From: Planctomycetota bacterium
GTDB taxonomy: Bacteria; Planctomycetota; UBA11346
DNA length: 64,000 nucleotides
Reading direction: 5' to 3'
NCBI GenBank assembly: GCA_031426335.1
Contig: JANPLC010000241.1
Coordinates: 1,828-65,827 of the forward strand
In this document: one piece after another, positions 1 to 64,000 of the stretch
Numbering within the stretch: position 1 is the stretch's first letter
How the letters are laid out: every line of letters starts with the position of its first letter
Position numbers and translations under genes: made by a program
The notes under the pieces: model-generated
Told to the model about the DNA's origin: nothing
Database searches by the model: none
The model's input: only the letters and a program-made list of their open reading frames with translations

Positions 1-50
1 TGTTTGCCGATTCCTGGTAACGATGCGGCGGGTGGGGTAGACTCCCCACC

Positions 51-590
51 ATGAGCGAGCCTCTCTCACCCGCAGACCAGGAGCTGTTCACCCGCCATTG
101 GACGCAGGCCAGCCGCATGGTGGGCGATTACATCGGCTCTTTGGTCCCCAACTTTCATGAGGCCGAGGACTTGCTGCAGAACGTCGCGGTGGTCCTGTTG
201 CGCAAATATCCGCAGTACGATCCCGCCCAGCCGTTTGCCTTCTGGGCGATGGGGATCGCCCGCTATGAGGTCTTGGGGCGACGTCGGGCATTTGCCCGCA
301 GCCGGACGGTCTTCACTCCTGACCTGGCTGAGCAGGCGGCCGAGGTGGTGCAGGAACTCGACGCCGAATCCGAGGCCCGTCAGCGCGCGCTGCGCGAATG
401 CCTGCGCAGCGTTGGCACCAAGGCCAGCGATGTGCTGCGCCTGCGTTATCAGGAAGCACTCGAACCGCAGGACATCGCCGGACGCCTGGGTGTCTCGGCG
501 GTTTCCATCCGCGTTATGCTCAGCCGTCTGCGCAGCACCTTGCAAGGTTGCATCCAATCCCGCCTGGCGGTGTCGGAGCAGCGTCCATGA
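51..590 (+). CDS. ECF-type RNA polymerase sigma-70 factor
   Basis: 179-aa ORF with ATG at 51. Region-2-like 'EDLLQNVAVVLLRKY...FAFWAMGIARYEVL' and region-4 HTH 'DVLRLRYQEALEPQDIAGRLGVSAVSIRVMLSRLR'. Its stop overlaps the next start (ATGA at 587-590). Confidence 0.9.
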   Translation: MSEPLSPADQELFTRHWTQASRMVGDYIGSLVPNFHEAEDLLQNVAVVLLRKYPQYDPAQPFAFWAMGIARYEVLGRRRAFARSRTVFTPDLAEQAAEVVQELDAESEARQRALRECLRSVGTKASDVLRLRYQEALEPQDIAGRLGVSAVSIRVMLSRLRSTLQGCIQSRLAVSEQRP

Positions 591-2449
591 ACGCTCCCAG
601 CCAACTGATCGACGCTTACCTGGACGATTCTCTGGACGATGCCGGAGTGGCAGAGCTGCAACGCTGGCTCAGCGCTGATCGTGAGCACCTGCGGGAATTC
701 CTGCGTCTGACCGCCATCCATCGTGACCTGCGACGCGAGTTCCTCGGCGCCGCGGCGCGCTCCGGATTCGCTGACAGCGTATCAAATAACGATCAGCCAT
801 CCGCACGGCTTACCCGTCCATCATCGCGGCGTCTGATCGTCCGGCGGCGGCGTCAGCGCGCATCGTGGCAGTGGTTGGGTCTGGCCACAGCAGCTTGCCT
901 GGTCATCGGGATTGCATGGTCATCGCTCCGTTCGGCGCCTGAAATCGGCGAGCGCGTGGTGGTCAGCGCCGGGTCAGCAACTGTCGTACGTGGCGGGGCG
1001 AGCGTCGTGCTGCGGGCAGGCGAACGGGTGCGCGATGGCGACGTGCTGCGCACTGGCGACGCCAGTGCCACCGTGACGTTTGCCGATGGCACCGCGCTGA
1101 CATTGGCTGCCGGTGGTGAACTTGCCCTGCAGGCGTTGGGGGGCGCTGATACCAGCAAACAACTCCGTTTAGTGCAGGGTCGTCTCCATGCGGAGGTGCC
1201 CAAACAGCCGATCGGGCATCCCTTGGTCATCGCCGCGCCGACCGCAACGGCAACGGTGATCGGTACGACCTTCGCTCTGACCAGCACCTCAACCCAGACG
1301 CGTTTGGACGTTGCGCACGGTCGGGTCCGGCTCGAACAACCGACAGCCCAGGCCAGCGTCGAGGTTGCTGCTGGTGAATATGCGGTGGCTGCACCCGACC
1401 GCGTGCTGGTGGTGCGTAAACAGGGCGCATTCCCAGGTGATCAGCCGCTCCACGTCGGAGGCACCAACCGCAACCTCTTGTTGGGTGCGGACGGCAAACG
1501 CTTTGTCATGAAGGGCGTGCAGGTGCATCTCAACCTCTACTACCCACAACTGGGCTCGGAGTATGAAGCCCTGCTCGCTACAGATCGGGCAATGTATCAG
1601 CGCGCCTTTGACGATCGCGCCGCCCTACTCGACGCGATGAAGGCCTGTGGCATCAATACCGTGCGCATCTTCGTCAGCGGCACCGTGGCACTCGACCCCA
1701 ACAACGGGTACCGCACCCGTGCTGAGGGTTATGGCGGATTGACGGGCTACATCCAACGGCTGGTCACCTATGCGGATGATGCCCGCAGTCGTGGTTTTCA
1801 CGTGATCTTCTGCAGCCACGACGGAGATGCCTGGGCAGGCGATGCCGCCTGGGCGCGTTACCAGAAGTTCTATGCCGCGCTGGTGCCAGCCCTCAAGGAC
1901 AACGGCAATGTGCACTACGAACTGGTCCAACAGCCGAATGTCGATGACCGCGAATGGACGCGACTAAGCAAGCGCTCGATCGATCTCTTCCGCTCGCTCG
2001 GCTACAGCGGTCCGCTGATCGTCGGCCTCAATCACATCAACAACTGGTGGTACCAACCTGAAGTCGATGCGGTCGCTCGCCATGATCCACACGTGGTGTT
2101 CAGCCTCCACTTCGCCAAGTGGGTCGGCTGGACACGAACGGCCGGATTCATGGCCCATGGAACAAACCACGCAGTCATTCTCGGCGAGTTCTCTCGCGAA
2201 GTGAATGGCGATGTCGGCGAGGCCGAGGCCATCGCCGCCGCCAGTGCAATGCGCGTACTGGTCGAACAAGGTCTGGCGGTGGGCGCCATCGCCAACGGCT
2301 GGAACATTCGTGATGCTAGGCCGCCGCTCCGCGGTAACGGCATGACTGACGACGATGGCGCGCTCACACCGAATTCGTGGGGCGCCGGGTATCGCGATCA
2401 ATTCAGCGGGCGCTTGCCTGACTGGCTGCCCGCCGTGACGACACCGTAA
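587..2449 (+). CDS. Anti-sigma factor (zf-HC2-less N-terminus, TM, FecR-like domain) fused to a GH5-like (cellulase-family) C-terminal domain
   Basis: Start taken at the internal ATG 587 ('MNAPSQLIDAYLDDSLDDAGVAELQRWL', typical anti-sigma N-terminus), coupled to the sigma stop. TM segment 'WQWLGLATAACLVIGIAW'. FecR-like 'VVRGGASVVLRAGERVRDGDVLRTGDASATVTFADGT'. The C-terminus has 'GINTVRIF' and 'VILGEFS', like a GH5 TIM barrel. Confidence 0.75.
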   Translation: MNAPSQLIDAYLDDSLDDAGVAELQRWLSADREHLREFLRLTAIHRDLRREFLGAAARSGFADSVSNNDQPSARLTRPSSRRLIVRRRRQRASWQWLGLATAACLVIGIAWSSLRSAPEIGERVVVSAGSATVVRGGASVVLRAGERVRDGDVLRTGDASATVTFADGTALTLAAGGELALQALGGADTSKQLRLVQGRLHAEVPKQPIGHPLVIAAPTATATVIGTTFALTSTSTQTRLDVAHGRVRLEQPTAQASVEVAAGEYAVAAPDRVLVVRKQGAFPGDQPLHVGGTNRNLLLGADGKRFVMKGVQVHLNLYYPQLGSEYEALLATDRAMYQRAFDDRAALLDAMKACGINTVRIFVSGTVALDPNNGYRTRAEGYGGLTGYIQRLVTYADDARSRGFHVIFCSHDGDAWAGDAAWARYQKFYAALVPALKDNGNVHYELVQQPNVDDREWTRLSKRSIDLFRSLGYSGPLIVGLNHINNWWYQPEVDAVARHDPHVVFSLHFAKWVGWTRTAGFMAHGTNHAVILGEFSREVNGDVGEAEAIAAASAMRVLVEQGLAVGAIANGWNIRDARPPLRGNGMTDDDGALTPNSWGAGYRDQFSGRLPDWLPAVTTP

Positions 2450-2463
2450 TCGAGAACACTCGT

Positions 2464-3975
2464 ATGAACCTGCACCGCCTCGCCCGTGGGTCTTCGTTGA
2501 CACTCTGCCTAGCGCTGCTCTGCACCGCCGCAGCCGCCAGTCGGGAAGTTGGTCCCGGCATGCCATTGGTGATTCCCATCACCGACGTGATCGGTGGCAC
2601 CGACGTCAAAAACAACGCTAAGAACAACCCGAATGGCGGTTATTTCAGCGTCTTTGACTCGATCAGCGAATTCAAATATCCGGCGACCCACGGCAATCAA
2701 CTCGGCAGCACGGCGATGGTGAATGATCACACGTACTGGGATAGCGTCCCTGGGGGACTGGATCACACCCACGCACCACCGCCAGATGCCGGAGGCGGCT
2801 CGGCGTTGTGGTGGCCGATCCCAGGGGAATGGGCGTCGTACCAATTCACCGTCACCACCCCCGGCTCGTTTTGCGTCCTGACGCGTTTTTCTTCCGGCGC
2901 TGGTCCAGGGCAGGCAGCGCAGGTCAATCTGTCCGTGGACGGTACCAGTAGCGGCCCGATCCCACTCACCCCCGACGATCCCAAGCTGTGGTCTGATACG
3001 CGCTACCAGGTTGGCGGTTGGTGGGGCCACACGATGGTCAGCAGCACGAGTCCCGTCGCTTGGACGCTCGGTGTTGGTACGCACGTGCTCAAAGTGCAGA
3101 TCGAACAAGTGTCGGGGAATCCCAAAGATCACGGCAATTTGTGGATTCGTTATTTCAAAGTCGTGGCGGTGGCCAACGCCGCAAAGGCACCAAAAACCGT
3201 GCTGAAGGCGCTCGTCCCGAAACAAGTCGCAGCGGCCGCCAACGCCTTCAAACAAGCCGTCGAGCACGAACAAAAAGGACGCTTGGGGCAAGCACTGGTG
3301 GCGTATGAAAAAGCGCTGACCGGATCACCGCCCGGCAGCGAACAACTCGAACGCGCGAAAGTCAAAGCGACCGAATTGCGTACCATGGGACAAGAACGCC
3401 TGGCCGCAGCCAAGGCCCTCCCTGCCGCCGAGTCGTCTGCTGCGCTCACCCGCGTGGCGACGGAGTTCTCCGGCTGTGATTTGGGAGCCGACGCGGCCAA
3501 GGCGGCCAAAGAGTCTGCCCAAGCACCGGCTGCTGCCGTGCCGGACAACAACGGCGCGTCTGGCACCAACGCCGCCGCGTGGACTCCCCCCTCCAAAGCT
3601 CAGGCATTGGCCACGCTCAAGACGTTGATCACCGCGACCACCAACAAAAAGCCGGTGGAACTCAGCATGATCATGTTCGGAAAACCACAGCCGGTGGTGG
3701 TGTCAGGCGGCGATGACCGTGCCTTGGCCGTAAAATTCGCCGGCTCCACCGCCGGCCACGACCTGTTGTGGGAGCACATCTCCGCCAGTGAGCTTGCTCG
3801 CCTTGGCCGCGCCTGCGTCGATGGTCGCGCCGCACAGGCACTGGCGGTTGGTGAAGCGTGCATCGGTCTTGGGCAGAAACCGCTTGCGGAGGAGATGCTC
3901 CACCTCGCTGCACGGATAGATCCCACCTTGAATACCACCGTGGCCGAACGTTTGAGCGTGATCAGTCCACGTTGA
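2464..3975 (+). CDS. Secreted protein with an N-terminal CBM6/35-like module and an Ala/Lys-rich helical C-terminus
   Basis: Signal peptide 'MNLHRLARGSSLTLCLALLCTAAAA'. 'WWPIPGEWASYQFTVTTPGSFCVLTRFSSGAG...VNLSVDGTSSGPI' resembles CBM6/35 sandwich modules. Paralogous to the N-terminus of 4216-6234. Confidence 0.7.
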   Translation: MNLHRLARGSSLTLCLALLCTAAAASREVGPGMPLVIPITDVIGGTDVKNNAKNNPNGGYFSVFDSISEFKYPATHGNQLGSTAMVNDHTYWDSVPGGLDHTHAPPPDAGGGSALWWPIPGEWASYQFTVTTPGSFCVLTRFSSGAGPGQAAQVNLSVDGTSSGPIPLTPDDPKLWSDTRYQVGGWWGHTMVSSTSPVAWTLGVGTHVLKVQIEQVSGNPKDHGNLWIRYFKVVAVANAAKAPKTVLKALVPKQVAAAANAFKQAVEHEQKGRLGQALVAYEKALTGSPPGSEQLERAKVKATELRTMGQERLAAAKALPAAESSAALTRVATEFSGCDLGADAAKAAKESAQAPAAAVPDNNGASGTNAAAWTPPSKAQALATLKTLITATTNKKPVELSMIMFGKPQPVVVSGGDDRALAVKFAGSTAGHDLLWEHISASELARLGRACVDGRAAQALAVGEACIGLGQKPLAEEMLHLAARIDPTLNTTVAERLSVISPR

Positions 3976-4215
3976 CCCAACGTAGGTGCATGCTGCGTGT
4001 CAGATCCGTAAAAGATCAAGCCGCACCTCGACTGACACGTGCGTTACCGGACTTCCCTCTGCTAAGCACGCTTGTCTTCCCCCACACGCGTCAGCATCAG
4101 GGCAAGAAAATCCGGTAACGCCTGAGAATCATCAGCAGATATAGCGCGGAACTAACGATCATGTGGCCATCAGTGTCACGGGGTCGAATGCCACAACCCT
4201 GCGCCAGGAGTCACC

Positions 4216-6234
4216 GTGACCCGATATCGTTCCATCTCAGCTCTGTTATTTGCCGCCCTGCTCGCTCTTGGAGTGATGAGGACGGCAGCCGCTGCGGTCC
4301 ATGAAGTGGGGCCAACCACCCCGGTGGTCATCCCGATCAGCGAAGTCATCGGTGGCACCGGCACAGGCAACAACGCCAAGAGCAACCCCAACGGCGGTTA
4401 CTACAGCCACTACGATAATATCGGACAATACACCTATCCACCGACCCATGGCAACCAGTTGGGCGATACCGCGATGGTCAATGACCATATCTGGTGGGAC
4501 AGCAGCCCAGGTGGACTGGACTACACCCATGTGCCGCACCCAGACGCAGGTGGTGGCAATGCGTTATGGTGGCCCATCCCAGGCGAGTGGGCGACGTATG
4601 AATTTAATGTCACTGCGGCGGGCAACTATACGGTGCTATATCGATTCGCTGCGGGTTTGGGGCCGTCGCAAAACGCGGTAATCAGCATGACCGTCGATGG
4701 CGTTTCCAGCGGACCGATCCAGACGAGACCCGATAATCCAGAGCTGTGGACCAATACCTACTACCAGGCCGGCGGCTGGTGGGGCCACACCATGGTGAAC
4801 GGAACATGTCCGGTGGGTTGGACGCTCGCACCAGGGCGGCATGTGCTGAAAGTCTCCATCGATGGGTTCGGCAATAATCCCCATGATCGTGGCGCCTTGT
4901 GGCTGCGCTATTTCAAGATCATGGCCGGTGGGACGCCCGTTACACCACCGGTTACCGTCGCCACGCCGACCATCACGCCGAATGGCGGGACCTTTACCGC
5001 ACCGCAATCCGTGACGTTGGCCTGCACCACCGTCGGCACAGTGATCCGTTACACGCTCGATGGCAGCACGCCGACGGCGACCTCACCGCTGTACAGCGCA
5101 CCCTTCACCATCAGTGCTCTGGGGACCACGGTGGTTAAGGCGATGGCCTTCACGGCCACTGCTCAGAGCGCGGTCGCGAGCGCGACGTTTATTCTTGATC
5201 AGGTGCCCACGGTGGCGACCGCTGCGTCGGCAACGCCGAATCCGGTCAGCGGCACAACCACCCAACTCAGTGTCCTGGGCGCAGATAACGGCGGTGAGAC
5301 CAATCTCAGTTATGCCTGGAGCACGACTGGCACTCCGCCGGCAACGGTGGCCTTCAGCGCCAACCGCAGCAACGCGGCAAAAATCACCACCGCCACGTTC
5401 AGCAAAGTCGGCACCTATACGTTTCTGGTCACCATCAGCGATGCGTTGGCACTGTCCGTCACCAGCAGCGTGACGGTCACGGTCACGGCCACACCCAGTG
5501 GCATCACCGTATCGCCACCGCTGGCCTGGATCGAACAAGGCTCGTCGCTCACGTTTCAGGCCGCGGCGACCGATCAGTTCGGCCACGCCATTGCCGGTAC
5601 CGCGCCCATCACGTGGTCGACAACAGTGGGCAGCATCACCACCGACGGCGTGTTCACCGCCGGCGGCAGTGCCGGTACGGTAACCGTGACCGCCAACGGA
5701 ACGGGCGGCGCGCACGGTGAGGCTACCGTCACGGTGACTGCCGGTTTCGCTGCGACCATCAATGTAGCTCCGCTTCAATCGACACGCTTCGGCACCATGT
5801 TGACGGACAGCGGCCTGCCCTTCGCCAACCGCGGCAACGGCAAGAGCTACGGCTGGAGCCAGGATCTCAACACCTGGACCCGCGAACGTGGGGGCAAGGG
5901 CTCGCCAGCGGTCGACCTTGCCCATGACACGCTGATCTACCTGCAGCGCGCCGGCAATGCGGTGTTTGAAATTGCGGTACCCGACGGGTCCTACCAAGTG
6001 CGTCTGGTATGTGGTGACGGTGCCTACGCGGATGGCGTCCACCGCCTGGCCGCTGAGGGCGTGCTGGTGGTGGATGGAACCGCGGATGCGTCGCACCGTT
6101 GGTTCGAAGGTACTCAAACGGTTACGGTGGCCGATGGTCGACTGACCATCACCTGTGCTGCTGGTGCGATGAACGCGAAACTCTGCCTGATCGACATTAC
6201 CACGGCGACAGTGGCCCCGTTCGCGTCCAACTAG
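4216..6234 (+). CDS. Secreted multidomain carbohydrate-binding protein (CBM-like module, CHB_HEX_C-like, Ig-like repeats, malectin-like C-terminus)
   Basis: GTG start at 4216 preceded by AGGAG (4206-4210), followed by a signal peptide. The N-terminal ~230 aa are paralogous to 2464-3975. 'TPTITPNGGTFTAPQSVTLACTTVGTVIRYTLDGSTPTATSPLYSAPF' is chitobiase/hexosaminidase-C-like. 'YGWSQDL...VPDGSYQVRLVCGDGAYADGVHRL..EGVLVVDG' is malectin-like. Confidence 0.75.
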   Translation: MTRYRSISALLFAALLALGVMRTAAAAVHEVGPTTPVVIPISEVIGGTGTGNNAKSNPNGGYYSHYDNIGQYTYPPTHGNQLGDTAMVNDHIWWDSSPGGLDYTHVPHPDAGGGNALWWPIPGEWATYEFNVTAAGNYTVLYRFAAGLGPSQNAVISMTVDGVSSGPIQTRPDNPELWTNTYYQAGGWWGHTMVNGTCPVGWTLAPGRHVLKVSIDGFGNNPHDRGALWLRYFKIMAGGTPVTPPVTVATPTITPNGGTFTAPQSVTLACTTVGTVIRYTLDGSTPTATSPLYSAPFTISALGTTVVKAMAFTATAQSAVASATFILDQVPTVATAASATPNPVSGTTTQLSVLGADNGGETNLSYAWSTTGTPPATVAFSANRSNAAKITTATFSKVGTYTFLVTISDALALSVTSSVTVTVTATPSGITVSPPLAWIEQGSSLTFQAAATDQFGHAIAGTAPITWSTTVGSITTDGVFTAGGSAGTVTVTANGTGGAHGEATVTVTAGFAATINVAPLQSTRFGTMLTDSGLPFANRGNGKSYGWSQDLNTWTRERGGKGSPAVDLAHDTLIYLQRAGNAVFEIAVPDGSYQVRLVCGDGAYADGVHRLAAEGVLVVDGTADASHRWFEGTQTVTVADGRLTITCAAGAMNAKLCLIDITTATVAPFASN

Positions 6235-6242
6235 GAGCACTC

Positions 6243-6602
6243 ATGAACCCTCTCAAGCGTCCGCTGCGTCAGCGCTTCGTCCGTCAGTCGTTGGTTTGCA
6301 TGACCGCTGCCAGCATGCTCGTGCTGCTCGCAGCGTGCGGTTCCTTCGCGTTTGCACCCGGCAGCGTGGTCAGCAAACACCAGGTGACCGAATACCACCC
6401 CAACGGTCGCGTGAAGCTCCAGGGCTGGGTCGGCGTCAACGACCAGGGCACTGAAGTGAAGACCGATGACTGGCAGCTGTGGTACGACAACGGGCAACCG
6501 CAGTGGCAGGGCTTCTACCGCAACGATGTCGTAGATGCCGATCGCGAATGGAAAGAATGGAACCGCAACGGCAGCCTACGCGACACCTGGATTGATGACT
6601 GA
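6243..6602 (+). CDS. Lipoprotein with MORN-variant (YwqK-like) repeats
   Basis: Internal ATG at 6243. Lipobox-like 'LVLLAAC|GS'. Repeats 'EYHPNGRVKLQGWV', 'WQLWYDNGQPQWQGFY', 'WKEWNRNGSL'. Confidence 0.65.
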   Translation: MNPLKRPLRQRFVRQSLVCMTAASMLVLLAACGSFAFAPGSVVSKHQVTEYHPNGRVKLQGWVGVNDQGTEVKTDDWQLWYDNGQPQWQGFYRNDVVDADREWKEWNRNGSLRDTWIDD

Positions 6603-6673
6603 ACCAACACCGCAGGGCCACGGACGGCACCTGCCTTTCATCCGCGGCCGCGTGCGGCCGCCGGAAGGATTTC

Positions 6674-7321
6674 ATGCGCCATTTTATCGCCGCCTTATTC
6701 CTGCCCGCTCTCTGTGCCCCGCTGGCGCAGCTGAACGCCGAAGACCATGACATCTTCGGCTGGCAACACCTCAATGATCTACGCGTCGGCTACTCAACGA
6801 TGCCGCTGAAGGCCACGATTGATACCAAGGCCAACAACGCTCAGGGATACGAAAAAGACGGACAGCTCCAATCGGGATCGCGTTTTTCTCTGATGTGGGT
6901 GCTGCCGCTTTCGGAGTTGTCCCCTGACGGCGGTGGGCTGTTCGCGCTGGAGGCGTCCTCCACCACCTACCATCAGGACCAGACGCTGGATGATCCCGAG
7001 ATCACACTCAAGGCGTACGCGTTGACGTTCCATCCGGCTCTGGCATGGGCACTGACCAACGAGCTTCACCTGGAGTTGGGTCCATTCGTGGGCATCGGTC
7101 TATCGTCGATCAGCGAAGGGAGCGGACAGGGTACCTATTTCGAATTTGGCGGACGACTCGCGTTTTACTGGACCATCCGTAATCATTTTCAGATTGGCAT
7201 CGACGCACGTTACCTGGGCACGTACGCGCGTCAGAACTTTACCTATGGCGCATCGAGCGAAGATGTGGAGATCCGTACCCAAGGTGCATCCGGCGGACTG
7301 CAACTTGGCTACCGCTTCTGA
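6674..7321 (+). CDS. Outer-membrane beta-barrel protein
   Basis: Signal peptide 'MRHFIAALFLPALCAPLAQLNA'. Alternating amphipathic strands and a C-terminal '...GGLQLGYRF' ending in an aromatic residue, typical of OMP barrels. Confidence 0.6.
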   Translation: MRHFIAALFLPALCAPLAQLNAEDHDIFGWQHLNDLRVGYSTMPLKATIDTKANNAQGYEKDGQLQSGSRFSLMWVLPLSELSPDGGGLFALEASSTTYHQDQTLDDPEITLKAYALTFHPALAWALTNELHLELGPFVGIGLSSISEGSGQGTYFEFGGRLAFYWTIRNHFQIGIDARYLGTYARQNFTYGASSEDVEIRTQGASGGLQLGYRF

Positions 7322-7538
7322 GCTGAATACAGGCACTTGCCGAATTCGACTGGGGAAAATTGGTGTAAAGTCAAATTTTCCCCGCTCTGGTTTCACCGAG
7401 ATCGATGTCGGTGAAAACCGCAGCGCCATTTGATGGTGACCGACACCGCGGAAACATGGACGCGGAGAAGGTCAGGTCACCCAGGTCGCTCCATCGTAGA
7501 CGCTGAGATCGACTCAGTCTGCGGACGTGTGGAGACAA

Positions 7539-7766
7539 CTACCGGCGGAATCCGACCACGCTCCATTCAGCGGGCTCCAGTCCTTGACGATATCCGCGCT
7601 GACATCGACCGCTGGAGCCGGTGCGAGTGGCACCCTCACGCGGCCAGCATTGCCCAGCGGGATCCAACTCCGCGCTGAACGCTGGAGCGACTGATTTCTC
7701 TGCCGTGGTCGCTGGCAGCAACACCACGCACAACAAACCGATGACCGCTCCCAGGCGCGTGCTCAT
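7539..7766 (-). CDS. Hypothetical small protein with signal-peptide-like N-terminus (possibly a gene fragment)
   Basis: ATG at 7766 overlaps the stop of the upstream BNR remnant (ATGA). 'MSTRLGAVIGLLCVVLLPATTA'. The downstream part looks more protein-like in another frame, so it may be frameshifted. Confidence 0.25.
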   Translation of the reverse strand: MSTRLGAVIGLLCVVLLPATTAEKSVAPAFSAELDPAGQCWPREGATRTGSSGRCQRGYRQGLEPAEWSVVGFRR

Positions 7767-8543
7767 CGCGGCCACGTGGCAATAAAGTAGCCGCGGCCGT
7801 TGCTGCCGAAGACCAGCCGCGTGGGATTATGCGGATCCAACGCCAGGACACCGCCACGCAACATCGGCAGACCATCACTCTGCTGCGACCAGGTCACCCC
7901 TCCATAGTTGGTTATCCATATTCCCGTCGCGCGGGTCTGATCGTGGTACGGATTGTCGATGGTGGAGAACGCGATGCGGCGCGGATCACCGGGATCGATC
8001 ACCACCTGACCCATGCGCTCGTGTTCGCGCAGCTTGGTCCAATTGCCATCGTCACAGCGCCACACGGCATTTTCCGTGGCCACCACCATAACCTCGTCGC
8101 CTTTACCGCCCACGGCAACTGGCTCGTCCTCCGTCGGTGCTCACCCACACACCCTTATTGTGGAGTGCGACATAGATGGGCGGGTTGGTTCCCGGTCCGA
8201 AGCCCGACGCCATGACATCGGCGTGGCCATCGATACGGCTGAGTTCTTTCCAACTGGTACCGTCGTCAACGCTCTCCCACACCGCCCACACCGCCTTGCC
8301 GTCTGGATTGCTCCAACGCCGGCGACTGCCACCAAAGGCCAACAGTCGCCCAGCGCGCTGTGGATCGATCAGGATTTTCTGCACCGGCGCGCTGTAACTG
8401 CCCCACGAGACCGGTGGAAAACACTGACGTTTCCATTCCCAATGATGCCCGCCATCACGACTGACGCAGGGTCCACTCATGGTCCCGGCCCACACCACCT
8501 TGGAATCCTTCGGATGAAAGGTGAACTCGCCAACCCCCGCACG
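7763..8543 (-). pseudogene. BNR/Asp-box repeat (sialidase/GH74-like beta-propeller) gene remnant, 5'-truncated and frameshifted
   Basis: Two overlapping ORFs in different frames (8103-8498 and 7763-8113) both carry Asp-box motifs ('SRDGGHHW', 'SVDDGTSW', 'STDGG', 'NYGGVTW'). An upstream in-frame stop lies near 8544, and there is no signal peptide or N-terminus. Confidence 0.6.
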
Positions 8544-8843
8544 TTACTGACTTTCACCAAGCAACGACATCTGCCCCGTATTCCGGTAACCCCACCTACC
8601 GGTCATAGGTAGCCAACGCCAAGCCGCCAAGATGGAGAAAACCATCACAATCCTCGTTCTTGGCGCCTTGGCGTTGGATCTTTCCCCTCGTTCAGTTGAC
8701 ACCCCGGTCACCAGACGACCACCCGACTGCGGGCGAACGAATGGACGTGCGTTGGCCAAAGCCCATGGAGCCCCCGCCTACCAATTCACCTCGTTCGGCA
8801 GATCGTTCACATGGTGGTCTGTGCCACTGTCGGCACGCTGATC

Positions 8844-9155
8844 TCATCGCCGACCGGTATGGATGAAAATCCCGGAGTTGGATTCCGGTTCGCTGCGGGT
8901 GATCACTTCCAACTCAAAGTTGGTGAAGCGCTCAAATGGTTCCTTGCCTCCATTATAAAACAGATGCGAACTGGCCTTGGTCGCATTCGCGCGGATGGCG
9001 CCATCGACCACTGACCACGAACCGGCTTCGACATTGGCGCGCCAGCCATCGAGGTCCTTGCCGTTGAAGAGGTCGCGCCAGCCGTCGTCGGCGGCGTGCA
9101 AGACGGAACAGAGGACGAGGGCAAACCCAGTGAGGGTGCTACGGATCATGGACAT
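8844..9155 (-). pseudogene. DUF1080 (3-keto-disaccharide hydrolase-like) protein, C-terminally truncated
   Basis: Signal peptide followed by 'DGWRDLFNGKDLDGWRA...WSVVDGAI...FTNFELEVITRSEPESNSGIFIH'. The ORF stops after ~103 aa, roughly half a normal DUF1080 domain. No continuation was found in the other frames. Confidence 0.5.
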
Positions 9156-9209
9156 GGACGAACTCCGGTCGGGGTGGAAGCGGGCACAGAATACCAGTGG
9201 ATCAGGGCG

Positions 9210-10718
9210 TCAGGGCACGCGCGGCGGCGTTTGCAACGGAAGCAGCTTGAGCGACTGGTAGGCCACCGCGTCACCGTGATCCTGCAAAATGATGCGCCCG
9301 CGCTCTTCGCGGCCGTATTTCGGCAGACGGGCAAATTTGCTGCGCGCCACGCGCGCCAACCAATCGTCACTGCCCAGGGTGTAGCGCACCGCGAGGGAAT
9401 CGTTCAGCCAATGCTCGACTTCCGCGCCACGCACCACGATCCGTCCGCGATTCCAGCCACCGGCCGGGACCGCCAAGTCACGTGCCGGCGCATACACGGC
9501 ATAGCAGGATCCGGGCCACGTGAGTGGCGTGCGTCCATCGGGATGACGCAGGGCGTCCACCACTTGGTATTCCGCTCCGGTATCATGGGCCTGGGAGTTG
9601 CCGGTGCGTGTTCGGTACAACACCCCGCTGTTGCCACTGGCACTGATGCGCCAGTCGAAGCGCAGGTCGAAATCGCCGAACTCCGCGCTGGTGGCCAGAT
9701 CATCGACGATCGTCGAGGTTGCTTCTCCGACCCGCTGCAGCGTGCCGTCGCGCACCGACCACACGGATGAAATCTTTGGTGAACGGTAACCACGCCAGCC
9801 CGCCGTGCTGGTGCCATCGAATAACAGGATCCAACCGGCAGCCCGTTCCTCCGCGGTCAAGGTGTTGGGCTCGGCAGGTTCTCGTGTCACTGGCGTCACA
9901 GTTGCGATAGGATCCTCCACCCACCCCGTGGCATCAGCAGCAGTGGTTCCACCGGCGTTCAACTGGCGCTCCTCGCCGCGTTGATTGGTTACCCGCACCA
10001 CCCCGGACGTGACCGCTACTGAGGTGATCAGTGGAGCGGTATCGACAATGAAGCGGGTGCCCACGACGGTCACCGTGACGGTGTTGCTGCGCACGCGGAA
10101 AGGATCCACCGTGGTACGTGGCCTCACCACGGCTTCGGCACGTCCGGCGTCGAGCCACGCTCCATCGCCCTCGATTTTTGCCCGACTAGCGGTGGTGAAC
10201 GTCAGCGTACTGGCGTCTGGCCAACGCAGGGTCAGCGGTTGATCCACTGTCACGCGGATACCTGGTGACAGCCGGTCGCCGGTCTGCACCCGCACCTGCG
10301 TGTCCGTGGTTCCGCTGCCACTGACTACTTGCACACGTAGTTCAGCACCTGGCCACCAGCTCCAACCAAGGAGCGATATCAGCAGCGCAGCCGCCACCAC
10401 GGCAGACCGCCTCCACAACGTTGGAACCGTTCGCGCTTTTCCGGTTCGACGGCGAACGCTGCCGAGCGCCGCCCGTTGGCGCTCTGGTCGGCGTGCCGCC
10501 ATCAAGGCACGTACTCGGCGTGCCAGCTGGTCGGCGTCCGGTGGTTGCAGCGCATGCCGCAGCACGGTGGCGATCTCCAACTGGTCGAGCATCGCCGCGG
10601 CCTGATCTGCTTGTGACAAGCGCACGGCCACTTGCCGTCGTCCTGCGTCGTCCAGAGTGCCGTCCAGCCACGCTTCGAGCAGCTCCGTCGGCAGATTGTC
10701 CTGCGCGTTGCCACTCAT
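9210..10718 (-). CDS. Anti-sigma factor (FecR-like) fused to a C-terminal DUF1080 domain
   Basis: 'LLEAWLDGTLDDAGRRQVAVRL' N-terminus, TM 'AVVAAALLISLLGWSWW', FecR-like middle. C-terminus 'GWILLFDGTSTAGWRGY...WSVRDGTL...SGNSGVLYR...GRIILQDHGDAVAYQSLKL' is DUF1080. The ATG overlaps the sigma stop (ATGA at 10715-10718). Confidence 0.8.
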   Translation of the reverse strand: MSGNAQDNLPTELLEAWLDGTLDDAGRRQVAVRLSQADQAAAMLDQLEIATVLRHALQPPDADQLARRVRALMAARRPERQRAALGSVRRRTGKARTVPTLWRRSAVVAAALLISLLGWSWWPGAELRVQVVSGSGTTDTQVRVQTGDRLSPGIRVTVDQPLTLRWPDASTLTFTTASRAKIEGDGAWLDAGRAEAVVRPRTTVDPFRVRSNTVTVTVVGTRFIVDTAPLITSVAVTSGVVRVTNQRGEERQLNAGGTTAADATGWVEDPIATVTPVTREPAEPNTLTAEERAAGWILLFDGTSTAGWRGYRSPKISSVWSVRDGTLQRVGEATSTIVDDLATSAEFGDFDLRFDWRISASGNSGVLYRTRTGNSQAHDTGAEYQVVDALRHPDGRTPLTWPGSCYAVYAPARDLAVPAGGWNRGRIVVRGAEVEHWLNDSLAVRYTLGSDDWLARVARSKFARLPKYGREERGRIILQDHGDAVAYQSLKLLPLQTPPRVP

Positions 10719-11278
10719 GGCGTCACCCGTTCGATACAGTCACGCAGCTGGGAGCGCAGGCGCAGCAACAAGTTTGCCACGCCCGCCGTGCTGCGCCCGG
10801 CACGTTCCGCCACCTGCGGCAGCGGTAGCGCCTCGCCGTAACGCCACGTCAACAACGCACGCGCAGTCGGCGCGAGGTGCTCCAAACAACGATGCAGCCG
10901 CGTCAGTCGGCCGCGCTCATCGTCGTCGGCCTGGTCAGCGAGGCGTGTGAGGGCGGCCTGCGCCAGAGCGGCCTCCAACACCTCCTGAGCCGTTTCACCA
11001 GAGCCCCGGCGTACCTCGTGCAAGTGCCGCAGCGCTAGATTACGCGCGATGCCTTTGACCCACGAACGGAAGGTGCCACCAGCGCGGTAGTCCTGCAGTT
11101 TTTCGAAGGCAGTGGCCAAGGCGTCGTTGACTACTTCCTCGATTAGGTCCGGGTTCGCTACCCGCACCGCGACGAAGGCGCACAGGTCGCCATGCAGCTC
11201 GCCGACGATGGCGGTGAAGGCCGCTTCATCGCCACCGCGCACACGTTGCACCAAGATATCTAAGTCGTCGCTGATCAT
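10715..11278 (-). CDS. ECF-type RNA polymerase sigma-70 factor
   Basis: 187 aa. Region 2 'DLIEEVVNDALATAFEKLQDYRAGGTFRSWVKGIARNLAL'. Region 4 'ARALLTWRYGEALPLPQVAERAGRSTAGVANLLLRLR'. Confidence 0.9.
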   Translation of the reverse strand: MISDDLDILVQRVRGGDEAAFTAIVGELHGDLCAFVAVRVANPDLIEEVVNDALATAFEKLQDYRAGGTFRSWVKGIARNLALRHLHEVRRGSGETAQEVLEAALAQAALTRLADQADDDERGRLTRLHRCLEHLAPTARALLTWRYGEALPLPQVAERAGRSTAGVANLLLRLRSQLRDCIERVTP

Positions 11279-11629
11279 CGGAGCTTATTCACCCGACAGG
11301 TCCATTCATCTCACAGTTTTATGGGAACCTTCCCGCGCGGTTTCCGCTCCTGTTCAATTTTTTCATCCGCCTGAGTGACGTCACGGGGATAGACGTACTG
11401 GAGTCCACAGGCGCGGTCGGCAGACGGTGCCGCCGGAGCAGGTGGGCGGTCAGCCGCAGCTGACGCCGCAGCAGCGGTTGGTGGTGTCGAACACATGGAT
11501 GAAGAGTGGTCTGCCAGGGCGAGCGCTGGTGGCCTCAGCCGTGCGGTAGGCCAACGAGCAGCCGGCTGGCGGAGGGCTGGCGGAGGTGACCAAGCGTGCG
11601 GTGCTGATGACCTGCGGAGACTGGTCCGT

Positions 11630-11661
11630 AAAAGAAAAGAGGCGTCGGGATCACCGACGCC
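11630..11661 (-). terminator. Rho-independent terminator (minus strand)
   Basis: GGCGTCGG (11641-11648) / CCGACGCC (11654-11661) form an 8-9 bp GC stem with a 5-nt loop. On the minus strand it is followed by TCTTTTCTTTT (11630-11640). It lies ~95 nt downstream of the tRNA-like 3' end. Confidence 0.5.
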
Positions 11662-11753
11662 TTATCACCTCAACTCCCTTTTATTCTCGACCGAGACTCG
11701 CGCTTGTTGCACCGGAGTTGCACGGAACGGGAAAGCGAAACTCTTGCGATTAC

Positions 11754-11769
11754 AAAGTTACCCCGCCTG
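11754..11769. repeat. Left copy of a 16-bp direct repeat AAAGTTACCCCGCCTG (candidate att core)
   Basis: Identical 16-mer at 35369-35384. This copy forms the acceptor 3' strand and part of the T-stem of the tRNA-like sequence. Confidence 0.65.
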
Positions 11770-11812
11770 GATTCGAACCAGGAATGAGAGAGCCAAAATC
11801 TCAGTCCGGGGT
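11757..11812 (-). other. tRNA-like sequence lacking a D-arm (Gln-UUG-like anticodon arm, T-arm, 7-bp acceptor helix); not a canonical tRNA gene
   Basis: Minus-strand read: TACCCCG-GAC-TGAGA-TTTTGGC-TCTCT-CATT-CCTGG-TTCGAAT-CCAGG-CGGGGTA-A. It has a perfect T-arm with a GGTTCGAATCC box and a perfect 7-bp acceptor pairing, but only 3 nt where the D-arm should be. Confidence 0.5.
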
Positions 11813-11891
11813 ATTCTAGGGAAGTCGAGCTGTGCGTTTTACTGTGTTTTTACGTATTTCCAATTTCTAGGAATTGCTGGGAAGTCACCCC

Positions 11892-11913
11892 GAGTTGATA
11901 TGGAGTTGATATG
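11892..11913 (+). repeat. Tandem 11-mer GAGTTGATATG x2 (candidate integrase arm-type sites)
   Basis: GAGTTGATATG GAGTTGATATG followed by GGG. Lies between the att core and the integrase start. The same motif pair occurs at 35299-35320. Confidence 0.55.
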
Positions 11914-11970
11914 GGGGTAAAATCGCGGATCCTTCTCTCGTGCCAGTTTCGATCTGGCCAGGAGCGGTGA

Positions 11971-13308
11971 ATGGCACCTCACGACGGTATCTCGATCCAG
12001 GATCGCTGGCTGGACGCTCCGGCCACGAAGGCGGCGGGCAAAGAGCGACTGAAGCCGGTCAATAATCGCTGCGCCAAAGTCAGCCGCTATTTCGTGCGCG
12101 TGTGGGATCCCAATCTTCCAGCCAAGAACCCGGGTGGGAAAATTGGTGGCTACGCTTCAAAGTGCTTCCCGACCGTGACAGCGGGTCATGCCTGGGCTGA
12201 GCATCGTCGCGGCGAATTTCTCAAAGGCACGGCATCGGCACACACGACGACCATGACCGAACTGGGCACCGCTTTCATGACGAGCCTGCGCACGCGTATC
12301 GACGGGGCGGTCACGGAGCGACATCAAGCGCAGGTCCAGCAGGTGATTGATGGTTTGGTGTCGGCTGGAGCGCGCGACATCACCGATCCGTCGTTTCCGG
12401 ACCTCGTGCAACGCTGGCTGTCGGGCCTCCAAGCCCAACGTACTTGGGAAAAGCGCCCACGCCCGGCGTCGCCAGGATTGAAACGGAAGTTCTTGGTCAT
12501 CGCTCGTGCCGTCATGGCGTACGCCCAAGAGCGGCGATTGGTGGCCTATGATCCCCTCGCCGCGATCAGAACCGGTCGGGTCGAGCAGAAGCGCAAAGCC
12601 ATCTTTGCCATCAATGAACTTTCCGCCCTGGTCAGCGATTCAGCCCGCTGGAAGAATCGTGATAAGTGGTCAGAGGCGCGGCGCATGGTCGATGCCCACC
12701 ACGGCAATCAGAAGGAAGCCGCCAAGGCCCTGGGGATATCACCCTCAACCTTGCACTACCGCCTGAATACCCCGCAGGAAGCCGATCCCTGGTGGCTCGT
12801 CGCTGTCTTGCTGACCTACACCGGGTGCCGGATCTCCGAAGTGCTGGCGATGACACCGCGCATGGTGGATCGCCAGGCTGGAGTCCTGCTGCTGCCGGCC
12901 AGCGCAACCGGCAACAAGATGAAGCGCGACCGGCGCATCCGCTTGCAACCGGAATTGATGGCGATTCTGGCAGAAGTGCTTGATGCGGGTGCGCTCGGAA
13001 AGGACGAGCCACTGGTGGGAACCCACATGGTGAAATTCACCAGCGCGAACCTCGGCAACGGATTCAAAGACTATTGCCGCCGCTGCGGCATCGAACCTGG
13101 GCCGCGCGGTCCGCATGCGCTTCGCCACACCTTCTGCGCGCTGATGACCGCACTGGGCGTCTCACCTTTCCTGGTCATGGAATTGGCGGGGCATACGTCG
13201 GCTCAAGTTACCAGATCCTACAGCCAGTCAGCCGAAGAACTCATCGACGGTGTGGCCTGCTGGCCCAGACATGAGCCAGCACAGTTCTATCTTCGTCGAG
13301 CAAAATGA
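11971..13308 (+). CDS. int: Tyrosine recombinase / phage-type integrase
   Basis: 445 aa. Catalytic signature 'TGCRISEVLAM' (Arg), 'HALRHTFCALM' (His-x-x-Arg-His), 'LAGHTSAQVTRSY' (His...Tyr). Adjacent to the att repeat. Confidence 0.9.
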   Translation: MAPHDGISIQDRWLDAPATKAAGKERLKPVNNRCAKVSRYFVRVWDPNLPAKNPGGKIGGYASKCFPTVTAGHAWAEHRRGEFLKGTASAHTTTMTELGTAFMTSLRTRIDGAVTERHQAQVQQVIDGLVSAGARDITDPSFPDLVQRWLSGLQAQRTWEKRPRPASPGLKRKFLVIARAVMAYAQERRLVAYDPLAAIRTGRVEQKRKAIFAINELSALVSDSARWKNRDKWSEARRMVDAHHGNQKEAAKALGISPSTLHYRLNTPQEADPWWLVAVLLTYTGCRISEVLAMTPRMVDRQAGVLLLPASATGNKMKRDRRIRLQPELMAILAEVLDAGALGKDEPLVGTHMVKFTSANLGNGFKDYCRRCGIEPGPRGPHALRHTFCALMTALGVSPFLVMELAGHTSAQVTRSYSQSAEELIDGVACWPRHEPAQFYLRRAK

Positions 13309-13434
13309 ACGCACCACCAGGTGCAGGTGGTTGCTCATCACCGCAAAGCCGGCCACTTTGACCGCGAACAAGCCGGCCAGGGACCGCAACCGCTCATCAA
13401 CCTCGCTCGACGGTGATCGAACCGTCAACCGCAT
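13306..13434 (-). pseudogene. Remnant of an IS200/RAYT-type (Y1/HUH) transposase
   Basis: 'LAGLFAVKVAGFAVMSNHLHLVV' matches the conserved 'yvvMpNHvHLl' block of REP-associated tyrosine transposases. Only ~40 aa remain. The fragment abuts the integrase stop and lacks N- and C-terminal parts. Confidence 0.45.
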
Positions 13435-13435
13435 A

Positions 13436-13526
13436 GGTAGTGTCCGTCAAGTTTCGCAAATTCGATCAGCGGCGTAGCCGGTCAGTGGTTAAGTGATCGA
13501 ATTTGCGAAACTTGACGGACACTACC
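13436..13526. repeat. Perfect inverted repeat (33-bp arms, 25-nt spacer); REPIN-like hairpin
   Basis: GGTAGTGTCCGTCAAGTTTCGCAAATTCGATCA (13436-13468) is the exact reverse complement of 13494-13526. It sits next to the RAYT remnant and at the left edge of the lower-GC cassette. Confidence 0.85.
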
Positions 13527-13586
13527 GGGGAATTAGTCTGAGCTAAGATCATCCATCTAATCGTAAAGTGCCAGTAAACCACGGGC

Positions 13587-13943
13587 ATGCATGTGCATAA
13601 AGAAGAATCCGTAGAGGACAACGAATATATTGTCTACGCTATTTTTCTTTGGCACGTTGCTGACCAAATCAAAAATGGAATGTCGGAAAATAATGCCATT
13701 GAGTATGTCTTGAAAACTGAGTATCCAGACATGGACGGCGCATTGATGAGTGTAGCGCTCGACCGTCATCGCCAAATAAAACATGCCCACCTTGGTGATC
13801 TTACAAGCAGCGTCGTTCTTCCCCTCTACCTCAGATACAAGGTTTCCGCGACTCAAGCAGATTGGTCGCATGGTAGCGACAATGCAAAAATAGCGTCAGA
13901 ACGCATCAAGGCAGAATTCGTACGGCAATTATCTATGCAATAA
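13587..13943 (+). CDS. Hypothetical protein (lower-GC cassette)
   Basis: 118-aa ORF with balanced composition. An overlapping minus-strand ORF (13557-13871) looks antisense-like. No recognisable motifs. Convergent with the immunity gene. Confidence 0.35.
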   Translation: MHVHKEESVEDNEYIVYAIFLWHVADQIKNGMSENNAIEYVLKTEYPDMDGALMSVALDRHRQIKHAHLGDLTSSVVLPLYLRYKVSATQADWSHGSDNAKIASERIKAEFVRQLSMQ

Positions 13944-13949
13944 TTCATC

Positions 13950-14480
13950 TCAAGCTTCCCATGGCAGAGGATAACCAAACGAAGCGATCTTCGGATCCTC
14001 ACGAAGAACATAGTCTTTATCCCCCGGCCATAGTGAATCATCATAATTCAAAGATCTCTCTAGTGCATTCTTAATAAATATGAACAGAGTCGAAGCCGCA
14101 ATATAGCATACGTTCGTTCGTCCTAGTATTCCTTCAACAAAGACGATTGGGGGATCCAATGGATTATCCCCCAATACAGCGACATAGTGATTTCCATGAC
14201 TATCACCAGCAATCGGCAAGAACGAAGCTGATCTGTATTCCGGAATCATACTTGCTATTTTTACGATCTCTTTGGCCCCCAAAAAATCACAGCCAATCAC
14301 TTCCGCTCCATCGACTTTCGTAAGCCATGACTGCAGATCAGCAGGGAACTCCATGCCGATTTCAATCGACGCTTCCTTAATTTCAATTGTCGATGCGCCG
14401 CGATATGCTATCGACCCACCAGAATACGTTCGGGATTTGGCTAGAATCTGGAGAAGAGTGTTTAAATTTGGCTTATTCAT
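13950..14480 (-). CDS. SMI1/KNR4 (SUKH-1)-type immunity protein
   Basis: 176 aa, starting 12 nt after the toxin stop with AGGA 4 nt upstream. 'IEIKEASIEIGMEFPADLQSWLTKVDGAEV' and 'FLPIAGDSHGNHYVAVLG...PPIVFVEG' fit the SUKH pattern (lP.dy..fl...nG ... ia.dg.Gn.y). Confidence 0.75.
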   Translation of the reverse strand: MNKPNLNTLLQILAKSRTYSGGSIAYRGASTIEIKEASIEIGMEFPADLQSWLTKVDGAEVIGCDFLGAKEIVKIASMIPEYRSASFLPIAGDSHGNHYVAVLGDNPLDPPIVFVEGILGRTNVCYIAASTLFIFIKNALERSLNYDDSLWPGDKDYVLREDPKIASFGYPLPWEA

Positions 14481-14492
14481 GATCCTGGCTTT

Positions 14493-17400
14493 CTATGGGA
14501 ACGCAATGAATGTCGCGGCATCTTGTGCAAATTGACCATCTATGAGCGCAGCTTGAGCCTCGACCTCAGCTTTAGTGACGTTACCGACTCCGCCTTTTAA
14601 ACGCAACCATTCCTCCCATGCTTTGGTTATCTTAGCATGGACCTCTATTTTTACAGTAAATACATTCTCAATGGCGTTCGGATTATCAGGGAACAAGTGA
14701 CTGAATTGCAACTCGATGCGATGATGAACTTCGTATCCGGCCTCTTTAAGCCCCTTTCCTCCCAGCAATTTAGTTCCCGCACGTTCTGCCCAAAGTCTTC
14801 TGGCTGCTTCGCGTACGGCATCTCGTTCGAGGGACGACAATTGGCGTCTATTTAGCTGCGCCTTCATGACGCTTACTTGCCACTTCGGAAGTTTAGTAAA
14901 CGTCTGAAAAAAACGCGTTTCTCCCATTCTACCTAAGACAGCCAAGGCTCTTCCCCATGCCTTATCGCAAAAACCACCAACGTTGTGAACCCAAATAGAT
15001 GGAGAATCTTCTTTTGAGTTCGAAGAGGCAACGAAATAGGTCTGCCAATCGGCCACGGAGAAATTGTACGTTGTGAAGCACTGCCCTATCGGGGCCTCTT
15101 CACAGCGCACCGATTCAACTACGGCACATTCATTGCCTGCCATATGCAACTGATAGCCGGGTTTCAATTCACCCATTGGAACCCAGGCACTAAGCTGCTT
15201 AACCCAGAAGGGGTGGGTGGTTGTTCCGACCAACTCAGACGCATCACCATCCATGTTCCCAACATCTAAACGATGATAACGAAGATGGATTAAAGTGGCT
15301 GGCGTGGTCATGAACGTCTGTTCAACGTGTTTGAGCCCTTCCGCACCACTTCGTTCATCACGCGACCAAACCATGTCGCCAACACGAATGTCCTCTATCG
15401 CTTTAAAACCGTTCGAAACTTTCACCCGCGTTCCCGCCACAAAGCAAATCAACTTTGTTGAAGCACGTACCAAAGTCTCCGTCGGGAGGAAGTCGCGCAC
15501 TGCTTGTCGTGCTTTTGGTAATGCTGACTCTTCAACCTTTTTAAATAAGACTTTACCTGATTTTCCGACGACACTTCCTACTTTCGCAAAGGGGACAAAG
15601 TTGACCAGTAAAAATCCACCGTTGACTCCCACCGCAGCCCAGGTGGCATCACCCTCGGGAAGCACAATCCTTTTTCCTCCACCAATGTAACCAGCCCAAG
15701 CGGTAACATCGGCCAATTGATTCATTGCTGACAAAACTTGGTTGGCGCCGTTCATCGCCGTTTGCTCATTTATCGGACGTAACTCCCATCCTATTTCCCT
15801 GGCAATTTTCATCCGCTCCTCTCGGCGAGCTTCGGCAGCAGCATGTATGTTGCCATTCGCCTTATTATAGGCATCAATTGCTGCGGGGAGATCGAAGGTT
15901 CCTTCTTTTTCGTACCTCAGGTCTCCAGCTTTCTTTCCAACAGGTATATCAGTATCACCAGATTTGTATGTGGCGTGCGGGGCAACCCACAAGTACACAG
16001 CTCGTGCCTCCGGAAGATCCCATGTGCGAATGGTCCCTCCGAATCCAACGTGAGCGATGAACGCATTTTGAACGATGCGCTCTACCCCAAGATCTACCCC
16101 TGGGATTACGACATCCTTCGTAAGCGCCGCTATGACGCTGCTGGCTAAACTCAGGGCATTGCCTTCAGGCGCACCCAACAGTTCTGGTATTGTCCACAGA
16201 GGAATGTCATCATCCAAGACGGGATTATCGAGCGCGTTCCAGACCCAACCGGTAGTTTCAGCGTTTTCACCTTGGACCAAGTACCAGGCCATGAGCTTGT
16301 TATCGAGGAATGTTTTGGGGTTGGTTCGAGCAAGTTTGACCTCTGCCGGCGTCAATGAGTCGCTCGTTACATTGCCCGCCACTTGTATTGCGCCCTGTCG
16401 CTTAAGGGTTACTTGGTAACTGCCCTGCACTGTTTTATCAAAGCCGCGTACTTCTTGCGTCGTCCAGGTATCCTCCTCATTAAGTCCAATGACGCTTGCA
16501 CTAATGCGCTGAGCGGCATCAGGAGACACAACTACAGTTACCGTATAAGTGTCGGGCACCGGAGTGGGAAGACGTGATCGCGCAATACCGATGGTAACCG
16601 AGAGATGAATAGTGTCATTGGTGCCTGAGAACGTAACCGGACCTTCGTCCTCACCTTCGCCGCCTTCGGTACCGACGGTTCCATTAACGGGTGCCCACGC
16701 TGGATCTACAAAAACCATTGCATTGCCTGTCGTTGCATCCTTCACGTAATAGCGGTCGTCCTTCTTGATAAGATCAACCCTGGAGCCGTTTTGGAACCAT
16801 TTGTGGCTCGTAATTACAGTGTCAATAATCGACGGCGCTTGTATCGATACTCGATAAGGCGTGACGGTTTCTTGCTGTGCTGGGGAGATAGCAGAAGAGA
16901 CAGACCGCAGGGAGAACGATGGCGCATCGGAAGTAATCGTAGTTGAGTATTGATATTGTGTCGAGGTCACTCCACCAATTTGAATGAAATTTGCAGTGAC
17001 CGCTTTTGATTCAGACATCTTCACCGAAGCTGGGATTGAAACACCCGTGGTAGCGCCAAGAAGATCCACTTGGATCACGGTTGAGCCAACTGTCGCGGTG
17101 AAAACCTTGGTGTCTGCACCTGTCTCGGTCAGTGCGATTGGTGTCGGACTCGGACCCGCGATGTGGTTAGGCAGTGTGATCGCGATCTGGTTAACGACTG
17201 TTGGTGAGAGCACGCCGCTAAGGTCGACTTTATAGGTCATCACTGTTGGAGCAGTAATTGCATTACTGCGAACTATAAGAGCCTCGAAACGGAGCGATGA
17301 AGGACCATTTTCCGTAAATACTTCTTCGCAATACCATTCACCATTCTTCTCGACTGTAGCCGATATGGTGTCAACGAGGATTGCGTTTGTTTGACCGCCT

Positions 17401-20400
17401 TCACTAATGGACACTCGATAAACTGCCCCGACATCCTGGAAGACATTAGAACCAACCGCTGTCTCGGTTAGCGTGACGGTTGCTGGATTCTGACCAATGT
17501 ACTGGTTAGGGATCACTAGCGTGATGGCATCCGTTTGCGTAGCCCGAAGATCGCCATTGAGTTGAATTGCGACCGTCTCTCGGATAACCGGGTTAGGATA
17601 CGTACCATTCATAGTCGCCGAGAAATTGGCACTTCCCTGAATGCCGCTTTCATTCGCATCAGTCACGACATTCATCAAGTGCTCGCCTTCCCAGGCAGGG
17701 ATCGTCACGGAACCGGAGAATGCAAAGCTCTTAGAATACGGCTTCCAGTCTGTTGGACTGCCGCTGACTGTGGATAATGCAATATCCCCCACCCACTTAT
17801 TGTGGTGATAAACATGGACCGACTTCATCGCTGGGGCTTCGAGCAAATTCGCAACCGCATCGGTAACGGTGCCAGATAGTGATACCGTGGCGTTTACACC
17901 GCTGACAGTGACGCTCGGCGATACCGAGATATTAGGCACTGACATAGTTTTGGTAATCTGAGGCGGGTTTTGATCTAACTCTGTCTCATAATTGATTTTC
18001 ACAATCGCCAGCGCCTCCTTCATCCGATGCGCGCCGTTGGCTCCGGCGAATTGTCTGCTTAATTCATCTGGATAGGCGTGCACGGCTCCAACTTTTACAT
18101 CAACGCTGTAAAGTCCCGCCGCGACGTCGGCGCCAATAAATACAGTGAATTCCAATACTTGGTAAGTTCTCATATTTGAATTTTGATCCTGCTCATCTCG
18201 GAGTCGCTGGCTCACAATGGTGACCTTATCGGAACCCGGCTTGACTCCAGGTGCCACAGAAATTGCTTGCGTAACATCCTTCTCTGAGCTTCCATTAATC
18301 TTGATGAACCGAATGTAATCTGCTGACATTCGATTAAAGTCATCAAATCCAAATTCTTTTGAGAGAAAATTCCCCCTAATGGTGAAGGCGGCCGTCATTC
18401 CTGATGCCGCTATATTTGGCGAAAGATTTATAAAGTTGAATACTGGCATGGATTGCCCTACCGAGAATCCAAGAAATGTATCCGTATCCGTCCCATACTG
18501 ATAGGGGCCAAGGCCAACAGTTGCGTAGTCGTTGCCTACTCGCCAGATCTCATAATCGTTGATGTACGATCCAATCGGAGCCAGATCGACTGATGCCGAT
18601 AACGCATCTCCATTACGGGTGACGGGGTGATTTGCGTTTCTTCCGCGATCGACGCGAAGCACTGGGAGCGCGCTCGGATCTCGCACCTGTGAAAGAGACG
18701 GGAAATTAAACTGAATTTCCTGTCGCTTCATGCCTTTTTTAAATGCCGGCTCGTAATTTAATACTGCGGGGCGATAATATCTGTCTGTTCCTGACCCCGG
18801 AGAATAGGGATAATTTTGAATGACCCCGCCATACAACATCGATGCGACATCGATCCCATTTCCCGCAAATGTGACTTGGGTTTTGAACGCCTTTGCGACG
18901 CCCAATAATGGATCGAAGGTCGCAGGATTGACCGTAATTGACGTAACTTGATGGCTATCATTATAGCCATAGTCATACCGTTGTCTTATGTCAAAAAATC
19001 CACCTGGCTCTGACAGGGAGAAAGTTTGAATGACTGACGTTCCTGTCAGCGAATTATACCCGGCCTGTTTAAATGTTGTCGTTCCATGTGCTCCCGAAGC
19101 GGGGTCCGTAAAGGTCGGCAGTCGGCTAAAATTTCCATAGCCAACATAATCTTGGGGCTGAAGGCCACGGAATTCATACTTTTTCTTGACGATATTTCCA
19201 ATCCAGTCCCTAAAGTAATAGGTATCTGTTTTGGCAATCTGATCTTTCTCCGCACCTGTGATATTAACAGGATTGTTCAACGTGAAGGACTGGCCCATTT
19301 GACCACTCGTAGGTTTACTCGGGACGCCTTGCCATGCCTCTTCTGGGTACCAGCCCATAGATAGATCGCTGGGCCAAGAGAGCCAATAGACGGGCGAGGT
19401 GTAACTATAGACGGACTCTGTTGCTGCTTCGACCGATGGATCCACCAACATCGCATCGACATAAAATAAATCCTTTACCTTCTCTGGTGGTACGGGATAA
19501 GGCTGATATGTATCCTCGAGGTAATTACCACATCTATCACTTATATTAACTGCATAGAAGGAGGTGTAACTCCTTGTGTTTAGCGAAAATGGCGTGTGAA
19601 ATCCGTTCAGCTTCCACCCAATAAATTCTCCTCCTTCGTCTACAATATTACTTTTTAGCAGAGGCGCATTATTCTTGTCAAAGACTTTGAACGACGATGA
19701 ATTTTTCAGTCCAGTTACTTCATCTGGCGCCTTGATGGTGACTGAAAAGTCCTGGGCATTGAAGCAAAGTCTTTGCCTATACTTGCGGAGATTCCCGTTC
19801 CCGGTGAACCCGAGTTCTGGGTTGGAATTGAGGAAGATGAATTTTTCTCGCTGATATGCGGATGTTTTTAAAGGTCCGTTCGAAATAACCAATGGCTCAG
19901 TGGGGCTGTCCCACAATGATTTGTCGGCGAGTATTTCGAGCTTAGGCGGCGAGCGATCTACCACGAGTCTTTCTGATAAACGGATAGTTTGCATTGCATT
20001 TTCTTGCGCTCTGGAGGCGTTGGCATATGCGACAAACTCAAAAATCCCTTCGCTAGCGAACTTGAATGACGCCGTTCCGCTAGATCCCGGTATTCTATAT
20101 TCCTGGCCATCCGATGAGCTTACGATTATTTCGGATACGACTCCTCCTCCATAAGATTGAGCTGAAGCGGTGATGAGCACCGGGGTCGAAGGATTTCCGC
20201 CTGTGTTCGTAAAGGAGAAGTTTTCGCCTTTGATTTCACCGTGCTTGTCACCAGTCAAAGAACTGTCTAAGTAGGCAATTGATAGAACTGGCGGCGCCAG
20301 AGGCGTGCCATCTGGGCTCCCCTGTTCTGTCGTTTCCGATCCGGTCGGCCAACGAAGAACAGCGATTTTCTTTGGCCCTAACACTCCGCGGGCATCCTGA

Positions 20401-23400
20401 TATTGCAGAATAATGGAGGCGGTGGTCGTACCGGCTGCTGCCAATGAAGCCCTAATGGCAAACCCGCCGTTGGTTAACGTAGACACCAGAATCAACCCAG
20501 GAGTTGTGGTAGTCGCGAGAACAGCTGTGATATCATGACCATAGGGTACGATCCCTGAAGCCTCTACGACTAACCCTTTTCCATACTGATAGGTAACTGC
20601 GGCAGCGGGCAATTCGTCGCTGTATAGTGTGATTGCGGCGACGGCGCCATCGCTGCCTAGATTAAAATTGCTGCTAGTGCCAAGAGTGACGTCAATCGAT
20701 TCGGCGGTCTCAATTTCACCATCATCGCGCGGCGTGATCGTGATTAGCGAACTGGTTTGGTTAGCCAGGATGGTGACCAATCCGGTAAGGCTGAGGTAGT
20801 CGATGCCGGGTGTGGCCGAACCTCCGACGGTATACGGCACGGTTAGTGTCGTAGTCGAGGGGGCCGACCGCGTCACGGTGAACGTGGCAGTGGTCAGTCC
20901 GGCCTCTGTTGCGACGTTGTCGGTGGCAGAGATACGCACCGTTGGCCGTTCATCGTCACCGATCGTTACGGTTGCACTGCTGTCGATTCCAGGTGTGAAT
21001 GCGCCGGTGACGAGCGTGACGATCACGGTCTTGTCGCCGTTGGCCGTGGCATTATTTACCGGGGTGATGACAAGGTCGGCCGTAACCTCGTTGGCCGCGA
21101 AGGTGATGGCACTGACGTTGGGGTTGAGGGTGTAGTCGGTGCCTAGCGTGGTGCTGGCGGTACCAGTGCGCAGGAAGGGGACGCTCAGCGTCGTGGTGGT
21201 ATCGCCCGTGCGCGTGAATCGAACCGTCCCGGTGACGGGCGTCGCGCCTTCGGCCGCATTCGGCTGGAGCGCCACCACGGTCACCGTGGGGAGGTCATTG
21301 TCAGCGATAGTCACCGTGGCGTTGGTGGTGGCACCAAGGCTGTAGCCGGCTCCTGCCACCAGGGTAACCTTCACGGTTTCGTTGACCTCGGGTAGATCGT
21401 CGTCCGTCGGCGAGATGTAGAGGTCTTTGGTGGTCACGTTGGGGCCCAGCACGATCGGCCCGGTCAGCGTGCTGTAATCGCTACCCGCGGTTGCCGTACT
21501 GCCCGTCGTGGAGATGCCGATCGAGATCGTGGTCGTGGGGTCGCCGGTACGCTGCAGGGTCAGCACACCCAGCGCGCCGCCTTCGACTGCTTGGGCAGCG
21601 GTGGCGGCGATGCTGACAACTGGCGGCTCATTGTCGCTGATGCTAATCTGGGCTTGGGCTTGACCCACCCGGTAGGTCGCCTGCGGCACCAGGGTGAGAA
21701 TCACGGTTTCCGCGACTTCCGCGCCGGAGTCGTTGACCGGCGTAATGTTGATGGGGGCCGATTCCTGTCCGGCGAGAATCGTTACCGTGATGGTGCCAGT
21801 ACCGGTGATGCTGGTTGGCGTGGCCGTGTAATCCGTCAGCGCGGTGGCCGTGCCGGCGCGGGTCAGTGTAACCGTCAACGGATTGGCCGTCGAGCCGCTG
21901 CGCGTCAGCATAAACGTACCCGTATCCGGGCCGGTTTCGCTGACCGCAGCATCGGACACTGCCAAGTCGACGATCGGGAAGTCGTCGTCATGCAGGATAA
22001 TCGCAACGCTGCTGGTGATGATGCCATAGGAGCTGGGTCCAATGGTGGCGGTGATGGTTTCGTCACCTTCCACCGTCGTGTCGTCACGGTTGGTGGTGAT
22101 CGACACGGGTGGCGCTGAGGCATTGCCGGTAGGAATAGTCAATGTGCCCGAGGGAACCGAACTGCTGTAATCCACGTCTAATGTGGCCCCCGACAGGGCG
22201 AACGCGACATTCAGCGCGGGCCCGCTAAAATCACCCGTCCTGGTAACGGTCAGCGTTACTTGCTCATTTGCATTTTCCGTGACCTCGGTGCGGGAAGCCG
22301 TGATCGTCAACGTCGCATCTTCGATCGACGTGCTGGCCGACCAGGAACCGCTGATCGCAAACGGCACCGTGGTGGACGCCTGCAGCAGGAGGATTGCGGT
22401 CTCCGTGCCTTCCACCAACGCGTCCGCCTTCGCCGCTACCGAGATGTCGACGAACGTTGCGTTGGCCGGGATGGTCGCCGTGGTAATCACTGCGGGGGTA
22501 GCGGTGAAATCTGTATTTAGCACCGCATTGCCGCTCCATTGAACTGGAATGGCGAGCGCGCTCGTCGACGTATTGTTTCGGGAAATGCGGATTTTGCCCT
22601 GATTGGCGGTGTTGGGCTCCTTCACCTCGGCGTCGGTGGCTGCGATGGTAAGGGTGCAATCCTTGATGGTGGCGGTCGCGCTGGGCGTGGCACCAATGTT
22701 GTAGGTTGGCACGCCGATCAGGGTCAGCACCACCGTTTCGTCCGCTTCGGTGATCTGGTCACCCAGTGCGGTGAGCGTCACCGTGGTGGAGGTGGCATTC
22801 GCAGCGATGGTCGCGGTGCCGGACAGGGCGGTGTAGTCGAGGCCAGGGGTCGCGGTGCCGCTGACCTGGTACGTGACCGTCAGGGCTGCGGTGGTCGCGG
22901 CTGGGCGGGTAATGGTGAAGGTGGCGTTGTCACCACCGGGTTCGACCGCCGTCGCGTCCGTGGCGCTGATCGTCAGGGTTAGAACTTCGTCATCCGTAAT
23001 GGTGACCGTGGCACTGGCGGCGGCTCCAATGGTGTAGGTCGCCGTTGGTGTGGTCGGGATGATGGTGGCGATGACCGTTTCCGGGCCTTCAACGAGTGCG
23101 TCCTGCACCGGGGTGATGGTCAGGGTAGCCGTCGCCACGCCGGCATTGAAGGTGACCGTGGTTCCGGTGGGGTTTCGCGTGTAGTCACCGCCGGCCGTGG
23201 CGGTGCCGGTGATCGCGACGGAGACGGTCAAGGCATTGGTGGTGCTGACACGCGTCAGCGTGAATACGCCATTGGTGGGTGTGGCCGCTTCGGTCGCGTT
23301 GGGCGTGGTGGCGGCAATGGTGACCACATCATCATCACGAATGGTCAGAGTGGCGACGCTGGGGGTGCCGACGGTGTATCCGGTACCGGCAATCACGGTC

Positions 23401-26400
23401 ACTACGATGGTCTCATCCACTTCGTGGAGGGAATCCTGCTTGGCCACGACCGCCCGCGTCACGGATGCGACGCCAATCGGGAAGGTGATCTTGGTGCCCG
23501 TGTCGGTCGGGTCGGCGTAGTCGGTGTCCACGGTCGCCGTCGAGCCGGTCAGGCTGAGATTCGCCGTCAGGGCTGCTGCCAGCGAGCCGGTCCGGGTGAA
23601 GGTGACGGCGCCATAGTGCGTGCCGTCTTCGGTGACCACTGGGTCGGTGGCCGCCACCTGCACGGTGATGGCGTCGTTGTCAGTGATGGTGACGGTGTGG
23701 ACTTTGATGGTGTCCAGGGCGCCGTTCACCGGTGCACTCAACGTGATGATGGCGGTCTCATTGGCTTCCACCGTGGCGTCATCGCGCACCTGCAGGGACA
23801 GGATCTTGCTGGTCTCGCCTGGGGCGAAGATCAGGGTGCCGTTTGGCAGGTAATAGTCGTCACCATTGCCGGTGGCGGTGCCGGTCAGGGCGTAATTGAC
23901 CGTCGTGGTCAGCGAGTAGGGGAACGACAACACGACCGGGATATCGATCTGGGTTCCGGATTCGCCGACTGATGAGGACGCGGCCTGGAAGGCGATCAGC
24001 GGGGCATCGTTGTCCTTGATGGATACGGTGGCTGCTGCTGGGGTTCCCACCACATAGCCAGTGCCGGAGGCCACCGTCAGCGTGACGGTCTCGTCCGGTT
24101 CGGAGAGCGTATTGTCGACGGCAGTCAACGTCACCGTGGTGCTCATCTGGCCTGCAGCCAGATTCACGGTCGCCGGCAGTGCCGTGAAGTCGGAGCCCAC
24201 CGTTGCCGTGCTGGTGGTCGTCAGGTTGATCGTCAGCGCCGGGGACGTGACACCGGCCGTGCGGATGATGGTGAACAGACCGGTGTCGGGACTGCCTGGC
24301 TCTGACGCGATCGCATCTGTGGCGGCGATCGAGATGCCTTGTTCGTCATCCAGGATGGTGACGGTCGCGGCGTTGGGGCTTCCGACCGTGTAGCCGCTGC
24401 CCGTGGCGATGGTCAGAGTCACCGTCTTGCTGGCTTCCAGCAACGTGTCGTTGATCGGGGTTACGGGGACCGTGGTCGTGGACTGACCGGTAGCGAAGGT
24501 CGCCGTGGCCGGCAGAGCCGTGTAGTCGGCTCCCGCACCCGCTGATCCTCCCGGCGTGACCGTGACCATCAGCGCGACGCCGTTGAAGCCGCTGCGCGTC
24601 AGGGTGAAAGTGCCGGTATTCGACGGCTCAGCTGCATTCGCATCCGTCGCCGCAATGGTGATCGTCGGGAGGTCGTTGTCGGCGATGGTCACGGTCGCGC
24701 TGGCGGTACCGATGAAATAAGCCGCATTGGCCGTGATGGTCGCAATCACCGTTTCGGAACCTTCGTAGGCAGTGTCATTGACCGGCGTGGCCGTGACCGT
24801 CGCCGAGGCGGCGCCGGCCGAGATGGTCACGGAGGTCGTGATGGCGCCATAGTCGCTCACCACCGCCGTACCGCCAAGAGTGAAGACGACTGTCAGCGGG
24901 TTGGTGGTGATGCCCGTGCGCGTGAACGTAAAGGTGCCGTTGTCGGGGCCGGTCTCCGACGCCGCCGCGTCGGTCGCGGCGACCGACACCGTCTGTTCGT
25001 CGTCGACGATCGTCACCGTCCCGGCGATGGTGCCGCCGAGGTAGTAGCCGGTGCCAGTGGTCAGCGTCACGATCACCGTCTCGTTCGGTTCGTTCAGCGC
25101 GTCGTTGACCGGTGTCAGCGTGATGGTCTTGCTCGCAGCACCCGCAGGGATCACCACCGTGGTCCCCAGTGACGTGAAGTCGCTCGCCGACGCCGTCCCG
25201 CTCACCGCCAAGTTGACGGTCAGGGCCGCCGTGGTCACACCCGTGCGCGTCACCGTCCAAGTGCCGGTATCTGGGGTGGCCGATTCCGCTGCGTTGGCAT
25301 CCGTCGCGGCGATCGTCACCGTCTGTTCATCGTCGACGATGGTGACGGTGGCAGCCGACGGTGAACCCGCCGTGTAACCGGCAGCCGTTACCACCGTGAC
25401 GATCACTGTCTCGTTGGGTTCGTTGAGCGCATCGTTGGTCGGCGTCAGGGTCAGCGTCTTGTTCACCGAACCCGCCGGGATCACCACGCTGGTCCCCAGC
25501 GACGTGAAGTCGCCCGCCGACGCTGTCCCACTCACCGCGAAGGTCACCGTCAGAGCGGCGGTCGTCGCGCCCGTGCGCGTGAAGGTGAACGTGCCAGTAT
25601 CCGGGGTGGCCGATTCCGTCGCGTTGGCATCCGTCGCCGCGATCGTCACCACCGCATCGTTGTCGGCGATGGTCACCGTCGCCGCCGACGGCGATCCGAT
25701 GGTATAGCTGCCCGTCGTCAGGGTCATGATCACCGTCTCCGACGGCTCACCCAGCGTGTCGTCCACCGGCGTCACCGTACGCGTCGCCGTCGCCGAACCG
25801 GCAGCGATCACCACCGGCACGGTCACTGACGCGTAGTCACCCGACACGGCAGTGCCGCCCAGCGTGACGTTCACCGTCAGCGCCGCAGCGGTGGTCCCCG
25901 TGCGGGTGATGGTGAACGTGCCGGTGTCCGGCCCCGTCTCCGACGCCGCAGCGTCGGTGGCGGCAATCGATACTCCCTGCTCGTCATCGATGATGGTCGC
26001 CGTGGCGTTGGCGGGGCTGCCCACGGTGTAGCCGGTGCCGGTGGCCAGGGTGACGATCACCGTTTTGTTCGGCTCGGTCAGCGTATCCTGCAGCGTAGTC
26101 ACGGTCAGCGTCTTGGTTGTCGCTCCCGCAGGGATCACCACGCTGGTACCCAGCGCAGTATAGTCGCTGCCCGTCGCGCTGCCCGTGACGGTGAAGTTCA
26201 CCGTTACCGCCGAGCTGGCGATGCCCGAACGCGTCAGTGTGAAGGTCGCGGTGTCGCCCCCCTCGGTCGCGGTTGCGTCTGTCGCCGCGATGTTGATCGA
26301 CGGTGGGCCGACCACGCTGACCACCGCCGTGCCGGTCTTGCCGCCGCCTTGGACCGTCACGTTGTGCGGACCGCCCGCCGTCGCCGATGCTGTGAACAGG

Positions 26401-28805
26401 CCACCGGAAGTGATGGTGCCGCTCGCCGCTGGGGCCACCCACGGACCAAAGGTCGGCTGACTTACCATTGCCTGGCCAAACTGGTCGTTGGCCACCGCGG
26501 TGAACTGCTGAGTTCCGCCCGTGGCTACCGACACCGGGGTCGGTGTCACCGCTACCGTGGTGATGGTCTGGTTGACGATGACCGTCACGTCGCTCGGCGC
26601 CGAGGTAGCATTGTTCGCATCCTTCGCCGTCGCGCGCAAGACGTAGGTCCCCGCCCGGGTGAAGGTCGCCGTCACGCTCTTGGCCGCGTTGGTGTTATTG
26701 GCGCTGAACGCCACCGAGGCCGGTGGCGTACCTGTCGTGGCCCAAGTATAGATCAGCCCTGGCTCTCCCGCGTCATCATCGCCGTAGGCAGTCAGCGTGG
26801 TCGTGGTACCGGTGACCGGGCTGGCACTGGATTTCGCCGCGATGCTGATGATCGGCGTGCCGTTGGTGATGGTGACCTGCGCGGTGCCGGCGGTTGGGAC
26901 GCCGGTGCCGGTGGCGGTCACCGTGTATGGGCCGCCAAGGGTCTGGCTGGCCAGGAATACGCCTGGGGCAGTAGTCGTGTAGGCGCTGCCGGCCAACACC
27001 ACCGTGCCGACGTCCTGCGTCTGCCACGGCCACTGCATCGTCGCCAGGGCGGTGGTGCCGATGAGGATTTGCACGTTGTCGAACGCCGCCGTGGTCAACG
27101 TGGTCGCATTGTGCGACGTCACGGCCAAGCCCATGTAGACCGAAGCCCCCATGGTGACCGTCTCGCTGCCGATGAAGGTCCACGTCGCCCCATCGGTGGA
27201 GACGTAACCACTGAAGAGCGATCCGCTGCGCACCAGCTTGATCCAGCGTGGCGCCGCGTGTCCGGTGAGGATGGTGTTGACGCTGGTTCCGGCAGTGGTG
27301 GTACGGCGTTGGAACAATGCGCCCGACGCGGCGGTGACGTTGACCATCGCATTGCGCGCGTCCGCGGCTAAACCATCGCGAATCATCAGGCCGGCCTTCG
27401 CCCACGCGTCGGTGTTGGTCAGACTCGTGACACGGGCAATGAGCGTCACATCGCCCGCGGGCAGCGGACGGTGCATGAAGCGAAACTGGTCGCTGGTGCC
27501 CCAGATATCCGTGCCGGAGGCCTGGACGGTATAGGTCCCGGTCGACGGGGTGTAGGTGCCCGAGCCCACTGGCGTGGTGATGTTGATATCCTGCTGCGTC
27601 CAGCCACTGGGTAGAGCACCAGCCGTGGCCGTCGCCGGGGTAATGCTGACATTGCTGAAGCGGGCTTGGGCGCGCACACCTGACTGGTGGGAGGTCACCG
27701 CCAAGCCGACGCGCACCGTGGCGGCCATGGTCACCGTGTCGGTGCCGAGCTGCGTCCAGGTGGTGCCGTCGGGGGAGGAATAACCCGTCAGCGTGTTGCC
27801 GACACGCGTCAGGCGCACCCAGTACGGCGCCGCCTGACCGGCGGTGATGACGTTGGTGCTGGTGCCGCCCACAGTGGTGCGGCGCTGGAACAACGCGCCA
27901 GCGGCGGCGGTCACGTTGGCCATGGCGTTAATCGCGTTGTCCGTCAGGCCGTCGCGCATCATCACGCCGGCCTTCGCCCACGCGTTGGTGTTTTCCAGCG
28001 ACTCAACCTTCGCGGTGATGGTGCCGTCGCCGGTCAGCTGCTGGTGTACGAATTGGAAGCCATCGTTGGTGCCCCAGATGTCGGTGCCGGAAGCTTCAAG
28101 GACATAATTGCCCTTCGGCAGGAAAGTGCCGCCGCCCGCAGTGGTCCAACTGATCGCCGGCTGGGTCGACAGCGCCGCGGCGAACTGGTCGCGTGCAGTG
28201 CCAGTGAATGCCACCAGACCGCCGCGCACCGGCGTTGCCGTCGCGGGTGTGACCACCACATCCGTGGCCGTTGCGTTCACCGTCATCGTCACTGGGTAGG
28301 TGTTGGCACTACCTTCCGCGCCAGTCGCGGTCACCGTCAGCACGTAGGTGCCGCTCAAGCTGAAGGTCGCCGTCCAGGTTTTGCGCAAATCGGGCATCGC
28401 CGCGCCGGCTACGAACGTCGCCGTACCGGGGCCGGACGTTTTCGCCCACGAGTACGTCACCGTATTTTCGCCCAGGTACCACTGCACCGGCGTCACGTAC
28501 AGCGTCGTGGTCTTCGCCGTCACGGGTGATGGCGATGCGGTCGGGGCAGCGGGGAAGTACGGCACCAACTGGCATTTGAAGCTGGCGCCAGAGGCCACTT
28601 TGAAGTTGTTCAAAAGCAGGCGGCCTGTCTTAACCGTCACTACGGCCGTGGACGCGAGCACCGTCCCGACGGTCGCTGAAGTAGTCGTATTCGCGGGACC
28701 GTAGGTGACTGTTCCGCTGACAGTAGGCGGTAGGGGGACGTCAGCCGCCTTTGCCCAAGGCCAGATCAGTGACAACACCGCCAGAAGGCAGAGACGAATA
28801 GGCAT
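14493..28805 (-). CDS. Giant secreted polymorphic toxin (Sec signal, Ig-like domains, 2 ConA/DUF1349-like lectin domains, ~17 Calx-beta repeats, ~1,700 aa unassigned, pretoxin-HINT, C-terminal nuclease-like toxin)
   Basis: Uninterrupted 14.4-kb ORF (the ORF track extends to 28859). Probable start is ATG 28805, 'MPIRLCLLAVLSLIWPWAKA', with AAGGAA upstream. Domain motifs are listed in the sub-features. Confidence 0.9.
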   Translation of the reverse strand: MPIRLCLLAVLSLIWPWAKAADVPLPPTVSGTVTYGPANTTTSATVGTVLASTAVVTVKTGRLLLNNFKVASGASFKCQLVPYFPAAPTASPSPVTAKTTTLYVTPVQWYLGENTVTYSWAKTSGPGTATFVAGAAMPDLRKTWTATFSLSGTYVLTVTATGAEGSANTYPVTMTVNATATDVVVTPATATPVRGGLVAFTGTARDQFAAALSTQPAISWTTAGGGTFLPKGNYVLEASGTDIWGTNDGFQFVHQQLTGDGTITAKVESLENTNAWAKAGVMMRDGLTDNAINAMANVTAAAGALFQRRTTVGGTSTNVITAGQAAPYWVRLTRVGNTLTGYSSPDGTTWTQLGTDTVTMAATVRVGLAVTSHQSGVRAQARFSNVSITPATATAGALPSGWTQQDINITTPVGSGTYTPSTGTYTVQASGTDIWGTSDQFRFMHRPLPAGDVTLIARVTSLTNTDAWAKAGLMIRDGLAADARNAMVNVTAASGALFQRRTTTAGTSVNTILTGHAAPRWIKLVRSGSLFSGYVSTDGATWTFIGSETVTMGASVYMGLAVTSHNATTLTTAAFDNVQILIGTTALATMQWPWQTQDVGTVVLAGSAYTTTAPGVFLASQTLGGPYTVTATGTGVPTAGTAQVTITNGTPIISIAAKSSASPVTGTTTTLTAYGDDDAGEPGLIYTWATTGTPPASVAFSANNTNAAKSVTATFTRAGTYVLRATAKDANNATSAPSDVTVIVNQTITTVAVTPTPVSVATGGTQQFTAVANDQFGQAMVSQPTFGPWVAPAASGTITSGGLFTASATAGGPHNVTVQGGGKTGTAVVSVVGPPSINIAATDATATEGGDTATFTLTRSGIASSAVTVNFTVTGSATGSDYTALGTSVVIPAGATTKTLTVTTLQDTLTEPNKTVIVTLATGTGYTVGSPANATATIIDDEQGVSIAATDAAASETGPDTGTFTITRTGTTAAALTVNVTLGGTAVSGDYASVTVPVVIAAGSATATRTVTPVDDTLGEPSETVIMTLTTGSYTIGSPSAATVTIADNDAVVTIAATDANATESATPDTGTFTFTRTGATTAALTVTFAVSGTASAGDFTSLGTSVVIPAGSVNKTLTLTPTNDALNEPNETVIVTVVTAAGYTAGSPSAATVTIVDDEQTVTIAATDANAAESATPDTGTWTVTRTGVTTAALTVNLAVSGTASASDFTSLGTTVVIPAGAASKTITLTPVNDALNEPNETVIVTLTTGTGYYLGGTIAGTVTIVDDEQTVSVAATDAAASETGPDNGTFTFTRTGITTNPLTVVFTLGGTAVVSDYGAITTSVTISAGAASATVTATPVNDTAYEGSETVIATITANAAYFIGTASATVTIADNDLPTITIAATDANAAEPSNTGTFTLTRSGFNGVALMVTVTPGGSAGAGADYTALPATATFATGQSTTTVPVTPINDTLLEASKTVTLTIATGSGYTVGSPNAATVTILDDEQGISIAATDAIASEPGSPDTGLFTIIRTAGVTSPALTINLTTTSTATVGSDFTALPATVNLAAGQMSTTVTLTAVDNTLSEPDETVTLTVASGTGYVVGTPAAATVSIKDNDAPLIAFQAASSSVGESGTQIDIPVVLSFPYSLTTTVNYALTGTATGNGDDYYLPNGTLIFAPGETSKILSLQVRDDATVEANETAIITLSAPVNGALDTIKVHTVTITDNDAITVQVAATDPVVTEDGTHYGAVTFTRTGSLAAALTANLSLTGSTATVDTDYADPTDTGTKITFPIGVASVTRAVVAKQDSLHEVDETIVVTVIAGTGYTVGTPSVATLTIRDDDVVTIAATTPNATEAATPTNGVFTLTRVSTTNALTVSVAITGTATAGGDYTRNPTGTTVTFNAGVATATLTITPVQDALVEGPETVIATIIPTTPTATYTIGAAASATVTITDDEVLTLTISATDATAVEPGGDNATFTITRPAATTAALTVTYQVSGTATPGLDYTALSGTATIAANATSTTVTLTALGDQITEADETVVLTLIGVPTYNIGATPSATATIKDCTLTIAATDAEVKEPNTANQGKIRISRNNTSTSALAIPVQWSGNAVLNTDFTATPAVITTATIPANATFVDISVAAKADALVEGTETAILLLQASTTVPFAISGSWSASTSIEDATLTITASRTEVTENANEQVTLTVTRTGDFSGPALNVAFALSGATLDVDYSSSVPSGTLTIPTGNASAPPVSITTNRDDTTVEGDETITATIGPSSYGIITSSVAIILHDDDFPIVDLAVSDAAVSETGPDTGTFMLTRSGSTANPLTVTLTRAGTATALTDYTATPTSITGTGTITVTILAGQESAPINITPVNDSGAEVAETVILTLVPQATYRVGQAQAQISISDNEPPVVSIAATAAQAVEGGALGVLTLQRTGDPTTTISIGISTTGSTATAGSDYSTLTGPIVLGPNVTTKDLYISPTDDDLPEVNETVKVTLVAGAGYSLGATTNATVTIADNDLPTVTVVALQPNAAEGATPVTGTVRFTRTGDTTTTLSVPFLRTGTASTTLGTDYTLNPNVSAITFAANEVTADLVITPVNNATANGDKTVIVTLVTGAFTPGIDSSATVTIGDDERPTVRISATDNVATEAGLTTATFTVTRSAPSTTTLTVPYTVGGSATPGIDYLSLTGLVTILANQTSSLITITPRDDGEIETAESIDVTLGTSSNFNLGSDGAVAAITLYSDELPAAAVTYQYGKGLVVEASGIVPYGHDITAVLATTTTPGLILVSTLTNGGFAIRASLAAAGTTTASIILQYQDARGVLGPKKIAVLRWPTGSETTEQGSPDGTPLAPPVLSIAYLDSSLTGDKHGEIKGENFSFTNTGGNPSTPVLITASAQSYGGGVVSEIIVSSSDGQEYRIPGSSGTASFKFASEGIFEFVAYANASRAQENAMQTIRLSERLVVDRSPPKLEILADKSLWDSPTEPLVISNGPLKTSAYQREKFIFLNSNPELGFTGNGNLRKYRQRLCFNAQDFSVTIKAPDEVTGLKNSSSFKVFDKNNAPLLKSNIVDEGGEFIGWKLNGFHTPFSLNTRSYTSFYAVNISDRCGNYLEDTYQPYPVPPEKVKDLFYVDAMLVDPSVEAATESVYSYTSPVYWLSWPSDLSMGWYPEEAWQGVPSKPTSGQMGQSFTLNNPVNITGAEKDQIAKTDTYYFRDWIGNIVKKKYEFRGLQPQDYVGYGNFSRLPTFTDPASGAHGTTTFKQAGYNSLTGTSVIQTFSLSEPGGFFDIRQRYDYGYNDSHQVTSITVNPATFDPLLGVAKAFKTQVTFAGNGIDVASMLYGGVIQNYPYSPGSGTDRYYRPAVLNYEPAFKKGMKRQEIQFNFPSLSQVRDPSALPVLRVDRGRNANHPVTRNGDALSASVDLAPIGSYINDYEIWRVGNDYATVGLGPYQYGTDTDTFLGFSVGQSMPVFNFINLSPNIAASGMTAAFTIRGNFLSKEFGFDDFNRMSADYIRFIKINGSSEKDVTQAISVAPGVKPGSDKVTIVSQRLRDEQDQNSNMRTYQVLEFTVFIGADVAAGLYSVDVKVGAVHAYPDELSRQFAGANGAHRMKEALAIVKINYETELDQNPPQITKTMSVPNISVSPSVTVSGVNATVSLSGTVTDAVANLLEAPAMKSVHVYHHNKWVGDIALSTVSGSPTDWKPYSKSFAFSGSVTIPAWEGEHLMNVVTDANESGIQGSANFSATMNGTYPNPVIRETVAIQLNGDLRATQTDAITLVIPNQYIGQNPATVTLTETAVGSNVFQDVGAVYRVSISEGGQTNAILVDTISATVEKNGEWYCEEVFTENGPSSLRFEALIVRSNAITAPTVMTYKVDLSGVLSPTVVNQIAITLPNHIAGPSPTPIALTETGADTKVFTATVGSTVIQVDLLGATTGVSIPASVKMSESKAVTANFIQIGGVTSTQYQYSTTITSDAPSFSLRSVSSAISPAQQETVTPYRVSIQAPSIIDTVITSHKWFQNGSRVDLIKKDDRYYVKDATTGNAMVFVDPAWAPVNGTVGTEGGEGEDEGPVTFSGTNDTIHLSVTIGIARSRLPTPVPDTYTVTVVVSPDAAQRISASVIGLNEEDTWTTQEVRGFDKTVQGSYQVTLKRQGAIQVAGNVTSDSLTPAEVKLARTNPKTFLDNKLMAWYLVQGENAETTGWVWNALDNPVLDDDIPLWTIPELLGAPEGNALSLASSVIAALTKDVVIPGVDLGVERIVQNAFIAHVGFGGTIRTWDLPEARAVYLWVAPHATYKSGDTDIPVGKKAGDLRYEKEGTFDLPAAIDAYNKANGNIHAAAEARREERMKIAREIGWELRPINEQTAMNGANQVLSAMNQLADVTAWAGYIGGGKRIVLPEGDATWAAVGVNGGFLLVNFVPFAKVGSVVGKSGKVLFKKVEESALPKARQAVRDFLPTETLVRASTKLICFVAGTRVKVSNGFKAIEDIRVGDMVWSRDERSGAEGLKHVEQTFMTTPATLIHLRYHRLDVGNMDGDASELVGTTTHPFWVKQLSAWVPMGELKPGYQLHMAGNECAVVESVRCEEAPIGQCFTTYNFSVADWQTYFVASSNSKEDSPSIWVHNVGGFCDKAWGRALAVLGRMGETRFFQTFTKLPKWQVSVMKAQLNRRQLSSLERDAVREAARRLWAERAGTKLLGGKGLKEAGYEVHHRIELQFSHLFPDNPNAIENVFTVKIEVHAKITKAWEEWLRLKGGVGNVTKAEVEAQAALIDGQFAQDAATFIAFP
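14496..14981 (-). other. C-terminal toxin domain, HNH/EndoVII-superfamily-like (xHH-type) nuclease candidate
   Basis: The last 162 aa after the HINT 'VHN'. 'GYEVHHRIELQFSHLFPDNPNAIENVFTVKIEVHAKIT' shows an HH...N...H spacing like the AHH/GHH/SHH toxin families. Family assignment is tentative. Confidence 0.5.
14982..15446 (-). other. Pretoxin HINT (PT-HINT / bacterial intein-like) domain
   Basis: 'CFVAGTRVKVSNGFKAIEDIRVGDMVWSRD...LVGTTTHPFWV...WVPMGELKPGYQL...TTYNFSVADWQTYFVAS...IWVHN'. It has the N-terminal Cys, a TxxH block and a terminal HN. Confidence 0.85.
20640..26300 (-). repeat. Coding tandem array of ~17 Calx-beta repeats (~333-345 bp units)
   Basis: Recurrent '...(I/V)AATDA.A.E....G.FT.TRTG....LTV...(V/L)(S/G)GTA..G.DY......V.I.AG....T.T.TP..D...E..ETV...L'. 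Adjacent units at 25051-25377 and 25396-25707 are near-identical. Confidence 0.8.
27060..28120 (-). other. Two tandem ConA-like/DUF1349-like lectin domains
   Basis: Duplicated 'Y.(L/V).ASGTDIWGT.D.F.F.H..L.GD....A.V.SL.NT.AWAKAG.M.RDGL....NAM.NVTAA.GALFQRRTT.....N......AP.W..L.R.G....GY.S.DG..W'. Confidence 0.55.
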
Positions 28806-28887
28806 GATAAGCGTTTCCTTCGAATAACAGGCAAGAAACATCGCATTGCCAAGTGACAACGGTCAAGTTGCCACCCAACTGATCACC

Positions 28888-30090
28888 TCACCACATTACG
28901 ACAACCAGACCTGGACGCCCTGGCCCGTCGGGGTTCCCCCCAGAACCATATCCCGCACCTGGTGATCCAAACATGTAGCCTGCACCAGCAGTTCCCGGGG
29001 CATAACCATAAAAGTTCCCATTGAGCGATACCGGCTGGCTATTCGTCCCTTTAGCCCCTTGGATTGCTAGGCCAGTTGCACCATTGAGTACCGCAGCCCC
29101 CCCATTGAGATATGTCGCCCCACTACAAATAATGAGGGATCCAAAGCTTGTTTGACTACCAGCTAAACCACCAATCCCCCCTCCAGTACCAACTGTGATC
29201 GCATAGCTTCCTTGAGGGCTAGAAACGACAGCCCAAGCAAATCCACCGGCATTTCCTGGTTCAGCAAGTGTGGCATAACTTCCATCCTGGTTAGAACTCG
29301 TCTGACTGGGAACCCCGCCAGAACCACCCCCCAAAGCAATCACTTGAATTTGTGTGACACCAGCAGGAACGGTAAAGGTACCGCTGGAGGTAAAGAATTG
29401 GACGCCCTTCGAAGAAACCATCAGGGGCAATTGTGATGCCAAGACTTTCCCACTCGCATCGAGCGTGGCCAAGCCGTTCGCAGCCCCTTTCTCATCGCCC
29501 CGCACCGCCTGCGCGCCAGTTGCTGGCGCAGTGCGATTGATCACCACGTCGCCTGCTGTAACCGTTCCAGCAACATTTATCGGCGTGCTAAAGCTAGTGT
29601 TTGTCTTGGTCACGCGGACAGCACGAACGACGCCATCTGGGTATAGATCAATGCCGCCATTGGTCTGGCGGTTGACGATTTCAATCGGGACGTCCGAACT
29701 CGGACGCATATTCAGCTGGCTGGCACCTGCCCAGATAAAGCCCCCGCCAATGACAACTTGTCCTGCCGTTACCGTAGTGGGCGGGGATTTGGTGACGACT
29801 AATTGGCGCCCACCCACTTCGTCGTAGACCGAAAAGGTTTTCCCAGCTTGACGCCACTGGATAAACGGACCTAGAGCATCTGCTGCCCAGGTTCCCTGCA
29901 TCAGTCCGTTCAGGTAGGAATCAAATGCAAGACCAGTAGCAACCCGTCCGCCTCCAATGCGAACCTGCGTCGACGTCGGTGCGACCGGAACTGCACCGGC
30001 CACAATGACCGCACCAGCGGGATCAACAGTCAGCACATCCTCTGCCTGGAGTGCTCCGATGGCCAAGAGGCTAATTAAGATTCGTTTCAT
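28888..30090 (-). CDS. Secreted phage-tail-fibre-like protein with C-terminal glycine-rich domain
   Basis: Start at the internal ATG 30090 ('MKRILISLLAIGALQA' signal peptide). 'NGLATLDASGKVLASQLP' is a tail-fibre hallmark. 'FFTSSGTFTVPAGVTQIQVIALGGGSGG...ITVGTGGG' is the glycine-rich domain seen in phage fibres. Confidence 0.7.
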   Translation of the reverse strand: MKRILISLLAIGALQAEDVLTVDPAGAVIVAGAVPVAPTSTQVRIGGGRVATGLAFDSYLNGLMQGTWAADALGPFIQWRQAGKTFSVYDEVGGRQLVVTKSPPTTVTAGQVVIGGGFIWAGASQLNMRPSSDVPIEIVNRQTNGGIDLYPDGVVRAVRVTKTNTSFSTPINVAGTVTAGDVVINRTAPATGAQAVRGDEKGAANGLATLDASGKVLASQLPLMVSSKGVQFFTSSGTFTVPAGVTQIQVIALGGGSGGVPSQTSSNQDGSYATLAEPGNAGGFAWAVVSSPQGSYAITVGTGGGIGGLAGSQTSFGSLIICSGATYLNGGAAVLNGATGLAIQGAKGTNSQPVSLNGNFYGYAPGTAGAGYMFGSPGAGYGSGGNPDGPGRPGLVVVMW

Positions 30091-30148
30091 GGTTATCCCT
30101 GAAAATGATGTGTATCGCTCTGACACTTAGAAAAAATGAGTTAATGAT

Positions 30149-31150
30149 TCAAAACCCCATAACTGCCACGGTGACTATCGAGGCATTGGTCGCTGCCAGA
30201 GGACCATTGATGCAAACAAAGGAAACGCTCGTTGTCGTCAATGCTCCGACTTGATTGAAATAGGCCGTCATCGCTTCTGGCCCACACGTAATAATTGGGA
30301 CATAGGAAACCGAAGCGAACGGCGTTGTGAAGTTTACTCGGTACTGACCAGTGGCGAGGCGATCCACCGAGGACACATTATAAGCACCACGAACCGTAAG
30401 TGCCGCGGCCTTCCCATCAAAATTAACCCACGCCTTTATGCTGCCCGCGTTGATACGTGGGTCATCACCCCGAACAACTTCGGTCGCAGCCGCTGGGGTA
30501 GCACGACTAATCACGGCGTTATTCGAAGAAACCGTACCTGCAAATAAATCTCCCCCAGTTCTAATCACGCCACCGCCAATTGCGGTCTCGTCCACCTTCA
30601 CCTGTGCTGCTTGTGGCTGGGGGCCGTAAAACGTGGTGTAGCCGTCCGGGGTAATCTCCATCCGCGTGATCGCATTCGCCGTCGGTGCGGGCGAGGTCGT
30701 TGGCGTTGTGGAGAATTTCAATCCGGCTCGTTGACCCGCGCCGCCTGGCAACCATCCGCTGATTATGTAGAGATTGGGGTCTGCCTCACTGTAGCGTCCA
30801 CCACGAAGGCCACCGCTGTTCAAATCGCCAATGGAGAGGAGGCCTGACGTCATCACGCCTCCTCCTCCTATTGCGGTCCCTGTGGTCCCAGTGGGCAGCG
30901 TCGTGGTAGGCATCGGTCCGTAAAAAATGGATGGGGTTGAATCCCCGGCGATTCCAACCAGGAGGCGCTGAGCAAAGGCGGCTCCGCCGCCAGAAATCCG
31001 CGATTCCGTTGATGTATTGACGCCACCAAGCGTTCCGCCCGCTGTTACTAGGCTACCGGCTACCTGGACGGTGCCACTTGGGTCAACCGTCAAGGCATCG
31101 GCAGAATGGAGAGCGCCTATTGCCAGCAGGCTTAAAATAATTTTTTTCAT
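30149..31150 (-). CDS. Secreted phage-tail-fibre-like protein (paralogous N-terminus to 28888-30090)
   Basis: Signal peptide 'MKKIILSLLAIGALHS'. Shares 'LTVDPSGTVQVAG' with its neighbour. C-terminus 'VVRGDDPRI...IKAWVNFDG...LTVRGAYNVSSVDRLATGQYRVNFTTPFASVSY' matches a common tail-fibre C-terminal module. Confidence 0.7.
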   Translation of the reverse strand: MKKIILSLLAIGALHSADALTVDPSGTVQVAGSLVTAGGTLGGVNTSTESRISGGGAAFAQRLLVGIAGDSTPSIFYGPMPTTTLPTGTTGTAIGGGGVMTSGLLSIGDLNSGGLRGGRYSEADPNLYIISGWLPGGAGQRAGLKFSTTPTTSPAPTANAITRMEITPDGYTTFYGPQPQAAQVKVDETAIGGGVIRTGGDLFAGTVSSNNAVISRATPAAATEVVRGDDPRINAGSIKAWVNFDGKAAALTVRGAYNVSSVDRLATGQYRVNFTTPFASVSYVPIITCGPEAMTAYFNQVGALTTTSVSFVCINGPLAATNASIVTVAVMGF

Positions 31151-31210
31151 GCGGTTTTCTTGAAAAGAGGCCGGCGCTCTGCGCCTAACCGGCTACTTCG
31201 CCTCGTTGAT

Positions 31211-31939
31211 TTAAAATCCATTGGCCGCTCCATCGGAAATCGGCACCGGCGCTTCGGTGGGTGGCTGCGAAGGAACCGCTTCCGACTGTGGTGCGCCGGG
31301 ACGCTGGTTGTCCACAGGCGGCTGGAACCCCGGCAGAGAATAGGCGCCCATGCGGCGCTGACGCGCTTCCTCAATCGCCTTTCGGGCTTCCATGAAGAAT
31401 CGCGATGATGTCGGGCGGCCGGACTGCGATTCGTCCAACACCGCCCAGCCGGCACGCATCAATTCGACCTGCAGCGATGTCCGATGGTGGGCACCTGGCC
31501 CCGCAGGTGGTGGTGGCGACGCAGGATCCACCGGTGCGGAAAAATCCCGCAGAATCCAAGCCTTGGCCAAGCCAAAGGCGTCTGTTTCCAATCGTTGACC
31601 GCTCACCTCGATCATCACGTCGCAACCTGGCGGGCAGAGTTCCTTCAATTTAGTCAGCGCGTGCTCGGGTGGGCCGATCAGGCGGATGCCCTCCAATTGC
31701 AGCGGAATGGTCGTGGGCAGACCGCCTACTGTGGCTTCAACCGTGATGCGCAAGGCGCTTTGCACGTCGACCACCCGCACCGGCATTGATTCCATGGCCA
31801 CTGACGGACCGCCGAAGATGAGAGCCGACGCCAACCCCATCGACATATACTTGACCACTCGACTGACGTCGACCGAGAACATGCCCACCCCGCCTTGTTT
31901 GGCGGGGCGGCGTTCTAGAAACGGCCAGCACCTAGTCAA
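31211..31939 (-). CDS. Exported SNase (thermonuclease)-like OB-fold protein, catalytic motif degenerate; Pro-rich C-terminus
   Basis: 'VRVVDVQSALRITVE...IPLQLEGIRLIGPPE...DAFGLAKAWIL...SLQVELMRAGWAVLDE' follows the SNase pattern (V.DGDT..V....vRL.GIDaPE ... eLvr.GlA). The DGDT and GIDxPE acidic residues are replaced. Confidence 0.45.
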   Translation of the reverse strand: MTRCWPFLERRPAKQGGVGMFSVDVSRVVKYMSMGLASALIFGGPSVAMESMPVRVVDVQSALRITVEATVGGLPTTIPLQLEGIRLIGPPEHALTKLKELCPPGCDVMIEVSGQRLETDAFGLAKAWILRDFSAPVDPASPPPPAGPGAHHRTSLQVELMRAGWAVLDESQSGRPTSSRFFMEARKAIEEARQRRMGAYSLPGFQPPVDNQRPGAPQSEAVPSQPPTEAPVPISDGAANGF

Positions 31940-32184
31940 TAGCGTCGGTAATTAGCTGCCGAATGCGTTGGCTGCGGAAACAGGCGACCAACTGTTTCTC
32001 TGGCGAAATATCGCACCCAGCTTGCATTGTCGTGAAATTCGAGCCTCAGTTCGCTCATTTCGATCAGCACCACGAGTGTCAGGACGTCACCTGAAGATAT
32101 GGAGTATACGAGGCACGGTTTTTCCGTGGAAGATTTGTCGCGGTGACTGAGCGGCGGATTGTTCATCGCTTGAAGGCGATCCAT
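31936..32184 (-). CDS. Hypothetical small protein
   Basis: Internal ATG at 32184 ('MDRLQAMNNPPLSHRDK...VLTLVVLIEMSELRLEFHD...'). Its stop overlaps the next start (ATGA at 31936-31939). The longer N-terminal extension in the ORF track runs through the G-tract region and is discounted. Confidence 0.3.
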   Translation of the reverse strand: MDRLQAMNNPPLSHRDKSSTEKPCLVYSISSGDVLTLVVLIEMSELRLEFHDNASWVRYFARETVGRLFPQPTHSAANYRRY

Positions 32185-32212
32185 GGACTCTTCGCAGACT
32201 AATCGCTGTTCT

Positions 32213-32342
32213 GCCCCTCGGCCCTTCCCCTGGCCCATTCCCAGAGGCTTCCCCGGTGGCAGCCCCTGGGGCTGGCCTACGGGGTCCTCGGCGGGGCTCC
32301 GGGCGGGGACCCCGGCGGGGATGCCCACGGGGCTCTCTGGGG
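32213..32342 (+). other. C-tract / G-tract block with quadruplex potential
   Basis: Four CCCC runs (32213-32266) are followed by at least 7 GGGG runs within ~80 bp (32267-32342). Includes GGCGGGG x3 at ~12-bp spacing and the palindrome CAGCCCCTGGGGCTG (32260-32274). Confidence 0.5.
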
Positions 32343-32387
32343 ATTTACGGGCTTTTCTTGCCAAAACCCTCTCATGGCGTTTTGCCG

Positions 32388-32586
32388 GGAACACGCGGAA
32401 CACTAGGAACACGGTGACGGGCTTCAGAGACTCACACCTACCAGTCGGATGTCAGCGCTCTGGTCTGCGCCCGCGTGACCTCTGATCGATGCTCGCTAGG
32501 CACTTACTCGACCGTTCACTAAACACTGACGATAAGCACACAAACACCGGCTGGTCCCTCATTGTTCTCAGTGTTCCTGGTGTTCC
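32388..32586. promoter_or_regulatory. Iteron-like repeats (candidate replication origin/operator of the island)
   Basis: GGAACAC x3 at 9-bp period (32388-32394, 32397-32403, 32406-32412). Inverted GTGTTCC x2 at the same period (32571-32577, 32580-32586), plus a degenerate copy at 32562-32568. The ~150-bp spacer contains AAACAC variants. Lies immediately 3' of the primase gene. Confidence 0.4.
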
Positions 32587-33914
32587 GGGTGGTTGGTAGT
32601 CAGGGACGATTGGGGAAGAAGTGCTGCGCGGAAATACTCCGGCACGTCGTAGATCCACTCCAAGCGATCTGCCAAGCGCACCCGGCGACGATTGAAGGCG
32701 AGGGCCGTTAGTCGCTGGCCGAGGCGAGCCATCTCCAACGGACGCGCGCCGTTTGCTTGGCACCAGTACAGGAAGCGCAGGCGGGTGTGGCGGCAGAGTT
32801 CGCCGCAGGTGGCGTCGTAGGCGGGAATGTCCTCAGGATCGGTGCCAGGCGGCGACCAGCAGAGGCGCTGCCAGCGTTCGTCCTCCAGCCAACCGGTGAC
32901 GGCGTCGCGGGCGATCAGGGCGAGTTGGCGCTGGCGCAGTTCTGGTAATACGGCGTGGATCGGCGGGGCGTCGTGTTCGTTCACGGCGCGCCACAGCAAA
33001 TCGATATTGATGGCATTGATGGCGGACCAATCCACCGCGCCGCTGGGATTCACGTCCAATTGATGGAAACGACGCGCACCGGTAGTGTCATTGACCAGGA
33101 GCGACACCGGTTCGTTGGCCGTGCCGGCGAAGGTCATCAAGCGCCGTGCTGTGATGCGGCCGTTCTCGCGCATGCGGCGGTAGCTGACGGCCGGTTGGGT
33201 GATGACGCGCTTGATGTCGGCGGCCTCGGTGGTGCTGACGCGGGCCATTTCATCAAGGATGCCAATGGCGTGCGTGGCCATGACCTGCGCTTCGCGTTCA
33301 TCGCTGAACGTGCGCGCGCTAACGTCGATCACCAGTTCGCCGAGTGGTTCGACCAACCGGCGCAGCGCCGTGCTTTTGCCGGTGCCCTGGACGTGGCCGT
33401 AGATCACCAGCATCAGTTCATCGTGAGTTGGCAGACCAGCGAGACGGCGTTTCACCTGCCAGAGCCAATGACATACCACGGTGGTATCCACTGAATCGGT
33501 GCGGCCGGTGATGGCGGCACACCAGGCGGCGACTTCGTCGGCCCCGCGTTGATCCACCGGCTGATCAAGCAGACGGCCGGTGATGGCAGCGTAGCGTTCG
33601 CGTGCGTCCTGACGCGCGAGTTCCTCGAAGATCGCTTGGAGCGTGGCTTCGCTGGCGCGCACGCCCTGGGAACGCAAGGCGAACCACAGTGAACGCGCCA
33701 ATGCCCCATGGGCTGCGTCGGCACCGGCGATGTCGCCGAGCGCGCCATCAGCCGCCAAGCGATACGTCCCGGTGGCGTCGACCGCCAAGCCGCGCGAGTG
33801 ACGATGACGGCGGCATGCTTCGACCATTTTAGCGAAGGTGAAACCGTCGGTCAGCGGCGGCGCGGACTTTGCTGGTGATGATGTCGGCGTTGGATCAGTG
33901 AGGAGGCGAGGCAT
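32568..33914 (-). CDS. VapE / P4-type primase-helicase family NTPase
   Basis: Start at the internal ATG 33914 ('MPRLLTDPTP'). Walker A 'GHVQGTGKSTALRRL', Walker B-like 'AIGILDEM', and 'LMTFAGTANE...TGARRFHQLDV', typical of virulence-associated protein E / D5-like helicases. Confidence 0.8.
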   Translation of the reverse strand: MPRLLTDPTPTSSPAKSAPPLTDGFTFAKMVEACRRHRHSRGLAVDATGTYRLAADGALGDIAGADAAHGALARSLWFALRSQGVRASEATLQAIFEELARQDARERYAAITGRLLDQPVDQRGADEVAAWCAAITGRTDSVDTTVVCHWLWQVKRRLAGLPTHDELMLVIYGHVQGTGKSTALRRLVEPLGELVIDVSARTFSDEREAQVMATHAIGILDEMARVSTTEAADIKRVITQPAVSYRRMRENGRITARRLMTFAGTANEPVSLLVNDTTGARRFHQLDVNPSGAVDWSAINAINIDLLWRAVNEHDAPPIHAVLPELRQRQLALIARDAVTGWLEDERWQRLCWSPPGTDPEDIPAYDATCGELCRHTRLRFLYWCQANGARPLEMARLGQRLTALAFNRRRVRLADRLEWIYDVPEYFRAALLPQSSLTTNHPEHQEH

Positions 33915-33918
33915 GGGT

Positions 33919-34185
33919 TCACCGCAGGTGGGGATGAGGAAAAAGTTCTTCAACCAAGGCGCCGTGCACAGGATGGCGGCGACGAACCACGGCTGGCCAA
34001 GGTTCGCCATCGCAATCCACCAGCACGCGTTCGCCGGGCAGCAGGGTCGCGCCGGTGGCGAACTCCGCTAACCGCTGAACGTTGCCAGCGGTCAGCACGG
34101 TCACGCGTTCATCACTGGCGATGACCGCCACGCGAGGAGCGGGCTCGCCAGGAAAGCGCAGTGATGATGCTGGGGAATGGGGCAT
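33919..34185 (-). CDS. Hypothetical protein
   Basis: 88-aa ORF in the operon between the HTH genes and the primase. It ends 4 nt before the primase start. No motifs recognised. Confidence 0.45.
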   Translation of the reverse strand: MPHSPASSLRFPGEPAPRVAVIASDERVTVLTAGNVQRLAEFATGATLLPGERVLVDCDGEPWPAVVRRRHPVHGALVEELFPHPHLR

Positions 34186-34268
34186 GGATGCGCGTGGTGC
34201 AGGTCGTGCGTATTCAAGAGGTGAAGAAAACCCGGCGAGATGTGCGCCGGGCCTTCGACTTGGAAATT

Positions 34269-34412
34269 TCAGACGGTGACGAGGTCCTCGTCTTCATCGT
34301 CATTCGTGTCGTTCTGTTCTTCGGCGTCGTCATCATCCACCTCGGGGTCGTCGTGATAAACACGGCGCGTGATGGTTTCCTCGATCAGCCGGCGTTTGGG
34401 GTTGGGGATCAT
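34269..34412 (-). CDS. Small, highly acidic protein
   Basis: Internal ATG at 34412 overlaps the upstream stop (ATGA). 'MIPNPKRRLIEETITRRVYHDDPEVDDDDAEEQNDTNDDEDEDLVTV'. Confidence 0.35.
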   Translation of the reverse strand: MIPNPKRRLIEETITRRVYHDDPEVDDDDAEEQNDTNDDEDEDLVTV

Positions 34413-34762
34413 GATGCCTCCGTGCCCGTGGTGGGCGGTGGTGGGGTGATGTCGAGTGAGCTGCGATGGTTGCGGTCGGGATCCCAGCGCGCGGCATCGG
34501 CGGCGCGGATGAACCAACCGAGCTTGCCGCCTTTGGTGTTGCGGCGGATCGCCGGCAAGTGCCCTTGGGACAACGCATGCAGCACGCGCGACAGGCGACA
34601 GCGCTTGAGGGTGCGCACTTCTGACGGCGTCATAAGTCGTTCGGCATCCGCCTGAGCGCTGGTCAGCAATCCTGGCAGTCGAAGGACGAGTTTCGCCAGC
34701 AAGGCATCGGCCACCTGCTCGGCGAAGGCGTGATCATCAGTGACGACCTGAACACGGCTCAT
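34409..34762 (-). CDS. Excisionase-family HTH (HTH_17-like) DNA-binding protein
   Basis: Start ATG 34762 is coupled to the upstream stop. 'LMTPSEVRTLKRCRLSRVLHALSQGHLPAIRRNTKGGKLGWFIRAADAARW' resembles MerR-superfamily excisionase/AlpA HTH. Confidence 0.55.
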   Translation of the reverse strand: MSRVQVVTDDHAFAEQVADALLAKLVLRLPGLLTSAQADAERLMTPSEVRTLKRCRLSRVLHALSQGHLPAIRRNTKGGKLGWFIRAADAARWDPDRNHRSSLDITPPPPTTGTEAS

Positions 34763-34965
34763 GGCAGCGCTCCAACCACCACCTGGTTCGTTAGTCGCGT
34801 GATTTCGGTCGCAGGAATCAACCACGGCTGACGCCCAGGGCCGGTGCCGCGGATTGCACCGCGCACGAAGCCACGGCGACACCAGCGATGGATAGTGGAG
34901 AGATGACGACCCGCCGCGCGCGCAAGCGTGGTCGCTGGTTGGTAGGAATCGTTCGTCGTCGACAT
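34759..34965 (-). CDS. AlpA/excisionase-like HTH regulator
   Basis: 'YQPATTLARAAGRHLSTIHRWCRRGFVRGAIR...WLIPATEITRL' fits the AlpA/Xis pattern (helix-turn-helix plus wing). First gene of the island's leftward operon. Confidence 0.65.
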   Translation of the reverse strand: MSTTNDSYQPATTLARAAGRHLSTIHRWCRRGFVRGAIRGTGPGRQPWLIPATEITRLTNQVVVGALP

Positions 34966-35298
34966 CGGCCACCTCTCGCGCACGTTGCGCTCGTGGTGCC
35001 GGTCTACTGCGCCATCAATTCATTGTCATTAGTGATGACGAATGTGGTAAAAATGTAGGCGCAATGTTTGCTCGCCCCATCAGCTCAGGCAGAGTTCTGA
35101 CGCGCTGAGATCGCGGGAAGCGCATGGGAGTTGGCAGACGACCATGGTGAATTGATGGTTTGCGCGCGTGAATGGCTGCCACGTCCCGAGGTTACGATTC
35201 CCCGGAAAATGCCGGGCGTTTCTCTGATTCCGGTCATGCAGACCCGAGCCTGATAAGGTGAGAGGCCGTGACCGAGATCACGATCCGCAATCTGGTCC

Positions 35299-35320
35299 GA
35301 GTTGATACAAAGTTGATATA
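35299..35320 (+). repeat. Tandem 11-mer GAGTTGATACA AAGTTGATATA (candidate integrase arm-type sites)
   Basis: Same RAGTTGATAYR motif, orientation and trailing GGG as 11892-11913. Lies 48 bp inside the right att repeat. Confidence 0.55.
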
Positions 35321-35368
35321 GGGCGAATATTCGGCCCCGAGTCAAAGCCGTAAGTGTCTGCTATTTAA

Positions 35369-35384
35369 AAAGTTACCCCGCCTG
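35369..35384. repeat. Right copy of the 16-bp direct repeat AAAGTTACCCCGCCTG (candidate att core, junction between island and prophage)
   Basis: Identical to 11754-11769. On its right, 43 bp separate it from the stop of the prophage distal tail gene. Confidence 0.65.
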
Positions 35385-35427
35385 CATGGTGTACGAACCT
35401 TGACGGTCCGGCTTCCACGGCGGCCGG

Positions 35428-38124
35428 TCACGCTCCCGCGGCGTAGATTCGCGGGTCATAGGGCTGGCACGTCAACTCTACCTCGGTCTCGCTCCGGGGC
35501 ATGACCTTGGTGACCACCACGTCCTGGCACCATGTGGTCCCCGGTCCGAACAGGTAGGCGGTGCGGTCGCCGTTGGACAGGTCTAGCCGTGGGGTGAAGT
35601 CCAGCGCGCCCACCAGGGTGAAGGCGTTGGGGTTGTCGGCCACCTCGGTGACCGCCCACGGGCCGGAGAGGCTGCCGTCCGGCTTGCGGAGCCCGACGTA
35701 GTGCGCGCTGGAGGGCGTCCAGGTCAATGGCTCGCTGGTGGTGTAGGTGGTGCCGCTGATGGCCAGGAGCGCCCCGGATTGGCCCCAGGCGGGCACGTCG
35801 TGGCTGATGGCGATGAGGTCGCCCACCAGTGGGATATGGCCGTCCATTTCGGTAGTGAACCGGATAACCTTGCGCTGATAGGCATCGACGCGCGCCAGGT
35901 ACGTGGCCTCGCGCTGCGCCTGTGCTTGGTTGGTCACGCCGAACAGGTCGACCGATGCCGGCCGCAGCGGGGCGCCGCCGCCCACCGTCGCCTCAATGTG
36001 TGCTTGCCGCCAGGTGTTGGGGTCGATCCATGCCAGCTCGATGCCGTCCGGGTCGTCGGCCTGTCGGAATGTGTACTCAATTCCCAGGCTGCCCTTTTTC
36101 ATGTGCTGCGGGGAATAGAGCGCCGTGCGGATGGTGCGCGCTTGGTCGCGTACGAACGTCACCACGCCACCGCTAACGATGGGCGTTGCACGGCCAGCGC
36201 GGGCAATGCGCGTGAGCGTTTCCCATACCGTAATGGTCTGGTCAAAGACGCCGTCGAAAAAGTCGCCGCGGGCGGCCCAAATGCCGTCCAGCTCCAACAG
36301 CTTGGCCAAGTCGATCCGGCTCTCCGGTAGGTCGGCGCCGTAGTCGCCATTGCGCAACACGTCAGCGAGTGCCCATGCTGGTGAGCGCGTGGCCTGTGGC
36401 GCGCTCCAGGTGGCGCCGTTCCACACTGGCAGCTTGCGCGTGGCGATGATGTTGATTTGCCGCGCAACGTCCTGCGGGATTTGTTCGGTGGCCTTCACGC
36501 GCAGGGCGTACAGCGTTACGTCCGCGTAGGTGCCGACGCTCGGCAGATACCCGCGCATGCCTGCCCAGGTGGTTTCGTCGGGAATGTTGGCATTGAACGG
36601 TGACGCGGTGGTGCGACGGACGCGAACCTCCCAGCGATTGGCGGACGTTGGCGGATTGTAGCGGAAGGACACGCGCACCGCTGACAGGTTGTTGCGGGTG
36701 ATCGACTCCGTTCCCAGCGTGGTCCACGTGCCGGGGCCGGTCGGGTCGCCGTTGTTGTCGATCGGCCGCGCCTGGAACTCAACGCCCACGGTGTACTCCG
36801 CGCCGTTGTTGGTCAGTCCCTTGGCAAAAAGAATATCCAGGCCGATCGCCTGCAAGTCGGTGTTGGCCGCGTTCACCGGAAACGGGCCGACGTAGCCACC
36901 ACTGGCCAGGATGATGTACGGGTTGGCGAGCGTTTCGCCCACGATCGTTTCCAGCACGGTGGCGCTGGCGCCGCTGGGGTCGACGGTGTCGAGCGTGAGC
37001 GTTGCGTTGTTGCTCGCCGTGTTGCTGATGGTGATGGAGTCGCCGGGCTTGAGTCGGATAAATCGCTTGAGCGTCGGGTCTGAAATGGTCTTCGTTCCGG
37101 CGGTGAACGTGACGTTGCCGGCAATGATCAATGTAATATTGGGACCCGCCGCAACGGGGTCGCGCACCACGCTGGCAGCATTCGGAGATTCGTCAGTGAA
37201 CACGGACCCGCTTGCCGCCACCCACAGGCCACCGGCGTCCATGGTGGTGATCACGTGCGTTCCGGCGTTGGCGCAGTTGGCCAGTATGATGGAGTCACCC
37301 ACGAGGCAGTCGATAAAAAGCGCCGGGTTGTCGAGCGCGGTTATTCGCTTGGTCGCGGCGGTGATCTGCACGCGACCATTGCCCGGAAGGTTCGCGTCGT
37401 TGGTCGCGCGGAGTAGCTGACCCTGGACGAGGCTGGAGGTGCTGACGTTGTCTTCAAACAGCGTCAGCGTATCGCCGGGCGCCACGATCTGTGACGTAAA
37501 GTTGGACAGCCTGGTGACGACAGATTCAGCAATGCGGACCTCTTCAATGTCGAACTCTCCATTTCCGAGACAAAGCACCATAAAAAGGTATTGGTCGTTG
37601 CTGTCGTACTCGGTGTAGGGGTTGGCGATGAGGTCCGGCACGATGCGGTGGGTTCCATAGAGGGCCGGGATGGGCTCACCGATGCGGCGACGGTTGACCA
37701 CGTCGAGCGCGTAGGTTGGCGAACCGCTTTCAAATTGCAGCGCACTTGGGACGCGTGGCGTCTGGATCAGCAGCGATGAGGCGAGGCCGACCACGCCGCC
37801 AGCGATGAGCGCGACGCCGACGCCGGCCAGCGGGGTGAACAGCAGTACCGCGCCAATGGCTATCATGCCGATGGACACCCACATGCCGGCGTTTTTTCCA
37901 CCGGCCACTAGGCGCACGGCAACCACCGCGGCGCCGGATTCTATTGGGCGCTCCCACTCCGCTTGCAGCACCCACACGCCATTTATTGAAACCACGGCCG
38001 GGCGGCCGTCCGCCATGTCCGCAGAGCGCAGGCAATCGCGCACCGTGCGACCGGACGGCAACTCTGACAGCTCGCGGCGGTGCGGTTGGAACGGGTCGGC
38101 GCAGGCAAGCAGCTTTATGGTCAT
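35428..38124 (-). CDS. Tail tip / host-specificity protein (lambda gpI-like N-terminus fused to a gpJ-like body)
   Basis: Start at the internal ATG 38124 ('MTIKLLACADPF...') coupled to the upstream stop. The N-terminal ~120 aa with TM-like 'WVSIGMIAIGAVLLFTPLAGVGVALIAGGVVGLA' resemble tail assembly protein I. The remainder is a large J-like protein in terminal position. Confidence 0.7.
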   Translation of the reverse strand: MTIKLLACADPFQPHRRELSELPSGRTVRDCLRSADMADGRPAVVSINGVWVLQAEWERPIESGAAVVAVRLVAGGKNAGMWVSIGMIAIGAVLLFTPLAGVGVALIAGGVVGLASSLLIQTPRVPSALQFESGSPTYALDVVNRRRIGEPIPALYGTHRIVPDLIANPYTEYDSNDQYLFMVLCLGNGEFDIEEVRIAESVVTRLSNFTSQIVAPGDTLTLFEDNVSTSSLVQGQLLRATNDANLPGNGRVQITAATKRITALDNPALFIDCLVGDSIILANCANAGTHVITTMDAGGLWVAASGSVFTDESPNAASVVRDPVAAGPNITLIIAGNVTFTAGTKTISDPTLKRFIRLKPGDSITISNTASNNATLTLDTVDPSGASATVLETIVGETLANPYIILASGGYVGPFPVNAANTDLQAIGLDILFAKGLTNNGAEYTVGVEFQARPIDNNGDPTGPGTWTTLGTESITRNNLSAVRVSFRYNPPTSANRWEVRVRRTTASPFNANIPDETTWAGMRGYLPSVGTYADVTLYALRVKATEQIPQDVARQINIIATRKLPVWNGATWSAPQATRSPAWALADVLRNGDYGADLPESRIDLAKLLELDGIWAARGDFFDGVFDQTITVWETLTRIARAGRATPIVSGGVVTFVRDQARTIRTALYSPQHMKKGSLGIEYTFRQADDPDGIELAWIDPNTWRQAHIEATVGGGAPLRPASVDLFGVTNQAQAQREATYLARVDAYQRKVIRFTTEMDGHIPLVGDLIAISHDVPAWGQSGALLAISGTTYTTSEPLTWTPSSAHYVGLRKPDGSLSGPWAVTEVADNPNAFTLVGALDFTPRLDLSNGDRTAYLFGPGTTWCQDVVVTKVMPRSETEVELTCQPYDPRIYAAGA

Positions 38125-38522
38125 GCGCGGTCCCGGTGGCGGTAGAACTTGAACGATCCCCAGCCGACCACCGCAAGCGCGCGGATCGGCGCGACCGTCA
38201 CGCCGAGCGGTTCGGCGCAGTGTGCAACCAGTCCACCGTCCGTTGCCAGCCAAACGCCCACGTGGTGCGGCCGTGCGCGTCGCCCCATCGCCACCGCGTC
38301 ACCATCGCGCGGGATCGACACCGGGCACCACCGACCGCTGCCGGCCTCGGTGTAGGCAAAGGGAACGTCCCGTGCGGTGTCGCCTGCCACGTGGCCCAGC
38401 TCGTGCAGCTCGATTCCGTAGGCTTGGCGATAGACCAGGCGGAGGAACTCCCAGCAATCGAATGCTGGCGGCTCCCACGGTCGACCGACCAACGGCGCAA
38501 CGATGGCGGCGAGGTCAGACAC
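38121..38522 (-). CDS. NlpC/P60-family tail protein (lambda gpK-like)
   Basis: 'FDCWEFLRLVYRQ' (catalytic Cys) and 'PHHVGVWL' (His). Probable GTG start at 38522 overlaps the upstream stop. The ORF track's start at 38600 would overlap the upstream gene by 86 nt. Confidence 0.65.
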   Translation of the reverse strand: MSDLAAIVAPLVGRPWEPPAFDCWEFLRLVYRQAYGIELHELGHVAGDTARDVPFAYTEAGSGRWCPVSIPRDGDAVAMGRRARPHHVGVWLATDGGLVAHCAEPLGVTVAPIRALAVVGWGSFKFYRHRDRA

Positions 38523-39039
38523 GGGGCGCGAGCCCTGGGAACTCCTCAACCGTGTAGATGCGGCGAGGGAAACGACGGTTGAGGAAATCCGCGTGGGCAC
38601 ACATGCACGTCACCTGCATGGCGTCGGCTGAAATGCGCGTCACGTCGAGCGTCAGCGGCGGCGTCATTTGCGGCGCGGTGGTGTCGGTCGACAGGTACGG
38701 GCGATATGTTGCCTTTATCGGCGTTTCGCTGGCGAGGTCTGCGGCCTCCAGGAGCGGCATCAAAAGCTGTGCCACGTTGTCGATCTGGATTTGCAACTCC
38801 TGCCGGCCCTCGCCTACCTGTGGCAGCGTGAAGCGAAACGGGCAGGCGGTGAATAGCACGGCGTCGCCAGCGTCCACCGGCGCTTCGTCCTCCAGTGTGG
38901 CGGTCAGGTCTGCGAAGTCCGCAACCAGACGGATGGGGTCCGCCCACGTCGGATGCCATAGCTCCATGGTGTGGAGAATGACAACCGTGGGCGGCGCGCT
39001 GGCGTATGCCTCGGCAAGGGCCTCGGTGAGCGTTGCCAT
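38515..39039 (-). CDS. DUF1833-like minor tail protein
   Basis: Start ATG 39039 (TAATG overlap with upstream). 'VVILHTMELWHP..ADPIRLVAD...FTACPFRFTLPQVGEGRQELQIQIDNV' fits the DUF1833 pattern. Confidence 0.55.
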   Translation of the reverse strand: MATLTEALAEAYASAPPTVVILHTMELWHPTWADPIRLVADFADLTATLEDEAPVDAGDAVLFTACPFRFTLPQVGEGRQELQIQIDNVAQLLMPLLEAADLASETPIKATYRPYLSTDTTAPQMTPPLTLDVTRISADAMQVTCMCAHADFLNRRFPRRIYTVEEFPGLAPRV

Positions 39040-41087
39040 TAGTTTGGCACGTCGACGCCGGTTTGGGAAATCTGCACCCACGCCGAGCCAGTAAACTTGA
39101 AGCTAACGGAGCGATTCTGGCCATTCGCTGGGTTGGTCCATGCCGACTTGTAATAGGCTCCATCCCACGTGATGGCGCCTAATGCACCGCCGCTGCCATT
39201 CTTGATCGTCAGTGTGATAATCTGCCCAAGATTGCCCTTGGTTGGCGCGTTTATCGTGAACGCGGTTCCGTTGGTCGCCGTGATCTCAAACACGGTTCCG
39301 CTTGTCGCGTCCGGTGTCATCGACGCGGAATAGGTGATGGCGTTATTGCCATATCCGATCGTAGCGCCGGCATCCTTGGCAATCGCAGCGCCGGTCGTGT
39401 TTTTAATGATGTTACCCTGTTGATACAGGGTTGAGGTGTCCAATGCGTTGATGCCGTTCGTGGTGCTGTCACGAATGATGCAGTCTTTGACAAATGCCTC
39501 CGAGGCATTCTGTGTGATCACGCCATAGCTTCCGCCGCTGAGGTAAGACGACGCAACAACGTGCGCGGTTCCGTTCTGGAACTGAATGCATGCGTCCGTT
39601 GTTCCAGAAATGTGCGCGTCTTTCACCTGGACGCCTGCGCCGCGGTTGACAAGGATTCCTTGGGTAACGCCGCCACGGATGCGTATGTCTGAAAGAATTA
39701 GGCTCCTAACTTCACCGAATGCAGCAGTCCCGGAAACAAGAATTGCAGGACCAGGACCGCCGTACGTTGGAGTTTCTGCCGAGATAGTCACATCGGAGAC
39801 GATTGTATCCAAAAGGTTGCCGGCGTATGCGCCTGGGATGCCCACCTGGATAGCACCAACTGACCCAAGCCAGCCGAGCACGGAAAGCCCATTAATCACG
39901 TTGCCGTGCCTGTCGCTTCCGTTGGCATTGGTGATCGCCGCGCCTGCCCCGCAGTAGCGAGCGGTACAGCCAGAAATGATTCCATTATTGGACGACTCCA
40001 ACACGAAACCGGTGTCCGTGCAGTTCGTCGCAATGCAGCCTATTATTACGTTCTGCTCGCCGCTCGTAAATATGGCGTCGGCATCTTTCGACGGAGAAAG
40101 CCCCGCCTCTCCGCAGTCAATGATAACACACCCCTCAAGGCGGCAGCGGGTTGATTGACCGGCGGCGAAAAGTGCAACGGCGGAGCCGCCGTTGTATCCC
40201 AGGGCATTCTGTGCGCGCACGTTGATGAGGTGGCATTCGGTGCATGCGCTAAAGCCTGCGCACATATAACGGATGGACTGGCTAGCTTTTCGGTTGTCCT
40301 TGTTGGCGTCAAAGTTGATGTCCCGAGCGACAACTCCGGCCCTTCCGGTTGCTAGCAACATATATTCAAACTGCGTTGATGCCTTGGCCTTGATGAGGGC
40401 GGGACCTCTGATTGTCACGTTGTCCGTGCCGGGGGTTAGTTGACTACCAATGATATAGGTTCCGGCCTGGAACCGCAGAGTCCCATAGGCCGGCGTTGCA
40501 TCAATGGCGGCCTGGATTGCGGTGGTGTCGTCCGTTGTTCCGTCTCCCTTGGCACCGAACCACCGAACGTCTAGCTCGCCGTCGTAGACACGAAGCCAGC
40601 GGCCGGTTGCTGGCGCGGCGGTCGGGATGATGACCGTCCCGCCGTTATCGGTCACGCTCGATGCACTGTCCCAGCGGAAAATGCCGCCGCCGAGGTCGCC
40701 GGCCGCGTAGTAGCCAAGCACCAGAATTGTCCCGTAGGTATTGGCTGCGGCCTTGAGGAGGGCCATGGTGTCCACCACTGACGTGGCGGTGTAATGAACT
40801 ATCCACTTTCCTGCGGCAAGATCGTTAGCGAAGGCCGCCGCGGAGGTGTGCGCGGTGACACAACGGTAAGCGGTCCCGCTCGACGTTACCACCTCGCCCA
40901 GCGCGTACGCGGTTAGCGTCACCCAGGCGCCGCGCACAGTTCCGGCGCCCATGCTGGTGAGGAGTCGCGCAAGACTTGGAACCTGGCCGCCGTCCGTCGC
41001 CACCGTGGTGGCCGCGTCGCCGTTTACGATCTGTTGCAGCTTCGGGCGATCCAAGGCAATGCGGGCGATGTCGGTTGCAAGGCTCAT
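39039..41087 (-). CDS. Tailspike/fibre with pectate-lyase-3-type right-handed beta-helix (putative polysaccharide depolymerase)
   Basis: 'LDVRWFGAKGDGTTDDTTAIQAAIDA...GTLRFQAGTYII' is the Pectate_lyase_3 hallmark. It is followed by repetitive beta-helix-like 'N.I.G....' segments. Confidence 0.7.
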   Translation of the reverse strand: MSLATDIARIALDRPKLQQIVNGDAATTVATDGGQVPSLARLLTSMGAGTVRGAWVTLTAYALGEVVTSSGTAYRCVTAHTSAAAFANDLAAGKWIVHYTATSVVDTMALLKAAANTYGTILVLGYYAAGDLGGGIFRWDSASSVTDNGGTVIIPTAAPATGRWLRVYDGELDVRWFGAKGDGTTDDTTAIQAAIDATPAYGTLRFQAGTYIIGSQLTPGTDNVTIRGPALIKAKASTQFEYMLLATGRAGVVARDINFDANKDNRKASQSIRYMCAGFSACTECHLINVRAQNALGYNGGSAVALFAAGQSTRCRLEGCVIIDCGEAGLSPSKDADAIFTSGEQNVIIGCIATNCTDTGFVLESSNNGIISGCTARYCGAGAAITNANGSDRHGNVINGLSVLGWLGSVGAIQVGIPGAYAGNLLDTIVSDVTISAETPTYGGPGPAILVSGTAAFGEVRSLILSDIRIRGGVTQGILVNRGAGVQVKDAHISGTTDACIQFQNGTAHVVASSYLSGGSYGVITQNASEAFVKDCIIRDSTTNGINALDTSTLYQQGNIIKNTTGAAIAKDAGATIGYGNNAITYSASMTPDATSGTVFEITATNGTAFTINAPTKGNLGQIITLTIKNGSGGALGAITWDGAYYKSAWTNPANGQNRSVSFKFTGSAWVQISQTGVDVPN

Positions 41088-41090
41088 AGG

Positions 41091-41588
41091 TCAGGGTCCT
41101 AGCGGTGCGATAGAGTCAGCGGGATATTGCACGTGGCAAAAGCTGTAGAGAGACAGCGCATCGTTGGCGTATTCAAACACGCCTTCCGCCAAGAGTCCCT
41201 CAAGGTCTCCGGCTGAGAGCTGCGGCATCTGGTCGACCTCGACCTCCCAGGACACGCGCCACACGTCCGGGCTGATCATCTGCGACTTGAACGGAGCGAC
41301 GCCGCGCACCGTCCACACGTCATCGGAAATGCCGTTGCGCAAAATGATGTTGCACCACGCGGAGCCGTCGCCCAGCGTGCCGCGCCAGAACCCGTCAAAG
41401 AGGCCGTATTGCAGGCGGGTGAAATTGAAGTTGAGAGACGCCGTGGTCATCTGCCGTGTGAAGCGACGACGCACGCGCGCCGTGGCGTTGTCCATGTCGG
41501 TGCGAATGGTCGACGGCATCGGCTGTAAGCCGTAGCCATCAGCGAGCGGACGCGGCAGGTACTTGATTGGCCACGCTGCAACGGTCAT
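41091..41588 (-). CDS. Minor (distal) tail protein, hypothetical
   Basis: 165 aa, directly after the tape measure gene with an ATGA overlap. Assigned by position only. Confidence 0.45.
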   Translation of the reverse strand: MTVAAWPIKYLPRPLADGYGLQPMPSTIRTDMDNATARVRRRFTRQMTTASLNFNFTRLQYGLFDGFWRGTLGDGSAWCNIILRNGISDDVWTVRGVAPFKSQMISPDVWRVSWEVEVDQMPQLSAGDLEGLLAEGVFEYANDALSLYSFCHVQYPADSIAPLGP

Positions 41589-43738
41589 CGGCTTGACCCC
41601 CGCGAACGGTTGAGGCCGTACGTGGTTTGCATGGTCTTGCTGACCGGCCCCACGCCGCTGGCGATGTCGCCGGCCATGCGGTTGGACACCTGCTCAATAA
41701 TGAGGTCTATGCGTGGGGCGCCGCCCTCGCCGGTGCTTTCCTCGCTGCGCGCGGCCATGCCGGGCGGCGTGTGGACGTGGACCTCCACGGTGGGCTTGCC
41801 GCCTGCGGGTCCGCCTGGGGTGACTTGGCCGCCCTTGTTGCCCATCATAAGGAACGACTTGTCCCCGACCGTGAGCATTTCGGGGCCGCGCTCGTTCACT
41901 TGGTACATGCCGCCGCGCGAGACCGGACCACCGTTCGCGCGGCCTGGCGGTTCCTGGCCGGCGATCTGCGCCACCGCGGCCATGCCCGAGGCCAACGCCA
42001 TGCCGGCGAATACCTGCGCCATCATCGGGTTGCTGATCAGTGCCGGGCTGGCCAGTGTGTTGGAGTATGCCATCCACGCGTTGACCGTGGCTTGTGCCAT
42101 CGCCGCGCCGCGGTTGAGATAAAAAAGTCCCTTGCTGCTTTCGGCTCCCTCCGCGGTGAGCGTGTCCATGTTGCCGAAAAAGTCAGAGGTGGCGCCGAGT
42201 AGCGCCATCTGCTTCTTGCGCTCGGCCTCGATCTCCTCGGAGTTGGTGGCGTTGCGTGCGGCCACCGTCTCCGCCACGCGTTTCTTTTCTTTGGCCTTGG
42301 CGCGCTCCTCGGCCTGGGACTTGATGGTGATGATTGCCGCCTCGACCTTGCCCAGGTTGGCAAGGCGCTCCTGGTCAATCTGGTTGAGGTCGTAGACCTC
42401 GGCGCGCATGTTGTCGGTGAGATTCTGACGCCATCCGGCAATGGTGGCGTTGGCCTCTGGCAGCGTGGTGAAGGCCTTGCCCAATCGACCCAACGCGGCG
42501 CCGGCATCGTCGGCAGCGTTGCCCATCATGATGCCCGTCACCACGAGGTCCTGCGCGGCTTCCTTGCGCATTTCTTTCGTGGTGTCGCTCAGCGACTTGG
42601 CCGCGCTGGACAGGCTGGCGCTCAGGCTCTCCGACACGTAGCCGGCGGCGTCCGCCAGCTTGGTGATCATCACCGACGCGGCCTGTCCGAGGTTGTCCAG
42701 CACCACCAGGAGGCCCAGCTTCATATTCTGCCACACGTGCTTGATGGCCGCGGCCACCATTTCACCGCCGAACTTGACGGTATCCCACGCTGCATTCCAT
42801 ACGTTGGCGATCATCTGCCCGGTTTGGGTGATGTTCGATGCGGCGGCCAGAACCTTGTCCGTCATCCACATGACGCCGATACGCAGCGCGGACCACACCT
42901 CACGCAGGCGCATCCACACGTCATAGACGCCGACGCCGCCGCGGATGCCGGCCTCCACGAGTGCCGCGATCTGCGAGCGGAAGCCGTTGGACTCGCGCGC
43001 CGTGTTGAGGAACTCGTGGCCCAGCTCGGTGATGTAGGGCGACAGCTCCGACGTAACGCGCAGGCCAAGCGATTGGACGACGGACTCCACCTGCGCGAGG
43101 ACGGTCTTGGCCTCGGTGATCTGGCCAATCTCCGCGCCGGTGAGCGCGATGCCTAACGCCTTCGCGTCCTCTGCCGCCTGCTTCAAGCCGGCGGATCCGT
43201 TGTTGAGCATGGGCAGCATTTCCATGCCGCCCTTGCCGAACAACTTCACCGCGGTGGCGGCTTTTAGGCTGGCGTCGCCGGTCGCCTCAAAGCGGTCCGC
43301 GATGATCGCCAATTGCTCGTCGGTGCCCTTGCCCTTGAGGTCGTCCAGGCTGAGGCCGATGCCACGGAGCGCGCTCTCGACTTCCGGCGAGCCGTTGCGC
43401 AGTGCCACCATGGCCTGCTGCATCTTGCCCATGCTGGTGGCGAACTTCTCGCCCGTCATGCCGGTTTGCACCGCGGCCAAGCGCATGCTCGCCATGGCTT
43501 CGGCCGTCACGCCCATTTGCTCCGCCTGGTCCTCCAGCGCGTCCGCAATATCCATGTTGGTTTTGATGAACGACGCCGCGGCCTTCACCGTGGCGACAGA
43601 CGCCCACACGCCGACCAATCCCAGGACGGTATTCTTGAACGCGGCCACCTGCTTGGAGGCCTCGCCAAACGCCTTCGTCATCTTCTCGTGCGATGCACTG
43701 AGGACGACTTGGACGGTACCGATCGTGGTGTTAGCCAT
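41585..43738 (-). CDS. Tail tape measure protein
   Basis: 717 aa, Ala/Gly/Met-rich and helical, with 'GLVGVWASVATVKAAA' hydrophobic segments. Lies immediately downstream of the G/GT chaperone pair. Confidence 0.8.
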   Translation of the reverse strand: MANTTIGTVQVVLSASHEKMTKAFGEASKQVAAFKNTVLGLVGVWASVATVKAAASFIKTNMDIADALEDQAEQMGVTAEAMASMRLAAVQTGMTGEKFATSMGKMQQAMVALRNGSPEVESALRGIGLSLDDLKGKGTDEQLAIIADRFEATGDASLKAATAVKLFGKGGMEMLPMLNNGSAGLKQAAEDAKALGIALTGAEIGQITEAKTVLAQVESVVQSLGLRVTSELSPYITELGHEFLNTARESNGFRSQIAALVEAGIRGGVGVYDVWMRLREVWSALRIGVMWMTDKVLAAASNITQTGQMIANVWNAAWDTVKFGGEMVAAAIKHVWQNMKLGLLVVLDNLGQAASVMITKLADAAGYVSESLSASLSSAAKSLSDTTKEMRKEAAQDLVVTGIMMGNAADDAGAALGRLGKAFTTLPEANATIAGWRQNLTDNMRAEVYDLNQIDQERLANLGKVEAAIITIKSQAEERAKAKEKKRVAETVAARNATNSEEIEAERKKQMALLGATSDFFGNMDTLTAEGAESSKGLFYLNRGAAMAQATVNAWMAYSNTLASPALISNPMMAQVFAGMALASGMAAVAQIAGQEPPGRANGGPVSRGGMYQVNERGPEMLTVGDKSFLMMGNKGGQVTPGGPAGGKPTVEVHVHTPPGMAARSEESTGEGGAPRIDLIIEQVSNRMAGDIASGVGPVSKTMQTTYGLNRSRGSSR

Positions 43739-44320
43739 GTGGGCGGTTCGTTGCTATCTGGCCAAATATGGCCGTCACGTGTTGCGCGGACTGCTCTGGC
43801 GTCATGTCGTCGGCGGCGTCGCCGTCGTGCATCGGCAGCCCTTGGCGTTGCCGTTCCGCCATGTCGTTCTGGTGCTCAAAATAGAGCATCCAGTCCACAA
43901 ACTCCGCCTCCGTCATGCGCTCTTGCAGCTCTGCGACCGTTGTCCCTCCCAACTCTTTGGCGAGGAAATGCCAGTCACGTTTGCGGCCGTCGCGCTTTAG
44001 GCTTTTTTTGCGTCCTCCACCGCGGCCTTGGTCATGCGGTTGATGCGGAGCGCCTCGTCCACGATCGGCGCGAGGACGCGCGACGGGTGCGCCTCGTAGA
44101 GCGCAAGGCCGTCCTCTGGCTTGAGGAGGCGCACGCCCTCGGCATCGCAGAGCGAGGCCGCAACAAGGAGTTGCGTGATCTCCTCCGCCGGACGCTCGCC
44201 GGTGTAGAGCCGCGCCATCTCTCCGCCGGACAGCTCGCGCAGGTAGACGGTGCCCAGGTCCGGGCACTCGATGGTGACAACCGGGCGCGTCGGCTTGCTG
44301 AGGAGTGCCGCGCGGTCCAT
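43731..44320 (-). CDS. Tail assembly chaperone, -1 frameshift fusion (gpGT-like)
   Basis: After slippage at 44003-44009 the -1 frame reads 'SLKRDGRKRDWHFLAKELGGTTVAELQERMTEAEFVDWMLYFE...' and stops at 43731, overlapping the tape-measure start. Confidence 0.6.
43997..44320 (-). CDS. Tail assembly chaperone (gpG-like, short form)
   Basis: 107 aa between the major tail and tape measure genes. Ends '...AVEDAKKA*' on an A7 slippery run. Confidence 0.7.
   Translation of the reverse strand: MDRAALLSKPTRPVVTIECPDLGTVYLRELSGGEMARLYTGERPAEEITQLLVAASLCDAEGVRLLKPEDGLALYEAHPSRVLAPIVDEALRINRMTKAAVEDAKKA
44003..44009 (-). promoter_or_regulatory. Programmed -1 ribosomal frameshift slippery heptamer (A AAA AAA)
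   Basis: T7 on the plus strand is A7 on the coding strand, in frame as GCA AAA AAA GCC TAA. An open -1 frame of ~90 codons follows. Confidence 0.6.
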
Positions 44321-44730
44321 TAGGTTGCCGCCGTGAAGGTGGCCGCGCTGTTGACCTTGATGGTGACGCCGACTTCCGAGCGTCCATCATTGGCCGCCTT
44401 GGGCCGGCTCATCTTGCTGATGTGGCCCTGGAACTCGTACTTGGCCGCAACGCTCTGGCCGGTGAGCAAGGGCAGGGTGATGCGCACCAGCTCGTCAATG
44501 GCGCCGATGGGCACGGCAACGTCCGGCGTGTAGCGGATGGTTGCGCTCACCTCACCGACATCGAGCACCGGACCGGCAAACGATTTCTTGATGGTGCTGG
44601 TGAGGTCGGTGTTGTCGATTTCGGTGGTGGTCTCCTCGTTGAGGTCGAGCCCAATAAGCGTCACGACGAACGAGGGGCGCGACGGCAGCGACAGCAAAAT
44701 GCCGTTGAGGTTCTTGTATTCGGTAGGCAT
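44320..44730 (-). CDS. Major tail protein
   Basis: 136 aa, beta-rich, immediately upstream of the chaperone pair. Assigned mainly by position. Confidence 0.6.
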   Translation of the reverse strand: MPTEYKNLNGILLSLPSRPSFVVTLIGLDLNEETTTEIDNTDLTSTIKKSFAGPVLDVGEVSATIRYTPDVAVPIGAIDELVRITLPLLTGQSVAAKYEFQGHISKMSRPKAANDGRSEVGVTIKVNSAATFTAAT

Positions 44731-44754
44731 GGGGTGGTCCTTGGGTGTGGTTGG

Positions 44755-45273
44755 TCAGACGGCGGCGGCAATGTGCTTGCGCACGTCGTCGTGGATGGTG
44801 GTGGTGAACGGCCCGGCACCTGGGCGGACGCTGCGTTCCAGCATTTTCGCGCCGCCGGCTTGGCGCGTCATGCGGCCTTTTGGGCTGTGGCCGGCCTCGA
44901 TGCCGTAGGCGTATTTCCACGCGTCGGCGCGATCGACGGCCACGCCCTTGGCAGCGGCGGCCAGCACCGACTTGTGTGCGCGTCCGCGGCGCGTCACCAG
45001 GCGCTTGTTGCCGCCGGTGTCCTTGAACGTGAACGAGGAACGCGGCTCGATCGTCACGCCCACGGATCCGGTGCGGCCGTCGAAAAATGCCGACGTGCCC
45101 CAGCTCGCGCGCAGCTTGCCGGACTTCACCGGCGTGGCGGCCTTCACGGAGGCGAGCATGGGCTTGGCGCCCTGCTTGGTCGACTTCCGCAGCATCTTGC
45201 GGAGCGGTCCCATCTGCGTCGTGGCAAGAGCGCGCCGGATGCTGGGGTCTGCTTTGATCTCAACGACGATCAT
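44755..45273 (-). CDS. HK97 gp10-like tail-completion/neck protein
   Basis: Internal ATG at 45273 ('MIVVEIKADPS...') coupled by ATGA. 'AATPVKSGKLRASWG...YAYGIEAG' resembles the HK97 gp10 family. The ORF-track N-terminal extension is out of context. Confidence 0.55.
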   Translation of the reverse strand: MIVVEIKADPSIRRALATTQMGPLRKMLRKSTKQGAKPMLASVKAATPVKSGKLRASWGTSAFFDGRTGSVGVTIEPRSSFTFKDTGGNKRLVTRRGRAHKSVLAAAAKGVAVDRADAWKYAYGIEAGHSPKGRMTRQAGGAKMLERSVRPGAGPFTTTIHDDVRKHIAAAV

Positions 45274-45755
45274 GGCCACACCGTCAGGTCGAGCGCCCAC
45301 ATGATTTCCAATTGATCGCCGTGTTTGTCGCGCTCCTGGGAGCTGATGCGCGCCGGGCCGTTGGCGAGGTCGTAGCCGTTGAGCACGACGGGCGCTCCGC
45401 CCAGGGGCGGGAGCTGTTCCATCTCCACCATCACCGCGCCCACGCGGTTGAGGAAATCGGTTTCTGCGTCGGCGTCGCTGCCCTGTCGCGCATCGTCGCA
45501 GAAATACAGGAGGGCGCCGCCGGCCTGGATGAATGGTCCAACGGTCTGCCCGTCGCGGCGGCGGCCGGTGCCGGTGTTGAAGTCCACAATGGCGTGCGGG
45601 CGCGGGGCGTTGCGGGGCGCGCTGATCAAATACACCTGCGCCGCGGCTGGCGTGACGCCACCGCACCACGCTTGCCATGCGACGTTGGCCGCCAGCCAAC
45701 CCTTGACGGTGTGGAGCGGAAGGGAGAGCGGACCGGATGGGAGTACGTCAGGCAT
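45270..45755 (-). CDS. Head-tail connector/neck protein, hypothetical
   Basis: 161 aa between the adaptor and the gp10-like gene. Coupled starts and stops. Confidence 0.45.
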   Translation of the reverse strand: MPDVLPSGPLSLPLHTVKGWLAANVAWQAWCGGVTPAAAQVYLISAPRNAPRPHAIVDFNTGTGRRRDGQTVGPFIQAGGALLYFCDDARQGSDADAETDFLNRVGAVMVEMEQLPPLGGAPVVLNGYDLANGPARISSQERDKHGDQLEIMWALDLTVWP

Positions 45756-46114
45756 CAGCGCAACCCCTTCGGCTGTGCGTCGCCTGCGCGCTTGAGGCGC
45801 AGACGGTAGCCGACGCCGGCCAGGAGGTCTGCCTCATCAATTTCCCAGCGCGTGCCGGTGGCCGAACGGACGAACGTGGCGCCGCGGGTGAAGCCAGGAA
45901 CGTCAGCAAGGGCAACGTCGAGCGTGGCGCCGCTGAACTGCGATTGCACGCCGATGCCGAACGCCTGGCGGTCGTCACTGGGGAACTCCTGCCACACGCC
46001 GCGGATGCTGATGGCGGCGGCGGCTTCCGGTTCGTAGACGATGGTCTCTGCAACGCCCATGGGGTTGGCGTTGTCGCTGGCGCGATCCATGGCGGCGAGG
46101 TCGCGCAGGCTCAT
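45755..46114 (-). CDS. Head-tail adaptor-like protein, hypothetical
   Basis: 119 aa. Position only; coupled to both neighbours. Confidence 0.4.
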   Translation of the reverse strand: MSLRDLAAMDRASDNANPMGVAETIVYEPEAAAAISIRGVWQEFPSDDRQAFGIGVQSQFSGATLDVALADVPGFTRGATFVRSATGTRWEIDEADLLAGVGYRLRLKRAGDAQPKGLR

Positions 46115-46887
46115 GGTAGCGCACCGGCGGGCAGCGAGCGGAGCGGACGTTTGGTGCGCAGCGCGGCGGCGGCCTTCAAGAGCTTGCCGCCCTCCTCGTA
46201 CACTTTCGCGCCGGCCTGGATCTGGCGGCTACGGTTCTCACGGTTGAGGGCGTCCACCACGTTGGGCGCAGAGGTGGCGGCAATGCGCGTGGCTTGCTGG
46301 AATCCGTCTGCCATCTCGACGGCGGCGGTAGCAAAGCGCGGGAACCAGCGCAGCCCCAGGACGACGCCGGCAACCAGCACTGCACCGGCAACACACAGCA
46401 GAGCGATCACGCCCACGGTGGGCAGCCAGGGCACCGCCCAGGCGCAACCCGTGGCGAGCACCACCAGAACGCCGCACGCCACCGCGGCCTTGACCAGGGT
46501 GGGCTTGGCGATCGGAGAGAGGAACGCGGCAACGGTGCAGGCGAGGCCAGCCAGCAAGGCAAGGCCAGCCACCCACAGGCACGAGGCGCGCAGCGTTCCT
46601 AGGAATGCGTCGCGCCGGTCCTGGTCGCGGTCAGCGGTCAGGGTTGCCACACGCTGCTGCCAACGGGCGAGATCACCGGCGAGCGTTGCCACGGCGTCGC
46701 GCGCTTGGCGGAGCTGTGACTCCGTCTCGGTCTCGCCGGCTTTCGCTGGCGTGACAACACGAGGCGGTGCGGATTCCTTGGGTGGCTCCGGTCGCTCGAT
46801 GGGCGCGGCGGCGCGCACGCTGCATGGGCCAAACGCCATGCAGCAGAACGCGACCAGCACGCACAGAGCGAGGGAGCGAGGGATCAC
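46111..46887 (-). CDS. Membrane protein (signal peptide, coiled-coil, ~4 TM helices)
   Basis: Probable GTG start at 46887 (GTGA overlap). 'IPRSLALCVLVAFCCMAFGPCSV'. TM-rich 'CLWVAGLALLAGLACTVAAF...ACGVLVVLATGCAWAV...VGVIALLCVAGAVLVAGVVLGL'. Confidence 0.5.
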   Translation of the reverse strand: MIPRSLALCVLVAFCCMAFGPCSVRAAAPIERPEPPKESAPPRVVTPAKAGETETESQLRQARDAVATLAGDLARWQQRVATLTADRDQDRRDAFLGTLRASCLWVAGLALLAGLACTVAAFLSPIAKPTLVKAAVACGVLVVLATGCAWAVPWLPTVGVIALLCVAGAVLVAGVVLGLRWFPRFATAAVEMADGFQQATRIAATSAPNVVDALNRENRSRQIQAGAKVYEEGGKLLKAAAALRTKRPLRSLPAGALP

Positions 46888-47333
46888 GGCATGCCGCCCG
46901 ATGCGCTCGCGGGGCGACGATCGCGGGCCAACTCCAGGCGCACGGCTTCCATGCTCTTGGACAGGTCCTTGATGTCGGCCTTGATCTCTTTGAGGGACTC
47001 GCCGGTGGCGGTCTTGATCTCTTGCAGCGACGTGGCGGTTGCGGCGGCGTCCTTCTCGTTCTGCTTTTCGCGGACGATTTCGCGCGTCTCGATCGTGGTC
47101 AGGCGCTCGCCGTGGCCGATGAGCGCGCCGTGCAGCCACGCGCCAATGGAGAGCGATAGGCCGCCAACGGTGACGCCGACGTATTGCGCAAACGCTTTCC
47201 AGTCGACGCCAGCGGAGCGGCGGGGAATTGGTTGTTGGTCGGTGTCGGCCACGTGGTTGTCCTGTGGTGGGCGGATGAATGGCGCAGCTCCCGTGCCGTC
47301 GTGTTGCCACGGCGGACGGGGAGACGCGGTCAT
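46884..47333 (-). CDS. Single-pass membrane / coiled-coil protein
   Basis: Internal ATG at 47333 coupled to the upstream stop. TM 'YVGVTVGGLSLSIGAWLHGALIG' followed by the helical 'EIVREKQNEKDAAATATSLQEIKTATGESLKEIKADIKDLSKSMEAVRLEL'. Confidence 0.5.
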   Translation of the reverse strand: MTASPRPPWQHDGTGAAPFIRPPQDNHVADTDQQPIPRRSAGVDWKAFAQYVGVTVGGLSLSIGAWLHGALIGHGERLTTIETREIVREKQNEKDAAATATSLQEIKTATGESLKEIKADIKDLSKSMEAVRLELARDRRPASASGGMP

Positions 47334-47506
47334 TTCTTGCCGTCGCCGTCCTTGTCGTTTTCGGACTTCTTGCCCTTCGGCTCTTTGTCCTTCTTGCCGT
47401 CGCCGTCCTTGTCGACGGTCCAGCCTTCGGACTCCATGGCCTGGAGCTGCTCTGGTGCGCAGTGAGCTGCGCCGTGTTTCGGATGCACGATGTTGATGTG
47501 TGCCAT
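47330..47506 (-). CDS. Small protein with two DKDGDGKK (DxDxDG-like) motifs
   Basis: 'MAHINIVHPKHGAAHCAPEQLQAMESEGWTVDKDGDGKKDKEPKGKKSENDKDGDGKK'. Lies directly downstream of the capsid gene. A 22-bp direct repeat encodes the motifs. Confidence 0.45.
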   Translation of the reverse strand: MAHINIVHPKHGAAHCAPEQLQAMESEGWTVDKDGDGKKDKEPKGKKSENDKDGDGKK

Positions 47507-47583
47507 TGGTTGACTTTCGATGTGGTGGAGGAAATCCGCAGCACCCACCCGGCAACGCGCCGGGTGGGTTTCTTCTCATCGGC

Positions 47584-48735
47584 TCAGCGGATGAGCTTGC
47601 GGATCCACGACGGCCGGCGAGCGATGCCGCCGAACACGGCCGACACCTCCCACATGCCCTGGTGGTACTGCTTGTAATAAGCGAGGCGCATCATCAGCCC
47701 GGTGACCGGGTCCTTGATAACCTGCTCCATCGCCGCGGCGTCGCCGCCGGTCGGCTGCGAGCTGGGGCGCACGCTGTAATACATCGCGGCCGGGTGCAGC
47801 AGAATGCTCTGCTGATGGGTCACGATGCGGACCACGCTGGCGTTGTCGGCAACGGCCGACAGCAAGCCCTGGTTCAGCGTGATGACGGTGGCGGTTGCCG
47901 ATTTCACAACCATCTGCGCCAGGGTGGCGGTGCCGGGCAGGACGTTGCCGGCAATGGTGATCACGTCGCCAGCAGCAAAGCCGCCGGTGCCGGTGTCCAC
48001 GGTGATCTCCGTGGCGCCCGCAACCAAGCCCACTTGGTTCACGAGGTAGCCACCGGCGGCAACCGTGGTCTGCGTGGTGCCGGCAAGCTGATCATAACCA
48101 ACGTTGAAGTTGGACAGCATGCCCAGGCGGCCGGTCGCAAAGTCGGTTCCGGTTGGCGCTTCGCTCAACTTCTGGAACTGCGTCAGCTTGCCCGCCGACG
48201 CATAGTCGGTGGTGGACAAGATGCCCAGGCGCCGCGAGTCCGGGCACTTGGAATCCGCCAGCGATTTCCAGACATCCACCAGGATGTTGGGCGTGGTGGC
48301 GAACGGGTCGGTGGTCGGAGTGCCGAACGCCTGACCAGCGCCGCGCACCATCGTCTGGAACGCATCGGCCGCGATGGCGTCAACCACTGCCTGGACGGCA
48401 AGGTTGATTTGCTCGCTGCGGTAATTCTGGCCCAGCGACGCCATGCCGCGCTCGTCTTCGCCCGTCAACTTGAACTGACCAGCCTTGTGGTTGCTCAGTG
48501 TCATGGTCTTGGCGGTGGCGGTGACGCCGGTGGCGTCAGGCGGCGCAACGCCTGGGGTCACGTCGACCGCGGCGATGTCCGGCAATTCCGGGTAGGTGAC
48601 GGACTGCCCCTTGGACGCAGCGTCGGTGCGCTGGTCGCGGGACACGCCGTTGAGGATGAAGCCGCTATTGCGGGCGGTTTCTTGGATGGTGCTGATCAGC
48701 GTGGGGATCAGCACAGAGAGGACGTTGGCAGCCAT
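47584..48735 (-). CDS. Major capsid protein (HK97-fold, P22-coat-like)
   Basis: 383 aa directly after the protease/scaffold gene. Length, position and the 'MAANVLSVLIPTLISTIQETARN...' N-terminus fit coat proteins. Confidence 0.75.
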   Translation of the reverse strand: MAANVLSVLIPTLISTIQETARNSGFILNGVSRDQRTDAASKGQSVTYPELPDIAAVDVTPGVAPPDATGVTATAKTMTLSNHKAGQFKLTGEDERGMASLGQNYRSEQINLAVQAVVDAIAADAFQTMVRGAGQAFGTPTTDPFATTPNILVDVWKSLADSKCPDSRRLGILSTTDYASAGKLTQFQKLSEAPTGTDFATGRLGMLSNFNVGYDQLAGTTQTTVAAGGYLVNQVGLVAGATEITVDTGTGGFAAGDVITIAGNVLPGTATLAQMVVKSATATVITLNQGLLSAVADNASVVRIVTHQQSILLHPAAMYYSVRPSSQPTGGDAAAMEQVIKDPVTGLMMRLAYYKQYHQGMWEVSAVFGGIARRPSWIRKLIR

Positions 48736-48782
48736 GGCTGTGGGGTGCTTTCTTTTTTACTTGGAGGTGTTGGTGGTGGTGA

Positions 48783-50147
48783 TCAGACCAGAGCGGCCTT
48801 GCCGGCTTGAATGTCGGCAAGGTCTTGCTTGGTCAGCGACGCGGATTCCGCGATCGGGATGCGGCGGACATCCTTGGCGAGGGTTTCGTCTCCGCCCTTC
48901 GGGTCCGCGGTTTGGCTGTGCGCCTTCGCCGCGAGGAGGTCCGCGTCAGCCTTGGCCTTCGCCGCTTCGGCATCGGTCGCGCGCTTTTCAGCGGCGGCCA
49001 GTGACGCCTTGACGGTGGCCAGCTCGGCGCCGGTCGCCTTGGCGACGAGGTCCGAGGCCAGCGCCTTGAGGCCGTCAGCGGTCGCGCCTTCTTTCTGTGC
49101 GGCCTCGACAAGCTCGGCAGCGTGGGTGGGGTGGGTCTTGGTCAGCGCGGCGAGGGCCGCCATCAGCGTCTTGTCCATGATGTTGGACTCCTGGTTGCCG
49201 GCGGCTGCCGGCGGGGTGGTTGAAGACTTGGCGGACTCGGTCGAGTCGCCGGGAGAGGTGAGAGGAACGGGAACGACGAGAGCTGGCGCTGGCGTGTCGC
49301 CCTTCGCCTGGTCCAACTCGTCAGCGGGTGAGGCGACGGCGTCGATAAGGCCAAGCGTCAACGCCTCGGCGGCCAACCACGTTTCGCCGGTAAATACGGC
49401 ATCTAGCGCGGCGCCGGTGAGGCCACGGTTTGCGCCGACCGCATCGCGGAACACGGCCACGAGTGAGTCCACGCGGCGCTGCACTTGGTCGCGTTGTGGT
49501 TGCGTTATTTGACCATCAGCGCCTAGGCCCTTGCCAACTGCCGAGACGATCGTCTCCAGGCGCACACCGGCTTGATGCAGCGCGCCGGTCTGATCCATCA
49601 ACAGGTTGTAGACGCCCAACGATCCCACGTGCGTGGTTTGCGTGGCAACGATGCGATCAGCGCCGGCAACCATCCAATACGCGGCGGATGCGATGACGCC
49701 CGCGGCGCGGACCTCGATCGTCTTGCCCTTGCCCTGGAAACGGGTCAGCGCGGCGGCGGCCTCAGCGGTGCCGGCGATCGTGCCGCCGCAACAATCCATC
49801 TCGATGACCAGCGACTTCACCGCGTCGTTGAGCGCGAGCGCATCCACGGCGTCGGCCACGTCGAACGGGTCGACGGCGTCCATGTACGCCTTGGCGTACC
49901 ACGGCGCGCGGGCGATGATGTCGCCCACGATTTCGATGGTTGCGACATCGCCCACGATCTCGGGCACGATGGGGTTTCCGCCGTTGAAGATGAGACGCAT
50001 GCGGTCAGACGGGGACGCGCCCTTGTCGTCCAGGATGCCCACGCCGCGGCTGATCAACGCGTCCATGGACTCCATGCGTGCCTCCAATGCGCGGCGCGCG
50101 TCGTAGGTCATGCCCCAATTTTGATGGCCAAGTGCGGAAAGTTTCAT
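48783..50147 (-). CDS. Prohead protease (S49/ClpP-fold, lambda gpC-like) with C-terminal scaffold-like coiled coil
   Basis: 'VKSLVIEMDCCGGTIAGT', 'GVIASAAYWMVAGADRIVATQTTHVGSLGV' (SppA/S49 pattern). C-terminus 'ELATVKASLAAAEKRATDAEAAKAKADADLLAAKA'. Confidence 0.8.
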   Translation of the reverse strand: MKLSALGHQNWGMTYDARRALEARMESMDALISRGVGILDDKGASPSDRMRLIFNGGNPIVPEIVGDVATIEIVGDIIARAPWYAKAYMDAVDPFDVADAVDALALNDAVKSLVIEMDCCGGTIAGTAEAAAALTRFQGKGKTIEVRAAGVIASAAYWMVAGADRIVATQTTHVGSLGVYNLLMDQTGALHQAGVRLETIVSAVGKGLGADGQITQPQRDQVQRRVDSLVAVFRDAVGANRGLTGAALDAVFTGETWLAAEALTLGLIDAVASPADELDQAKGDTPAPALVVPVPLTSPGDSTESAKSSTTPPAAAGNQESNIMDKTLMAALAALTKTHPTHAAELVEAAQKEGATADGLKALASDLVAKATGAELATVKASLAAAEKRATDAEAAKAKADADLLAAKAHSQTADPKGGDETLAKDVRRIPIAESASLTKQDLADIQAGKAALV

Positions 50148-50641
50148 GCGGCCATCCGGTGGTGGTGATCAATGGCAAGGATGAGGGCGAGGACTTCGGC
50201 CTCGTCGTTTCGGATGACGCCAGGGAGTGCGCGGCCACGGCTCGCAGCGCGGCCGGCGAGGCGGAGCGCGGTGCGAACACGCGGCGATGCGTTGGCGCTT
50301 GATCCGCTGTGGCCGGTGGCGTGGGCTGGCACGCGACGCGGCTGCACGACTGCTGCGGCCACGGCGGTTGCCGGCGCGGCCGGAACGCTGACCGATGCGA
50401 GCACGGCGCCGACTGCGCCGCACTGGCCATCAGCCATCACGGCGGGCATGCGCCGGTGCTTGATCGGACGAACGTAGTAGGTGCCGCCGCCGGCCACCTC
50501 GACGACAGCGCCGTGGAGCACTGAGGCGGACGCGTCGCCCACGGCTCCGCAGAATCCTTCCGCGACCATCTCGCCCGCTGGAGCTGAGGCGCCGCCCCAG
50601 CCGCCAAACCAACTCGACATGAAATCGCCAAACCAACTCAT
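50144..50641 (-). CDS. Hypothetical phage protein
   Basis: Internal ATG at 50641 ('MSWFGDFMSSWFGGWGG...') with ATGA coupling on both sides. Confidence 0.4.
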   Translation of the reverse strand: MSWFGDFMSSWFGGWGGASAPAGEMVAEGFCGAVGDASASVLHGAVVEVAGGGTYYVRPIKHRRMPAVMADGQCGAVGAVLASVSVPAAPATAVAAAVVQPRRVPAHATGHSGSSANASPRVRTALRLAGRAASRGRALPGVIRNDEAEVLALILAIDHHHRMAA

Positions 50642-51258
50642 GCGCCCACCGTCACTGCGGTGCGGTCGCCGCTCGGGGTGGTGGTGCCGGTGACTTGGTC
50701 GGCGGTGTCGTTCACGTCGCGGAAGGTGTCGCCGGCCTTCTTGCCCAGGTTGACCGCAGCAACGCCGCGCATGATGCGGCCTGCGGAGAATCCGGCGGCA
50801 ATGGCGTTGGGGGCGCCCCACACCGCATAGGCGATGTCTTGCGCGGATGGGCGTGCGCCAATCTCGCCGGTGCAGGTCATGCGGGAAAGGCACTTGGTCG
50901 AGTTGACGCCGGCCGCAACGGCGCTGCCGGTCGCGCGACGCCAGCGCAAGCGCAGCGTGTGAATGGTGAAGGCCATGGAGCACAGGCCGACAACGGCGAT
51001 GCGGGAAAAGCACTTGGCTGCACACGCGCCGACGCTTGCTGCGAGACGGTCAGCGGTGACCGCCATTGCGCCCGGCGACATCGGCAGAGACCAGCCGCGC
51101 ACGAGGTAGCCCACCGGAATTGCAGAGCCGTTCCAGTTGACCATGTGCGCCGCAGGGTTGGCGCCGCCGCTGCGATTGGGCAAACCGCTGGACGCACCCA
51201 CGCCGCCCGGAGAGGCGAAGCGAAGCGACAGCGGCGAACCCATGGGGCGCAGCGGCAT
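50638..51258 (-). CDS. Hypothetical phage protein
   Basis: 206-aa ORF in the coupled minus-strand chain. No motifs recognised. Confidence 0.4.
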   Translation of the reverse strand: MPLRPMGSPLSLRFASPGGVGASSGLPNRSGGANPAAHMVNWNGSAIPVGYLVRGWSLPMSPGAMAVTADRLAASVGACAAKCFSRIAVVGLCSMAFTIHTLRLRWRRATGSAVAAGVNSTKCLSRMTCTGEIGARPSAQDIAYAVWGAPNAIAAGFSAGRIMRGVAAVNLGKKAGDTFRDVNDTADQVTGTTTPSGDRTAVTVGA

Positions 51259-51261
51259 ATT

Positions 51262-52137
51262 TCAGCCCCACCCAAAAAAGATGCCGTAGTTGAGCGCCTG
51301 GCTTGTGGTCAGCGCGCCGCCGACGTTTGCCACCAATCCGAGGCACGCGGCGTCCTCGATCTGCGGCCAGCCCGGCGTGTTGAAGGCAAAGTCCATGATG
51401 GCCGGCACGTTGGCGGCGATGAGCGGCGCCTCCGCGATCTCGCGCGCCAGCACAAAGGCCACGGTGCCCGTGGTGCCGCTGGCGACGGTGTAGGATTCAA
51501 TTGAGCGCACGCCGGTATCACCAGCTTGCAGGCTCGCGTACGGTCCGCCGAGCTGGCCAGCAACGCCAGCCGTCAGCAGCGCGCCCGCGGGCAGCGAGTT
51601 GGCGGAGGCCATGATGGTGCCAGTGCGGCCAGCGGTGCCCGCCTGGTTGGTGTATGAAAACGTGACGGTGGTATTGGCTGCGCCGAGCGCGCCGGTGATG
51701 ATTGCCAGAATCTTGACGCCGTCGCCGTTGCCCATGCGCGTGGGCTTGCCCGCGGCGTTGGACAACACGGTGGGCGTGTTGATGGCGCAGCTCGGGTAAA
51801 TATAGAGGAGGTCCAGGAGGCGGACCTCACCCGGACAGGCGAGTGATTGCGGCGTTGACACTTTGAGCGTGACCAATTTCCGTTCATCGCCCACGACTCC
51901 GGGCGCGTTCATCGCCGCCGGCAGCGCGCCAACCGTGGCATTGGACAGAGCTGCGCCCAGGCCTGCCGTTCCAGTCAGTACCATGGTGCCGCCCATGCCG
52001 CCGCCGCTCAGGCATTCGTGCCACCGGCCCGCCACGCTGGTGGCGCCGGTCACCATCACGCGGCTACCTGACATGCGCTCGGATTTTCCGAGGGCGCGCA
52101 TTTTATAAGCCGCATCGTCATGGGATGACCAAGGCAT
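51262..52137 (-). CDS. Hypothetical phage structural protein
   Basis: 291-aa ORF starting 3 nt after the upstream stop. No motifs recognised. Confidence 0.45.
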   Translation of the reverse strand: MPWSSHDDAAYKMRALGKSERMSGSRVMVTGATSVAGRWHECLSGGGMGGTMVLTGTAGLGAALSNATVGALPAAMNAPGVVGDERKLVTLKVSTPQSLACPGEVRLLDLLYIYPSCAINTPTVLSNAAGKPTRMGNGDGVKILAIITGALGAANTTVTFSYTNQAGTAGRTGTIMASANSLPAGALLTAGVAGQLGGPYASLQAGDTGVRSIESYTVASGTTGTVAFVLAREIAEAPLIAANVPAIMDFAFNTPGWPQIEDAACLGLVANVGGALTTSQALNYGIFFGWG

Positions 52138-52140
52138 TGC

Positions 52141-52554
52141 TCAGTCCTCCGTGATCGTGAAGCCGGCGGCGGGGATGTACGGACTATCGTTTTGGTCGAC
52201 CTCGATTGCGCTGTTGAGCGCGTAGCTGTGTAGCAGCTTGGTGGCGCCGCTTCCCGCAACGCCGATGCCGACATAGACGATGGTTTCCGTCGCGCCTGCG
52301 TCGGTGCGTTCACCGAACACGAGTTGCGCCGCAAGGCTGGCGACAGCGCCGGCAATGGTGAAACCGCCTGGGCGACTCACTGCCATGCGCGCATATCCGG
52401 TATACGTCGCTTCGTTGGTGGCCTGCGTGCCGCCTTCGCCGGGGTCCGCGGTGTGCAGACTGATGAACAGTTGCGAGGCGCCGTCCCACGTCGGGCGAGT
52501 GCCGCCAAACAGGTATTCCTGGAAATCATTTTCACAGGCGTTGCTTTTACTCAT
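52141..52554 (-). CDS. Hypothetical phage protein of the widespread 'LFGG...LHTADPGE' family
   Basis: 'NDFQEYLFGGTRPTW...LFISLHTADPGEGGTQATNEATYTGYAR' matches a recurrent phage protein family of unknown role. The start overlaps the portal stop. Confidence 0.5.
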   Translation of the reverse strand: MSKSNACENDFQEYLFGGTRPTWDGASQLFISLHTADPGEGGTQATNEATYTGYARMAVSRPGGFTIAGAVASLAAQLVFGERTDAGATETIVYVGIGVAGSGATKLLHSYALNSAIEVDQNDSPYIPAAGFTITED

Positions 52555-54161
52555 GCGGCAACCTTTTCGACCGACACGCCAACGGCGCGGCCGTTCGCGT
52601 CGCGGTCGATGCGGTAACGGGTTGGCGTTGGATTCGCCGCGCCCAGGTGAATGGCGATGGCGTCAGAGCCGGCCTTGGCAGGAGGCGGCACGGCCGGCTC
52701 CTCTTGGTCCTCGGACGTGGGCGTGTCGCCGCTGTCGTCGATGTGTTTTGTAGGCGCTTGGCCCGAGTCCGAGGTTTGTGCGGCGGGGCCGATGCCCTGC
52801 GCCTTGAGGAAGGTAGCGCACGCGGCGCGTAGCTCTTGCTCGTCTTCCCAATTGAGGCCGAACATTTCAAACGCGGTGGGGCCGGAGACGCCGGCCGCCA
52901 TCAGCTCTTGGATGGTCTTTGCGTCCTTGAGACGGTCGGTGCTGTACTTCGGCGGGCGCGTGCGCTTGCCGGCCATGATCTGCGTCCACGAGTCGGCGGG
53001 CAGCTTGAGGCCGTCGTACACCACGGCGTCACGGACGGCCACTTCGTCGATGACGGACGACACGGTGGAGACGTGGCCTTCCTGTTCCGTCTGGTGCGTG
53101 CGGTCGCATTGGTCGAGACCGGCGCGGGCGCTTGCCAGATTGCTGTTGCCGAGTTGGCAGAGCACCACGTCCACCGGGAGCTGGAGGACGGCGCACAGCA
53201 CTTTATAGCACAGCATCAAGTAGGCGGTGAGGTCCTCGCCGCGGAACTCGATGTCGGTAAATTGAACGGTCGAGCCGGGCGGCTTGACCCACACATTGAG
53301 CGAGCCGGACACCCGCATGGCGGTGGGGTCCAGCGCGGTGCCGTCTGCCTGGGCGGCCTTCCATGCTTCGGGGTCTTCCGCCTCGATGATCATGCCATAG
53401 ATCGCTTGCAGGCGCTTGGCGGCTACGTGGCTTTCCAGCACGCCGTGGAGCTGGCGCATCATCACCACCATGGGCGCGACGCGGGAGACGCCGCGCATCA
53501 TGCCTGGGAGGCGGAGTCCGGGCTTGTGGATGACGTTGGGCGTGCCATCCGGTGCGCGCCAGGGAATGAAGGTCGCTTCACGCTGCGCGGTCGAGAGCGT
53601 GCCGCCGCCGAACACGGTGGGCGGACGCACCCAAATGCCGACCACGCGGCCGTCCTTGAGCTTGAAGCCGTCGCGCAATTCTTCCGTATTGGCCGTGAAG
53701 TTGGGATTGCCGACGCGGTCGGGATGGATGAGGCGCCAGCGTGAGCGGCCGTCCATCGTCACGCGGACCAGGAAGCCGTCGCCGTGGAAGAACGCGAACC
53801 AGTCCACCGCCTCCTCCAGCTCGCGGCGCGTGCGGACGCCTTCCGCGTCCAGCTCCGTGCCGTTCCAGGTGGCGGTGCAGATGGCGGTGATGCGACGGCG
53901 CAAGGCGCGCGTCTGCTTGTCGGTGTCGTTTGCTTCCGGGTGCGGATCGTAAAGCGATGTCAGGCGCAGGCCGAGCGGTCCAAGGGTGCCCTGGTTGTGC
54001 GCGGCGTAGAGCGAGGCAACGAACGGATCGTTGATGCCGAGCCATTGACCGCGCGCCGCCAGTGTTGACGCCTCGGACGGCCATATCCACGTGTGGTCTT
54101 CAATCCATGTCAGCCATTCGGCTAGGAGCGGATGCGCGCTGGAGCCTTCAAAGGCGGTCAT
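52551..54161 (-). CDS. Portal protein (lambda family)
   Basis: ~536 aa. Preferred start is ATG 54161, coupled (ATGA) to the gpW-like stop; the ORF track's GTG is at 54179. Position terminase-W-portal as in lambda. Confidence 0.8.
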   Translation of the reverse strand: MTAFEGSSAHPLLAEWLTWIEDHTWIWPSEASTLAARGQWLGINDPFVASLYAAHNQGTLGPLGLRLTSLYDPHPEANDTDKQTRALRRRITAICTATWNGTELDAEGVRTRRELEEAVDWFAFFHGDGFLVRVTMDGRSRWRLIHPDRVGNPNFTANTEELRDGFKLKDGRVVGIWVRPPTVFGGGTLSTAQREATFIPWRAPDGTPNVIHKPGLRLPGMMRGVSRVAPMVVMMRQLHGVLESHVAAKRLQAIYGMIIEAEDPEAWKAAQADGTALDPTAMRVSGSLNVWVKPPGSTVQFTDIEFRGEDLTAYLMLCYKVLCAVLQLPVDVVLCQLGNSNLASARAGLDQCDRTHQTEQEGHVSTVSSVIDEVAVRDAVVYDGLKLPADSWTQIMAGKRTRPPKYSTDRLKDAKTIQELMAAGVSGPTAFEMFGLNWEDEQELRAACATFLKAQGIGPAAQTSDSGQAPTKHIDDSGDTPTSEDQEEPAVPPPAKAGSDAIAIHLGAANPTPTRYRIDRDANGRAVGVSVEKVAA

Positions 54162-54457
54162 GGCAGCGTCACCCTGCACGGTATCGGCCCGCCGCCTGCG
54201 CTCGATTTCAGCTTATCAAGGAACTCCCACGCTTTTCTCAGTGATTCAATGTCGAAATCTGCTGATTGTCCCGATAGCGCATAGCGGACCACCCCCTTGC
54301 GCGTGATGGCGGCGGCGCCTCCGGCCAACCCAATGATTTCTTGCAGCAGGTTGGCCGCGTTCCCCACGGTCATGCCGGTCAACGCCGCAACCAACGCGGC
54401 GTCAGTGATGCCGGCGAATGCGAGGTGTAGCGCGGTAATGACCGTGGAGGCGGCCAC
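54158..54457 (-). CDS. gpW-like head-tail joining protein
   Basis: 99 aa with GTG start, immediately upstream of the portal as lambda W. 'ITRKGVVRYALSGQSADFDIESLRKAWEFLDKL'. Confidence 0.5.
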   Translation of the reverse strand: MAASTVITALHLAFAGITDAALVAALTGMTVGNAANLLQEIIGLAGGAAAITRKGVVRYALSGQSADFDIESLRKAWEFLDKLKSSAGGGPIPCRVTLP

Positions 54458-54463
54458 GGCGTT

Positions 54464-54823
54464 TTAGGCAGCGGCCTGGTTGACGCGGATGGCTTGCAGC
54501 ACAATCGCGGTGATCGCACTGAAAACGATATTCATCTCACCATTGGCATCGTTGTAGACGCCGGGCGAAAATGGCCCGATGAGATATTCTTTGTTGACCG
54601 CCAGAACGATGACCGGCGCGGTTGGGCTGAGGCCGGTCGGGCTTCCGTCCTGCACCTTGGACTGTGGCGTCAGGGTCAGGTTTGCGCCGGTGCCCACGGT
54701 CTTGATGCGCAGCAGGGTGCGGCCGTCGTTGACGAACGACATGTTCGCCAGTGCGGCGGTCGGCGGCGTGGTGATGTCCAGGCCGGCGGCGCTGGCATTG
54801 GTTGCGGCTGGGATGTTGGCCAT
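54464..54823 (-). CDS. Hypothetical phage protein
   Basis: 119-aa beta-rich ORF. No motifs. Confidence 0.45.
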   Translation of the reverse strand: MANIPAATNASAAGLDITTPPTAALANMSFVNDGRTLLRIKTVGTGANLTLTPQSKVQDGSPTGLSPTAPVIVLAVNKEYLIGPFSPGVYNDANGEMNIVFSAITAIVLQAIRVNQAAA

Positions 54824-54880
54824 GGCGGATTGCTCCAGGGTGCAGGCTTGGGTGGCCTGACCTGTAGCGATCCGCTGCCG

Positions 54881-55279
54881 CTAGTCGCTAGCTGGCATTG
54901 TCGTTAAACAATTTCTCGGCCGACCAACCGGGAATCCCGCAGCGCACCACGCGTCCAAGTCGGCAACTCTAATCGACCATCGGCTACCATCTCTGATAGC
55001 CGTCAGCGCTCCTGACGCGCATGCTCCCAGCACTACGGCCCGGCCCTTTTTCGCCATGGATGCCGCACGCCCCGCGCTGATCCGTTCCATGCTCTGCGCC
55101 GTCCTTCGGCTGGCGGAAACCAGGGCGCGCTCTACTTCTTCCGCGATCATCATTCTGAGCTGTCCAACAGTGAGCGCCCCCGCAGGTGCGGTGTCCGTTG
55201 GCATCATGGCCCAAACGCCAGCCCCAACGCCCGGACATGCGTCCTCCCGCGCCCGCTGCCTAACTGAAATTCTTTTCAT
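54881..55279 (-). CDS. HTH DNA-binding protein (excisionase-like C-terminus)
   Basis: Internal ATG at 55279. 'LTVGQLRMMIAEEVERAL' and 'ALTAIRDGSRWSIRVADLDAWCAAG'. Confidence 0.45.
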   Translation of the reverse strand: MKRISVRQRAREDACPGVGAGVWAMMPTDTAPAGALTVGQLRMMIAEEVERALVSASRRTAQSMERISAGRAASMAKKGRAVVLGACASGALTAIRDGSRWSIRVADLDAWCAAGFPVGRPRNCLTTMPASD

Positions 55280-55292
55280 GTTCGTCCCTTGG

Positions 55293-55610
55293 TTATGCGA
55301 TTCGGTCGCATCGCTCGTCCTTCCACCTGTGTTTGCAATCACGGCACTCCATAAGGACGGTGGTTTCCCCGGTTGGTGTGCGAATCTTTACGCGAAGGCT
55401 GCCGCACTTTGGGCAGCATGCCACCTGCGCAACGGCCCTCGCTTGCCCAGGCTTCCAGGTGGCGAGCGGGCCAGACTTACTGGCAGCGGCTTTCGGTGGC
55501 GGTGACGGCGGCTCACGTTCTGGCCGCGGCGTTCCCGCGGTCGGTTGGTGGCTGCCGCGAATCACCGGCCGGCGAGGTGTGCCGCCGAATCCTGTCAGCC
55601 AGTCACTCAA
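55293..55610 (-). CDS. Zinc-ribbon protein (Ogr/Delta-like architecture)
   Basis: 'CCPKCGSLRVKIRTPTGETTVLMECRDCKHRW' (CxxC-x19-CxxC). Confidence 0.45.
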   Translation of the reverse strand: MSDWLTGFGGTPRRPVIRGSHQPTAGTPRPEREPPSPPPKAAASKSGPLATWKPGQARAVAQVACCPKCGSLRVKIRTPTGETTVLMECRDCKHRWKDERCDRIA

Positions 55611-56170
55611 GCATCCTCCAGCGGCCTAGCCTGAAACGTCACGCCCTGCGGCTTGTCGAACTCCAGCCTTGCCGCCCCCACAATTATCAACTCCCGGTAG
55701 TTGTCCCCCTTGAATATATGGAAGGCGTAGCGGCCGTCCTTTTCCACGTTCACTGTTAAAACCTGCTCAACTGGTGACCGTATAAAAATTGAAATAATTT
55801 CCCCGCTGTATTGAACCCCACATTCCGTCTCCGCATTCCTCCATCCTGTGCTTCCGGCGAGGAAGACCGCCGCCCGCCTGTCTTTTTGGCCCTCGCTCCT
55901 TCGCTCCGCTTCCCGCTTCGACTCCCGCTCTTTGCGCTTACCATTTTTTTTATCTCTTATTTTTTTTGCTTTTCTTCTAAGAATTTTCATTGCCTCTTCG
56001 CCCATCTTGCCCATCACCTCCGCCGGCATCATCCCACATTTACGCGCAATGCTCCCTGGTGACTTTCTGCCGATATATAGCCGCAACATTTCCGCGGCTG
56101 TCATCTTGGCCTTTGTCGCCTGTCCTTTTGGTGTGCTCATTTTTGCGCTTCCTTTGTTTGGGTTTTTCAC
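55607..56170 (-). CDS. Hypothetical protein with a Lys/Arg/Glu-rich linker (low-GC patch)
   Basis: 187 aa. ATG overlaps the terminase stop (ATGA). 'KILRRKAKKIRDKKNGKRKERESKREAERRSEGQKDRR' is encoded by A8/T8 runs at ~55944-55968. Confidence 0.5.
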   Translation of the reverse strand: MKNPNKGSAKMSTPKGQATKAKMTAAEMLRLYIGRKSPGSIARKCGMMPAEVMGKMGEEAMKILRRKAKKIRDKKNGKRKERESKREAERRSEGQKDRRAAVFLAGSTGWRNAETECGVQYSGEIISIFIRSPVEQVLTVNVEKDGRYAFHIFKGDNYRELIIVGAARLEFDKPQGVTFQARPLEDA

Positions 56171-58311
56171 AGCTTGGACCCGTAGCCGGAGAGCCAGCCG
56201 CCGCCCGATGGGCGCGGACGACGCGGCGGCGGCACTGGCCGCGCTGACGGCGCCGCGGCGGTGGTGCGCTCCTGGGCCTTGCCGGCCGGCGTGCTGGTGG
56301 TCTTTTCTGCGTTCGCCTGCGCGCGTTTGACCACGGCCTTTTCATCGAGCTTGCATCCCATGATGGACGCGGCCACCGCCGAGAGCGTCAACGTATCGAG
56401 CCAGTGGTTTTCCTGGTTCGGTTTTTTCTTCCATTGCTCGGACACGCGACCATTCGCGGCCACTCGCGTGCGTAGCTCGCTGCTCAGATGATCCGCCAGC
56501 ATGCGGTGGTCCGATGCCTTGCCGTAGATTCCAAGCGACGTGTATTGCCCGGCGGGGTCCAGGATTCTGTCGGCAACAAATGATTTCCAGCGGTCGGCGT
56601 CAAACAGGCAATGCCGCGTCTGTCGCATGGTTGGCTTGGGGATGCGCCACGATGCACCGATGCGCTCGCCTGGTTTTTTCTTCCACTCGTCCATGGGCGT
56701 GGCGCCGGCTGCGACCGCACGGCCGAACGACGGCAAGAGGATGGCGCTGTGATCGGACTGGCGGCAGAACTTGTAAACCGTGTCCGTTGATTCCCCATAG
56801 CCGGCGTCGATCAACACGCGCTCCACTCGCGCAACGGTGCCGTCGTCGCGCTTCCATTCCTGGCCGCACAGCGTGGCCACCAACGCCTCCAGGCTGGCGT
56901 ACAGCGCGGCCGGCCATGATGCGCCGTCGTGCGCTTTCGCCATGGTGCGCTCCACTTGCGGCAGCGTGAAGTATGGGCGGCCCTGTTCCGGGTAAGCGCC
57001 GTAGCTGATCACGTCGCCACCAAAGGCGGGATTCCAACCGGCCACCGTGTAGAGTAGTATTTTTTCCTGCACGTCGATGCCCACGGTTAGGACGGAATCC
57101 TCCACCGGCACAACGCCGCGCTCTGCGTTGGTGGTCTTCCGCAGCACGGCCGCGGCGGTGATCTGCACCACCTCGCCGGATGCGTACGGGTCTTGCGGTG
57201 AGTTTTGATACTCCGCGGCGAATGCGGCCTCCCCTCGCTTGATACGCAGGTTCATCGCGTGTTGAGTCGCGGAGATTTCCGCCGGCTCGTGCCGCTGTGG
57301 CCATGCCGGCATGGCGCCCGCGTCCATCTCCTCCCGGTGCTTCACATAGAACGCCGTCGACTGGTCGTGCGGTTTTTCGGTGCGCATCTCCTCGCGGAGC
57401 ATCTCGGCATATTCGTCCCACAGCTTTGTCGCCGTGGGCATCGCGTACATGAGCGAGCACTTGAGGCCCTGCCACTCGGGATGCAGCGCGCGGTCTAGGA
57501 GCTGGTCGGCAAGGTCGCCCTTTTCAATTATCGTGCAGGTGACGGCCGCGCTGATTTTCTGACCCGGACCCGCCAAGCCCAGGATGGTGCTGGCCAGCGT
57601 CTTCATGCGCGAGGCGACTTGCGCCGGGCTCTTGGCGCTCTTGTCGGTCTGCGGATCGTCGACCAGGACCAAGTCGGGCCGCACCTGGGAGCCGTCAGAC
57701 AACGGAGCCTTGGCGCCACGGATGCGGCCGGTGATGCCGGCGGTGCGGATGACGGAGCCGCCGCCTGGCGCGGTATTCGGTAGCCGTACCTCGTTCTTGG
57801 TCCAGATGAGGTGGGTGCGCTCGCCCTCGCTCGTCTGCCCTTCGGCACGGCGGGCGATTCCTTCAAGCGCACGGATGGCGTGGACCGCGTCGGGAAAGTC
57901 CTCGCCCAACAGGTCGTTGCCGTCCAGCTCGGCGCGCAGGTTTGAGCAAATGGATTCAGCGGCGGCGGCGTCGGAAGCGACAACGAATATAAACCGGCGG
58001 TGCCCGTTGAGGATCGCCCATAGGCACGCGACCTCGCACACCGTCGTCTTGCCCGAGCCGCGCGGCATCGCCACGGCGAACTGGCCGCCGTCGAGCACCG
58101 CGGATTGCAGGAGCTTGATCGCCCGCAAGTGATCGTTGGAAAACTCCAACACGAACCGCTGCGGAAAATACGTGCGCGAGAATGCGAGGAGGTCGCGGGC
58201 GCACTTCTTACGGCGCTTCGGATTCTTCGGCGGCGGAGGTGCGCCAACGTCACGGCCAGCGGCGCGACGCTCAGCGGTTTGGAGCACTCGATCGGCGGAG
58301 CTACTCGGCAT
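56167..58311 (-). CDS. Terminase large subunit (GpA family)
   Basis: 714 aa. Walker A 'AMPRGSGKTT'. 'LVLVDDPQT' Walker B-like. Size and position are typical of lambda GpA-type terminases. Confidence 0.85.
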   Translation of the reverse strand: MPSSSADRVLQTAERRAAGRDVGAPPPPKNPKRRKKCARDLLAFSRTYFPQRFVLEFSNDHLRAIKLLQSAVLDGGQFAVAMPRGSGKTTVCEVACLWAILNGHRRFIFVVASDAAAAESICSNLRAELDGNDLLGEDFPDAVHAIRALEGIARRAEGQTSEGERTHLIWTKNEVRLPNTAPGGGSVIRTAGITGRIRGAKAPLSDGSQVRPDLVLVDDPQTDKSAKSPAQVASRMKTLASTILGLAGPGQKISAAVTCTIIEKGDLADQLLDRALHPEWQGLKCSLMYAMPTATKLWDEYAEMLREEMRTEKPHDQSTAFYVKHREEMDAGAMPAWPQRHEPAEISATQHAMNLRIKRGEAAFAAEYQNSPQDPYASGEVVQITAAAVLRKTTNAERGVVPVEDSVLTVGIDVQEKILLYTVAGWNPAFGGDVISYGAYPEQGRPYFTLPQVERTMAKAHDGASWPAALYASLEALVATLCGQEWKRDDGTVARVERVLIDAGYGESTDTVYKFCRQSDHSAILLPSFGRAVAAGATPMDEWKKKPGERIGASWRIPKPTMRQTRHCLFDADRWKSFVADRILDPAGQYTSLGIYGKASDHRMLADHLSSELRTRVAANGRVSEQWKKKPNQENHWLDTLTLSAVAASIMGCKLDEKAVVKRAQANAEKTTSTPAGKAQERTTAAAPSARPVPPPRRPRPSGGGWLSGYGSKL

Positions 58312-58407
58312 CGGACACCGCCAGGGACATCAACACGCAGATTGTTGACCCCGCCATGTGCCAGCTATGGCGCCCCCAGCGGGGGAGGACCCGTTGCGCT
58401 AGGGCGT

Positions 58408-58644
58408 TCATGGCTCGCCCCTGTTCAACAGCGCAGCAGGGCCGTGCATCCAGAATGTCCACCATGCCAACGTTCCCTCGCCTGCTGTCCACGTGTCGGT
58501 TGTGATCGGCTCCATGCAGGCCTCGCGCATCACGTCGCACACCTCGTCCATCGTCGCGCCCTCTGGCGTGACCACAGCGGCGCGCACGTACTGGTGCAGC
58601 GCCATCGCCTCAATGAGGAGAGCCATGATGCGCCAGCGGTTCAC
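58408..58644 (-). CDS. Hypothetical protein (possible small terminase-region gene)
   Basis: 78-aa ORF coupled by ATGA to the upstream gene. No motifs. Confidence 0.4.
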   Translation of the reverse strand: MNRWRIMALLIEAMALHQYVRAAVVTPEGATMDEVCDVMREACMEPITTDTWTAGEGTLAWWTFWMHGPAALLNRGEP

Positions 58645-58838
58645 GACTCGTTCCCTCTGTCGATGCGGTCGCCGTCATCCTGTGCCACGTGCATGTCCTC
58701 CGGTTTGCCGTCAATCTCACCTGTGCGCTGCCACTCAGTCCCGCGCACCTCCGCCTTGGCCTTGGCCTCGTCCTCGGAGTCTGCATACACGATCGTCTTG
58801 ATGCTGACCCTCACCGTTGCTCGCACGCACCATCTCAT
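58641..58838 (-). CDS. Hypothetical small protein
   Basis: Internal ATG at 58838 coupled to the upstream stop. Acidic C-terminus. Confidence 0.35.
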   Translation of the reverse strand: MRWCVRATVRVSIKTIVYADSEDEAKAKAEVRGTEWQRTGEIDGKPEDMHVAQDDGDRIDRGNES

Positions 58839-59002
58839 TGGCACACCAACGACGCGCGATTGCACTGCTGCACCCGTTCGTTGTGGATCTGGCGCGCCTC
58901 GATCTGAACCAGCACGCGCCTCATACTTGGCGCCGTTCTTTTGATGTGGCGCATGACCAGACGCGCGGCCTGTTTCGATATTCTGCCGTAGACTATTCGC
59001 AT
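58835..59002 (-). CDS. Hypothetical small basic protein
   Basis: Internal ATG at 59002. 'RISKQAARLVMRHIKRTAPSMRRVL'. Confidence 0.3.
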   Translation of the reverse strand: MRIVYGRISKQAARLVMRHIKRTAPSMRRVLVQIEARQIHNERVQQCNRASLVCQ

Positions 59003-59208
59003 GGGCGCTCCGGATGCATGGCGTTGCCGAAAATCAGATGATCCGGACCGGGCGGCGTGCGGGCCATTTCGTTCCAATCGCAGTCCAAACACCTATGCAT
59101 TTTCACGCGCGCTGGCGGGTTGCTGCATCTGGTTGCCCAGCGAGCAATCACGCGCACCGATCGACAGCGAGCGCACATGATGACCACCGGCAGCGAGGGC
59201 GCATTCAT
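58993..59208 (-). CDS. Zinc-ribbon protein
   Basis: 'CARCRSVRVIARW...HRCLDCDW' (CxxC...CxxC). The start is coupled (ATGA) to the HNH gene stop. Confidence 0.45.
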   Translation of the reverse strand: MNAPSLPVVIMCARCRSVRVIARWATRCSNPPARVKMHRCLDCDWNEMARTPPGPDHLIFGNAMHPERPCE

Positions 59209-60398
59209 CGGCTTACCGCTGCGCCGGCCAAGCCGTCCTCGCCATCAACCCGCGGCGACTCGTCCACCACGATGCCAAGCTCACCAAGGAGCGACGCGGC
59301 CAGCGCCCTGCGCTTCGCCATGCTGTGCGTGTGCCATGCCGCCAGCGCCATACGGAAGCCCTTGGGCATTCGCACCGGGTCCTTGAGTGATCGCCGCCAG
59401 GCCAGAACGGCGGCGATCTCGCCCACTTGCATGCCGTCCGTGTCGCGTGCCCATTCGCCCTCCAGCCCAGGCGTGACGTTGAACGCAGCCACCACGGCCA
59501 TGGGGTCGCCGGCCTCCACCGCGCGCTTGAGCGCATCGGCGTCCAGTGCGTTGGCGCGCTGCCCTAGGACACTCGCGCTGGCCGCCTTGGCGGCTGGCCG
59601 TGGCGCATCGTGCGCCGGCTCGCCGTCCACCGTGAAGCACGGCGACGGCGGCGGCGTAGGAGAGGGATCTGATCCGATCCGATCTGATCCGATCTGATCT
59701 CTCCGCGACGAAACGTGCCGCGCATCGCGGTTCGTCGCGGCGTTGAAACGCATTTCATCCGCGTTTCCGTCCGTGCCTTCCTCCAGTGCCGTTTTCCTGG
59801 CGTGGCACGTCCGGCACAGCGTGGTCAAGTTGCTAGGGTCATTGTCTCCACCGGCTTCCAGCGACACCACGTGATCGCAATGGAGGTCGTCCACGCCTCC
59901 GCACCCCTCGACGGTGCACCTCCAACCGTCTCGTGTGAACACGTGCGCGCGGAGCTTCGCCCACTCGGCCTCCGTCATGCCGCGGCTATTGCGCCAGCGC
60001 CGGAGACGCTCGGCATCCTGCTCACGCTTGCGCTTCGCTGACTGTTTCTGGCCGGCGGCCTCGATCGCCTTGGCCGCAACCACGGGGTGATAGAGGCGGC
60101 CATCCGAGCACAGCACCCAGCCGCGCAGGCCGCCGGCCTCGCGGACTTTCTGCCAGCCTTTCACGTCGCGGCCGAATCCAAGATTGCGAGCCAACCACTT
60201 GTCATCGTTCGGCAGGCTCGCCGCCGGCACCTGGTGCCACGACACGCACCACGAGAGCACGGCGACACGGAACGCCTCGGCCTCTGGCAGGCCGGACAAC
60301 TCGCTGTCGCGCAATCGCACGACATCCAGCGCCATGTACTGGAAGCCGCGTAGGTCGACGTGTGGGGGAACGGGTGGGTCTGGTAGCGTTGTGGTCAT
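59205..60398 (-). CDS. DUF1376-like / HNH endonuclease / C-terminal domain fusion protein
   Basis: Preferred start is ATG 60398; the ORF track's 60437 overlaps the upstream gene. 'FQYMALDVVRLRDSELSGL..EAFRVAVLSWCVSW' is DUF1376-like. 'WRCTVEGCGGVDDLHCDHVVSLEAGGDNDPSNLTTLCRTCHARKT' is an HNH motif. Confidence 0.75.
   Translation of the reverse strand: MTTTLPDPPVPPHVDLRGFQYMALDVVRLRDSELSGLPEAEAFRVAVLSWCVSWHQVPAASLPNDDKWLARNLGFGRDVKGWQKVREAGGLRGWVLCSDGRLYHPVVAAKAIEAAGQKQSAKRKREQDAERLRRWRNSRGMTEAEWAKLRAHVFTRDGWRCTVEGCGGVDDLHCDHVVSLEAGGDNDPSNLTTLCRTCHARKTALEEGTDGNADEMRFNAATNRDARHVSSRRDQIGSDRIGSDPSPTPPPSPCFTVDGEPAHDAPRPAAKAASASVLGQRANALDADALKRAVEAGDPMAVVAAFNVTPGLEGEWARDTDGMQVGEIAAVLAWRRSLKDPVRMPKGFRMALAAWHTHSMAKRRALAASLLGELGIVVDESPRVDGEDGLAGAAVSR
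59666..59700. repeat. Pentanucleotide tandem repeat (GATCY)x7 inside a coding sequence
   Basis: gatct gatcc gatcc gatct gatcc gatct gatct. Seven GATC sites in 35 bp, encoding 'RDQIGSDRIGSD'. Confidence 0.9.
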
Positions 60399-60402
60399 TG
60401 GT

Positions 60403-60861
60403 CTAGGCTTGCTGGTTGGTTTTTGTAACGGCGACAAATGGCCCCGGCGTCAGGTTCGGCGGAAGGTCCGGCACATCGCTGGCCGTGATCACAAACGAAA
60501 GCGGCGGCCTCATGCACTCGGCAACCACCAGTCGCTCCGTGGTCTTTTCCAGCTCGTCCAGCAAGAGACGAACAAACGGCCCCAGGCGCATGCCCGCCAT
60601 CACCGCGGCCTGGGCCATCACGTTGTTGCGGTAACGATCGCGCCCCACCGTCTCAATGGTGACTGGTCCGCCATCATGCTCCGGCGCTCCCAGCGTCGCG
60701 TTGCACGTCTCGCATCGGCGCTCGTGCCGCTTACGCTGATGAATGCCGCACTCCTCACACAGCACGGTGGGCGATGGCGCAGGCGCCGGCACAAAGCCGC
60801 GGTCTAGATGCTTGGGATATGCCGGCCACGGCTCGCTGCCCGCTGTTCCTTGTCGCGTCAT
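60403..60861 (-). CDS. Hypothetical protein with a zinc-ribbon motif
   Basis: Internal ATG at 60861 (ATGA coupling). 'LCEECGIHQRKRHERRCETCNATL'. Confidence 0.45.
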   Translation of the reverse strand: MTRQGTAGSEPWPAYPKHLDRGFVPAPAPSPTVLCEECGIHQRKRHERRCETCNATLGAPEHDGGPVTIETVGRDRYRNNVMAQAAVMAGMRLGPFVRLLLDELEKTTERLVVAECMRPPLSFVITASDVPDLPPNLTPGPFVAVTKTNQQA

Positions 60862-61265
60862 GGCGTCCCCTTCGTCTGCATGATCAGCATGCGCGCCGTC
60901 TCGATCTGCGCGGCGGTTACGTTCGTTCCGAGGAGGTCGCACAGCGCATCGCGGAGCTGTTCGTAGCTCGGCAGTCGGTCGCCGCTGACACGTGCGCCGA
61001 CCATCTTGAGCGCGCGGCGTGCATGCTCGCCACATTCGCCCAGGTGCGTGGGTGACCATGCGCCAGCAATTCCGGCAATCGTGCGCAGCGTCGCCACGAC
61101 ATCGCCAAACAGATTCCAGCGCCGCACCATCTCGCCGTGCATCGCCTCGTTATAGACAAGGAGCGCCACGGACTCGTCCGCGTCCTGCCAAACGCGCATG
61201 CCGTCGAACTCCAGGCCAGCGGCCGGCACCGGGCAGATTTGAAACGGGAACTCCTGGCCGCTCAT
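60858..61265 (-). CDS. Hypothetical phage protein
   Basis: Start chosen at ATG 61265, just after the upstream stop at 61270. No motifs. Confidence 0.4.
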   Translation of the reverse strand: MSGQEFPFQICPVPAAGLEFDGMRVWQDADESVALLVYNEAMHGEMVRRWNLFGDVVATLRTIAGIAGAWSPTHLGECGEHARRALKMVGARVSGDRLPSYEQLRDALCDLLGTNVTAAQIETARMLIMQTKGTP

Positions 61266-61269
61266 GGCG

Positions 61270-61491
61270 TCACCGTCGCCCATTTCTCTCCGTCCCACTT
61301 GCACTTAGCCAAGGCGAACGCGCCGCGTCGTCGCGCGCATAGATGAGAGCGGCCGAACGCTTCCCGGCCGCAACCGTCTCGCAGAAATTGAACGTTATAG
61401 AGGTTCCTTTTTTGCCCGAGGAGTGAACGGAAAACGAGGAAAGGAATTGGCCCTTGCCGTCGCTGATTGCATACACGTTAGGGTCGCTCAT
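61270..61491 (-). CDS. Hypothetical small protein
   Basis: 73-aa ORF. The ATG overlaps the upstream stop (ATGA). Confidence 0.35.
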   Translation of the reverse strand: MSDPNVYAISDGKGQFLSSFSVHSSGKKGTSITFNFCETVAAGKRSAALIYARDDAARSPWLSASGTERNGRR

Positions 61492-62474
61492 GGCCGTTTT
61501 CCTGTTGTGATGTTTTCACGAATGAGCGGCAGCAACCGCATATCCTCTGGCGTCTTTGGGTGCCCGTTGGTCGACAGCCGTTCCAATGCCGCCTCAACCA
61601 ACGCCCGCCGGATCCCATTTCCCGGCCGGTGACCTTTCGACGGTCCGCGGTGACGGTCGGGACACTTCGCGGCCAGCTTTTGATACCACGACGGGTTGCG
61701 CCCATCCAACGCACGCACCATGTGGCCCTCGTACATCGGCCGCGGCGCTGGCAGGAGCACGACGCCAAGCCGTTGCTCGCCCAGCTCCACCAACAACTGG
61801 TTGGCAGCCTCGCGCTCTGCCGCGGTCAACTTCGGCACCACCTGCCACATGGCCGAACCGCGGAACGTCGCGCGCACGTCGTGCCCGTACACCTGCGCAC
61901 GTGCCGCGTAGTCGCCTACCCAGGTCGCATCCAGGCCGGCGATTCGCTCGATGGCGCCCCACGGCATGCGATAGCCGAGCGGCCCGCCGTCCCACATGGC
62001 GCGCGGCTCCTGCGTGCGTGCCCAGGCGCGCACCTTGCAGGACCGCACCACGATCACCTGGAAGCGCGGCGAGGCGAGCGCGGCGCGAATGGCGAACAAT
62101 TGCGCCGGCAGCGCCGGCAACGGACAGGTGGTGCGGACGAACGCGTAGAACAGCCGCGCGCCGCCTTCCTCTAACTCGCGGTCCTTGGTCAGCCGCTTGG
62201 CGAACAGCAACGCGCCGGTGTGCCGACAGCTCTTTACCTCGACATAATGCGCGCCCTCAAGCGGCTGATGCGTCAACTCGACATCGGGGCACACGTCCGC
62301 CTGACTGTCGATCTGGTGGCGAATGCCGCGCAGGCACCGCACCACCAACTCCTCGCACCAATCGCCCATCACCGTCCGCATCTGCGCGGAGGTCTCTATG
62401 GTGCGATCTCCAACCCACTCCCATATGGGGAGCTGGTCGCCTTCCTTGCGAGCCGAGACGCGGAGCGCGGTCAT
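61488..62474 (-). CDS. PD-(D/E)XK nuclease-like protein
   Basis: Internal ATG at 62474 ('MTALRVSARKEGDQLPIWEW...'). 'DVCPDVELTHQPLEGAHYVEVKSC' gives a D...(D/E)xK arrangement. The remainder is unassigned. Confidence 0.45.
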   Translation of the reverse strand: MTALRVSARKEGDQLPIWEWVGDRTIETSAQMRTVMGDWCEELVVRCLRGIRHQIDSQADVCPDVELTHQPLEGAHYVEVKSCRHTGALLFAKRLTKDRELEEGGARLFYAFVRTTCPLPALPAQLFAIRAALASPRFQVIVVRSCKVRAWARTQEPRAMWDGGPLGYRMPWGAIERIAGLDATWVGDYAARAQVYGHDVRATFRGSAMWQVVPKLTAAEREAANQLLVELGEQRLGVVLLPAPRPMYEGHMVRALDGRNPSWYQKLAAKCPDRHRGPSKGHRPGNGIRRALVEAALERLSTNGHPKTPEDMRLLPLIRENITTGKRP

Positions 62475-62632
62475 CCGTGCGCCCTCCCGGCCATGAAGCC
62501 GCACAGCACGCACAGCAACGGGAACCACAGCCAAATGGTCATGCCGGCGATGAGCACCAGCGGCAGACAGACGAGGCCGAACGCCTGGACGGCCGTATCC
62601 AGGCCGCGAACGACGGAGCGCAGTGCGGTCAT
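62471..62632 (-). CDS. Small two-TM membrane protein
   Basis: Internal ATG at 62632, coupled on both sides. 'AFGLVCLPLVLIAGMTIWLWFPLLCVLCGFMAG'. Confidence 0.4.
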   Translation of the reverse strand: MTALRSVVRGLDTAVQAFGLVCLPLVLIAGMTIWLWFPLLCVLCGFMAGRAHG

Positions 62633-63948
62633 GCCGCACCCTTTTGCGCCGCCGGCAGGTTCGCCGCCACGATTGCGCGAGCGACGGGCGGACACACCGC
62701 GTTGCCGATCCGCTCAACCTGCTGCGCTATGGTTCCGTCCAGCTCGTAGCTATCTGGAAAGCCCATCGCTCGCGCCAGCTCGCGCGGAGCGAGCATGCGC
62801 GTTCCGATGTCGACCACGAACCGCTCCACGCCATCGGCCAGGACCACGCACACCGGACGCAGTCGACCGGCGACGGTTAGCCACCGCACCGGCGCGTCCG
62901 GCACGAATCGCAGCACCCAACGCGCAACACGGACCGCTGCGCCGATGTCGTTCCCCGCCTGTGCCTGGACCAATCCCAAGCGCGCCTTGCAGGTGATGGT
63001 GTGCGCCGGTTGGTCGCATCGCTGCCACTGCCCGCCGCTCTTGTAGAACTTCACCAGGAACGCGAAGCCCACCGCATGATGGTCGCGCGTGGTAATTGTC
63101 CCAAGCGGCCGGCGCATGTCGTGACCGATGACGCCCGTGTAATGCTTCACCACCCACGCCGCGCCCTTCGGCACCATGTAGGGGTTCCCGCCCAGCACGT
63201 AGCGCACAAACCCGATGGCCTGCCGCTTCTGACTGTTGAGTGCCGGCGGTTTCTTGCCGAAAATCGAACGCGGCTCCTTGCTCCAGTCGATGCAGCCGCC
63301 AACGGTCAGCCACGGCCGCGCAAGGCCTGGTCCATGCGTCGCCGCCGGCCACGTGATCGGCTCGCCGTCGCAGCGCATGACCATGTAGAGCCGGCGGCGA
63401 GTGGTCGGCGTGCCGTAGTCGCAAGCGTCCAGCTCGCGCCATTCGATTTCATAGCCGCGCGTCCGTATCTTCTCCACGAACTCAGCGAACAGCCGCCCGC
63501 GCTTCTCCGGTATTGGCTGCCCGCGCTCGTCCAGGTCGCCCCAATCCTGGAACTCCTCGACGTTTTCCAGCGATGCGATGCGCGGGCGCACTTCATCAAT
63601 CCACTTGACCAACACATTGGCCAACCCGCGGCGCTGGTTGTCGCGCGGCTTCCCGCCCTTGGCCTTGCTGTGGTCCGTGCAATCGGGGCTCACATGAATC
63701 CAGCGGTAAAAGCCGGACCCCATCTCCTGGCTGAGGTGAAGTTGCCAAACGTCTTCCAGGAAATGGCGCGTCCCGGCGTGATTGCGCCCATGCAGATGGA
63801 TCGCGTGCGCGTCGTGGTTACATGCCCAATCCACCGGCTTGCCCGCGGCCTGCTTGAAGCCTTCGCACCAGCCGCCGAATCCAGCAAAGCCGCAGCCGTC
63901 GATGCCTTCGGCTGGAATCACGGTGCAACCTCGCCCATCACGGGGCAC
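62629..63948 (-). CDS. DNA (cytosine-5) methyltransferase
   Basis: Motif I 'GFAGFGGW', motif IV-like 'HVSPDCTDHSKAKGG', motif VI 'LENVEEF', and a late 'GNAVCPPVA' (motif X). GTG start. Confidence 0.8.
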   Translation of the reverse strand: MPRDGRGCTVIPAEGIDGCGFAGFGGWCEGFKQAAGKPVDWACNHDAHAIHLHGRNHAGTRHFLEDVWQLHLSQEMGSGFYRWIHVSPDCTDHSKAKGGKPRDNQRRGLANVLVKWIDEVRPRIASLENVEEFQDWGDLDERGQPIPEKRGRLFAEFVEKIRTRGYEIEWRELDACDYGTPTTRRRLYMVMRCDGEPITWPAATHGPGLARPWLTVGGCIDWSKEPRSIFGKKPPALNSQKRQAIGFVRYVLGGNPYMVPKGAAWVVKHYTGVIGHDMRRPLGTITTRDHHAVGFAFLVKFYKSGGQWQRCDQPAHTITCKARLGLVQAQAGNDIGAAVRVARWVLRFVPDAPVRWLTVAGRLRPVCVVLADGVERFVVDIGTRMLAPRELARAMGFPDSYELDGTIAQQVERIGNAVCPPVARAIVAANLPAAQKGAA

Positions 63949-64000
63949 ACCACGCCAGCCTTGGCCAGTTGCTCCGCCTCCGTGGCATTTCCTCCGGCCG

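Follow-up and report, generated by a model that had tools for sequence, protein, structure and literature searches.

What kind of element occupies positions 11754-35384 of this window (by which we mean the whole 64-kb stretch of DNA analysed), and why do its two ends have only 16 bp in common? The interval is a discrete 23.6-kb tyrosine-integrase island specific for the tRNA-Gln(UUG) gene, and it belongs to an already known type, the tDNA-targeting mobile islands: real but ordinary. For the arrangement as a whole, we think it very probable that the island entered the tRNA gene first and that a prophage then split the tRNA that the island had regenerated.

The direct repeat and the tRNA-Gln gene

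The features at the two ends are as follows.

11640-11662, minus strand: intrinsic terminator, a 9-bp stem followed by CTTTTCTTTT, about 95 nt downstream of the tRNA fragment
11754-11769, plus strand: 16-bp direct repeat, left copy; corresponds to the 3' end of tRNA-Gln in reverse complement
11754-11802, minus strand: displaced/duplicated tRNA-Gln(UUG) 3' fragment, anticodon stem to trailer, about 49 nt, at the P-O-B' junction
11892-11913, plus strand: P-arm tandem 11-mers, GAGTTGATATG twice, presumed arm-type Int binding sites
11971-13308, plus strand: tyrosine integrase, 445 aa (Pfam Phage_integrase, 4.4e-16)
35299-35320, plus strand: P'-arm tandem 11-mers, GAGTTGATACA and AAGTTGATATA, 48 nt from the 16-mer
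35369-35384, plus strand: right copy of the 16-bp repeat, at the junction of the island P' arm and the prophage

The 16-mer AAAGTTACCCCGCCTG occurs twice in the window, both times on the plus strand and only at the island ends, a count that does not change when two mismatches are allowed; in shuffled windows it averaged 0.02 matches, with at least two in 0 of 100 shuffles. By our own arithmetic some 16-mer repeat is expected about 0.5 times anywhere in 64 kb, which is not rare, and chance is excluded instead by the location of the 16-mer, which forms the 3' terminus of a tRNA fragment next to an integrase, by the paired 11-mers and by the comparative data. The four window copies of the 11-mer (RAGTTGATAYR, all on the plus strand at 11892-11902, 11903-11913, 35299-35309 and 35310-35320) compare with a mean of 0.05 in shuffled windows, where at least four copies appeared in 0 of 100 shuffles, and the 8-mer core AGTTGATA recurs only once more in the window, on the minus strand at 55685. 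The earlier note had placed the ends at 11754 and 35384, with paired 11-mers just inside each and a tyrosine integrase at one end, and in all of this it was right.

Where does the repeat come from? Read as tRNA-Gln, the left copy comprises T-stem CAGG, acceptor CGGGGTA, discriminator A and trailer CTTT. It makes up the last 16 nt of a roughly 50-nt identity block at the int-proximal end, equivalent to tRNA-Gln nucleotides 27-72 plus the CTTT trailer; the 49-nt left fragment shares 96% identity with the corresponding 3' stretch of a complete tRNA-Gln on a related contig (L034), and an Rfam tRNA match covers 11758-11813 (26.9 bits, E=0.0011). Because the terminator at 11640-11662 lies downstream of this fragment and on the same strand, it probably is the tRNA-Gln gene's own terminator, in the chromosomal B' flank. 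At the right junction, the tRNA-Gln remnant consists of the 16 nt alone. The 16-mer is thus a real direct repeat, as first described, but not the native core for which it had been taken. The island's own crossover site is most likely the anticodon loop, a position that we place solely by the start of the identity block.

Joining the two ends would give an attP in the order P' arm, 48 nt, the tRNA copy of about 50 nt, about 90 nt, P arm and int, with two 11-mers in each arm and those of the P arm overlapping the int promoter. A sigma-70-like promoter precedes int at 11895-11923, its -35 hexamer (TTGATA) overlapped by the first P-arm 11-mer, and Int may autoregulate at its arm sites. No circular junction of the island was found, nor an empty site; the flanking sigma factor has orthologues at 64-68% identity, and none of them has a tRNA at that position.

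Relatives, backbone and cargo

Two contigs from the same metagenome, L009 and L034, bear on the boundaries. The Int of L009 is 89% identical, and homology to the window starts exactly at 11754. L034, whose VapE is 90% identical, is colinear with the window from 35387 to 32563 at 79% identity, and its homology ends at about 35387; its order is complete tRNA-Gln(UUG), ACTTT, 48 nt, 11-mer pair, p74, p187, p88 and VapE, with the P' 11-mer pair and its 48-nt distance from the tRNA-Gln end identical to those of the window. Upstream of L034's tRNA lie NDK and tRNA-Ala, and there is no phage at the locus. As far as sequence comparison goes, these relatives confirm both boundaries, L009 the left and L034 the right, and together they present the simple state, with a regenerated tRNA at the P'/VapE end and a displaced fragment at the int end. 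The int-end layout recurs in L009, L006 and L003 (Int identity 89%, 81% and 66%) as tRNA fragment, about 120 nt, tandem 11-mers, about 57 nt and ATG, while the outer flank is different in each. The P-arm 11-mers of L009 and L006 have the same position and 11-nt spacing as the window's, the P arm of L003 carries a different 11-mer (TGTTGCAATGA/G), and the tRNA fragment of L006 has a compensatory T-stem change (CATGG/CCATG). The attP order that the earlier note derived from the joined ends (arm sites, core, arm sites, int) finds its counterpart here, in a P' arm after tRNA-Gln in L034 and a P arm before int in the other three; comparison with these relatives has also found the island backbone without the phage and matched both boundaries.

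The backbone is an integration plus replication module, made up of att and int (11754-13308) and of the P' arm, two HTH-type genes, p88, the VapE-like gene and the iterons (32385-35384).

32385-32591, unstranded: iteron array, presumed ori, directly 3' of the VapE gene
32568-33914, minus strand: VapE-like/DUF5906 helicase-type replication protein (match 9.3e-20)
33919-34185, minus strand: p88, conserved small backbone protein, directly upstream of VapE
about 34409-34762, minus strand: conserved C-terminal part of p187, second small regulatory/excision-type gene
34759-34983, minus strand: p74, small regulatory/excision-type gene with a weak HTH_17 match

In Int, the catalytic residues R287, K316, H382, R385, H408 and Y417 are conserved. 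The VapE-like protein likely starts at the ATG at 33914, the longest ORF reaching 34010, and is 58% identical to its counterparts in L006 and L035. The earlier note's VapE primase-helicase holds as a VapE-like helicase, but a primase domain was not detected in it; of the proposed two AlpA/Xis-like HTH genes, the two conserved small genes are there, but the assignment rests on the HTH_17 match of p74, which at 21 bits is below the cut-off of 27. The iterons, also foreseen at this end, comprise three GGAACAC copies at 9-nt spacing (32388-32412) and inverted copies at 32563-32589; each relative has an array 3' of VapE, and the sequence of the array varies with VapE.

Between the two backbone parts lies a variable cargo slot of 19 kb, whose content is not the same in L009, L034 and L006.

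13950-14480, minus strand: SUKH-1 (SMI1/KNR4) immunity protein (1.5e-07), directly downstream of the toxin gene
14493-28859, minus strand: giant polymorphic toxin, 4788 aa, with signal peptide and PT-HINT (1.3e-21)
28888-30126, minus strand: p412, secreted, Gly_rich_2 domain, paralogue of p333
30149-31150, minus strand: p333, secreted, paralogue of p412

Toxin cargo accordingly takes up most of the length, as the earlier note had it, and no satellite hijacking genes were found. The giant protein carries two DUF1349 domains, a PKD domain, 12 Calx-beta domains, a PT-HINT pre-toxin domain (aa 4479-4626) and then a C-terminal domain of about 160 aa. It is predicted to be Sec-secreted, with its SUKH antidote gene beside it, and is presumed to act as a toxin. 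Like the polymorphic toxin systems of Zhang et al. (2012, PMC3482391), it combines an N-terminal signal, long repeat arrays, PT-HINT and a short, variable C-terminal domain with a SUKH immunity gene just downstream. GC also drops over the immunity gene and the toxin gene's 3' end, in line with cassette replacement, and is low across the 3' 40% of the toxin gene. Unlike in those systems, the C-terminal toxin domain finds no match among Pfam families or PDB sequences and has no recognisable fold, and the locus is the cargo of a small integrative replicon.

The neighbouring prophage and the order of insertion

Right of the island begins a prophage that runs on past the window end.

35385-35399, minus strand: phage-derived half-site GGTTCGTACACCATG, adjoining the core
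35428-58311, minus strand: siphovirus-type prophage late operon, outside the island (PHROG and Pfam matches)

The operon encodes a J-like tail protein (35428-38253), tailspike, tape measure, major head protein, protease, portal and large terminase (56167-58311). It is 75-89% identical in DNA to an IMG/VR contig, L004, which is colinear with the window from 48295 to 35368 and whose homology stops exactly at 35368, straight after the core. Two points escaped the earlier note: that the 16-mer is the tRNA-Gln 3' end, and that the right flank is a siphovirus prophage and not chromosome.

Are island and phage one composite prophage, with the integrase at 11971 and the whole interval belonging to the tail and head genes, and the inner 16-mer and P' 11-mers as relics? 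The interval is contiguous with the late operon, most genes lie on the same strand, no second integrase is visible in the window, and p333 and p412 have weak tail-fibre PHROG matches. We nonetheless hold this to be extremely improbable: L034 has the backbone without a phage next to an intact tRNA-Gln, L004 has the phage without the island and with different DNA after the core, and between them these two contigs largely refute it; island and phage have no DNA in common; and the signal peptides on p333, p412 and the giant protein are atypical of virion proteins.

How, then, did two independent elements come to adjoin? Tandem arrays at tDNAs are established, as are A, T and J crossover subsites (PMC4383910). 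In our proposal, the island Int would have exchanged strands in the anticodon loop of tRNA-Gln(UUG), and integration would have rebuilt the tRNA at the P'/VapE end, leaving a 3' fragment at the int end. The unrelated siphovirus-type prophage, whose attP would mimic the last 16-17 nt of tRNA-Gln, would then have entered the regenerated gene near the T-stem/acceptor junction, and tRNA nucleotides 1 to about 56 would thereby have ended up beyond the window, at the prophage's far end, where an intact tRNA-Gln and the phage recombinase are predicted. The outcome would be a tandem array with 16 nt of repeat left beside the island P' arm, and insertion of the phage into the regenerated tRNA would explain the 16-bp length of the outer repeat. 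We infer that the island preceded the phage: for an anticodon-type island, att algebra yields the arrangement seen (B', 49-nt fragment, int ... P', 16-mer, J) only with that order of insertion.

The opposite order would have the prophage enter a naive tRNA-Gln and the island then enter its distal junction, composed of phage half-site, 16-mer and chromosomal flank, with Int exchange inside the 16-mer at the T-stem/acceptor subsite; the 16-bp repeat would be a functional core and the island excisable as it stands. The final arrangement fits the sequences of both junctions equally well, and J and anticodon-type crossover sites occur in similar numbers among mapped islands (1836 and 2083, respectively; PMC4383910). 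What makes this order very unlikely is the tRNA copy itself: in four relatives, whose Int identity goes as low as 66%, the element's copy always begins at the anticodon stem (GAGA...) and not in the T arm, which by the Islander criterion points to an anticodon-centred attP. The arm pairs of the circular form would also lie about 100 and 107 nt from the anticodon loop, as against 67 and 141 nt from the 16-mer, and L034 shows the island family integrating into an intact tRNA. With the island first, the right end lacks the island's own crossover site, which makes excision through the 16-mer doubtful for as long as the prophage stays there.

The integration enzyme of the prophage is probably a large serine recombinase, to judge from L004, where the phage half-site forms a 9-bp inverted repeat (GGTTCGTAC, 33 nt, GTACGAACC) that is centred on the core beside a serine-recombinase gene. 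The ORF adjoining the core has Recombinase and Zn_ribbon_recom domains and lacks the N-terminal catalytic domain, so the enzyme is not established. Between the core and the GGTTCG motif the phage has 5 nt more than the tRNA, and an attP/attB offset of this kind has been described for serine integrases (PMC3783163). In the A118/LI integrase model (PMC3783163) the counterparts are the imperfect palindrome of about 51 bp in L004, its 9-bp distal motifs, the adjacent Recombinase/Zn-ribbon ORF and a distal motif whose distance from the centre is 5 bp shorter in the presumed attB (the tRNA) than in attP. Unlike in that model, the neighbouring phage has a tRNA gene as its target, attP and attB are identical over 16-17 nt, the L004 recombinase is N-terminally truncated, and none is seen for the window's prophage within the window.

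Relation to phage satellites and tDNA islands

Might the island be a true phage satellite, mobilised after induction in the capsids of the adjacent prophage as its helper? It adjoins a prophage that uses the same tRNA gene, and its integrase, HTH genes, VapE-type replicase and iterons resemble P4 and PICI modules (PMC10085698): small AlpA/HTH-type regulators, a helicase-type replication protein beside an iteron origin, and arm-type sites overlapping the int promoter region. In this backbone the P4-like/PICI-like character proposed earlier stands, but no capsid, packaging or helper-interference gene was found to extend it, and by SatelliteFinder criteria int, AlpA and primase alone make up an ambiguous 'Type C' set (PMC10085698). 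Satellite status strikes us as unlikely, if worth keeping in mind. Searches of Pfam, PHROGs and PADLOC returned no Sid, Psu, Delta, Ash, TerS, Ppi, Cpm or capsid homologue; the psu-delta-sid operon and epsilon of P4-like elements and the terS/ppi/cpm genes of PICIs are absent; no stretch common to island and phage could serve as cos or pac; and the L034/L009 relative has no phage at the locus in the recovered DNA. The replication protein, VapE-like and with no detected primase domain, also differs, as does the size, 23.6 kb being more than twice the P4-like median of 10 kb (PMC10085698). P4-like elements are mostly enterobacterial (93% in Enterobacteriaceae in the SatelliteFinder survey, PMC10085698), whereas the island's host is a Planctomycetota-type genome.

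The closest likeness is to Islander-type tDNA islands of the anticodon-centred 'A' class, which have a tyrosine integrase, an attP with a tRNA 3' copy from the anticodon stem on, a regenerated tRNA at one end (as seen in L034) and a displaced 3' fragment at the other; they also form tandem arrays in which a second integrative element occupies the same tDNA. Here, unlike in those islands, the regenerated tRNA appears itself to have been split by the second element, so that the ends share only 16 nt instead of about 50; int lies at the fragment end and not beside the intact tRNA; and the integrase carries an internal Fis-type HTH insert (HTH_8, at about aa 236-270).

Island ends and the tRNA-Gln target

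The interval 11754-35384 is a delimited, comparatively validated integrative replicon from a Planctomycetota-like genome, a setting in which, to our knowledge, few mobile elements have been mapped. It combines a small chassis of integrase (Int), HTH gene, VapE and iterons with a variable cargo slot, filled here by a 14.4-kb polymorphic toxin and immunity gene. Current concepts are unchanged: tRNA-targeting islands, tandem arrays and mobile toxin loci are already well known.

The 16-mer AAAGTTACCCCGCCTG occurs in the 64-kb window only at 11754-11769 and 35369-35384, with two mismatches tolerated, and the 11-mer RAGTTGATAYR forms just two tandem pairs there, at 11892-11913 (P arm, on the int side) and 35299-35320 (P' arm, on the VapE side). 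Coordinates and repeat sequences reported in the earlier note are exact, and no shuffle of the window matched the count of either the 16-mer or the 11-mer. The 8-mer core AGTTGATA has a single extra copy within the 64 kb.

What are these ends made of? On the minus strand the left 16-mer copy extends to ...GAGATTTTGGCTCTCTCATTCCTGGTTCGAATCCAGGCGGGGTAACTTT, a stretch comprising T arm, acceptor 3' strand and anticodon arm with anticodon UUG; this reading and a tRNA match at 11758-11813 identify the 16-mer as the final 12 nt of tRNA-Gln plus a 4-nt trailer. About 49 nt of the tRNA-Gln 3' part lie at the left end (11754-11802, minus strand), in the orientation correct for an island fragment and 96% identical to the tRNA-Gln of L034, a relative of the VapE end. 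Neither ARAGORN nor Rfam at gathering thresholds reports a tRNA gene in the window, and the fragment was detected by eye and by an Rfam E-value scan only (26.9 bits against a gathering score of 29, D arm deleted). At the right end 16 nt of tRNA-Gln are left (35369-35384), with no regenerated intact tDNA within the window. A heptamer, TACCCCG, in the P arm just 5' of the tRNA fragment complements the acceptor 3' strand exactly, and through this pairing 11758-11813 (minus strand) fits the Rfam model as a D-arm-less tRNA; the position reads TACCCGC in L009 and has nothing alike in L006 or L003, all relatives of the int end, and the heptamer may be a relic, a functional mimic or simply due to chance.

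The tyrosine integrase gene (11971-13308, plus strand), which is of neither Xer nor integron type, matches Pfam Phage_integrase (4.4e-16) and PHROG integrase (7.3e-32), with the catalytic residues R, K, H, R, H and Y invariant. Between its core-binding region and catalytic domain, at about aa 236-270, sits a Fis-type HTH insert (Pfam HTH_8, 2.6e-08), which is found in homologues down to 51% identity, is missing from the 31% homologue P0006, and may give the enzyme an accessory DNA-binding module of its own. The upstream layout is common to homologues at 89% (L009), 81% (L006-L008) and 66% identity (L003): a tRNA-Gln 3' fragment, ~120 nt, tandem 11-mers at 11-nt spacing, ~57 nt and the ATG. The tRNA-Gln copy in these relatives opens at the GAGA of the anticodon stem, and that of L006 carries a compensatory change in the T stem; L010 (Int 51%) has the 3' part of another tRNA. 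The three closest elements carry GAGTTGATATG as their 11-mer, and L003 carries TGTTGCAATGA/G; a change alongside the integrase is as expected for putative arm-type sites. Since the -35 hexamer of a sigma-70-like promoter (11895-11923) falls within the first P-arm 11-mer, Int binding at these sites could regulate int.

Homology between L009 and the window opens exactly at 11754 and closes at 13299, the end of int, which confirms the left boundary; the sole other contig carrying this Int has an identical left junction. The outer flanks differ among Int relatives, and their chromosomal contexts are not the same. Scans with the Int protein returned L003 only from genome_contigs, nothing from viral_contigs and a 32% relative from metagenome_contigs, and the 20 hits of a scan with the tandem 11-mers were all unrelated chance matches. 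Directly after int lies a 33-bp perfect inverted repeat with a 25-nt loop (13436-13468 / 13494-13526), at which the relatives' homology ends and the low-GC cargo starts, and within which an independent Logan contig, L001, breaks.

The right boundary is fixed by L034, which comes from one and the same metagenome as L009 and encodes a VapE 90% identical to that of the island. Here tRNA-Gln(ttg) is complete and occupies 2287-2358; after it come ACTTT, a spacer of 48 nt and TATATCAACTT TGTATCAACTC, the exact reverse complement of the P' 11-mers of the window with the 48-nt distance kept. Homologues of the island ORFs p74, p187 and p88 and of VapE lie beyond the 11-mers, and NDK and tRNA-Ala, with no phage, lie upstream of the tRNA-Gln. 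L034 is colinear with the window from 35387 to 32563 (79% DNA identity), its homology ending at the VapE stop and the iterons, and the break at ~35385-35387 agrees with the island end first proposed. This arrangement shows that the family targets tRNA-Gln, that the regenerated gene lies at the P' end, and that the native repeat is ~50 nt, which in Islander's terms is the anticodon-centred type (PMC4383910). Of the island features used by Islander, the window has the integrase gene, the tDNA fragment and relatives placed elsewhere, and the intact regenerated tDNA is seen in L034.

The adjoining prophage and the order of insertion

The left flank is chromosomal, encoding an ECF sigma factor, a FecR/3-keto-disaccharide hydrolase and carbohydrate-active proteins. 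The right flank, from 35428 to at least 58311 and all on the minus strand, encodes a J-like tail protein, tailspike, tape measure, major head protein, protease, portal and large terminase, after which come an HNH endonuclease and a C5 methylase. The island thus has the chromosome on its left and, on its right, the tail end of a prophage, which splits the regenerated tDNA in the window. A search for an empty site by way of orthologues of the flanking sigma factor (64-68% identity) found none: their upstream neighbours differ and no tRNA is present. Exact-protein look-up of VapE, with two alternative starts, and of the phage J protein returned no record.

The IMG/VR contig L004 is a relative of the prophage. 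Its J protein is 90% identical to that of the window, and the two are colinear over 48295 to 35368 save for a swapped tailspike segment, with homology stopping one base past the 16-mer. Within the tailspike gene (39039-41087) ~1.4 kb is non-homologous (window 39045-40507, L004 7760-9210) between sides of 87-89% identity, and looks like a receptor-binding module swap.

The core region of L004 reads GGTTCGTAC GCCGTG CAGACGGGGTAACTTTT CTGACGAGTA GTACGAACC, a 51-bp palindromic attP-like site (12826-12876) in which GGTTCGTAC and GTACGAACC are separated by 33 nt, with a perfect 9-bp inverted repeat, the core at its centre, and a sequence that mimics the tRNA-Gln 3' end. The reading frame of an adjacent serine-recombinase ORF at 12735-13904 (minus strand) passes through this att core; it has Recombinase and Zn_ribbon_recom domains above cut-offs, its catalytic N-terminus missing. 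The distance between GGTTCG and CAGG is 15 nt in the phage and 10 nt in the tRNA, and this 5-bp shift of the zinc-ribbon-domain motif between attP and attB has been described for serine integrases (Rutherford et al., PMC3783163). From this shift we infer that the phage integrates at tRNA-Gln by a large serine recombinase, its attB running from T loop to trailer. The window keeps the left half-site alone (35385-35399), with no second copy of GTACGAACC; no recombinase of the window phage lies within the window, and the large-serine-recombinase features are those of the relative L004. Scans of viral_contigs returned only the contig of L004 itself for the phage attP pattern and nothing for the tRNA 3' end.

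In which order did the two elements arrive? Assuming that island strand exchange takes place in the anticodon loop, insertion of the island first is the sole order that gives the chromosomal flank left of 11754 (B'), the 49-nt fragment, int ... P' arm, the 16-mer and phage J. The island would have entered tRNA-Gln, and the phage would then have entered the regenerated tRNA-Gln near the T-stem/acceptor junction, displacing tRNA nt 1 to about 56 to the far prophage end, outside the window; the 16-bp repeat would be the overlap of the tRNA mimics of the two elements. Arrival of the phage first, with island Int then acting within the 16-mer, is compatible with the junction sequences, but neither the arm-site positions nor the consistent beginning of the tRNA copies at the anticodon stem fit it well. 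That island and phage form one composite phage can be excluded for practical purposes: L034 is an island without phage, L004 a phage without island, and the island and prophage have no DNA in common.

If the island did come first, the distal prophage end would join tRNA-Gln nt 1 to about 60 to CAGGCGGGGTAACTTT, with the GTACGAACC half-site ~10 nt on and a serine-recombinase gene close by; the phage-free site would read tRNA-Gln, ACTTT, TTAAATAGC, and the island-free site GGTTCGTACACCATG, core, GTAATCGC. Two unrelated elements occupy different sublocations of one tRNA gene, which accounts for the absence of the usual island marker, a full tRNA plus a long fragment, and for a repeat of 16 bp only. 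The missing tRNA marker is a warning for automated island finders. Because the anticodon stem-loop is lost from the outer junction, island Int may need prophage excision first, restoring tRNA-Gln beside the P' arm; that island excision really hinges on this step strikes us as unlikely. If it did, the coupling would be purely topological, a replicative island becoming mobile only after induction of the neighbouring phage, with satellite-like timing and no dedicated sensing or hijacking gene.

Replication module and likeness to satellites

The backbone has two parts, att plus int (11754-13308) and the segment 32385-35384, bounded by the P' arm and the iterons. The region between int and the iterons varies between relatives and is thus the cargo; that of the relatives holds other surface or polysaccharide genes.

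Genes and repeats of the island, with iteron regions of relatives
13950-14480, minus strand: SUKH-1 immunity gene, 13 nt downstream of the toxin gene
14493-28859, minus strand: giant ORF (4788 aa) with signal peptide, DUF1349 x2, PKD, Calx-beta x12 and PT-HINT
28888-31150, minus strand: paralogous secreted proteins p412 and p333, directly upstream of the giant toxin gene
32385-32591: iteron array, GGAACAC x3 plus inverted copies
32568-33914: island gene for a VapE/DUF5906 protein
33919-34983: small conserved island genes, including a weak HTH_17 match
6330-6700 in L006, 11350-11870 in L035, 5130-5400 in L034: iteron regions of relatives

The gene noted earlier as a VapE primase-helicase has the VapE/DUF5906 helicase-type domain, with no primase domain detected in its N-terminal 155 aa, and the AlpA-type HTH is a sub-threshold likeness (HTH_17, 21 bits under a Pfam cut-off of 27). 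Iterons lie 3' of VapE in each case and form distinct families: GGAACAC in the window (x6 in L034), CCCATGAC x7 in L006 and ATAGGTG x6 in L035, another VapE-end relative. This pairing of each VapE with a particular iteron sequence speaks for an origin and a cognate initiator, and would fit their co-evolution across these small planctomycete-type integrative replicons, as one family. In L035 (7516-11389) the element is minimal: ~4 kb without cargo, made up of tRNA-Pro, a 419-aa integrase, an HTH gene, a p88-like gene and VapE. A search of the 21-kb locus found no second, directly repeated copy of the tRNA-Pro 3' end.

The island had been likened to P4-like and PICI-like satellites. It shares the likeness of their integration-replication module but not, by Pfam, PHROGs and PADLOC, the hijacking components that define them. 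Pfam and PHROG matches among island ORFs are confined to int, VapE, the HTH gene, SUKH, the toxin and two glycine-rich/tail-fibre-like proteins, with none to the psu-delta-sid operon, an Epsilon/Ash anti-repressor or PICI genes (terS, ppi, cpm and the like), and PADLOC finds no defence genes on the island. The authors of SatelliteFinder regard int, AlpA and primase alone as an ambiguous 'Type C' (PMC10085698). As hijacking genes were undetected and the trio is ambiguous, we class the element with tRNA-targeting genomic islands, as one that carries a replication module, and not as P4-like or PICI. Helper-dependent transfer is possible and finds no support here; island and prophage share no cos/pac-like DNA.

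The toxin cargo

The proposed toxin cargo is borne out by the criteria for polymorphic toxins: a PT-HINT pre-toxin domain (aa 4479-4626, 1.3e-21), a C-terminal tail of ~160 aa and a downstream SUKH-1 gene. Judged by these predicted domains, the cargo is a classical polymorphic toxin and immunity pair. The toxin C-terminal domain has no match by Pfam (E<=1) or PDB sequence search, and its single-sequence AlphaFold model has a pLDDT of 44.5; by eye, an EVHHRIE...N...N...H motif in the sequence hints at a His-Me nuclease.

GC content is 46-52% over ~13300-20500 against 60-67% elsewhere. The SUKH gene lies within the low-GC stretch, as does the C-terminal ~40% of the giant toxin gene, well beyond the toxin tip. 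Low GC is consistent with cassette replacement, and the extent of the stretch suggests a recent large recombinational replacement.

The signal-peptide N-termini of p412 and p333 are almost identical, MK(K/R)I(I)LSLLAIGAL...LTVDP(S/A)G(T/A)V, and their C-terminal parts match tail-fibre and tail-fibre-assembly PHROGs (2.1e-11, 1.2e-10). We considered them as tail fibres, with the giant protein as a virion-borne toxin, and rejected the idea: each of the three proteins carries a signal peptide, and PHROG matches are confined to the C-terminal glycine-rich parts. Elsewhere in the toxin gene, 26680-26819 is 69% identical over 140 nt, in opposite orientation, to 5242-5381 in a chromosomal gene (4216-6234) with CHB_HEX_C/PKD domains, which is probably a shared repeat domain.

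Follow-up and report, generated by a model that had tools for sequence, protein, structure and literature searches.

We analysed a 64-kb stretch of DNA (hereafter the window), in which phage genes occupy 28.9 to 64 kb (the phage extends past the end of the window), a tyrosine integrase gene lies at 12.0-13.3 kb and a giant gene stands between the two (Table 1). The ATG at 28805 is the likely true start of the giant ORF, and a Sec-type signal peptide, MPIRLCLLAVLSLIWPWAKA, was recognised by eye next to it in the translation. Pfam searches found two DUF1349 domains, a PKD domain, 12 or more Calx-beta repeats and a PT-HINT (pretoxin Hint) domain. Using a self-built repeat HMM we delimited 17 Calx-beta repeats in total, which are 42-77% identical to each other in pairwise DNA comparison. 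The first 16 (R1-R16) have a GC3 of 0.69-0.88, like the surrounding DNA.

Table 1. Features of the giant toxin locus (window positions; aa numbers refer to the giant ORF)
Feature	Position	Strand	Description	Basis
Tyrosine integrase	11971..13308	+	445 aa, Fis-type HTH	Phage_integrase E 4e-16, HTH_8; PHROG integrase E 7e-32
Possible truncated Y1 (HUH) transposase / RAYT-like remnant	13228..13434	-	68-aa ORF	Pfam Y1_Tnp
Low-GC block	13433..20726		~7.3 kb, GC ~0.48, GC3 0.48	
Perfect hairpin	13436..13526		arms 13436-13468 / 13494-13526, 33 nt, 100% complementary; loop 25 nt	
Hypothetical ORF	13587..13943	+	118 aa, in low-GC block, convergent with immunity gene	
Predicted immunity gene, SUKH-1 / SMI1_KNR4	13950..14480	-	176 aa, GC3 0.40	Pfam PF09346, E 1.5e-7
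Giant polymorphic-toxin ORF	14493..28859	-	4788 aa (4,788 codons)	ORF list and Pfam
C-terminal toxin tip	14496..14981	-	aa 4627-4788	
PT-HINT domain	14982..15446	-	aa 4479-4626	Pfam PF07591, E 1.3e-21
Pre-HINT region	15447..16280	-	aa 4194-4471	alignment A3, 9 family members
Family-conserved core	16281..20609	-	aa 2751-4193, ~1,450 aa, predicted beta-rich	
Last Calx-beta repeat (R17), hybrid	20610..20939	-	aa 2641-2750	collinear with last Calx-beta repeat of P0122 and P0123
Breakpoint zone	20727..20891	-	aa 2657-2711	limits: phylogenetic-signal breakpoint and GC3 change point
Calx-beta repeats R1-R16	20955..26297	-	aa 855-2635	self-built repeat HMM
Two tail-fibre / tail-fibre-assembly-like genes	28888..31150	-		PHROG tail-fibre E 1e-10 to 2e-11; Gly_rich_2

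The repeats are followed by a core that is conserved in the family and holds the segment GANGAHRMKEAL...WKPYAKHFTFSGSV (alignment A1); it gave no Pfam or NCBIfam match. In the adjoining pre-HINT region the motifs GWVWN, PLWTLP, DPFAW and ATWAAV were kept across the aligned family members. A PDB sequence search with this region was empty and its AF2 model was unusable (pLDDT 48.8). Together the core and the pre-HINT region form ~1,700 conserved aa without a Pfam, NCBIfam or PDB match, which may belong to an undescribed delivery mechanism in Planctomycetota-like bacteria. The PT-HINT domain is predicted to be a self-cleaving releasing peptidase. The tip beyond it carries the pattern HHRI..L...HL.P..NPN.I.N....V....H..IT.AW, conserved with the family member P0122 (tips 36% identical). 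Pfam, NCBIfam and PDB sequence searches with the tip were empty and Foldseek returned no significant match; the AF2 model places a beta-beta-alpha element at the motif, but with a mean pLDDT of only 58.6. The tip is possibly a His-Me-finger (HNH/EndoVII) nuclease.

The SUKH-1 gene begins 12 nt past the toxin stop codon. Its product is 26% identical (E 6e-18) to that of the SUKH gene downstream of P0122, and it is the predicted cognate immunity partner of the toxin. Homologue searches with the 118-aa hypothetical ORF were empty, though an assembled contig of the Logan collection (L001) has a gene call at the same position. The integrase gene resembles the surrounding DNA in composition. At the other end, the two tail-fibre-like genes directly precede the giant gene on its own strand, separated from it by 28 nt, and are of intermediate, atypical composition (GC3 0.49-0.55). 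An exact look-up of the full-length giant protein found nothing on record, and the N-terminal 850 aa used as a query gave DUF1349 domain-level matches and no orthologue. The features by which Zhang et al. 2012 recognise polymorphic toxins were found here as an export signal (by eye), repeats, a variable tip, a downstream immunity gene and a releasing peptidase. As judged from sequence, the product is a polymorphic toxin that is exported by the Sec route, processed by HINT and partnered by a SUKH protein.

Composition of the 3' half and its boundaries

GC content in 1-kb windows was 0.46-0.52 across 13-20 kb and 0.62-0.67 on either side. Within the ORF, GC3 in 100-codon windows was 0.70-0.91 up to codon 2700 and 0.41-0.58 from there on; across the step GC1 was constant and GC2 slightly lower. 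A single maximum-likelihood change point in GC3 was placed at codons 2698-2711 (window ~20,726-20,765; 2-LL support interval 20,720-21,002), with GC3 of 0.807 upstream and 0.483 downstream. Its LLR was 278.8, against a maximum of ~9 in simulated homogeneous series of equal length. The change point falls in the 17th and last Calx-beta repeat (R17), within which GC3 falls from 0.74 (first half) to 0.57 (second half). No second change point was detected within the low-GC coding tract (LLR 1.6), showing that the block is compositionally uniform. On the same value we rejected a classic tip swap, with a second break at the HINT/tip boundary.

Codon usage gave the same division. RSCU of the 5' part correlated with that of the flanking phage and chromosomal genes at 0.91-0.93, and RSCU of the low-GC block showed no correlation with any other gene set of the window (r 0.03-0.27). 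The tail-fibre-like genes correlated with host genes at 0.3-0.5 and with the block at 0.03, and on this codon usage we rejected a common origin of these genes and the block.

Plain GC places the block's left edge at 13,433, where it changes from 0.62 to 0.47. The block spans the second half of R17, the core, the pre-HINT region, PT-HINT, the tip, the SUKH-1 gene, the opposite-strand ORF and intergenic DNA. A sequence-only reading of the locus had described a GC step inside the last Calx-beta repeat of one continuous ORF, with a lower-GC tract running through the toxin tip, the immunity gene and the hypothetical ORF, and the computed GC and GC3 profiles bear this out: the step is sharp, it lies in R17 and the tract extends as far as 13,433. 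That reading had put the affected part of the gene at ~2,050 codons; it is indeed far larger than the tip, but comes to about 2,080-2,130 codons. It had also let the tract stop at the hairpin, next to a RAYT remnant. There is a boundary at this place, but the block reaches as far as 13,433, at the hairpin's outer edge, so that the hairpin itself lies on the low-GC side. As for the remnant, the ORF, which begins 2 nt from the hairpin, contains an HUH-like motif, NHLHLVV, but its Y1_Tnp match is sub-threshold (E 0.014; 16 bits, cutoff 23 bits). The C-terminal part for the catalytic Tyr is missing, and the similarity stops at the end of the integrase gene.

The hairpin has a folding energy of -44 kcal/mol (z = -11.3) and arms of 45% GC. 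It is not a canonical terminator, as a T-run is absent, and no second copy was found in the window or in IMG/VR. No Rfam families, tRNA, tmRNA or att-like direct repeats were found near the integrase. We also compared 13527-13950 with all family proteins by blastx, looking for displaced orphan tip or immunity fragments, and obtained nothing meaningful. The lack of a displaced orphan tip downstream points to replacement rather than to an insertion that pushed the old end aside.

Comparison with other members of the family

An exhaustive HMMER search identified 53 family representatives among 1.84 billion. One family member lies in a Planctomycetota MAG. Word-indexed searches with the low-GC part found nothing, or one weak HINT match. 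Scans with the conserved-core alignment recovered one GTDB locus, one JGI metagenome locus and none in IMG/VR, using a back-translated pattern that is too narrow to gather the family. Neither the word-indexed nor the exhaustive HMMER searches found a donor of the low-GC block or a relative of it above 45% identity. The family is a rare, unannotated group of giant PT-HINT polymorphic toxins.

Family members differ strongly in their N-terminal arrays (DUF1349, LamG, PA14, Ig), and four of them (P0122, P0123, P0135 and P0139) have a Calx-beta repeat immediately before the core. Tips also vary over the shared core. Ours and that of P0122 are of the HH type, P0125 has a WHH/colicin-DNase tip, and that of P0124 gave a weak ADP-ribosyl-cyclase-like match (24.8 bits; cutoff 25 bits). 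P0123 and P0176 carry a different large C-terminal module. In some members HINT and tip give way to an entirely different C-terminal module of ~1,300 aa, with an FGE-sulfatase-domain gene as partner.

The closest relative of our gene (L004/P0123, from another sample) is 68-73% identical to it in Calx-beta repeats 8-16. Identity drops to 0.40 in the second half of R17 and to 0.27-0.43 in the region after it, and blastn similarity to L004 stops at window position 20862. The 5' part is of fairly recent common ancestry with L004. We then used a maximum chi-square test on the informative sites of three sequences. The breakpoint was placed at aa 2657 (chi2 64; null 95% 10, null maximum 13.9), which, like the GC3 change point ~40-55 codons away, falls in R17. 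Sites joining our sequence with L004 made up 64% of the informative sites before the junction and 39% after it, where they were still marginally the largest class (144 vs 127 vs 101). Past aa 3500 the relationship seen in the 5' part is inverted, and our sequence resembles P0122 more than it does L004. P0122 shares with our gene the PT-HINT domain and the type of tip and is likewise accompanied by a SUKH gene, and L004/P0123 has a nearly flat GC3 (LLR 9.7), a different C-terminal module and an FGE-sulfatase neighbour.

Comparison with homologues did not show a uniformly co-evolving gene. The GC3 step, the fall in identity to L004 (0.68-0.73 to 0.27-0.43) and the breakpoint at aa 2657 support the earlier suggestion of C-terminal displacement. 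The suggestion that a repeat unit served as the recombination site agrees with the position of both aa 2657 and codons 2698-2711 in R17.

The 5' part has a single close relative, which is itself 28% diverged, and saturation or faster evolution of the core could inflate the drop in similarity.

Origin of the 3' half

The giant gene is recombinant, with 8.1 kb at the 5' end that follow local codon usage (signal peptide, two DUF1349, PKD, Calx-beta repeats 1-16 and the first half of R17) and 6.2 kb at the 3' end that lie in a foreign block. The explanation we consider quite probable is homology-guided replacement of the 7.3-kb 3' module (core, HINT, toxin and immunity) by diverged lower-GC DNA; we infer transfer from composition and discordant similarity. 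A resident gene of the same family would have lost its whole 3' module to DNA from a diverged, lower-GC family member. One crossover would lie inside the last Calx-beta repeat; in every long family member such a repeat stands ahead of the core, so that in-register homology is available there. The other crossover would have occurred at or beside the hairpin (13.43-13.53 kb), and reading frame and domain register would have been preserved through the exchange. With the matched processing domain, toxin and immunity gene arriving together, the cell would still be protected. The direction of the graft, and any part that the hairpin or the RAYT-like remnant may have played, we likewise infer. The un-ameliorated GC3 (0.48 vs 0.81) suggests that the event is evolutionarily recent. 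From what is known of such families, the long beta-sandwich array would display the C-terminal part at the cell surface, HINT would free the tip, and the tip, possibly an HNH/His-Me nuclease, would poison competitors that lack the SUKH protein.

The order of events could be reversed: a complete low-GC toxin locus would have come first, for example with a mobile element, and its 5' 8 kb would later have been overwritten by a resident high-GC paralogue or orthologue (N-terminal replacement). The highly variable N-terminal arrays of the family fit this, as does the low GC3 of the upstream genes at 28888-31150, by which the high-GC tract lies between lower-GC DNA on both sides. However, the codon usage of these upstream genes is unlike that of the block and they resemble ordinary mosaic phage tail-fibre genes. 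Host-like DNA (the RAYT remnant and the integrase) continues beyond the block, making it an island in a host-like background, and more events are required. We therefore regard N-terminal replacement as improbable.

Very improbable, in our view, is a history free of transfer, in which the 3' parts of the family are intrinsically lower in GC3 and faster-evolving through domain-specific mutation or selection in one vertically inherited gene. GC3 also declines to the 3' end in four other members (LLR 188 for P0125, 78 for P0122, 62 for P0124 and 31 for P0176), and the slight excess of sites shared with L004 past the junction is in keeping with vertical descent. But the breakpoints sit at differing positions among family members, and the closest relative is almost without a step. 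In our gene the step is abrupt (~50 codons) and at synonymous sites, the low GC also takes in the immunity gene, the ORF on the other strand and intergenic DNA before stopping sharply at 13,433, and past aa 3500 the nearer relative is P0122, not L004.

An assembly chimera, in which sequence of an organism of ~48% GC was joined to a contig of ~64% GC in a metagenome assembly, is extremely improbable. In its favour, the source appears to be a metagenome (Logan contig indices >1.1 million), the full-length protein is nowhere on record and both Logan contigs break inside the hairpin arms. Against it, a k=31 Logan contig (15,956 nt, 100% identical to the window) crosses the 20.7-kb junction unbranched; this conservative assembly was made by an independent method, though probably from the reads that also underlie the window. 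The 17 repeats have diverged too far to share long k-mers that could misguide an assembler. The join preserves the reading frame and the register of the domain and is collinear with P0122 and P0123, two independent chimeric joins (20.7 kb and 13.4 kb) would be needed, and a typical read is longer than the 91-nt hairpin.

Diversification of polymorphic toxins is ascribed to short C-terminal tip swaps at dedicated junction motifs. With homology-guided replacement, 43% of a giant protein, including its conserved delivery and processing region, would have been exchanged within an ordinary structural repeat, which suggests that in this family the modular exchange unit can greatly exceed the textbook cassette in size and flexibility. 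The swapped 3' half is a large-scale variant of the C-terminal displacement known in Rhs and CdiA polymorphic toxins (Jackson et al. 2009, PMC2935791; Zhang et al. 2012, PMC3482391). Shared with these systems are a host-like conserved N-terminal part, a foreign C-terminal part, a composition break at the junction, a toxin that travels with its cognate immunity gene, and tips that vary among family members. In Rhs and CdiA, however, a tip of 100-300 codons is exchanged, whereas here the exchange takes in ~2,100 codons and a further 1 kb downstream (7.3 kb), among them the HINT peptidase and a core that is conserved in the family and is not a toxin. Their junctions lie at dedicated demarcation motifs such as VENN or PxxxxDPxGL; the breakpoint here is in the structural repeat R17, ~2,000 codons ahead of the tip. 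Downstream there is no orphan tip or immunity pair left over from a displacement, again unlike Rhs and CdiA.

The signal peptide, long repeat region, PT-HINT domain, C-terminal toxin and adjacent downstream SUKH gene are shared with the Sec-dependent HINT/SUKH toxins ('T2SS/Sec' class; Zhang et al. 2012, PMC3482391), and planctomycetes are among the lineages with HNH-type tips, Imm-SUKH and HINT (same reference). Compared with this class, the sub-family described here adds the unannotated core and pre-HINT region and is very rare.

A more sweeping version of the replacement reading is doubtful. In it, the exchange unit of this rare PVC-type toxin family would be, instead of the tip, a complete 6-7 kb 'warhead' (core, pre-HINT, HINT, tip and immunity) that moves among lineages of different GC and is attached to adhesin arrays adapted to the host, with the last Calx-beta repeat as the site of recombination. 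The hairpin and the Y1-transposase remnant would mark the other recombination end, and the whole 14.4-kb gene would be lysogenic-conversion cargo of a temperate siphovirus. The locus raises the possibility of a temperate phage carrying such a weapon. As in the 'moron' cargo of temperate siphoviruses, which lies between tail-fibre genes and the att/int module, the toxin-immunity pair stands directly after two tail-fibre-like genes on the same strand and before an integrase. Against this likeness, a cargo gene of 14.4 kb would be exceptionally large, and the family homologues from other samples are in chromosomal contexts. The tail, head and packaging module of the window is 87-89% identical to an IMG/VR phage, with the similarity ending directly after the tail J gene.

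A composition step and a relatedness breakpoint in the last Calx-beta repeat

We found that the giant toxin gene is a single uninterrupted ORF of 4,788 codons. GC content (1-kb windows) was 0.46-0.52 at 13-20 kb of the window and 0.62-0.67 on either side. GC3 of the ORF ran at 0.70-0.91 through codon 2700 and then at 0.41-0.58, with no change in GC1 along its length. A maximum-likelihood single change point fell at codons 2698-2711 (window ~20,726-20,765), with GC3 0.807 before and 0.483 after it (LLR 278.8); in all simulated homogeneous series the LLR was ~9 or less. A repeat HMM built from the giant protein itself recognised 17 Calx-beta units (aa 855-2750), and the change point was located inside the last of them, R17 (aa 2641-2750). 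A second change point was sought in the low-GC coding tract and not found (LLR 1.6). By plain GC the low-GC block ends on the left at 13,433, where a perfect hairpin has its outer edge. The sequence-only reading had put a composition break in the last Calx-beta repeat and the other edge of the block at the hairpin; the computed GC and GC3 profiles contain this sharp step, and both positions were right to a few tens of bases.

The 5' part correlated in codon usage with the phage and chromosomal genes of the window (r 0.91-0.93). The 3' part matched no other gene set of the window (r 0.03-0.27), and host-like DNA was found on both flanks of the block. In the high-GC part, a mild GC3 shift (0.83 to 0.77) was observed at codon 1808 (window ~23435; LLR 7.9, close to the null's 1% level), which may go back to an earlier exchange or to repeat sub-families that differ.

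Word-indexed homologue searches gave nothing for the low-GC part and only DUF1349 domain matches for the N-terminus. An exhaustive HMMER search of 1.84 billion proteins (query aa 2760-3959) returned 53 representatives, which define a rare family; the only named relative is a member in a Planctomycetota MAG. Members begin with beta-sandwich arrays that vary in content (DUF1349, LamG, PA14, Ig, PKD, Calx-beta); a conserved region without annotation (the core) follows, and then comes PT-HINT with a variable tip or another large C-terminal module. The tip is of the HH type in the giant protein and WHH/colicin-DNase in P0125; P0124 gave a weak, sub-threshold ADP-ribosyl-cyclase-like match. P0122 is collinear with the giant protein from Calx-beta repeat 8 to R17 and on through the core and PT-HINT to a tip of the same type; a SUKH gene follows it. 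This makes the architecture across the junction an ancestral trait of the family and not a new fusion.

The nearest relative of the high-GC part is P0123 (locus L004, from a different sample). In a three-way alignment, identity to L004 was 0.68-0.73 over repeats 8-16, dropped to 0.58 and then 0.40 in the two successive halves of R17, and lay at 0.27-0.43 across the core. The values for P0122 went from 0.40-0.69 down to 0.25-0.33 and rose to 0.33-0.52 past aa 3700. The blastn match to L004 (70%) ended at window 20,862. Among three-sequence informative sites, those grouping the giant protein with L004 made up 64% before aa 2697 and 39% after; past aa 3500 it groups with P0122. The maximum chi-square breakpoint was aa 2657 (chi2 64; permutation null 95% value 10, maximum 13.9). 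Synonymous composition and discordant relatedness are independent signals, and they meet within the 110-codon R17, as predicted by the proposal of a graft at a repeat unit. L004 itself has almost flat GC3 (best LLR 9.7); its C-terminal module is a different one, and an FGE-sulfatase-domain gene stands next to it in place of SUKH.

At L004, this nearest homologue reads as two overlapping ORFs (2-3199 and 3159-11708; overlap 3159-3199), so that it is a pseudogene with a frameshift or else contains a sequencing error. P0123 and P0176 have no PT-HINT; both terminate in another module, of ~1,300 aa, and an FGE-sulfatase-domain gene comes directly next. This gene is a conserved partner that may serve in immunity or maturation.

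Probable exchange of the 3' module

The 5' codon usage is host-like, that of the 3' part matches nothing and the block is flanked by host-like DNA. The most economical reading is that a resident family member received a block from a relative of lower GC in place of its own 3' module. No orphan tip or immunity fragment was found downstream, which also argues for replacement. Since a Calx-beta repeat immediately precedes the core in all long family members, R17 would offer in-register homology between diverged alleles for one crossover, which would explain the in-frame product with its domain kept intact. The other crossover would lie at or beside the hairpin; that the hairpin or the neighbouring putative Y1-transposase remnant took part is speculation. 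It is possible that the 5' part was overwritten instead, but this requires more events, and the atypical upstream genes (28888-31150) do not share the block's codon usage (r 0.03).

Lower 3' GC3 following host-like 5' arrays was also found in other family members (Table). In P0122, GC3 was 0.43 in the tip and 0.36 in the immunity gene, against 0.92-0.97 in its genome. The breakpoints vary by member, as would fit 3' modules of various lengths having been exchanged repeatedly. These drops could also mean that 3' parts differ intrinsically in composition without any transfer; we give this a low probability, as the step in the giant ORF is abrupt and spans gene boundaries and both strands, and the nearest relative lacks it. 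The P0122 locus has a separate low-GC patch in the core (L005 13400-14800).

An assembly chimera at the junction is unlikely. Three Logan contigs (run SRR20217183), whose reads are probably the data set behind the window itself, were 100% identical to it, and one of 15,956 nt ran from upstream of the giant-gene start across the junction (examined part to window 20,149). Since Logan contigs follow conservative k=31 paths, a repeat common to two organisms should have caused a branch and ended the contig at that point; DNA identities among the 17 repeats are just 42-77%, so they have no long k-mers in common. The other two contigs stop within the hairpin arms, where assembly at k=31 should fail on an inverted repeat of 33 nt, and the 91-nt hairpin is shorter than one read. 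At 16513-16522, in the low-GC part, two Logan contigs overlap by 10 nt only, with no obvious repeat; low coverage or strain variation may be responsible.

Predicted function

On the model of the Sec/HINT polymorphic toxins described by Zhang et al. (2012, PMC3482391), the array would present the C-terminal part, HINT would free the tip and SUKH would shield the producer. The last ~160 residues had no family match, and sequence and fold searches with the tip gave no significant match. The pattern HHRI..L...HL.P..NPN.I.N....V....H, common to the giant protein and P0122, and a beta-beta-alpha element at this HH pattern in the AF2 model hint, at low confidence, at a predicted His-Me-finger nuclease. 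No relatives of known structure were detectable for core and pre-HINT (aa 4194-4471).

C-terminal displacement, the sequence-only interpretation, is supported and the finding is real. Such displacement has precedent (Jackson et al. 2009, PMC2935791) and the exchange is not a new principle; the giant gene is a large-scale variant of it in a rare, unannotated giant-toxin family. The case stands out by how large a unit was exchanged, by a breakpoint within a structural repeat and by its phage-adjacent site.

Gene content and phage context

Features of the toxin locus, the prophage and family relatives (window coordinates unless a locus is named)
Feature	Position	Strand	Remark
Tyrosine integrase	11971-13308		past 68-aa ORF
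68-aa ORF			past hairpin; sub-threshold Y1-transposase match, HUH-like motif
Hairpin	13436-13526		33-nt arms
SUKH-1/SMI1_KNR4 gene	13950..14480	-	next gene after giant ORF
Giant ORF	14493..28859	-	Pfam: DUF1349 x2, PKD, Calx-beta array
PT-HINT domain	aa 4479-4626 of giant ORF	-	Pfam
VapE-type helicase/primase	32568-34010	-	
Tail J	35428-38253	-	
Beta-helix tailspike-like protein	39039-41087	-	
Tape measure	41585-43738	-	
Head protease	48783-50147	-	
Portal	52551-54179	-	
Large terminase	56167-58311	-	
DNA methyltransferase	62629-63948	-	
HNH/replication protein	prophage, 31200-64000	-	
FGE-sulfatase-domain gene	L004 11718-13574		after P0123
FGE-sulfatase-domain gene	L010 19236-20279		after P0176
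GC3 drop, P0125 (L009)	codon 2113		0.93 to 0.68; LLR 188
GC3 drop, P0122 (L005)	codon 2501		0.81 to 0.64; LLR 78
GC3 drop, P0124 (L011)	codon 1785		0.75 to 0.54; LLR 62
GC3 drop, P0176 (L010)	codon 1680		0.79 to 0.68; LLR 31

SUKH-1/SMI1_KNR4 is a common immunity family. No homologues were found for a 118-aa ORF on the opposite strand inside the low-GC block.

A siphovirus-like prophage occupies 31-64 kb of the window, with genes from 31200 and all of them on the reverse strand; no prophage ends were found. The related IMG/VR phage IMGVR_UViG_3300043409_001777 matches its tail module, with 87-89% identity over 35,368-46,114 and ~75% onward to 48,295. Its similarity ends ~60 nt past the tail J stop codon, where it has a serine recombinase on the opposite strand; in the window, that point is followed by ~22 kb of different genes, the giant toxin among them, and then by the tyrosine integrase. 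The toxin locus thus lies in a variable arm between tail genes and integrase, the usual site of phage cargo. Toxin-family homologues elsewhere are chromosomal. The two genes just upstream of the giant gene are tail-fibre/fibre-assembly-like and of atypical composition (GC3 0.49-0.55; RSCU r 0.3-0.5 to host genes). They make up another mosaic patch, independent of the toxin block.

Searches of the 700-bp gap upstream of the integrase (11279-11970) revealed neither a tRNA nor an att repeat. At the RAYT remnant proposed beside the hairpin, the 68-aa ORF has the HUH-like motif and a transposase match below threshold. Its similarity ends at the stop codon of the opposite-strand integrase, so the integrase segment may have truncated this Y1-transposase-like gene. 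The integrase carries a Fis-type HTH (HTH_8, aa 242-265) inserted ahead of its catalytic domain.

Follow-up and report, generated by a model that had tools for sequence, protein, structure and literature searches.

HNH-fold toxins are known to be paired with SUKH immunity proteins (PMC3113570; PMC3482391, Table 3), and the toxins of the HNH/EndoVII fold that these proteins accompany—Tox-LHH, -SHH, -WHH, -GHH, -HHH and -ColE7 (PMC3113570, PMC3482391)—are the described systems to which the locus reported here is closest. In both, an xHH..N..H motif lies at the C-terminus, following a PT-HINT or RHS domain, with a SUKH gene directly downstream, and both are found in Planctomycetes, Verrucomicrobia and many other phyla. 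The Sec-only (‘T2SS’) export class would be a further likeness, if we read the signal peptide of our protein correctly. The motif ‘N, LHH, E, H, H, W’ given in the literature for Tox-LHH is similar to the [VI]HH..E..H..H..W of the domain at the end of our protein, which we call the tip. The Pfam models of these toxins miss the tip, however, and the family to which it belongs has a signature, a helical lead-in and a C-terminal helix of its own.

The DNases of colicins E9 and E7, klebicin B and pyocin S/AP41 (PDB 4uhp and related) provide the best PDB profile match of the tip. They are bacteriocidal, and are neutralized by co-encoded immunity proteins; the activity predicted for the tip would be of the same kind. 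Their scaffold is different, with no Foldseek match, and their immunity proteins are four-helix proteins of the Im type, where ours is a SUKH protein. They are delivered by receptor-binding and translocation domains, whereas the tip is carried on a giant Calx-beta protein, instead.

Tox-REHH (Rehh/STox_30; bioRxiv 10.64898/2026.09.22.753552) is alike in concept: a toxin DNase with its HNH core hidden in a scaffold that has no global structural neighbor, found on many delivery systems, and paired with several families of immunity protein, SUKH among them. We treat it as an analogue of the tip rather than the same family. Compared by published residues only, the spacings disagree: R46, H52, E53, H102 and H121 in Tox-REHH against H86, H87, N102, N106 and H115 in the tip. 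The MuF-type toxins of temperate phages, a delivery class (PMC3482391), likewise place a toxin–immunity pair in a prophage region, but here the carrier is a Calx-beta giant with a putative Sec signal and no MuF head-morphogenesis fusion, and the tip family is absent from IMG/VR.

The locus is a genuine polymorphic toxin–immunity pair. Its parts probably form a system in which an HNH-type nuclease tip is released by HINT and countered by a SUKH-1 antidote. Systems of this type—PT-HINT, nuclease toxin and SUKH—were catalogued in 2011–2012, and so this one leaves the understanding of polymorphic toxins unchanged. What is new lies in the tip and, if the assembly is right, in the way that the tip has been acquired.

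Organization of the locus

The whole stretch of DNA analyzed, 64 kb, is referred to as the window. The toxin and its partner occupy the following positions in it.

14493..28859, minus strand: giant polymorphic-toxin ORF, 4788 aa counted from the first possible start (TTG)
aa ~250-850 of the giant ORF, minus strand: two DUF1349 domains and PKD domains, ahead of the Calx-beta array (Pfam)
20613..26309 (aa 851-2749), minus strand: array of 17 Calx-beta repeats (Pfam Calx-beta E 2e-93; repeat count by jackhmmer)
15447..20612 (aa 2750-4471), minus strand: 1,722-residue region with no assignable fold, between the Calx-beta array and HINT
14982..15446 (aa 4472-4626), minus strand: PT-HINT autoprocessing domain (Pfam PF07591)
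14496..14981 (aa 4627-4788), minus strand: C-terminal toxin domain, 162 aa, of an uncurated family with a predicted helical scaffold round a beta-beta-alpha core
14616..14735, minus strand: putative His-Me finger core, YEVHHRIELQFSHLFPDNPNAIENVFTVKIEVHAKITKAW (conservation in alignments A2 and A4, AF2, colicin E9 register)
14481..14492, minus strand: toxin–immunity spacer, 12 nt, aaagccaggatc (toxin stop TAG 14495-14493, immunity ATG 14480)
13950..14480, minus strand: immunity gene, SUKH-1 (SMI1/KNR4), 176 aa (Pfam PF09346)

The giant ORF probably starts not at the TTG but at an ATG at 28805 (M19), and what follows M19 reads, by eye and from the translation only, as a Sec-like n-h-c region with the junction MPIRLCLLAVLSLIWPWAKA/AD (AKA/AD). 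Pfam found no marker of T5SS, T6SS or T7SS, and the window shows no sign of dedicated machinery for secretion or translocation. The long region between the repeats and HINT has no Pfam match at E<=1 and no PDB sequence match; it is conserved, at 30–39% identity, in the closest full-length relative (P0002; 4,296 aa), where Calx-beta, unknown region, PT-HINT, tip and SUKH follow one another in the same order.

An initial annotation had placed a textbook pretoxin HINT domain near the end of the ORF, and PF07591 recognizes it at 80.8 bits (E 1.5e-22), well above the gathering cut-off of 27.7. CFVAGT begins at aa 4472 (window 15446, precisely where that annotation had its end coordinate), TTHPFW occupies aa 4547-4552 and WVHN ends at aa 4626; the lengths it gives, 317 aa counted from the Cys through to the last residue of the ORF and 162 aa beyond VHN, are correct. 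The catalytic set is intact: C4472 (Cys1), T4548..H4550 (TxxH) and the terminal HN, H4625-N4626. Because the residue following Asn4626 is Val, which is no nucleophile, cleavage is expected rather than splicing.

The residues after VHN have no Pfam match. The 176-aa protein encoded 12 nt downstream—the spacer is exactly as first described—belongs to SMI1/KNR4 (SUKH-1), as had been claimed: PF09346 scores 32.5 bits (E 1.5e-7; gathering cut-off 25.4), with matches to SUKH_6 and SUKH_5 below the thresholds of those models. The protein has no signal peptide, ends in the subfamily motif ..DPKIASFGYPLPWEA, and is 26% identical (E 6e-18) to the partner of P0002. The ribosome-binding site credited to its gene is less convincing; AGGA is present, but only 2 nt before the ATG.

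From these parts we infer a course of events, from secretion route and cleavage to nuclease chemistry and target. The giant protein would leave the cell by means of its Sec signal peptide, and its stalk—two lectin-like DUF1349 domains, PKD, 17 Calx-beta repeats and some 1,700 uncharacterized residues—would be displayed or released. PT-HINT would then cut the chain, most likely by cyclization of Asn4626, and free the last 162 residues, as HINT and intein chemistry and Zhang et al. 2012 (PMC3482391) lead one to expect. Inside the producer, the cytoplasmic SUKH-1 protein would bind the toxin and block it.

The tip family and its partners

The 162-aa tip has no match in Pfam, NCBIfam (noise only) or PDB sequences. 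Word-indexed searching with the tip alone returned one fragment, 83% identical, and with the family alignment only 6; an exhaustive HMMER scan of 1.84 billion representatives was needed, and this found 154 cluster representatives at E<=1e-3. Because 154 proteins match its profile, the tip represents a real family and not a chance resemblance. The clusters, defined at 50% identity, come from at least eight phyla, and the nearest relatives of our tip are from Planctomycetota. A widespread toxin domain has thus remained outside Pfam, NCBIfam and the PDB, its members annotated as ‘hypothetical’ or ‘RHS-associated’, and it could be curated with little effort.

The domain is C-terminal in every one of the 150 representatives listed (of 154), the match ending within 56 residues of the C-terminus in all, and within 11 in about two thirds. 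It is also modular, occurring behind at least five unrelated delivery or processing modules: among 75 members there are fusions to PT-HINT (7), RHS (5 by Pfam, and more when PDB RHS-core matches are counted), eCIS_core (3), PT-TG (3) and SpvB/TcdB (1), and also to Laminin_G. Synteny with SUKH is conserved. Of 39 related loci, 24 have a gene of the same SUKH subfamily immediately after the tip, and these come from Planctomycetota, Actinomycetes, Gammaproteobacteria, Chloroflexota, Verrucomicrobiota and others; in 33 of the 39 a conserved partner ORF begins no more than about 40 nt after the toxin stop, and 26 of 38 downstream partners match the SMI1_KNR4 model. Tip position and synteny together bear out the toxin/immunity logic that the initial annotation had seen in this arrangement. 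The window contains no orphan toxin tips and no extra SUKH genes.

Two independent alignments, one of 40 sequences and one of 75, agree on four residues that never vary: H87, N102, N106 and H115 of the tip, or H4713, N4728, N4732 and H4741 of the giant protein. W122 (W4748) shows no variation in one of the two and at least 90% conservation in the other, and H86 (H4712) and H95 (H4721) are nearly invariant. The family signature is HHR[IV]PLE[WY][AS]H-x6-PN-x3-NL-x8-H-x6-W, together with a helical lead-in of ~45 residues and a C-terminal helix. In our tip the corresponding motifs, EVHHRIE, NPNAIEN and EVHAKIT, lie at aa 4709-4748, and depart from consensus at two well-conserved positions, with IELQF in place of IPLEW, and V in place of L at position 107.

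Predicted fold and putative catalytic residues of the tip

The motifs had suggested an HNH/EndoVII-fold toxin akin to AHH, GHH and SHH. At the level of the superfamily this is sustained by the invariant HH..N..H, a predicted beta-beta-alpha element and weak profile matches, but membership of those families is not: at E<=1 neither the tip nor any of 39 relatives is hit by the Pfam models AHH, LHH, WHH, SHH, GHH, GHH2, HHH, EHHH, GH-E and Colicin-DNase. The AF2 model of the tip (pLDDT 91.1; single-sequence AlphaFold gave 46, which was unusable) has strands at 83-87 and 107-111 and a helix at 112-129, and this beta-beta-alpha unit bears the four invariant residues. The AF2 secondary structure and the alignments thus supply what characterizes a His-Me finger: beta-beta-alpha, a His that ends strand 1, a conserved Asn and a His in the helix.

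No single link between the tip and HNH proteins is significant at database scale, the HMMER values being E 0.03 or worse. The best PDB profile matches are to the pyocin AP41 DNase (E 0.034) and Cas8f-HNH (E 0.67), both aligned on HH..N..H. Below threshold, Pfam HNH_3 appears in 5 of 40 family members (best E 1.8e-4) and HNH_2 in 5 of 40. When the family is aligned by hhalign with eight annotated DNases of colicins, klebicins and pyocins, the catalytic residues fall in register, at P 0.002 and a probability of only 14%. Foldseek finds no neighbor of the model in the PDB (best E 3), and its top match in BFVD is an HNHc protein at a non-significant E of 1.7.

A confident model that has no PDB Foldseek neighbor, with every HNH sequence link below threshold, might describe something else: a true toxin–immunity pair in which the tip is an RNase, another histidine-dependent hydrolase or a non-catalytic binder, for example, and HH..N..H is convergent. 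The partner would not object, for SUKH proteins also accompany deaminases, REases and EndoU (PMC3482391, Table 3). We nevertheless consider this quite unlikely, because four independent methods, in every one of their weak matches, lead to HNH with the same invariant residues aligned, and because beta-beta-alpha is predicted to form around those residues. From sequence and model, then, a metal-dependent DNase is the likeliest identity of the toxin, and its family would be an uncurated one within the HNH superfamily. The confident model also suggests something new, namely another HNH core hidden in a remodeled scaffold.

The register with colicin E9, in which H86/H87, N106 and H115 of the tip align with H102/H103, N118 and H127 of E9, allows roles to be proposed for individual residues. 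H4713, at the end of strand 1, would be the general base; H4712 and H4741 would be the metal ligands; and N4732 would brace the hairpin. The final histidine of the HxxxH of E9 (H131) is missing from the tip family, which has T, N or S there instead. The inter-strand loop of the tip is 4–5 residues longer than that of the colicin DNases and carries the invariant N102 and nearly invariant H95, and this insert (N4728 and H4721) may supply the contact that colicins make with the second helix histidine. The tip was rejected as a member of Tox-ColE7, since that second histidine is absent and there is no Pfam Colicin-DNase match; the core alone aligns.

Base composition and mobile setting

Two further features of the window concern the origin of the locus.

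13400..20760, no strand: low-GC block (GC3 ~0.48, against ~0.8 in the rest of the toxin gene)
11971..13308, plus strand: tyrosine integrase with Fis-type HTH (Pfam Phage_integrase E 4e-16), bounding the locus on the low-coordinate side

Besides the immunity gene and ORF118, the low-GC block takes in ~2,050 codons (~6 kb) at the 3′ end of the toxin gene. Over about 50 codons in the last Calx-beta repeat, GC3 drops from ~0.8 to ~0.48, and so sharp a drop might betray a chimeric assembly: a high-GC Calx-beta stalk from one genome joined, within a repeat, to the low-GC toxin module of another organism in the same sample. The toxin–immunity module would then be real, and the N-terminal 2,700 residues and the prophage context foreign to it. 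An independent Logan assembly of SRR20217183 stops short of the junction, covering only 13498..16522, and the exact giant protein, looked up from two ATG starts, is not on record elsewhere. Against this, the reading frame and the phase of the repeats are kept across the junction, where no sequence of 24 nt or more is exactly repeated within the window. P0002 comes from another metagenome and is built in the same way, with homology that sets in at its last Calx-beta repeat and a milder dip in GC over the same part. The low-GC block, moreover, extends to an inverted repeat next to the integrase, within which the two Logan contigs both break off, as a real hairpin would cause them to do. A chimera seems to us unlikely.

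Provided that the assembly is correct, the locus is an example of a toxin cassette, several kilobases long and foreign in composition, grafted onto a repeat stalk beside a prophage, and this bears on how arsenals spread in Planctomycetota-like bacteria. We suggest, tentatively and at somewhat less than even odds, that the tip belongs to a distinct, unnamed HNH family (HHR[IV]PLE[WY]xH..PN..NL..H..W, on its own scaffold, with a SUKH subfamily that ends in ..DPxI..LPWE), and that in this lineage the unit of exchange is not the tip alone but a cassette of ~7 kb. This would comprise the last Calx-beta repeat, the unknown region of 1,700 residues, HINT, the toxin and the immunity gene, and would have recombined onto a resident Calx-beta stalk in the cargo region of a temperate phage or integrative island. 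Were this so, a phage with such a cassette could re-arm its host with a giant competition toxin.

The claim that the locus sits on a mobile island is strengthened by what flanks it, the tyrosine integrase on one side and the tail genes of a lambda-like prophage on the other. A related phage, 87–89% identical in nucleotide sequence up to gpJ, is without the whole toxin region. No att-like direct repeats of 24 nt or more were found flanking the island. These flanks, and the absence of the entire region from the related phage, could also mean that the giant protein serves the phage or island itself, as an adhesin or fiber-like lysogenic-conversion factor, and that the toxin–immunity pair keeps the element stable, as a module for addiction or exclusion. 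Searches by tblastn with a consensus-like member, however, found none in IMG/VR (2.9 million contigs) and only one weak match in 50,697 phage genomes; there were 0 matches in 72,556 plasmids. The tip is typically found, instead, on chromosomal RHS, HINT, eCIS or Tc delivery proteins, and the signal peptide, as read by eye, together with release by HINT, would indicate an exported toxin. A role in the service of the phage is, in our view, highly improbable, and the reading we prefer remains that of a competition toxin with its antidote. A PVC-like genome, as the initial annotation had it, is plausible. The neighboring genes include ECF sigma/FecR/DUF1080.

Layout of the toxin–immunity locus

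The gene for the giant protein ends in a standard polymorphic toxin–immunity locus, as the initial annotation had both described and interpreted it: the reading frame, the HINT motifs, the length of the C-terminal tip, the 12-nt gap and the motifs within the tip all proved accurate.

14493–28859, minus strand: giant ORF, 4,788 codons
aa 4479–4626 of the giant protein, minus strand: PT-HINT (PF07591; Pfam 80.8 bits, E 1.5e-22, cut-off 27.7)
14480–13950, minus strand: immunity ORF (ATG at 14480), 176 codons, SMI1_KNR4/SUKH-1 (PF09346; 32.5 bits, cut-off 25.4)

The last 317 residues of the giant ORF begin with CFVAGT (Cys4472, window 15446), include TTHPFW, and reach WVHN at 4626; the 162-aa tip follows, with EVHHRIE, NPNAIEN and EVHAKIT at residues 4709–4748. 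Pfam, proposed as a check on both proteins, recognizes the claimed pretoxin HINT domain far above its cut-off, and recognizes the 176-aa protein as the SUKH-1 member it was said to be, with sub-threshold matches to SUKH_6 and SUKH_5 as well; by itself, the tip matches no Pfam or NCBIfam model and no PDB sequence. Exactly 12 nt separate the giant ORF's stop codon (14495–14493) from the immunity-gene ATG. The one weak detail is the ribosome-binding site ascribed to the immunity gene: an AGGA lies just 2 nt ahead of the ATG.

By inspection, the giant protein opens with a Sec-like leader (MPIRLCLLAVLSLIWPWAKA/AD), and continues:

after the leader, minus strand: two DUF1349 domains and PKD domains (Pfam)
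aa 851–2749, minus strand: 17 Calx-beta repeats, after the DUF1349 and PKD domains
aa 2750–4471 (window 15447–20612), minus strand: 1,722-residue region between the Calx-beta repeats and HINT

The 1,722-residue region matches nothing in Pfam or among PDB sequences, is 30–39% identical to the same region of P0002—the closest full-length relative, a 4,296-aa protein on JGI contig L004—and may mediate target contact or translocation. P0002 is ordered Laminin_G, PKD, Calx-beta, PT-HINT and tip, followed by a SUKH gene. The window's HINT domain retains Cys1, the TxxH block and the terminal HN, and because its +1 residue is Val, cleavage is expected rather than splicing: going by intein/HINT chemistry, Asn cyclisation would free the tip, the role that Zhang et al. 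propose for C-terminal HINT domains (PMC3482391).

The tip family and its likely fold

The tip belongs to a widespread, uncurated family that has a scaffold of its own and is paired with a dedicated SUKH subfamily; the family probably falls within the HNH superfamily and should be easy both to curate and to test by experiment. A word-indexed search turned up one fragment (P0001, 83% identical) among 5.8 billion proteins. Exhaustive scanning of 1.84 billion cluster representatives with HMMER returned 154 proteins at E ≤ 1e-3, 20 of them at E ≤ 1e-10. Among the 150 matches listed, proteins range from 69 to 4,296 aa, and the distance from the end of the match to the C-terminus is at most 11 residues in about two-thirds and at most 56 in all.

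The conserved core spans tip residues ~45–153. In two independent alignments, one of 40 sequences (the window's included) and one of 75 other full-length members, H87, N102, N106 and H115 (H4713, N4728, N4732 and H4741 of the giant protein) are invariant, and L48, R57, H86, L91, H95 and L107 nearly so; W122 is invariant in the first and at least 90% conserved in the second. The family consensus reads hVHHRIPLEW[AS]HLFPxxDPNRxxNLxGVxxxxHxxIxxAW. The window's tip keeps every invariant residue, and in a small sub-clade made up of this tip, P0001 and another relative, P0003, IELQF replaces IPLEW.

The domain is modular. In the 75 full-length members, the modules that Pfam finds ahead of it are PT-HINT (7), RHS repeats (5), eCIS_core (3), PT-TG (3), SpvB/TcdB (1) and Laminin_G (1); the 75-member alignment also matches the RHS core regions of Tc, Rhs and teneurin proteins in a PDB profile search, so many more members are RHS toxins. 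In public records members go by generic names: 'RHS repeat-associated core domain-containing protein', 'hypothetical protein', or Prokka's 'WapA precursor'. A scan of one genome per species gave 37 loci, from Planctomycetota (Gemmataceae, Isosphaeraceae, Pirellulales, Phycisphaerae, Planctomycetaceae) and from Myxococcota, Actinomycetes, Gammaproteobacteria, Chloroflexota, Verrucomicrobiota, Bacteroidota, SAR324 and others. By tblastn, with one consensus-like member as query, no member was found in 72,556 plasmids or in 2.9 million IMG/VR contigs, and 50,697 phage genomes gave one weak match. The closest genome relative of the full tip, 42% identical over residues 1–151, is in a Planctomycetaceae MAG (L036, 5059–7017); its toxin frame is broken within the domain, possibly as a pseudogene or through sequencing error, and its SUKH gene is intact.

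AlphaFold2, given the 40-sequence alignment, returned a confident model (pLDDT 91.1, pTM 0.85) with helices at 6–27, 33–43 and 50–67, a strand at 83–87, a short helix at 91–96, a second strand at 107–111, and helices at 112–129 and 137–151. H86/H87 end the first strand, N106 immediately precedes the second and H115 starts the helix, which, as modeled, is how a His-Me (HNH) finger is laid out. In the PDB, Foldseek detected no neighbor of the model (best E 3), and its best BFVD match, a phage HNHc protein, falls short of significance (E 1.7, TM 0.49 on the target).

Sequence-profile evidence is weak, yet every match points toward HNH nucleases. The best PDB matches of the 40-sequence profile, weak ones, are the pyocin AP41 DNase (E 0.034) and two Cas8f–HNH fusions (E 0.67), all aligned on HH..N..H. 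Pfam HNH_3 and HNH_2 each match 5 of the 40 members, always below threshold (best E 1.8e-4). When aligned by hhalign with eight DNase domains annotated on plasmids (colicin E9, klebicin B, S-type pyocin, T7SS), the profile scored P 0.002 with a probability of 14%, pairing tip H86/H87 with E9 H102/H103, N106 with N118 and H115 with H127. Nothing in the tip family corresponds to the second helix histidine of colicins (E9 H131); the invariant N102 and nearly invariant H95, in a longer inter-strand loop, may stand in for it.

Pfam's toxin-specific HNH models (AHH, LHH, WHH, SHH, GHH and others) match neither the tip nor any relative at E ≤ 1. Together with the weak HNH matches, this makes it quite likely that the domain lies in the HNH superfamily, outside every named family. 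The earlier HNH/EndoVII-like reading thus stands, with good probability, for the superfamily, but not for the AHH, GHH and SHH families. Nearest in signature pattern is Tox-LHH, published as 'N, LHH, E, H, H, W' (PMC3482391, Table 2). A parallel in concept is Tox-REHH, a DNase described recently that hides its HNH core in a novel scaffold; its published description sets it apart by differing conserved residues and spacing.

Immunity partners

ORFs directly downstream of the toxin ORF were collected from the 37 genome loci and three metagenomic ones. SMI1_KNR4 is present in 26 of 38 downstream proteins, the window's included (Pfam), and by jackhmmer one SUKH subfamily occupies 24 of 39 related loci, sharing with the window's immunity protein the C-terminal motif WPxD..V...DPxI......LPWE. 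The 187-aa SUKH gene of P0002 overlaps its toxin stop by 4 nt, and its product is 26% identical to the window's (E 6e-18). Since the synteny is kept across phyla, there is strong sequence evidence that the window's toxin and SUKH protein are a cognate pair; with the modularity of the tip, it bears out the toxin/immunity logic first proposed. That SUKH proteins serve as immunity partners to HNH-fold toxins is documented (PMC3113570; PMC3482391). Neither a further toxin tip nor an orphan SUKH gene occurs in the 64-kb window.

A second partner family, of ~215 residues, follows the toxin at 9 of the 39 loci:

L020, L025, L028, L030, L031, L032, L034, L039 (Myxococcota) and L002 (metagenome-assembled): ~215-residue partner, encoded by the next ORF after the toxin's

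This family matches no Pfam model, carries the stretch ..LPGLDRLMEVYRKHGLP.., and is a candidate new immunity family; the toxin domains paired with it carry a ~36-residue C-terminal extension. At 6 of the 39 loci the downstream ORF was placed in neither family.

Compositional break and mobile surroundings

398–2449 and 9210–11278: ECF-sigma/FecR/DUF1080 genes, past the integrase on the low-coordinate side, with FecR–DUF1080 and FecR–GH5 fusions
11971–13308: tyrosine integrase
13436–13468 and 13494–13526: inverted repeat of two perfectly matching 33-nt arms around a 25-nt loop, past the integrase stop and before ORF118
13587–13943, plus strand: ORF118, 118 codons, low GC, convergent on the immunity gene, also called as a gene on Logan contig L042
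13,400–20,760: low-GC block, with a junction at ~20,650–20,760 where GC3 goes from ~0.8 to ~0.48
28888–30126 and 30149–31150, minus strand: pair of paralogous secreted proteins, glycine-rich, encoded just upstream of the giant gene
32568–34010, minus strand: VapE-like/DUF5906 primase, between the tail genes and the toxin
35368–58311: lambda-like prophage morphogenesis module (gpJ-like tail protein, beta-helix fibre, tape measure, HK97 gp10, S49 protease, portal, terminase)

GC3 of the giant ORF is 0.75–0.90 to about residue 2,700 and 0.43–0.59 from there to the gene's end; that of the immunity gene is 0.40, and from there to the inverted repeat at the block's edge, across ORF118 and the intergenic DNA, overall GC stays at 0.44–0.49. 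The switch falls inside the last Calx-beta repeat, where homology to P0002 also begins, and the P0002 locus shows a milder GC dip over the matching part. Either recombination within a repeat joined a large cassette (~7.3 kb) of foreign composition, the toxin domain included, to the stalk, or the GC junction marks an assembly chimera. An independent Logan assembly of read set SRR20217183 reproduces 13498–16522 and, apart from that, the integrase contig; its contigs L042 and L052 stop within the repeat, one in each arm, which is what a real hairpin would produce. No Logan sequence spans the 20.7-kb junction. Candidate roles for the repeat itself are a terminator, a recombination site and a MITE-like element. 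ORF118 matches nothing in Pfam or NCBIfam, and none of the fetched loci contains a relative.

The toxin–immunity locus lies within cargo associated with a prophage. IMG/VR contig L051 (UViG_3300043409_001777; 1–12871) is 87–89% identical in DNA to window 46114–40507 and 39045–35368, and 75% over 48295–46408; similarity ends right past gpJ, where L051 has a serine-recombinase-like gene in place of the 22-kb cargo. This loss of similarity indicates that the 12–35 kb stretch is variable prophage cargo, or else a second integrative element beside the prophage. With an integrase on one side, a prophage on the other and a relative that lacks the cargo, 'mobile island' was a fair description. The primase and tyrosine integrase could mark a separate satellite or island-type element that carries the toxin.

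ECF sigma factors with FecR fusions are a common pattern in Planctomycetota and Verrucomicrobiota, and these genes give the sole direct clue to the lineage of the host. The two paralogous secreted proteins have near-identical signal peptides (MK[RK]I[IL]ISLLAIGAL..) and, in one, a Gly_rich_2 domain; the GC of their genes, 0.55–0.56, is below that of the surroundings.
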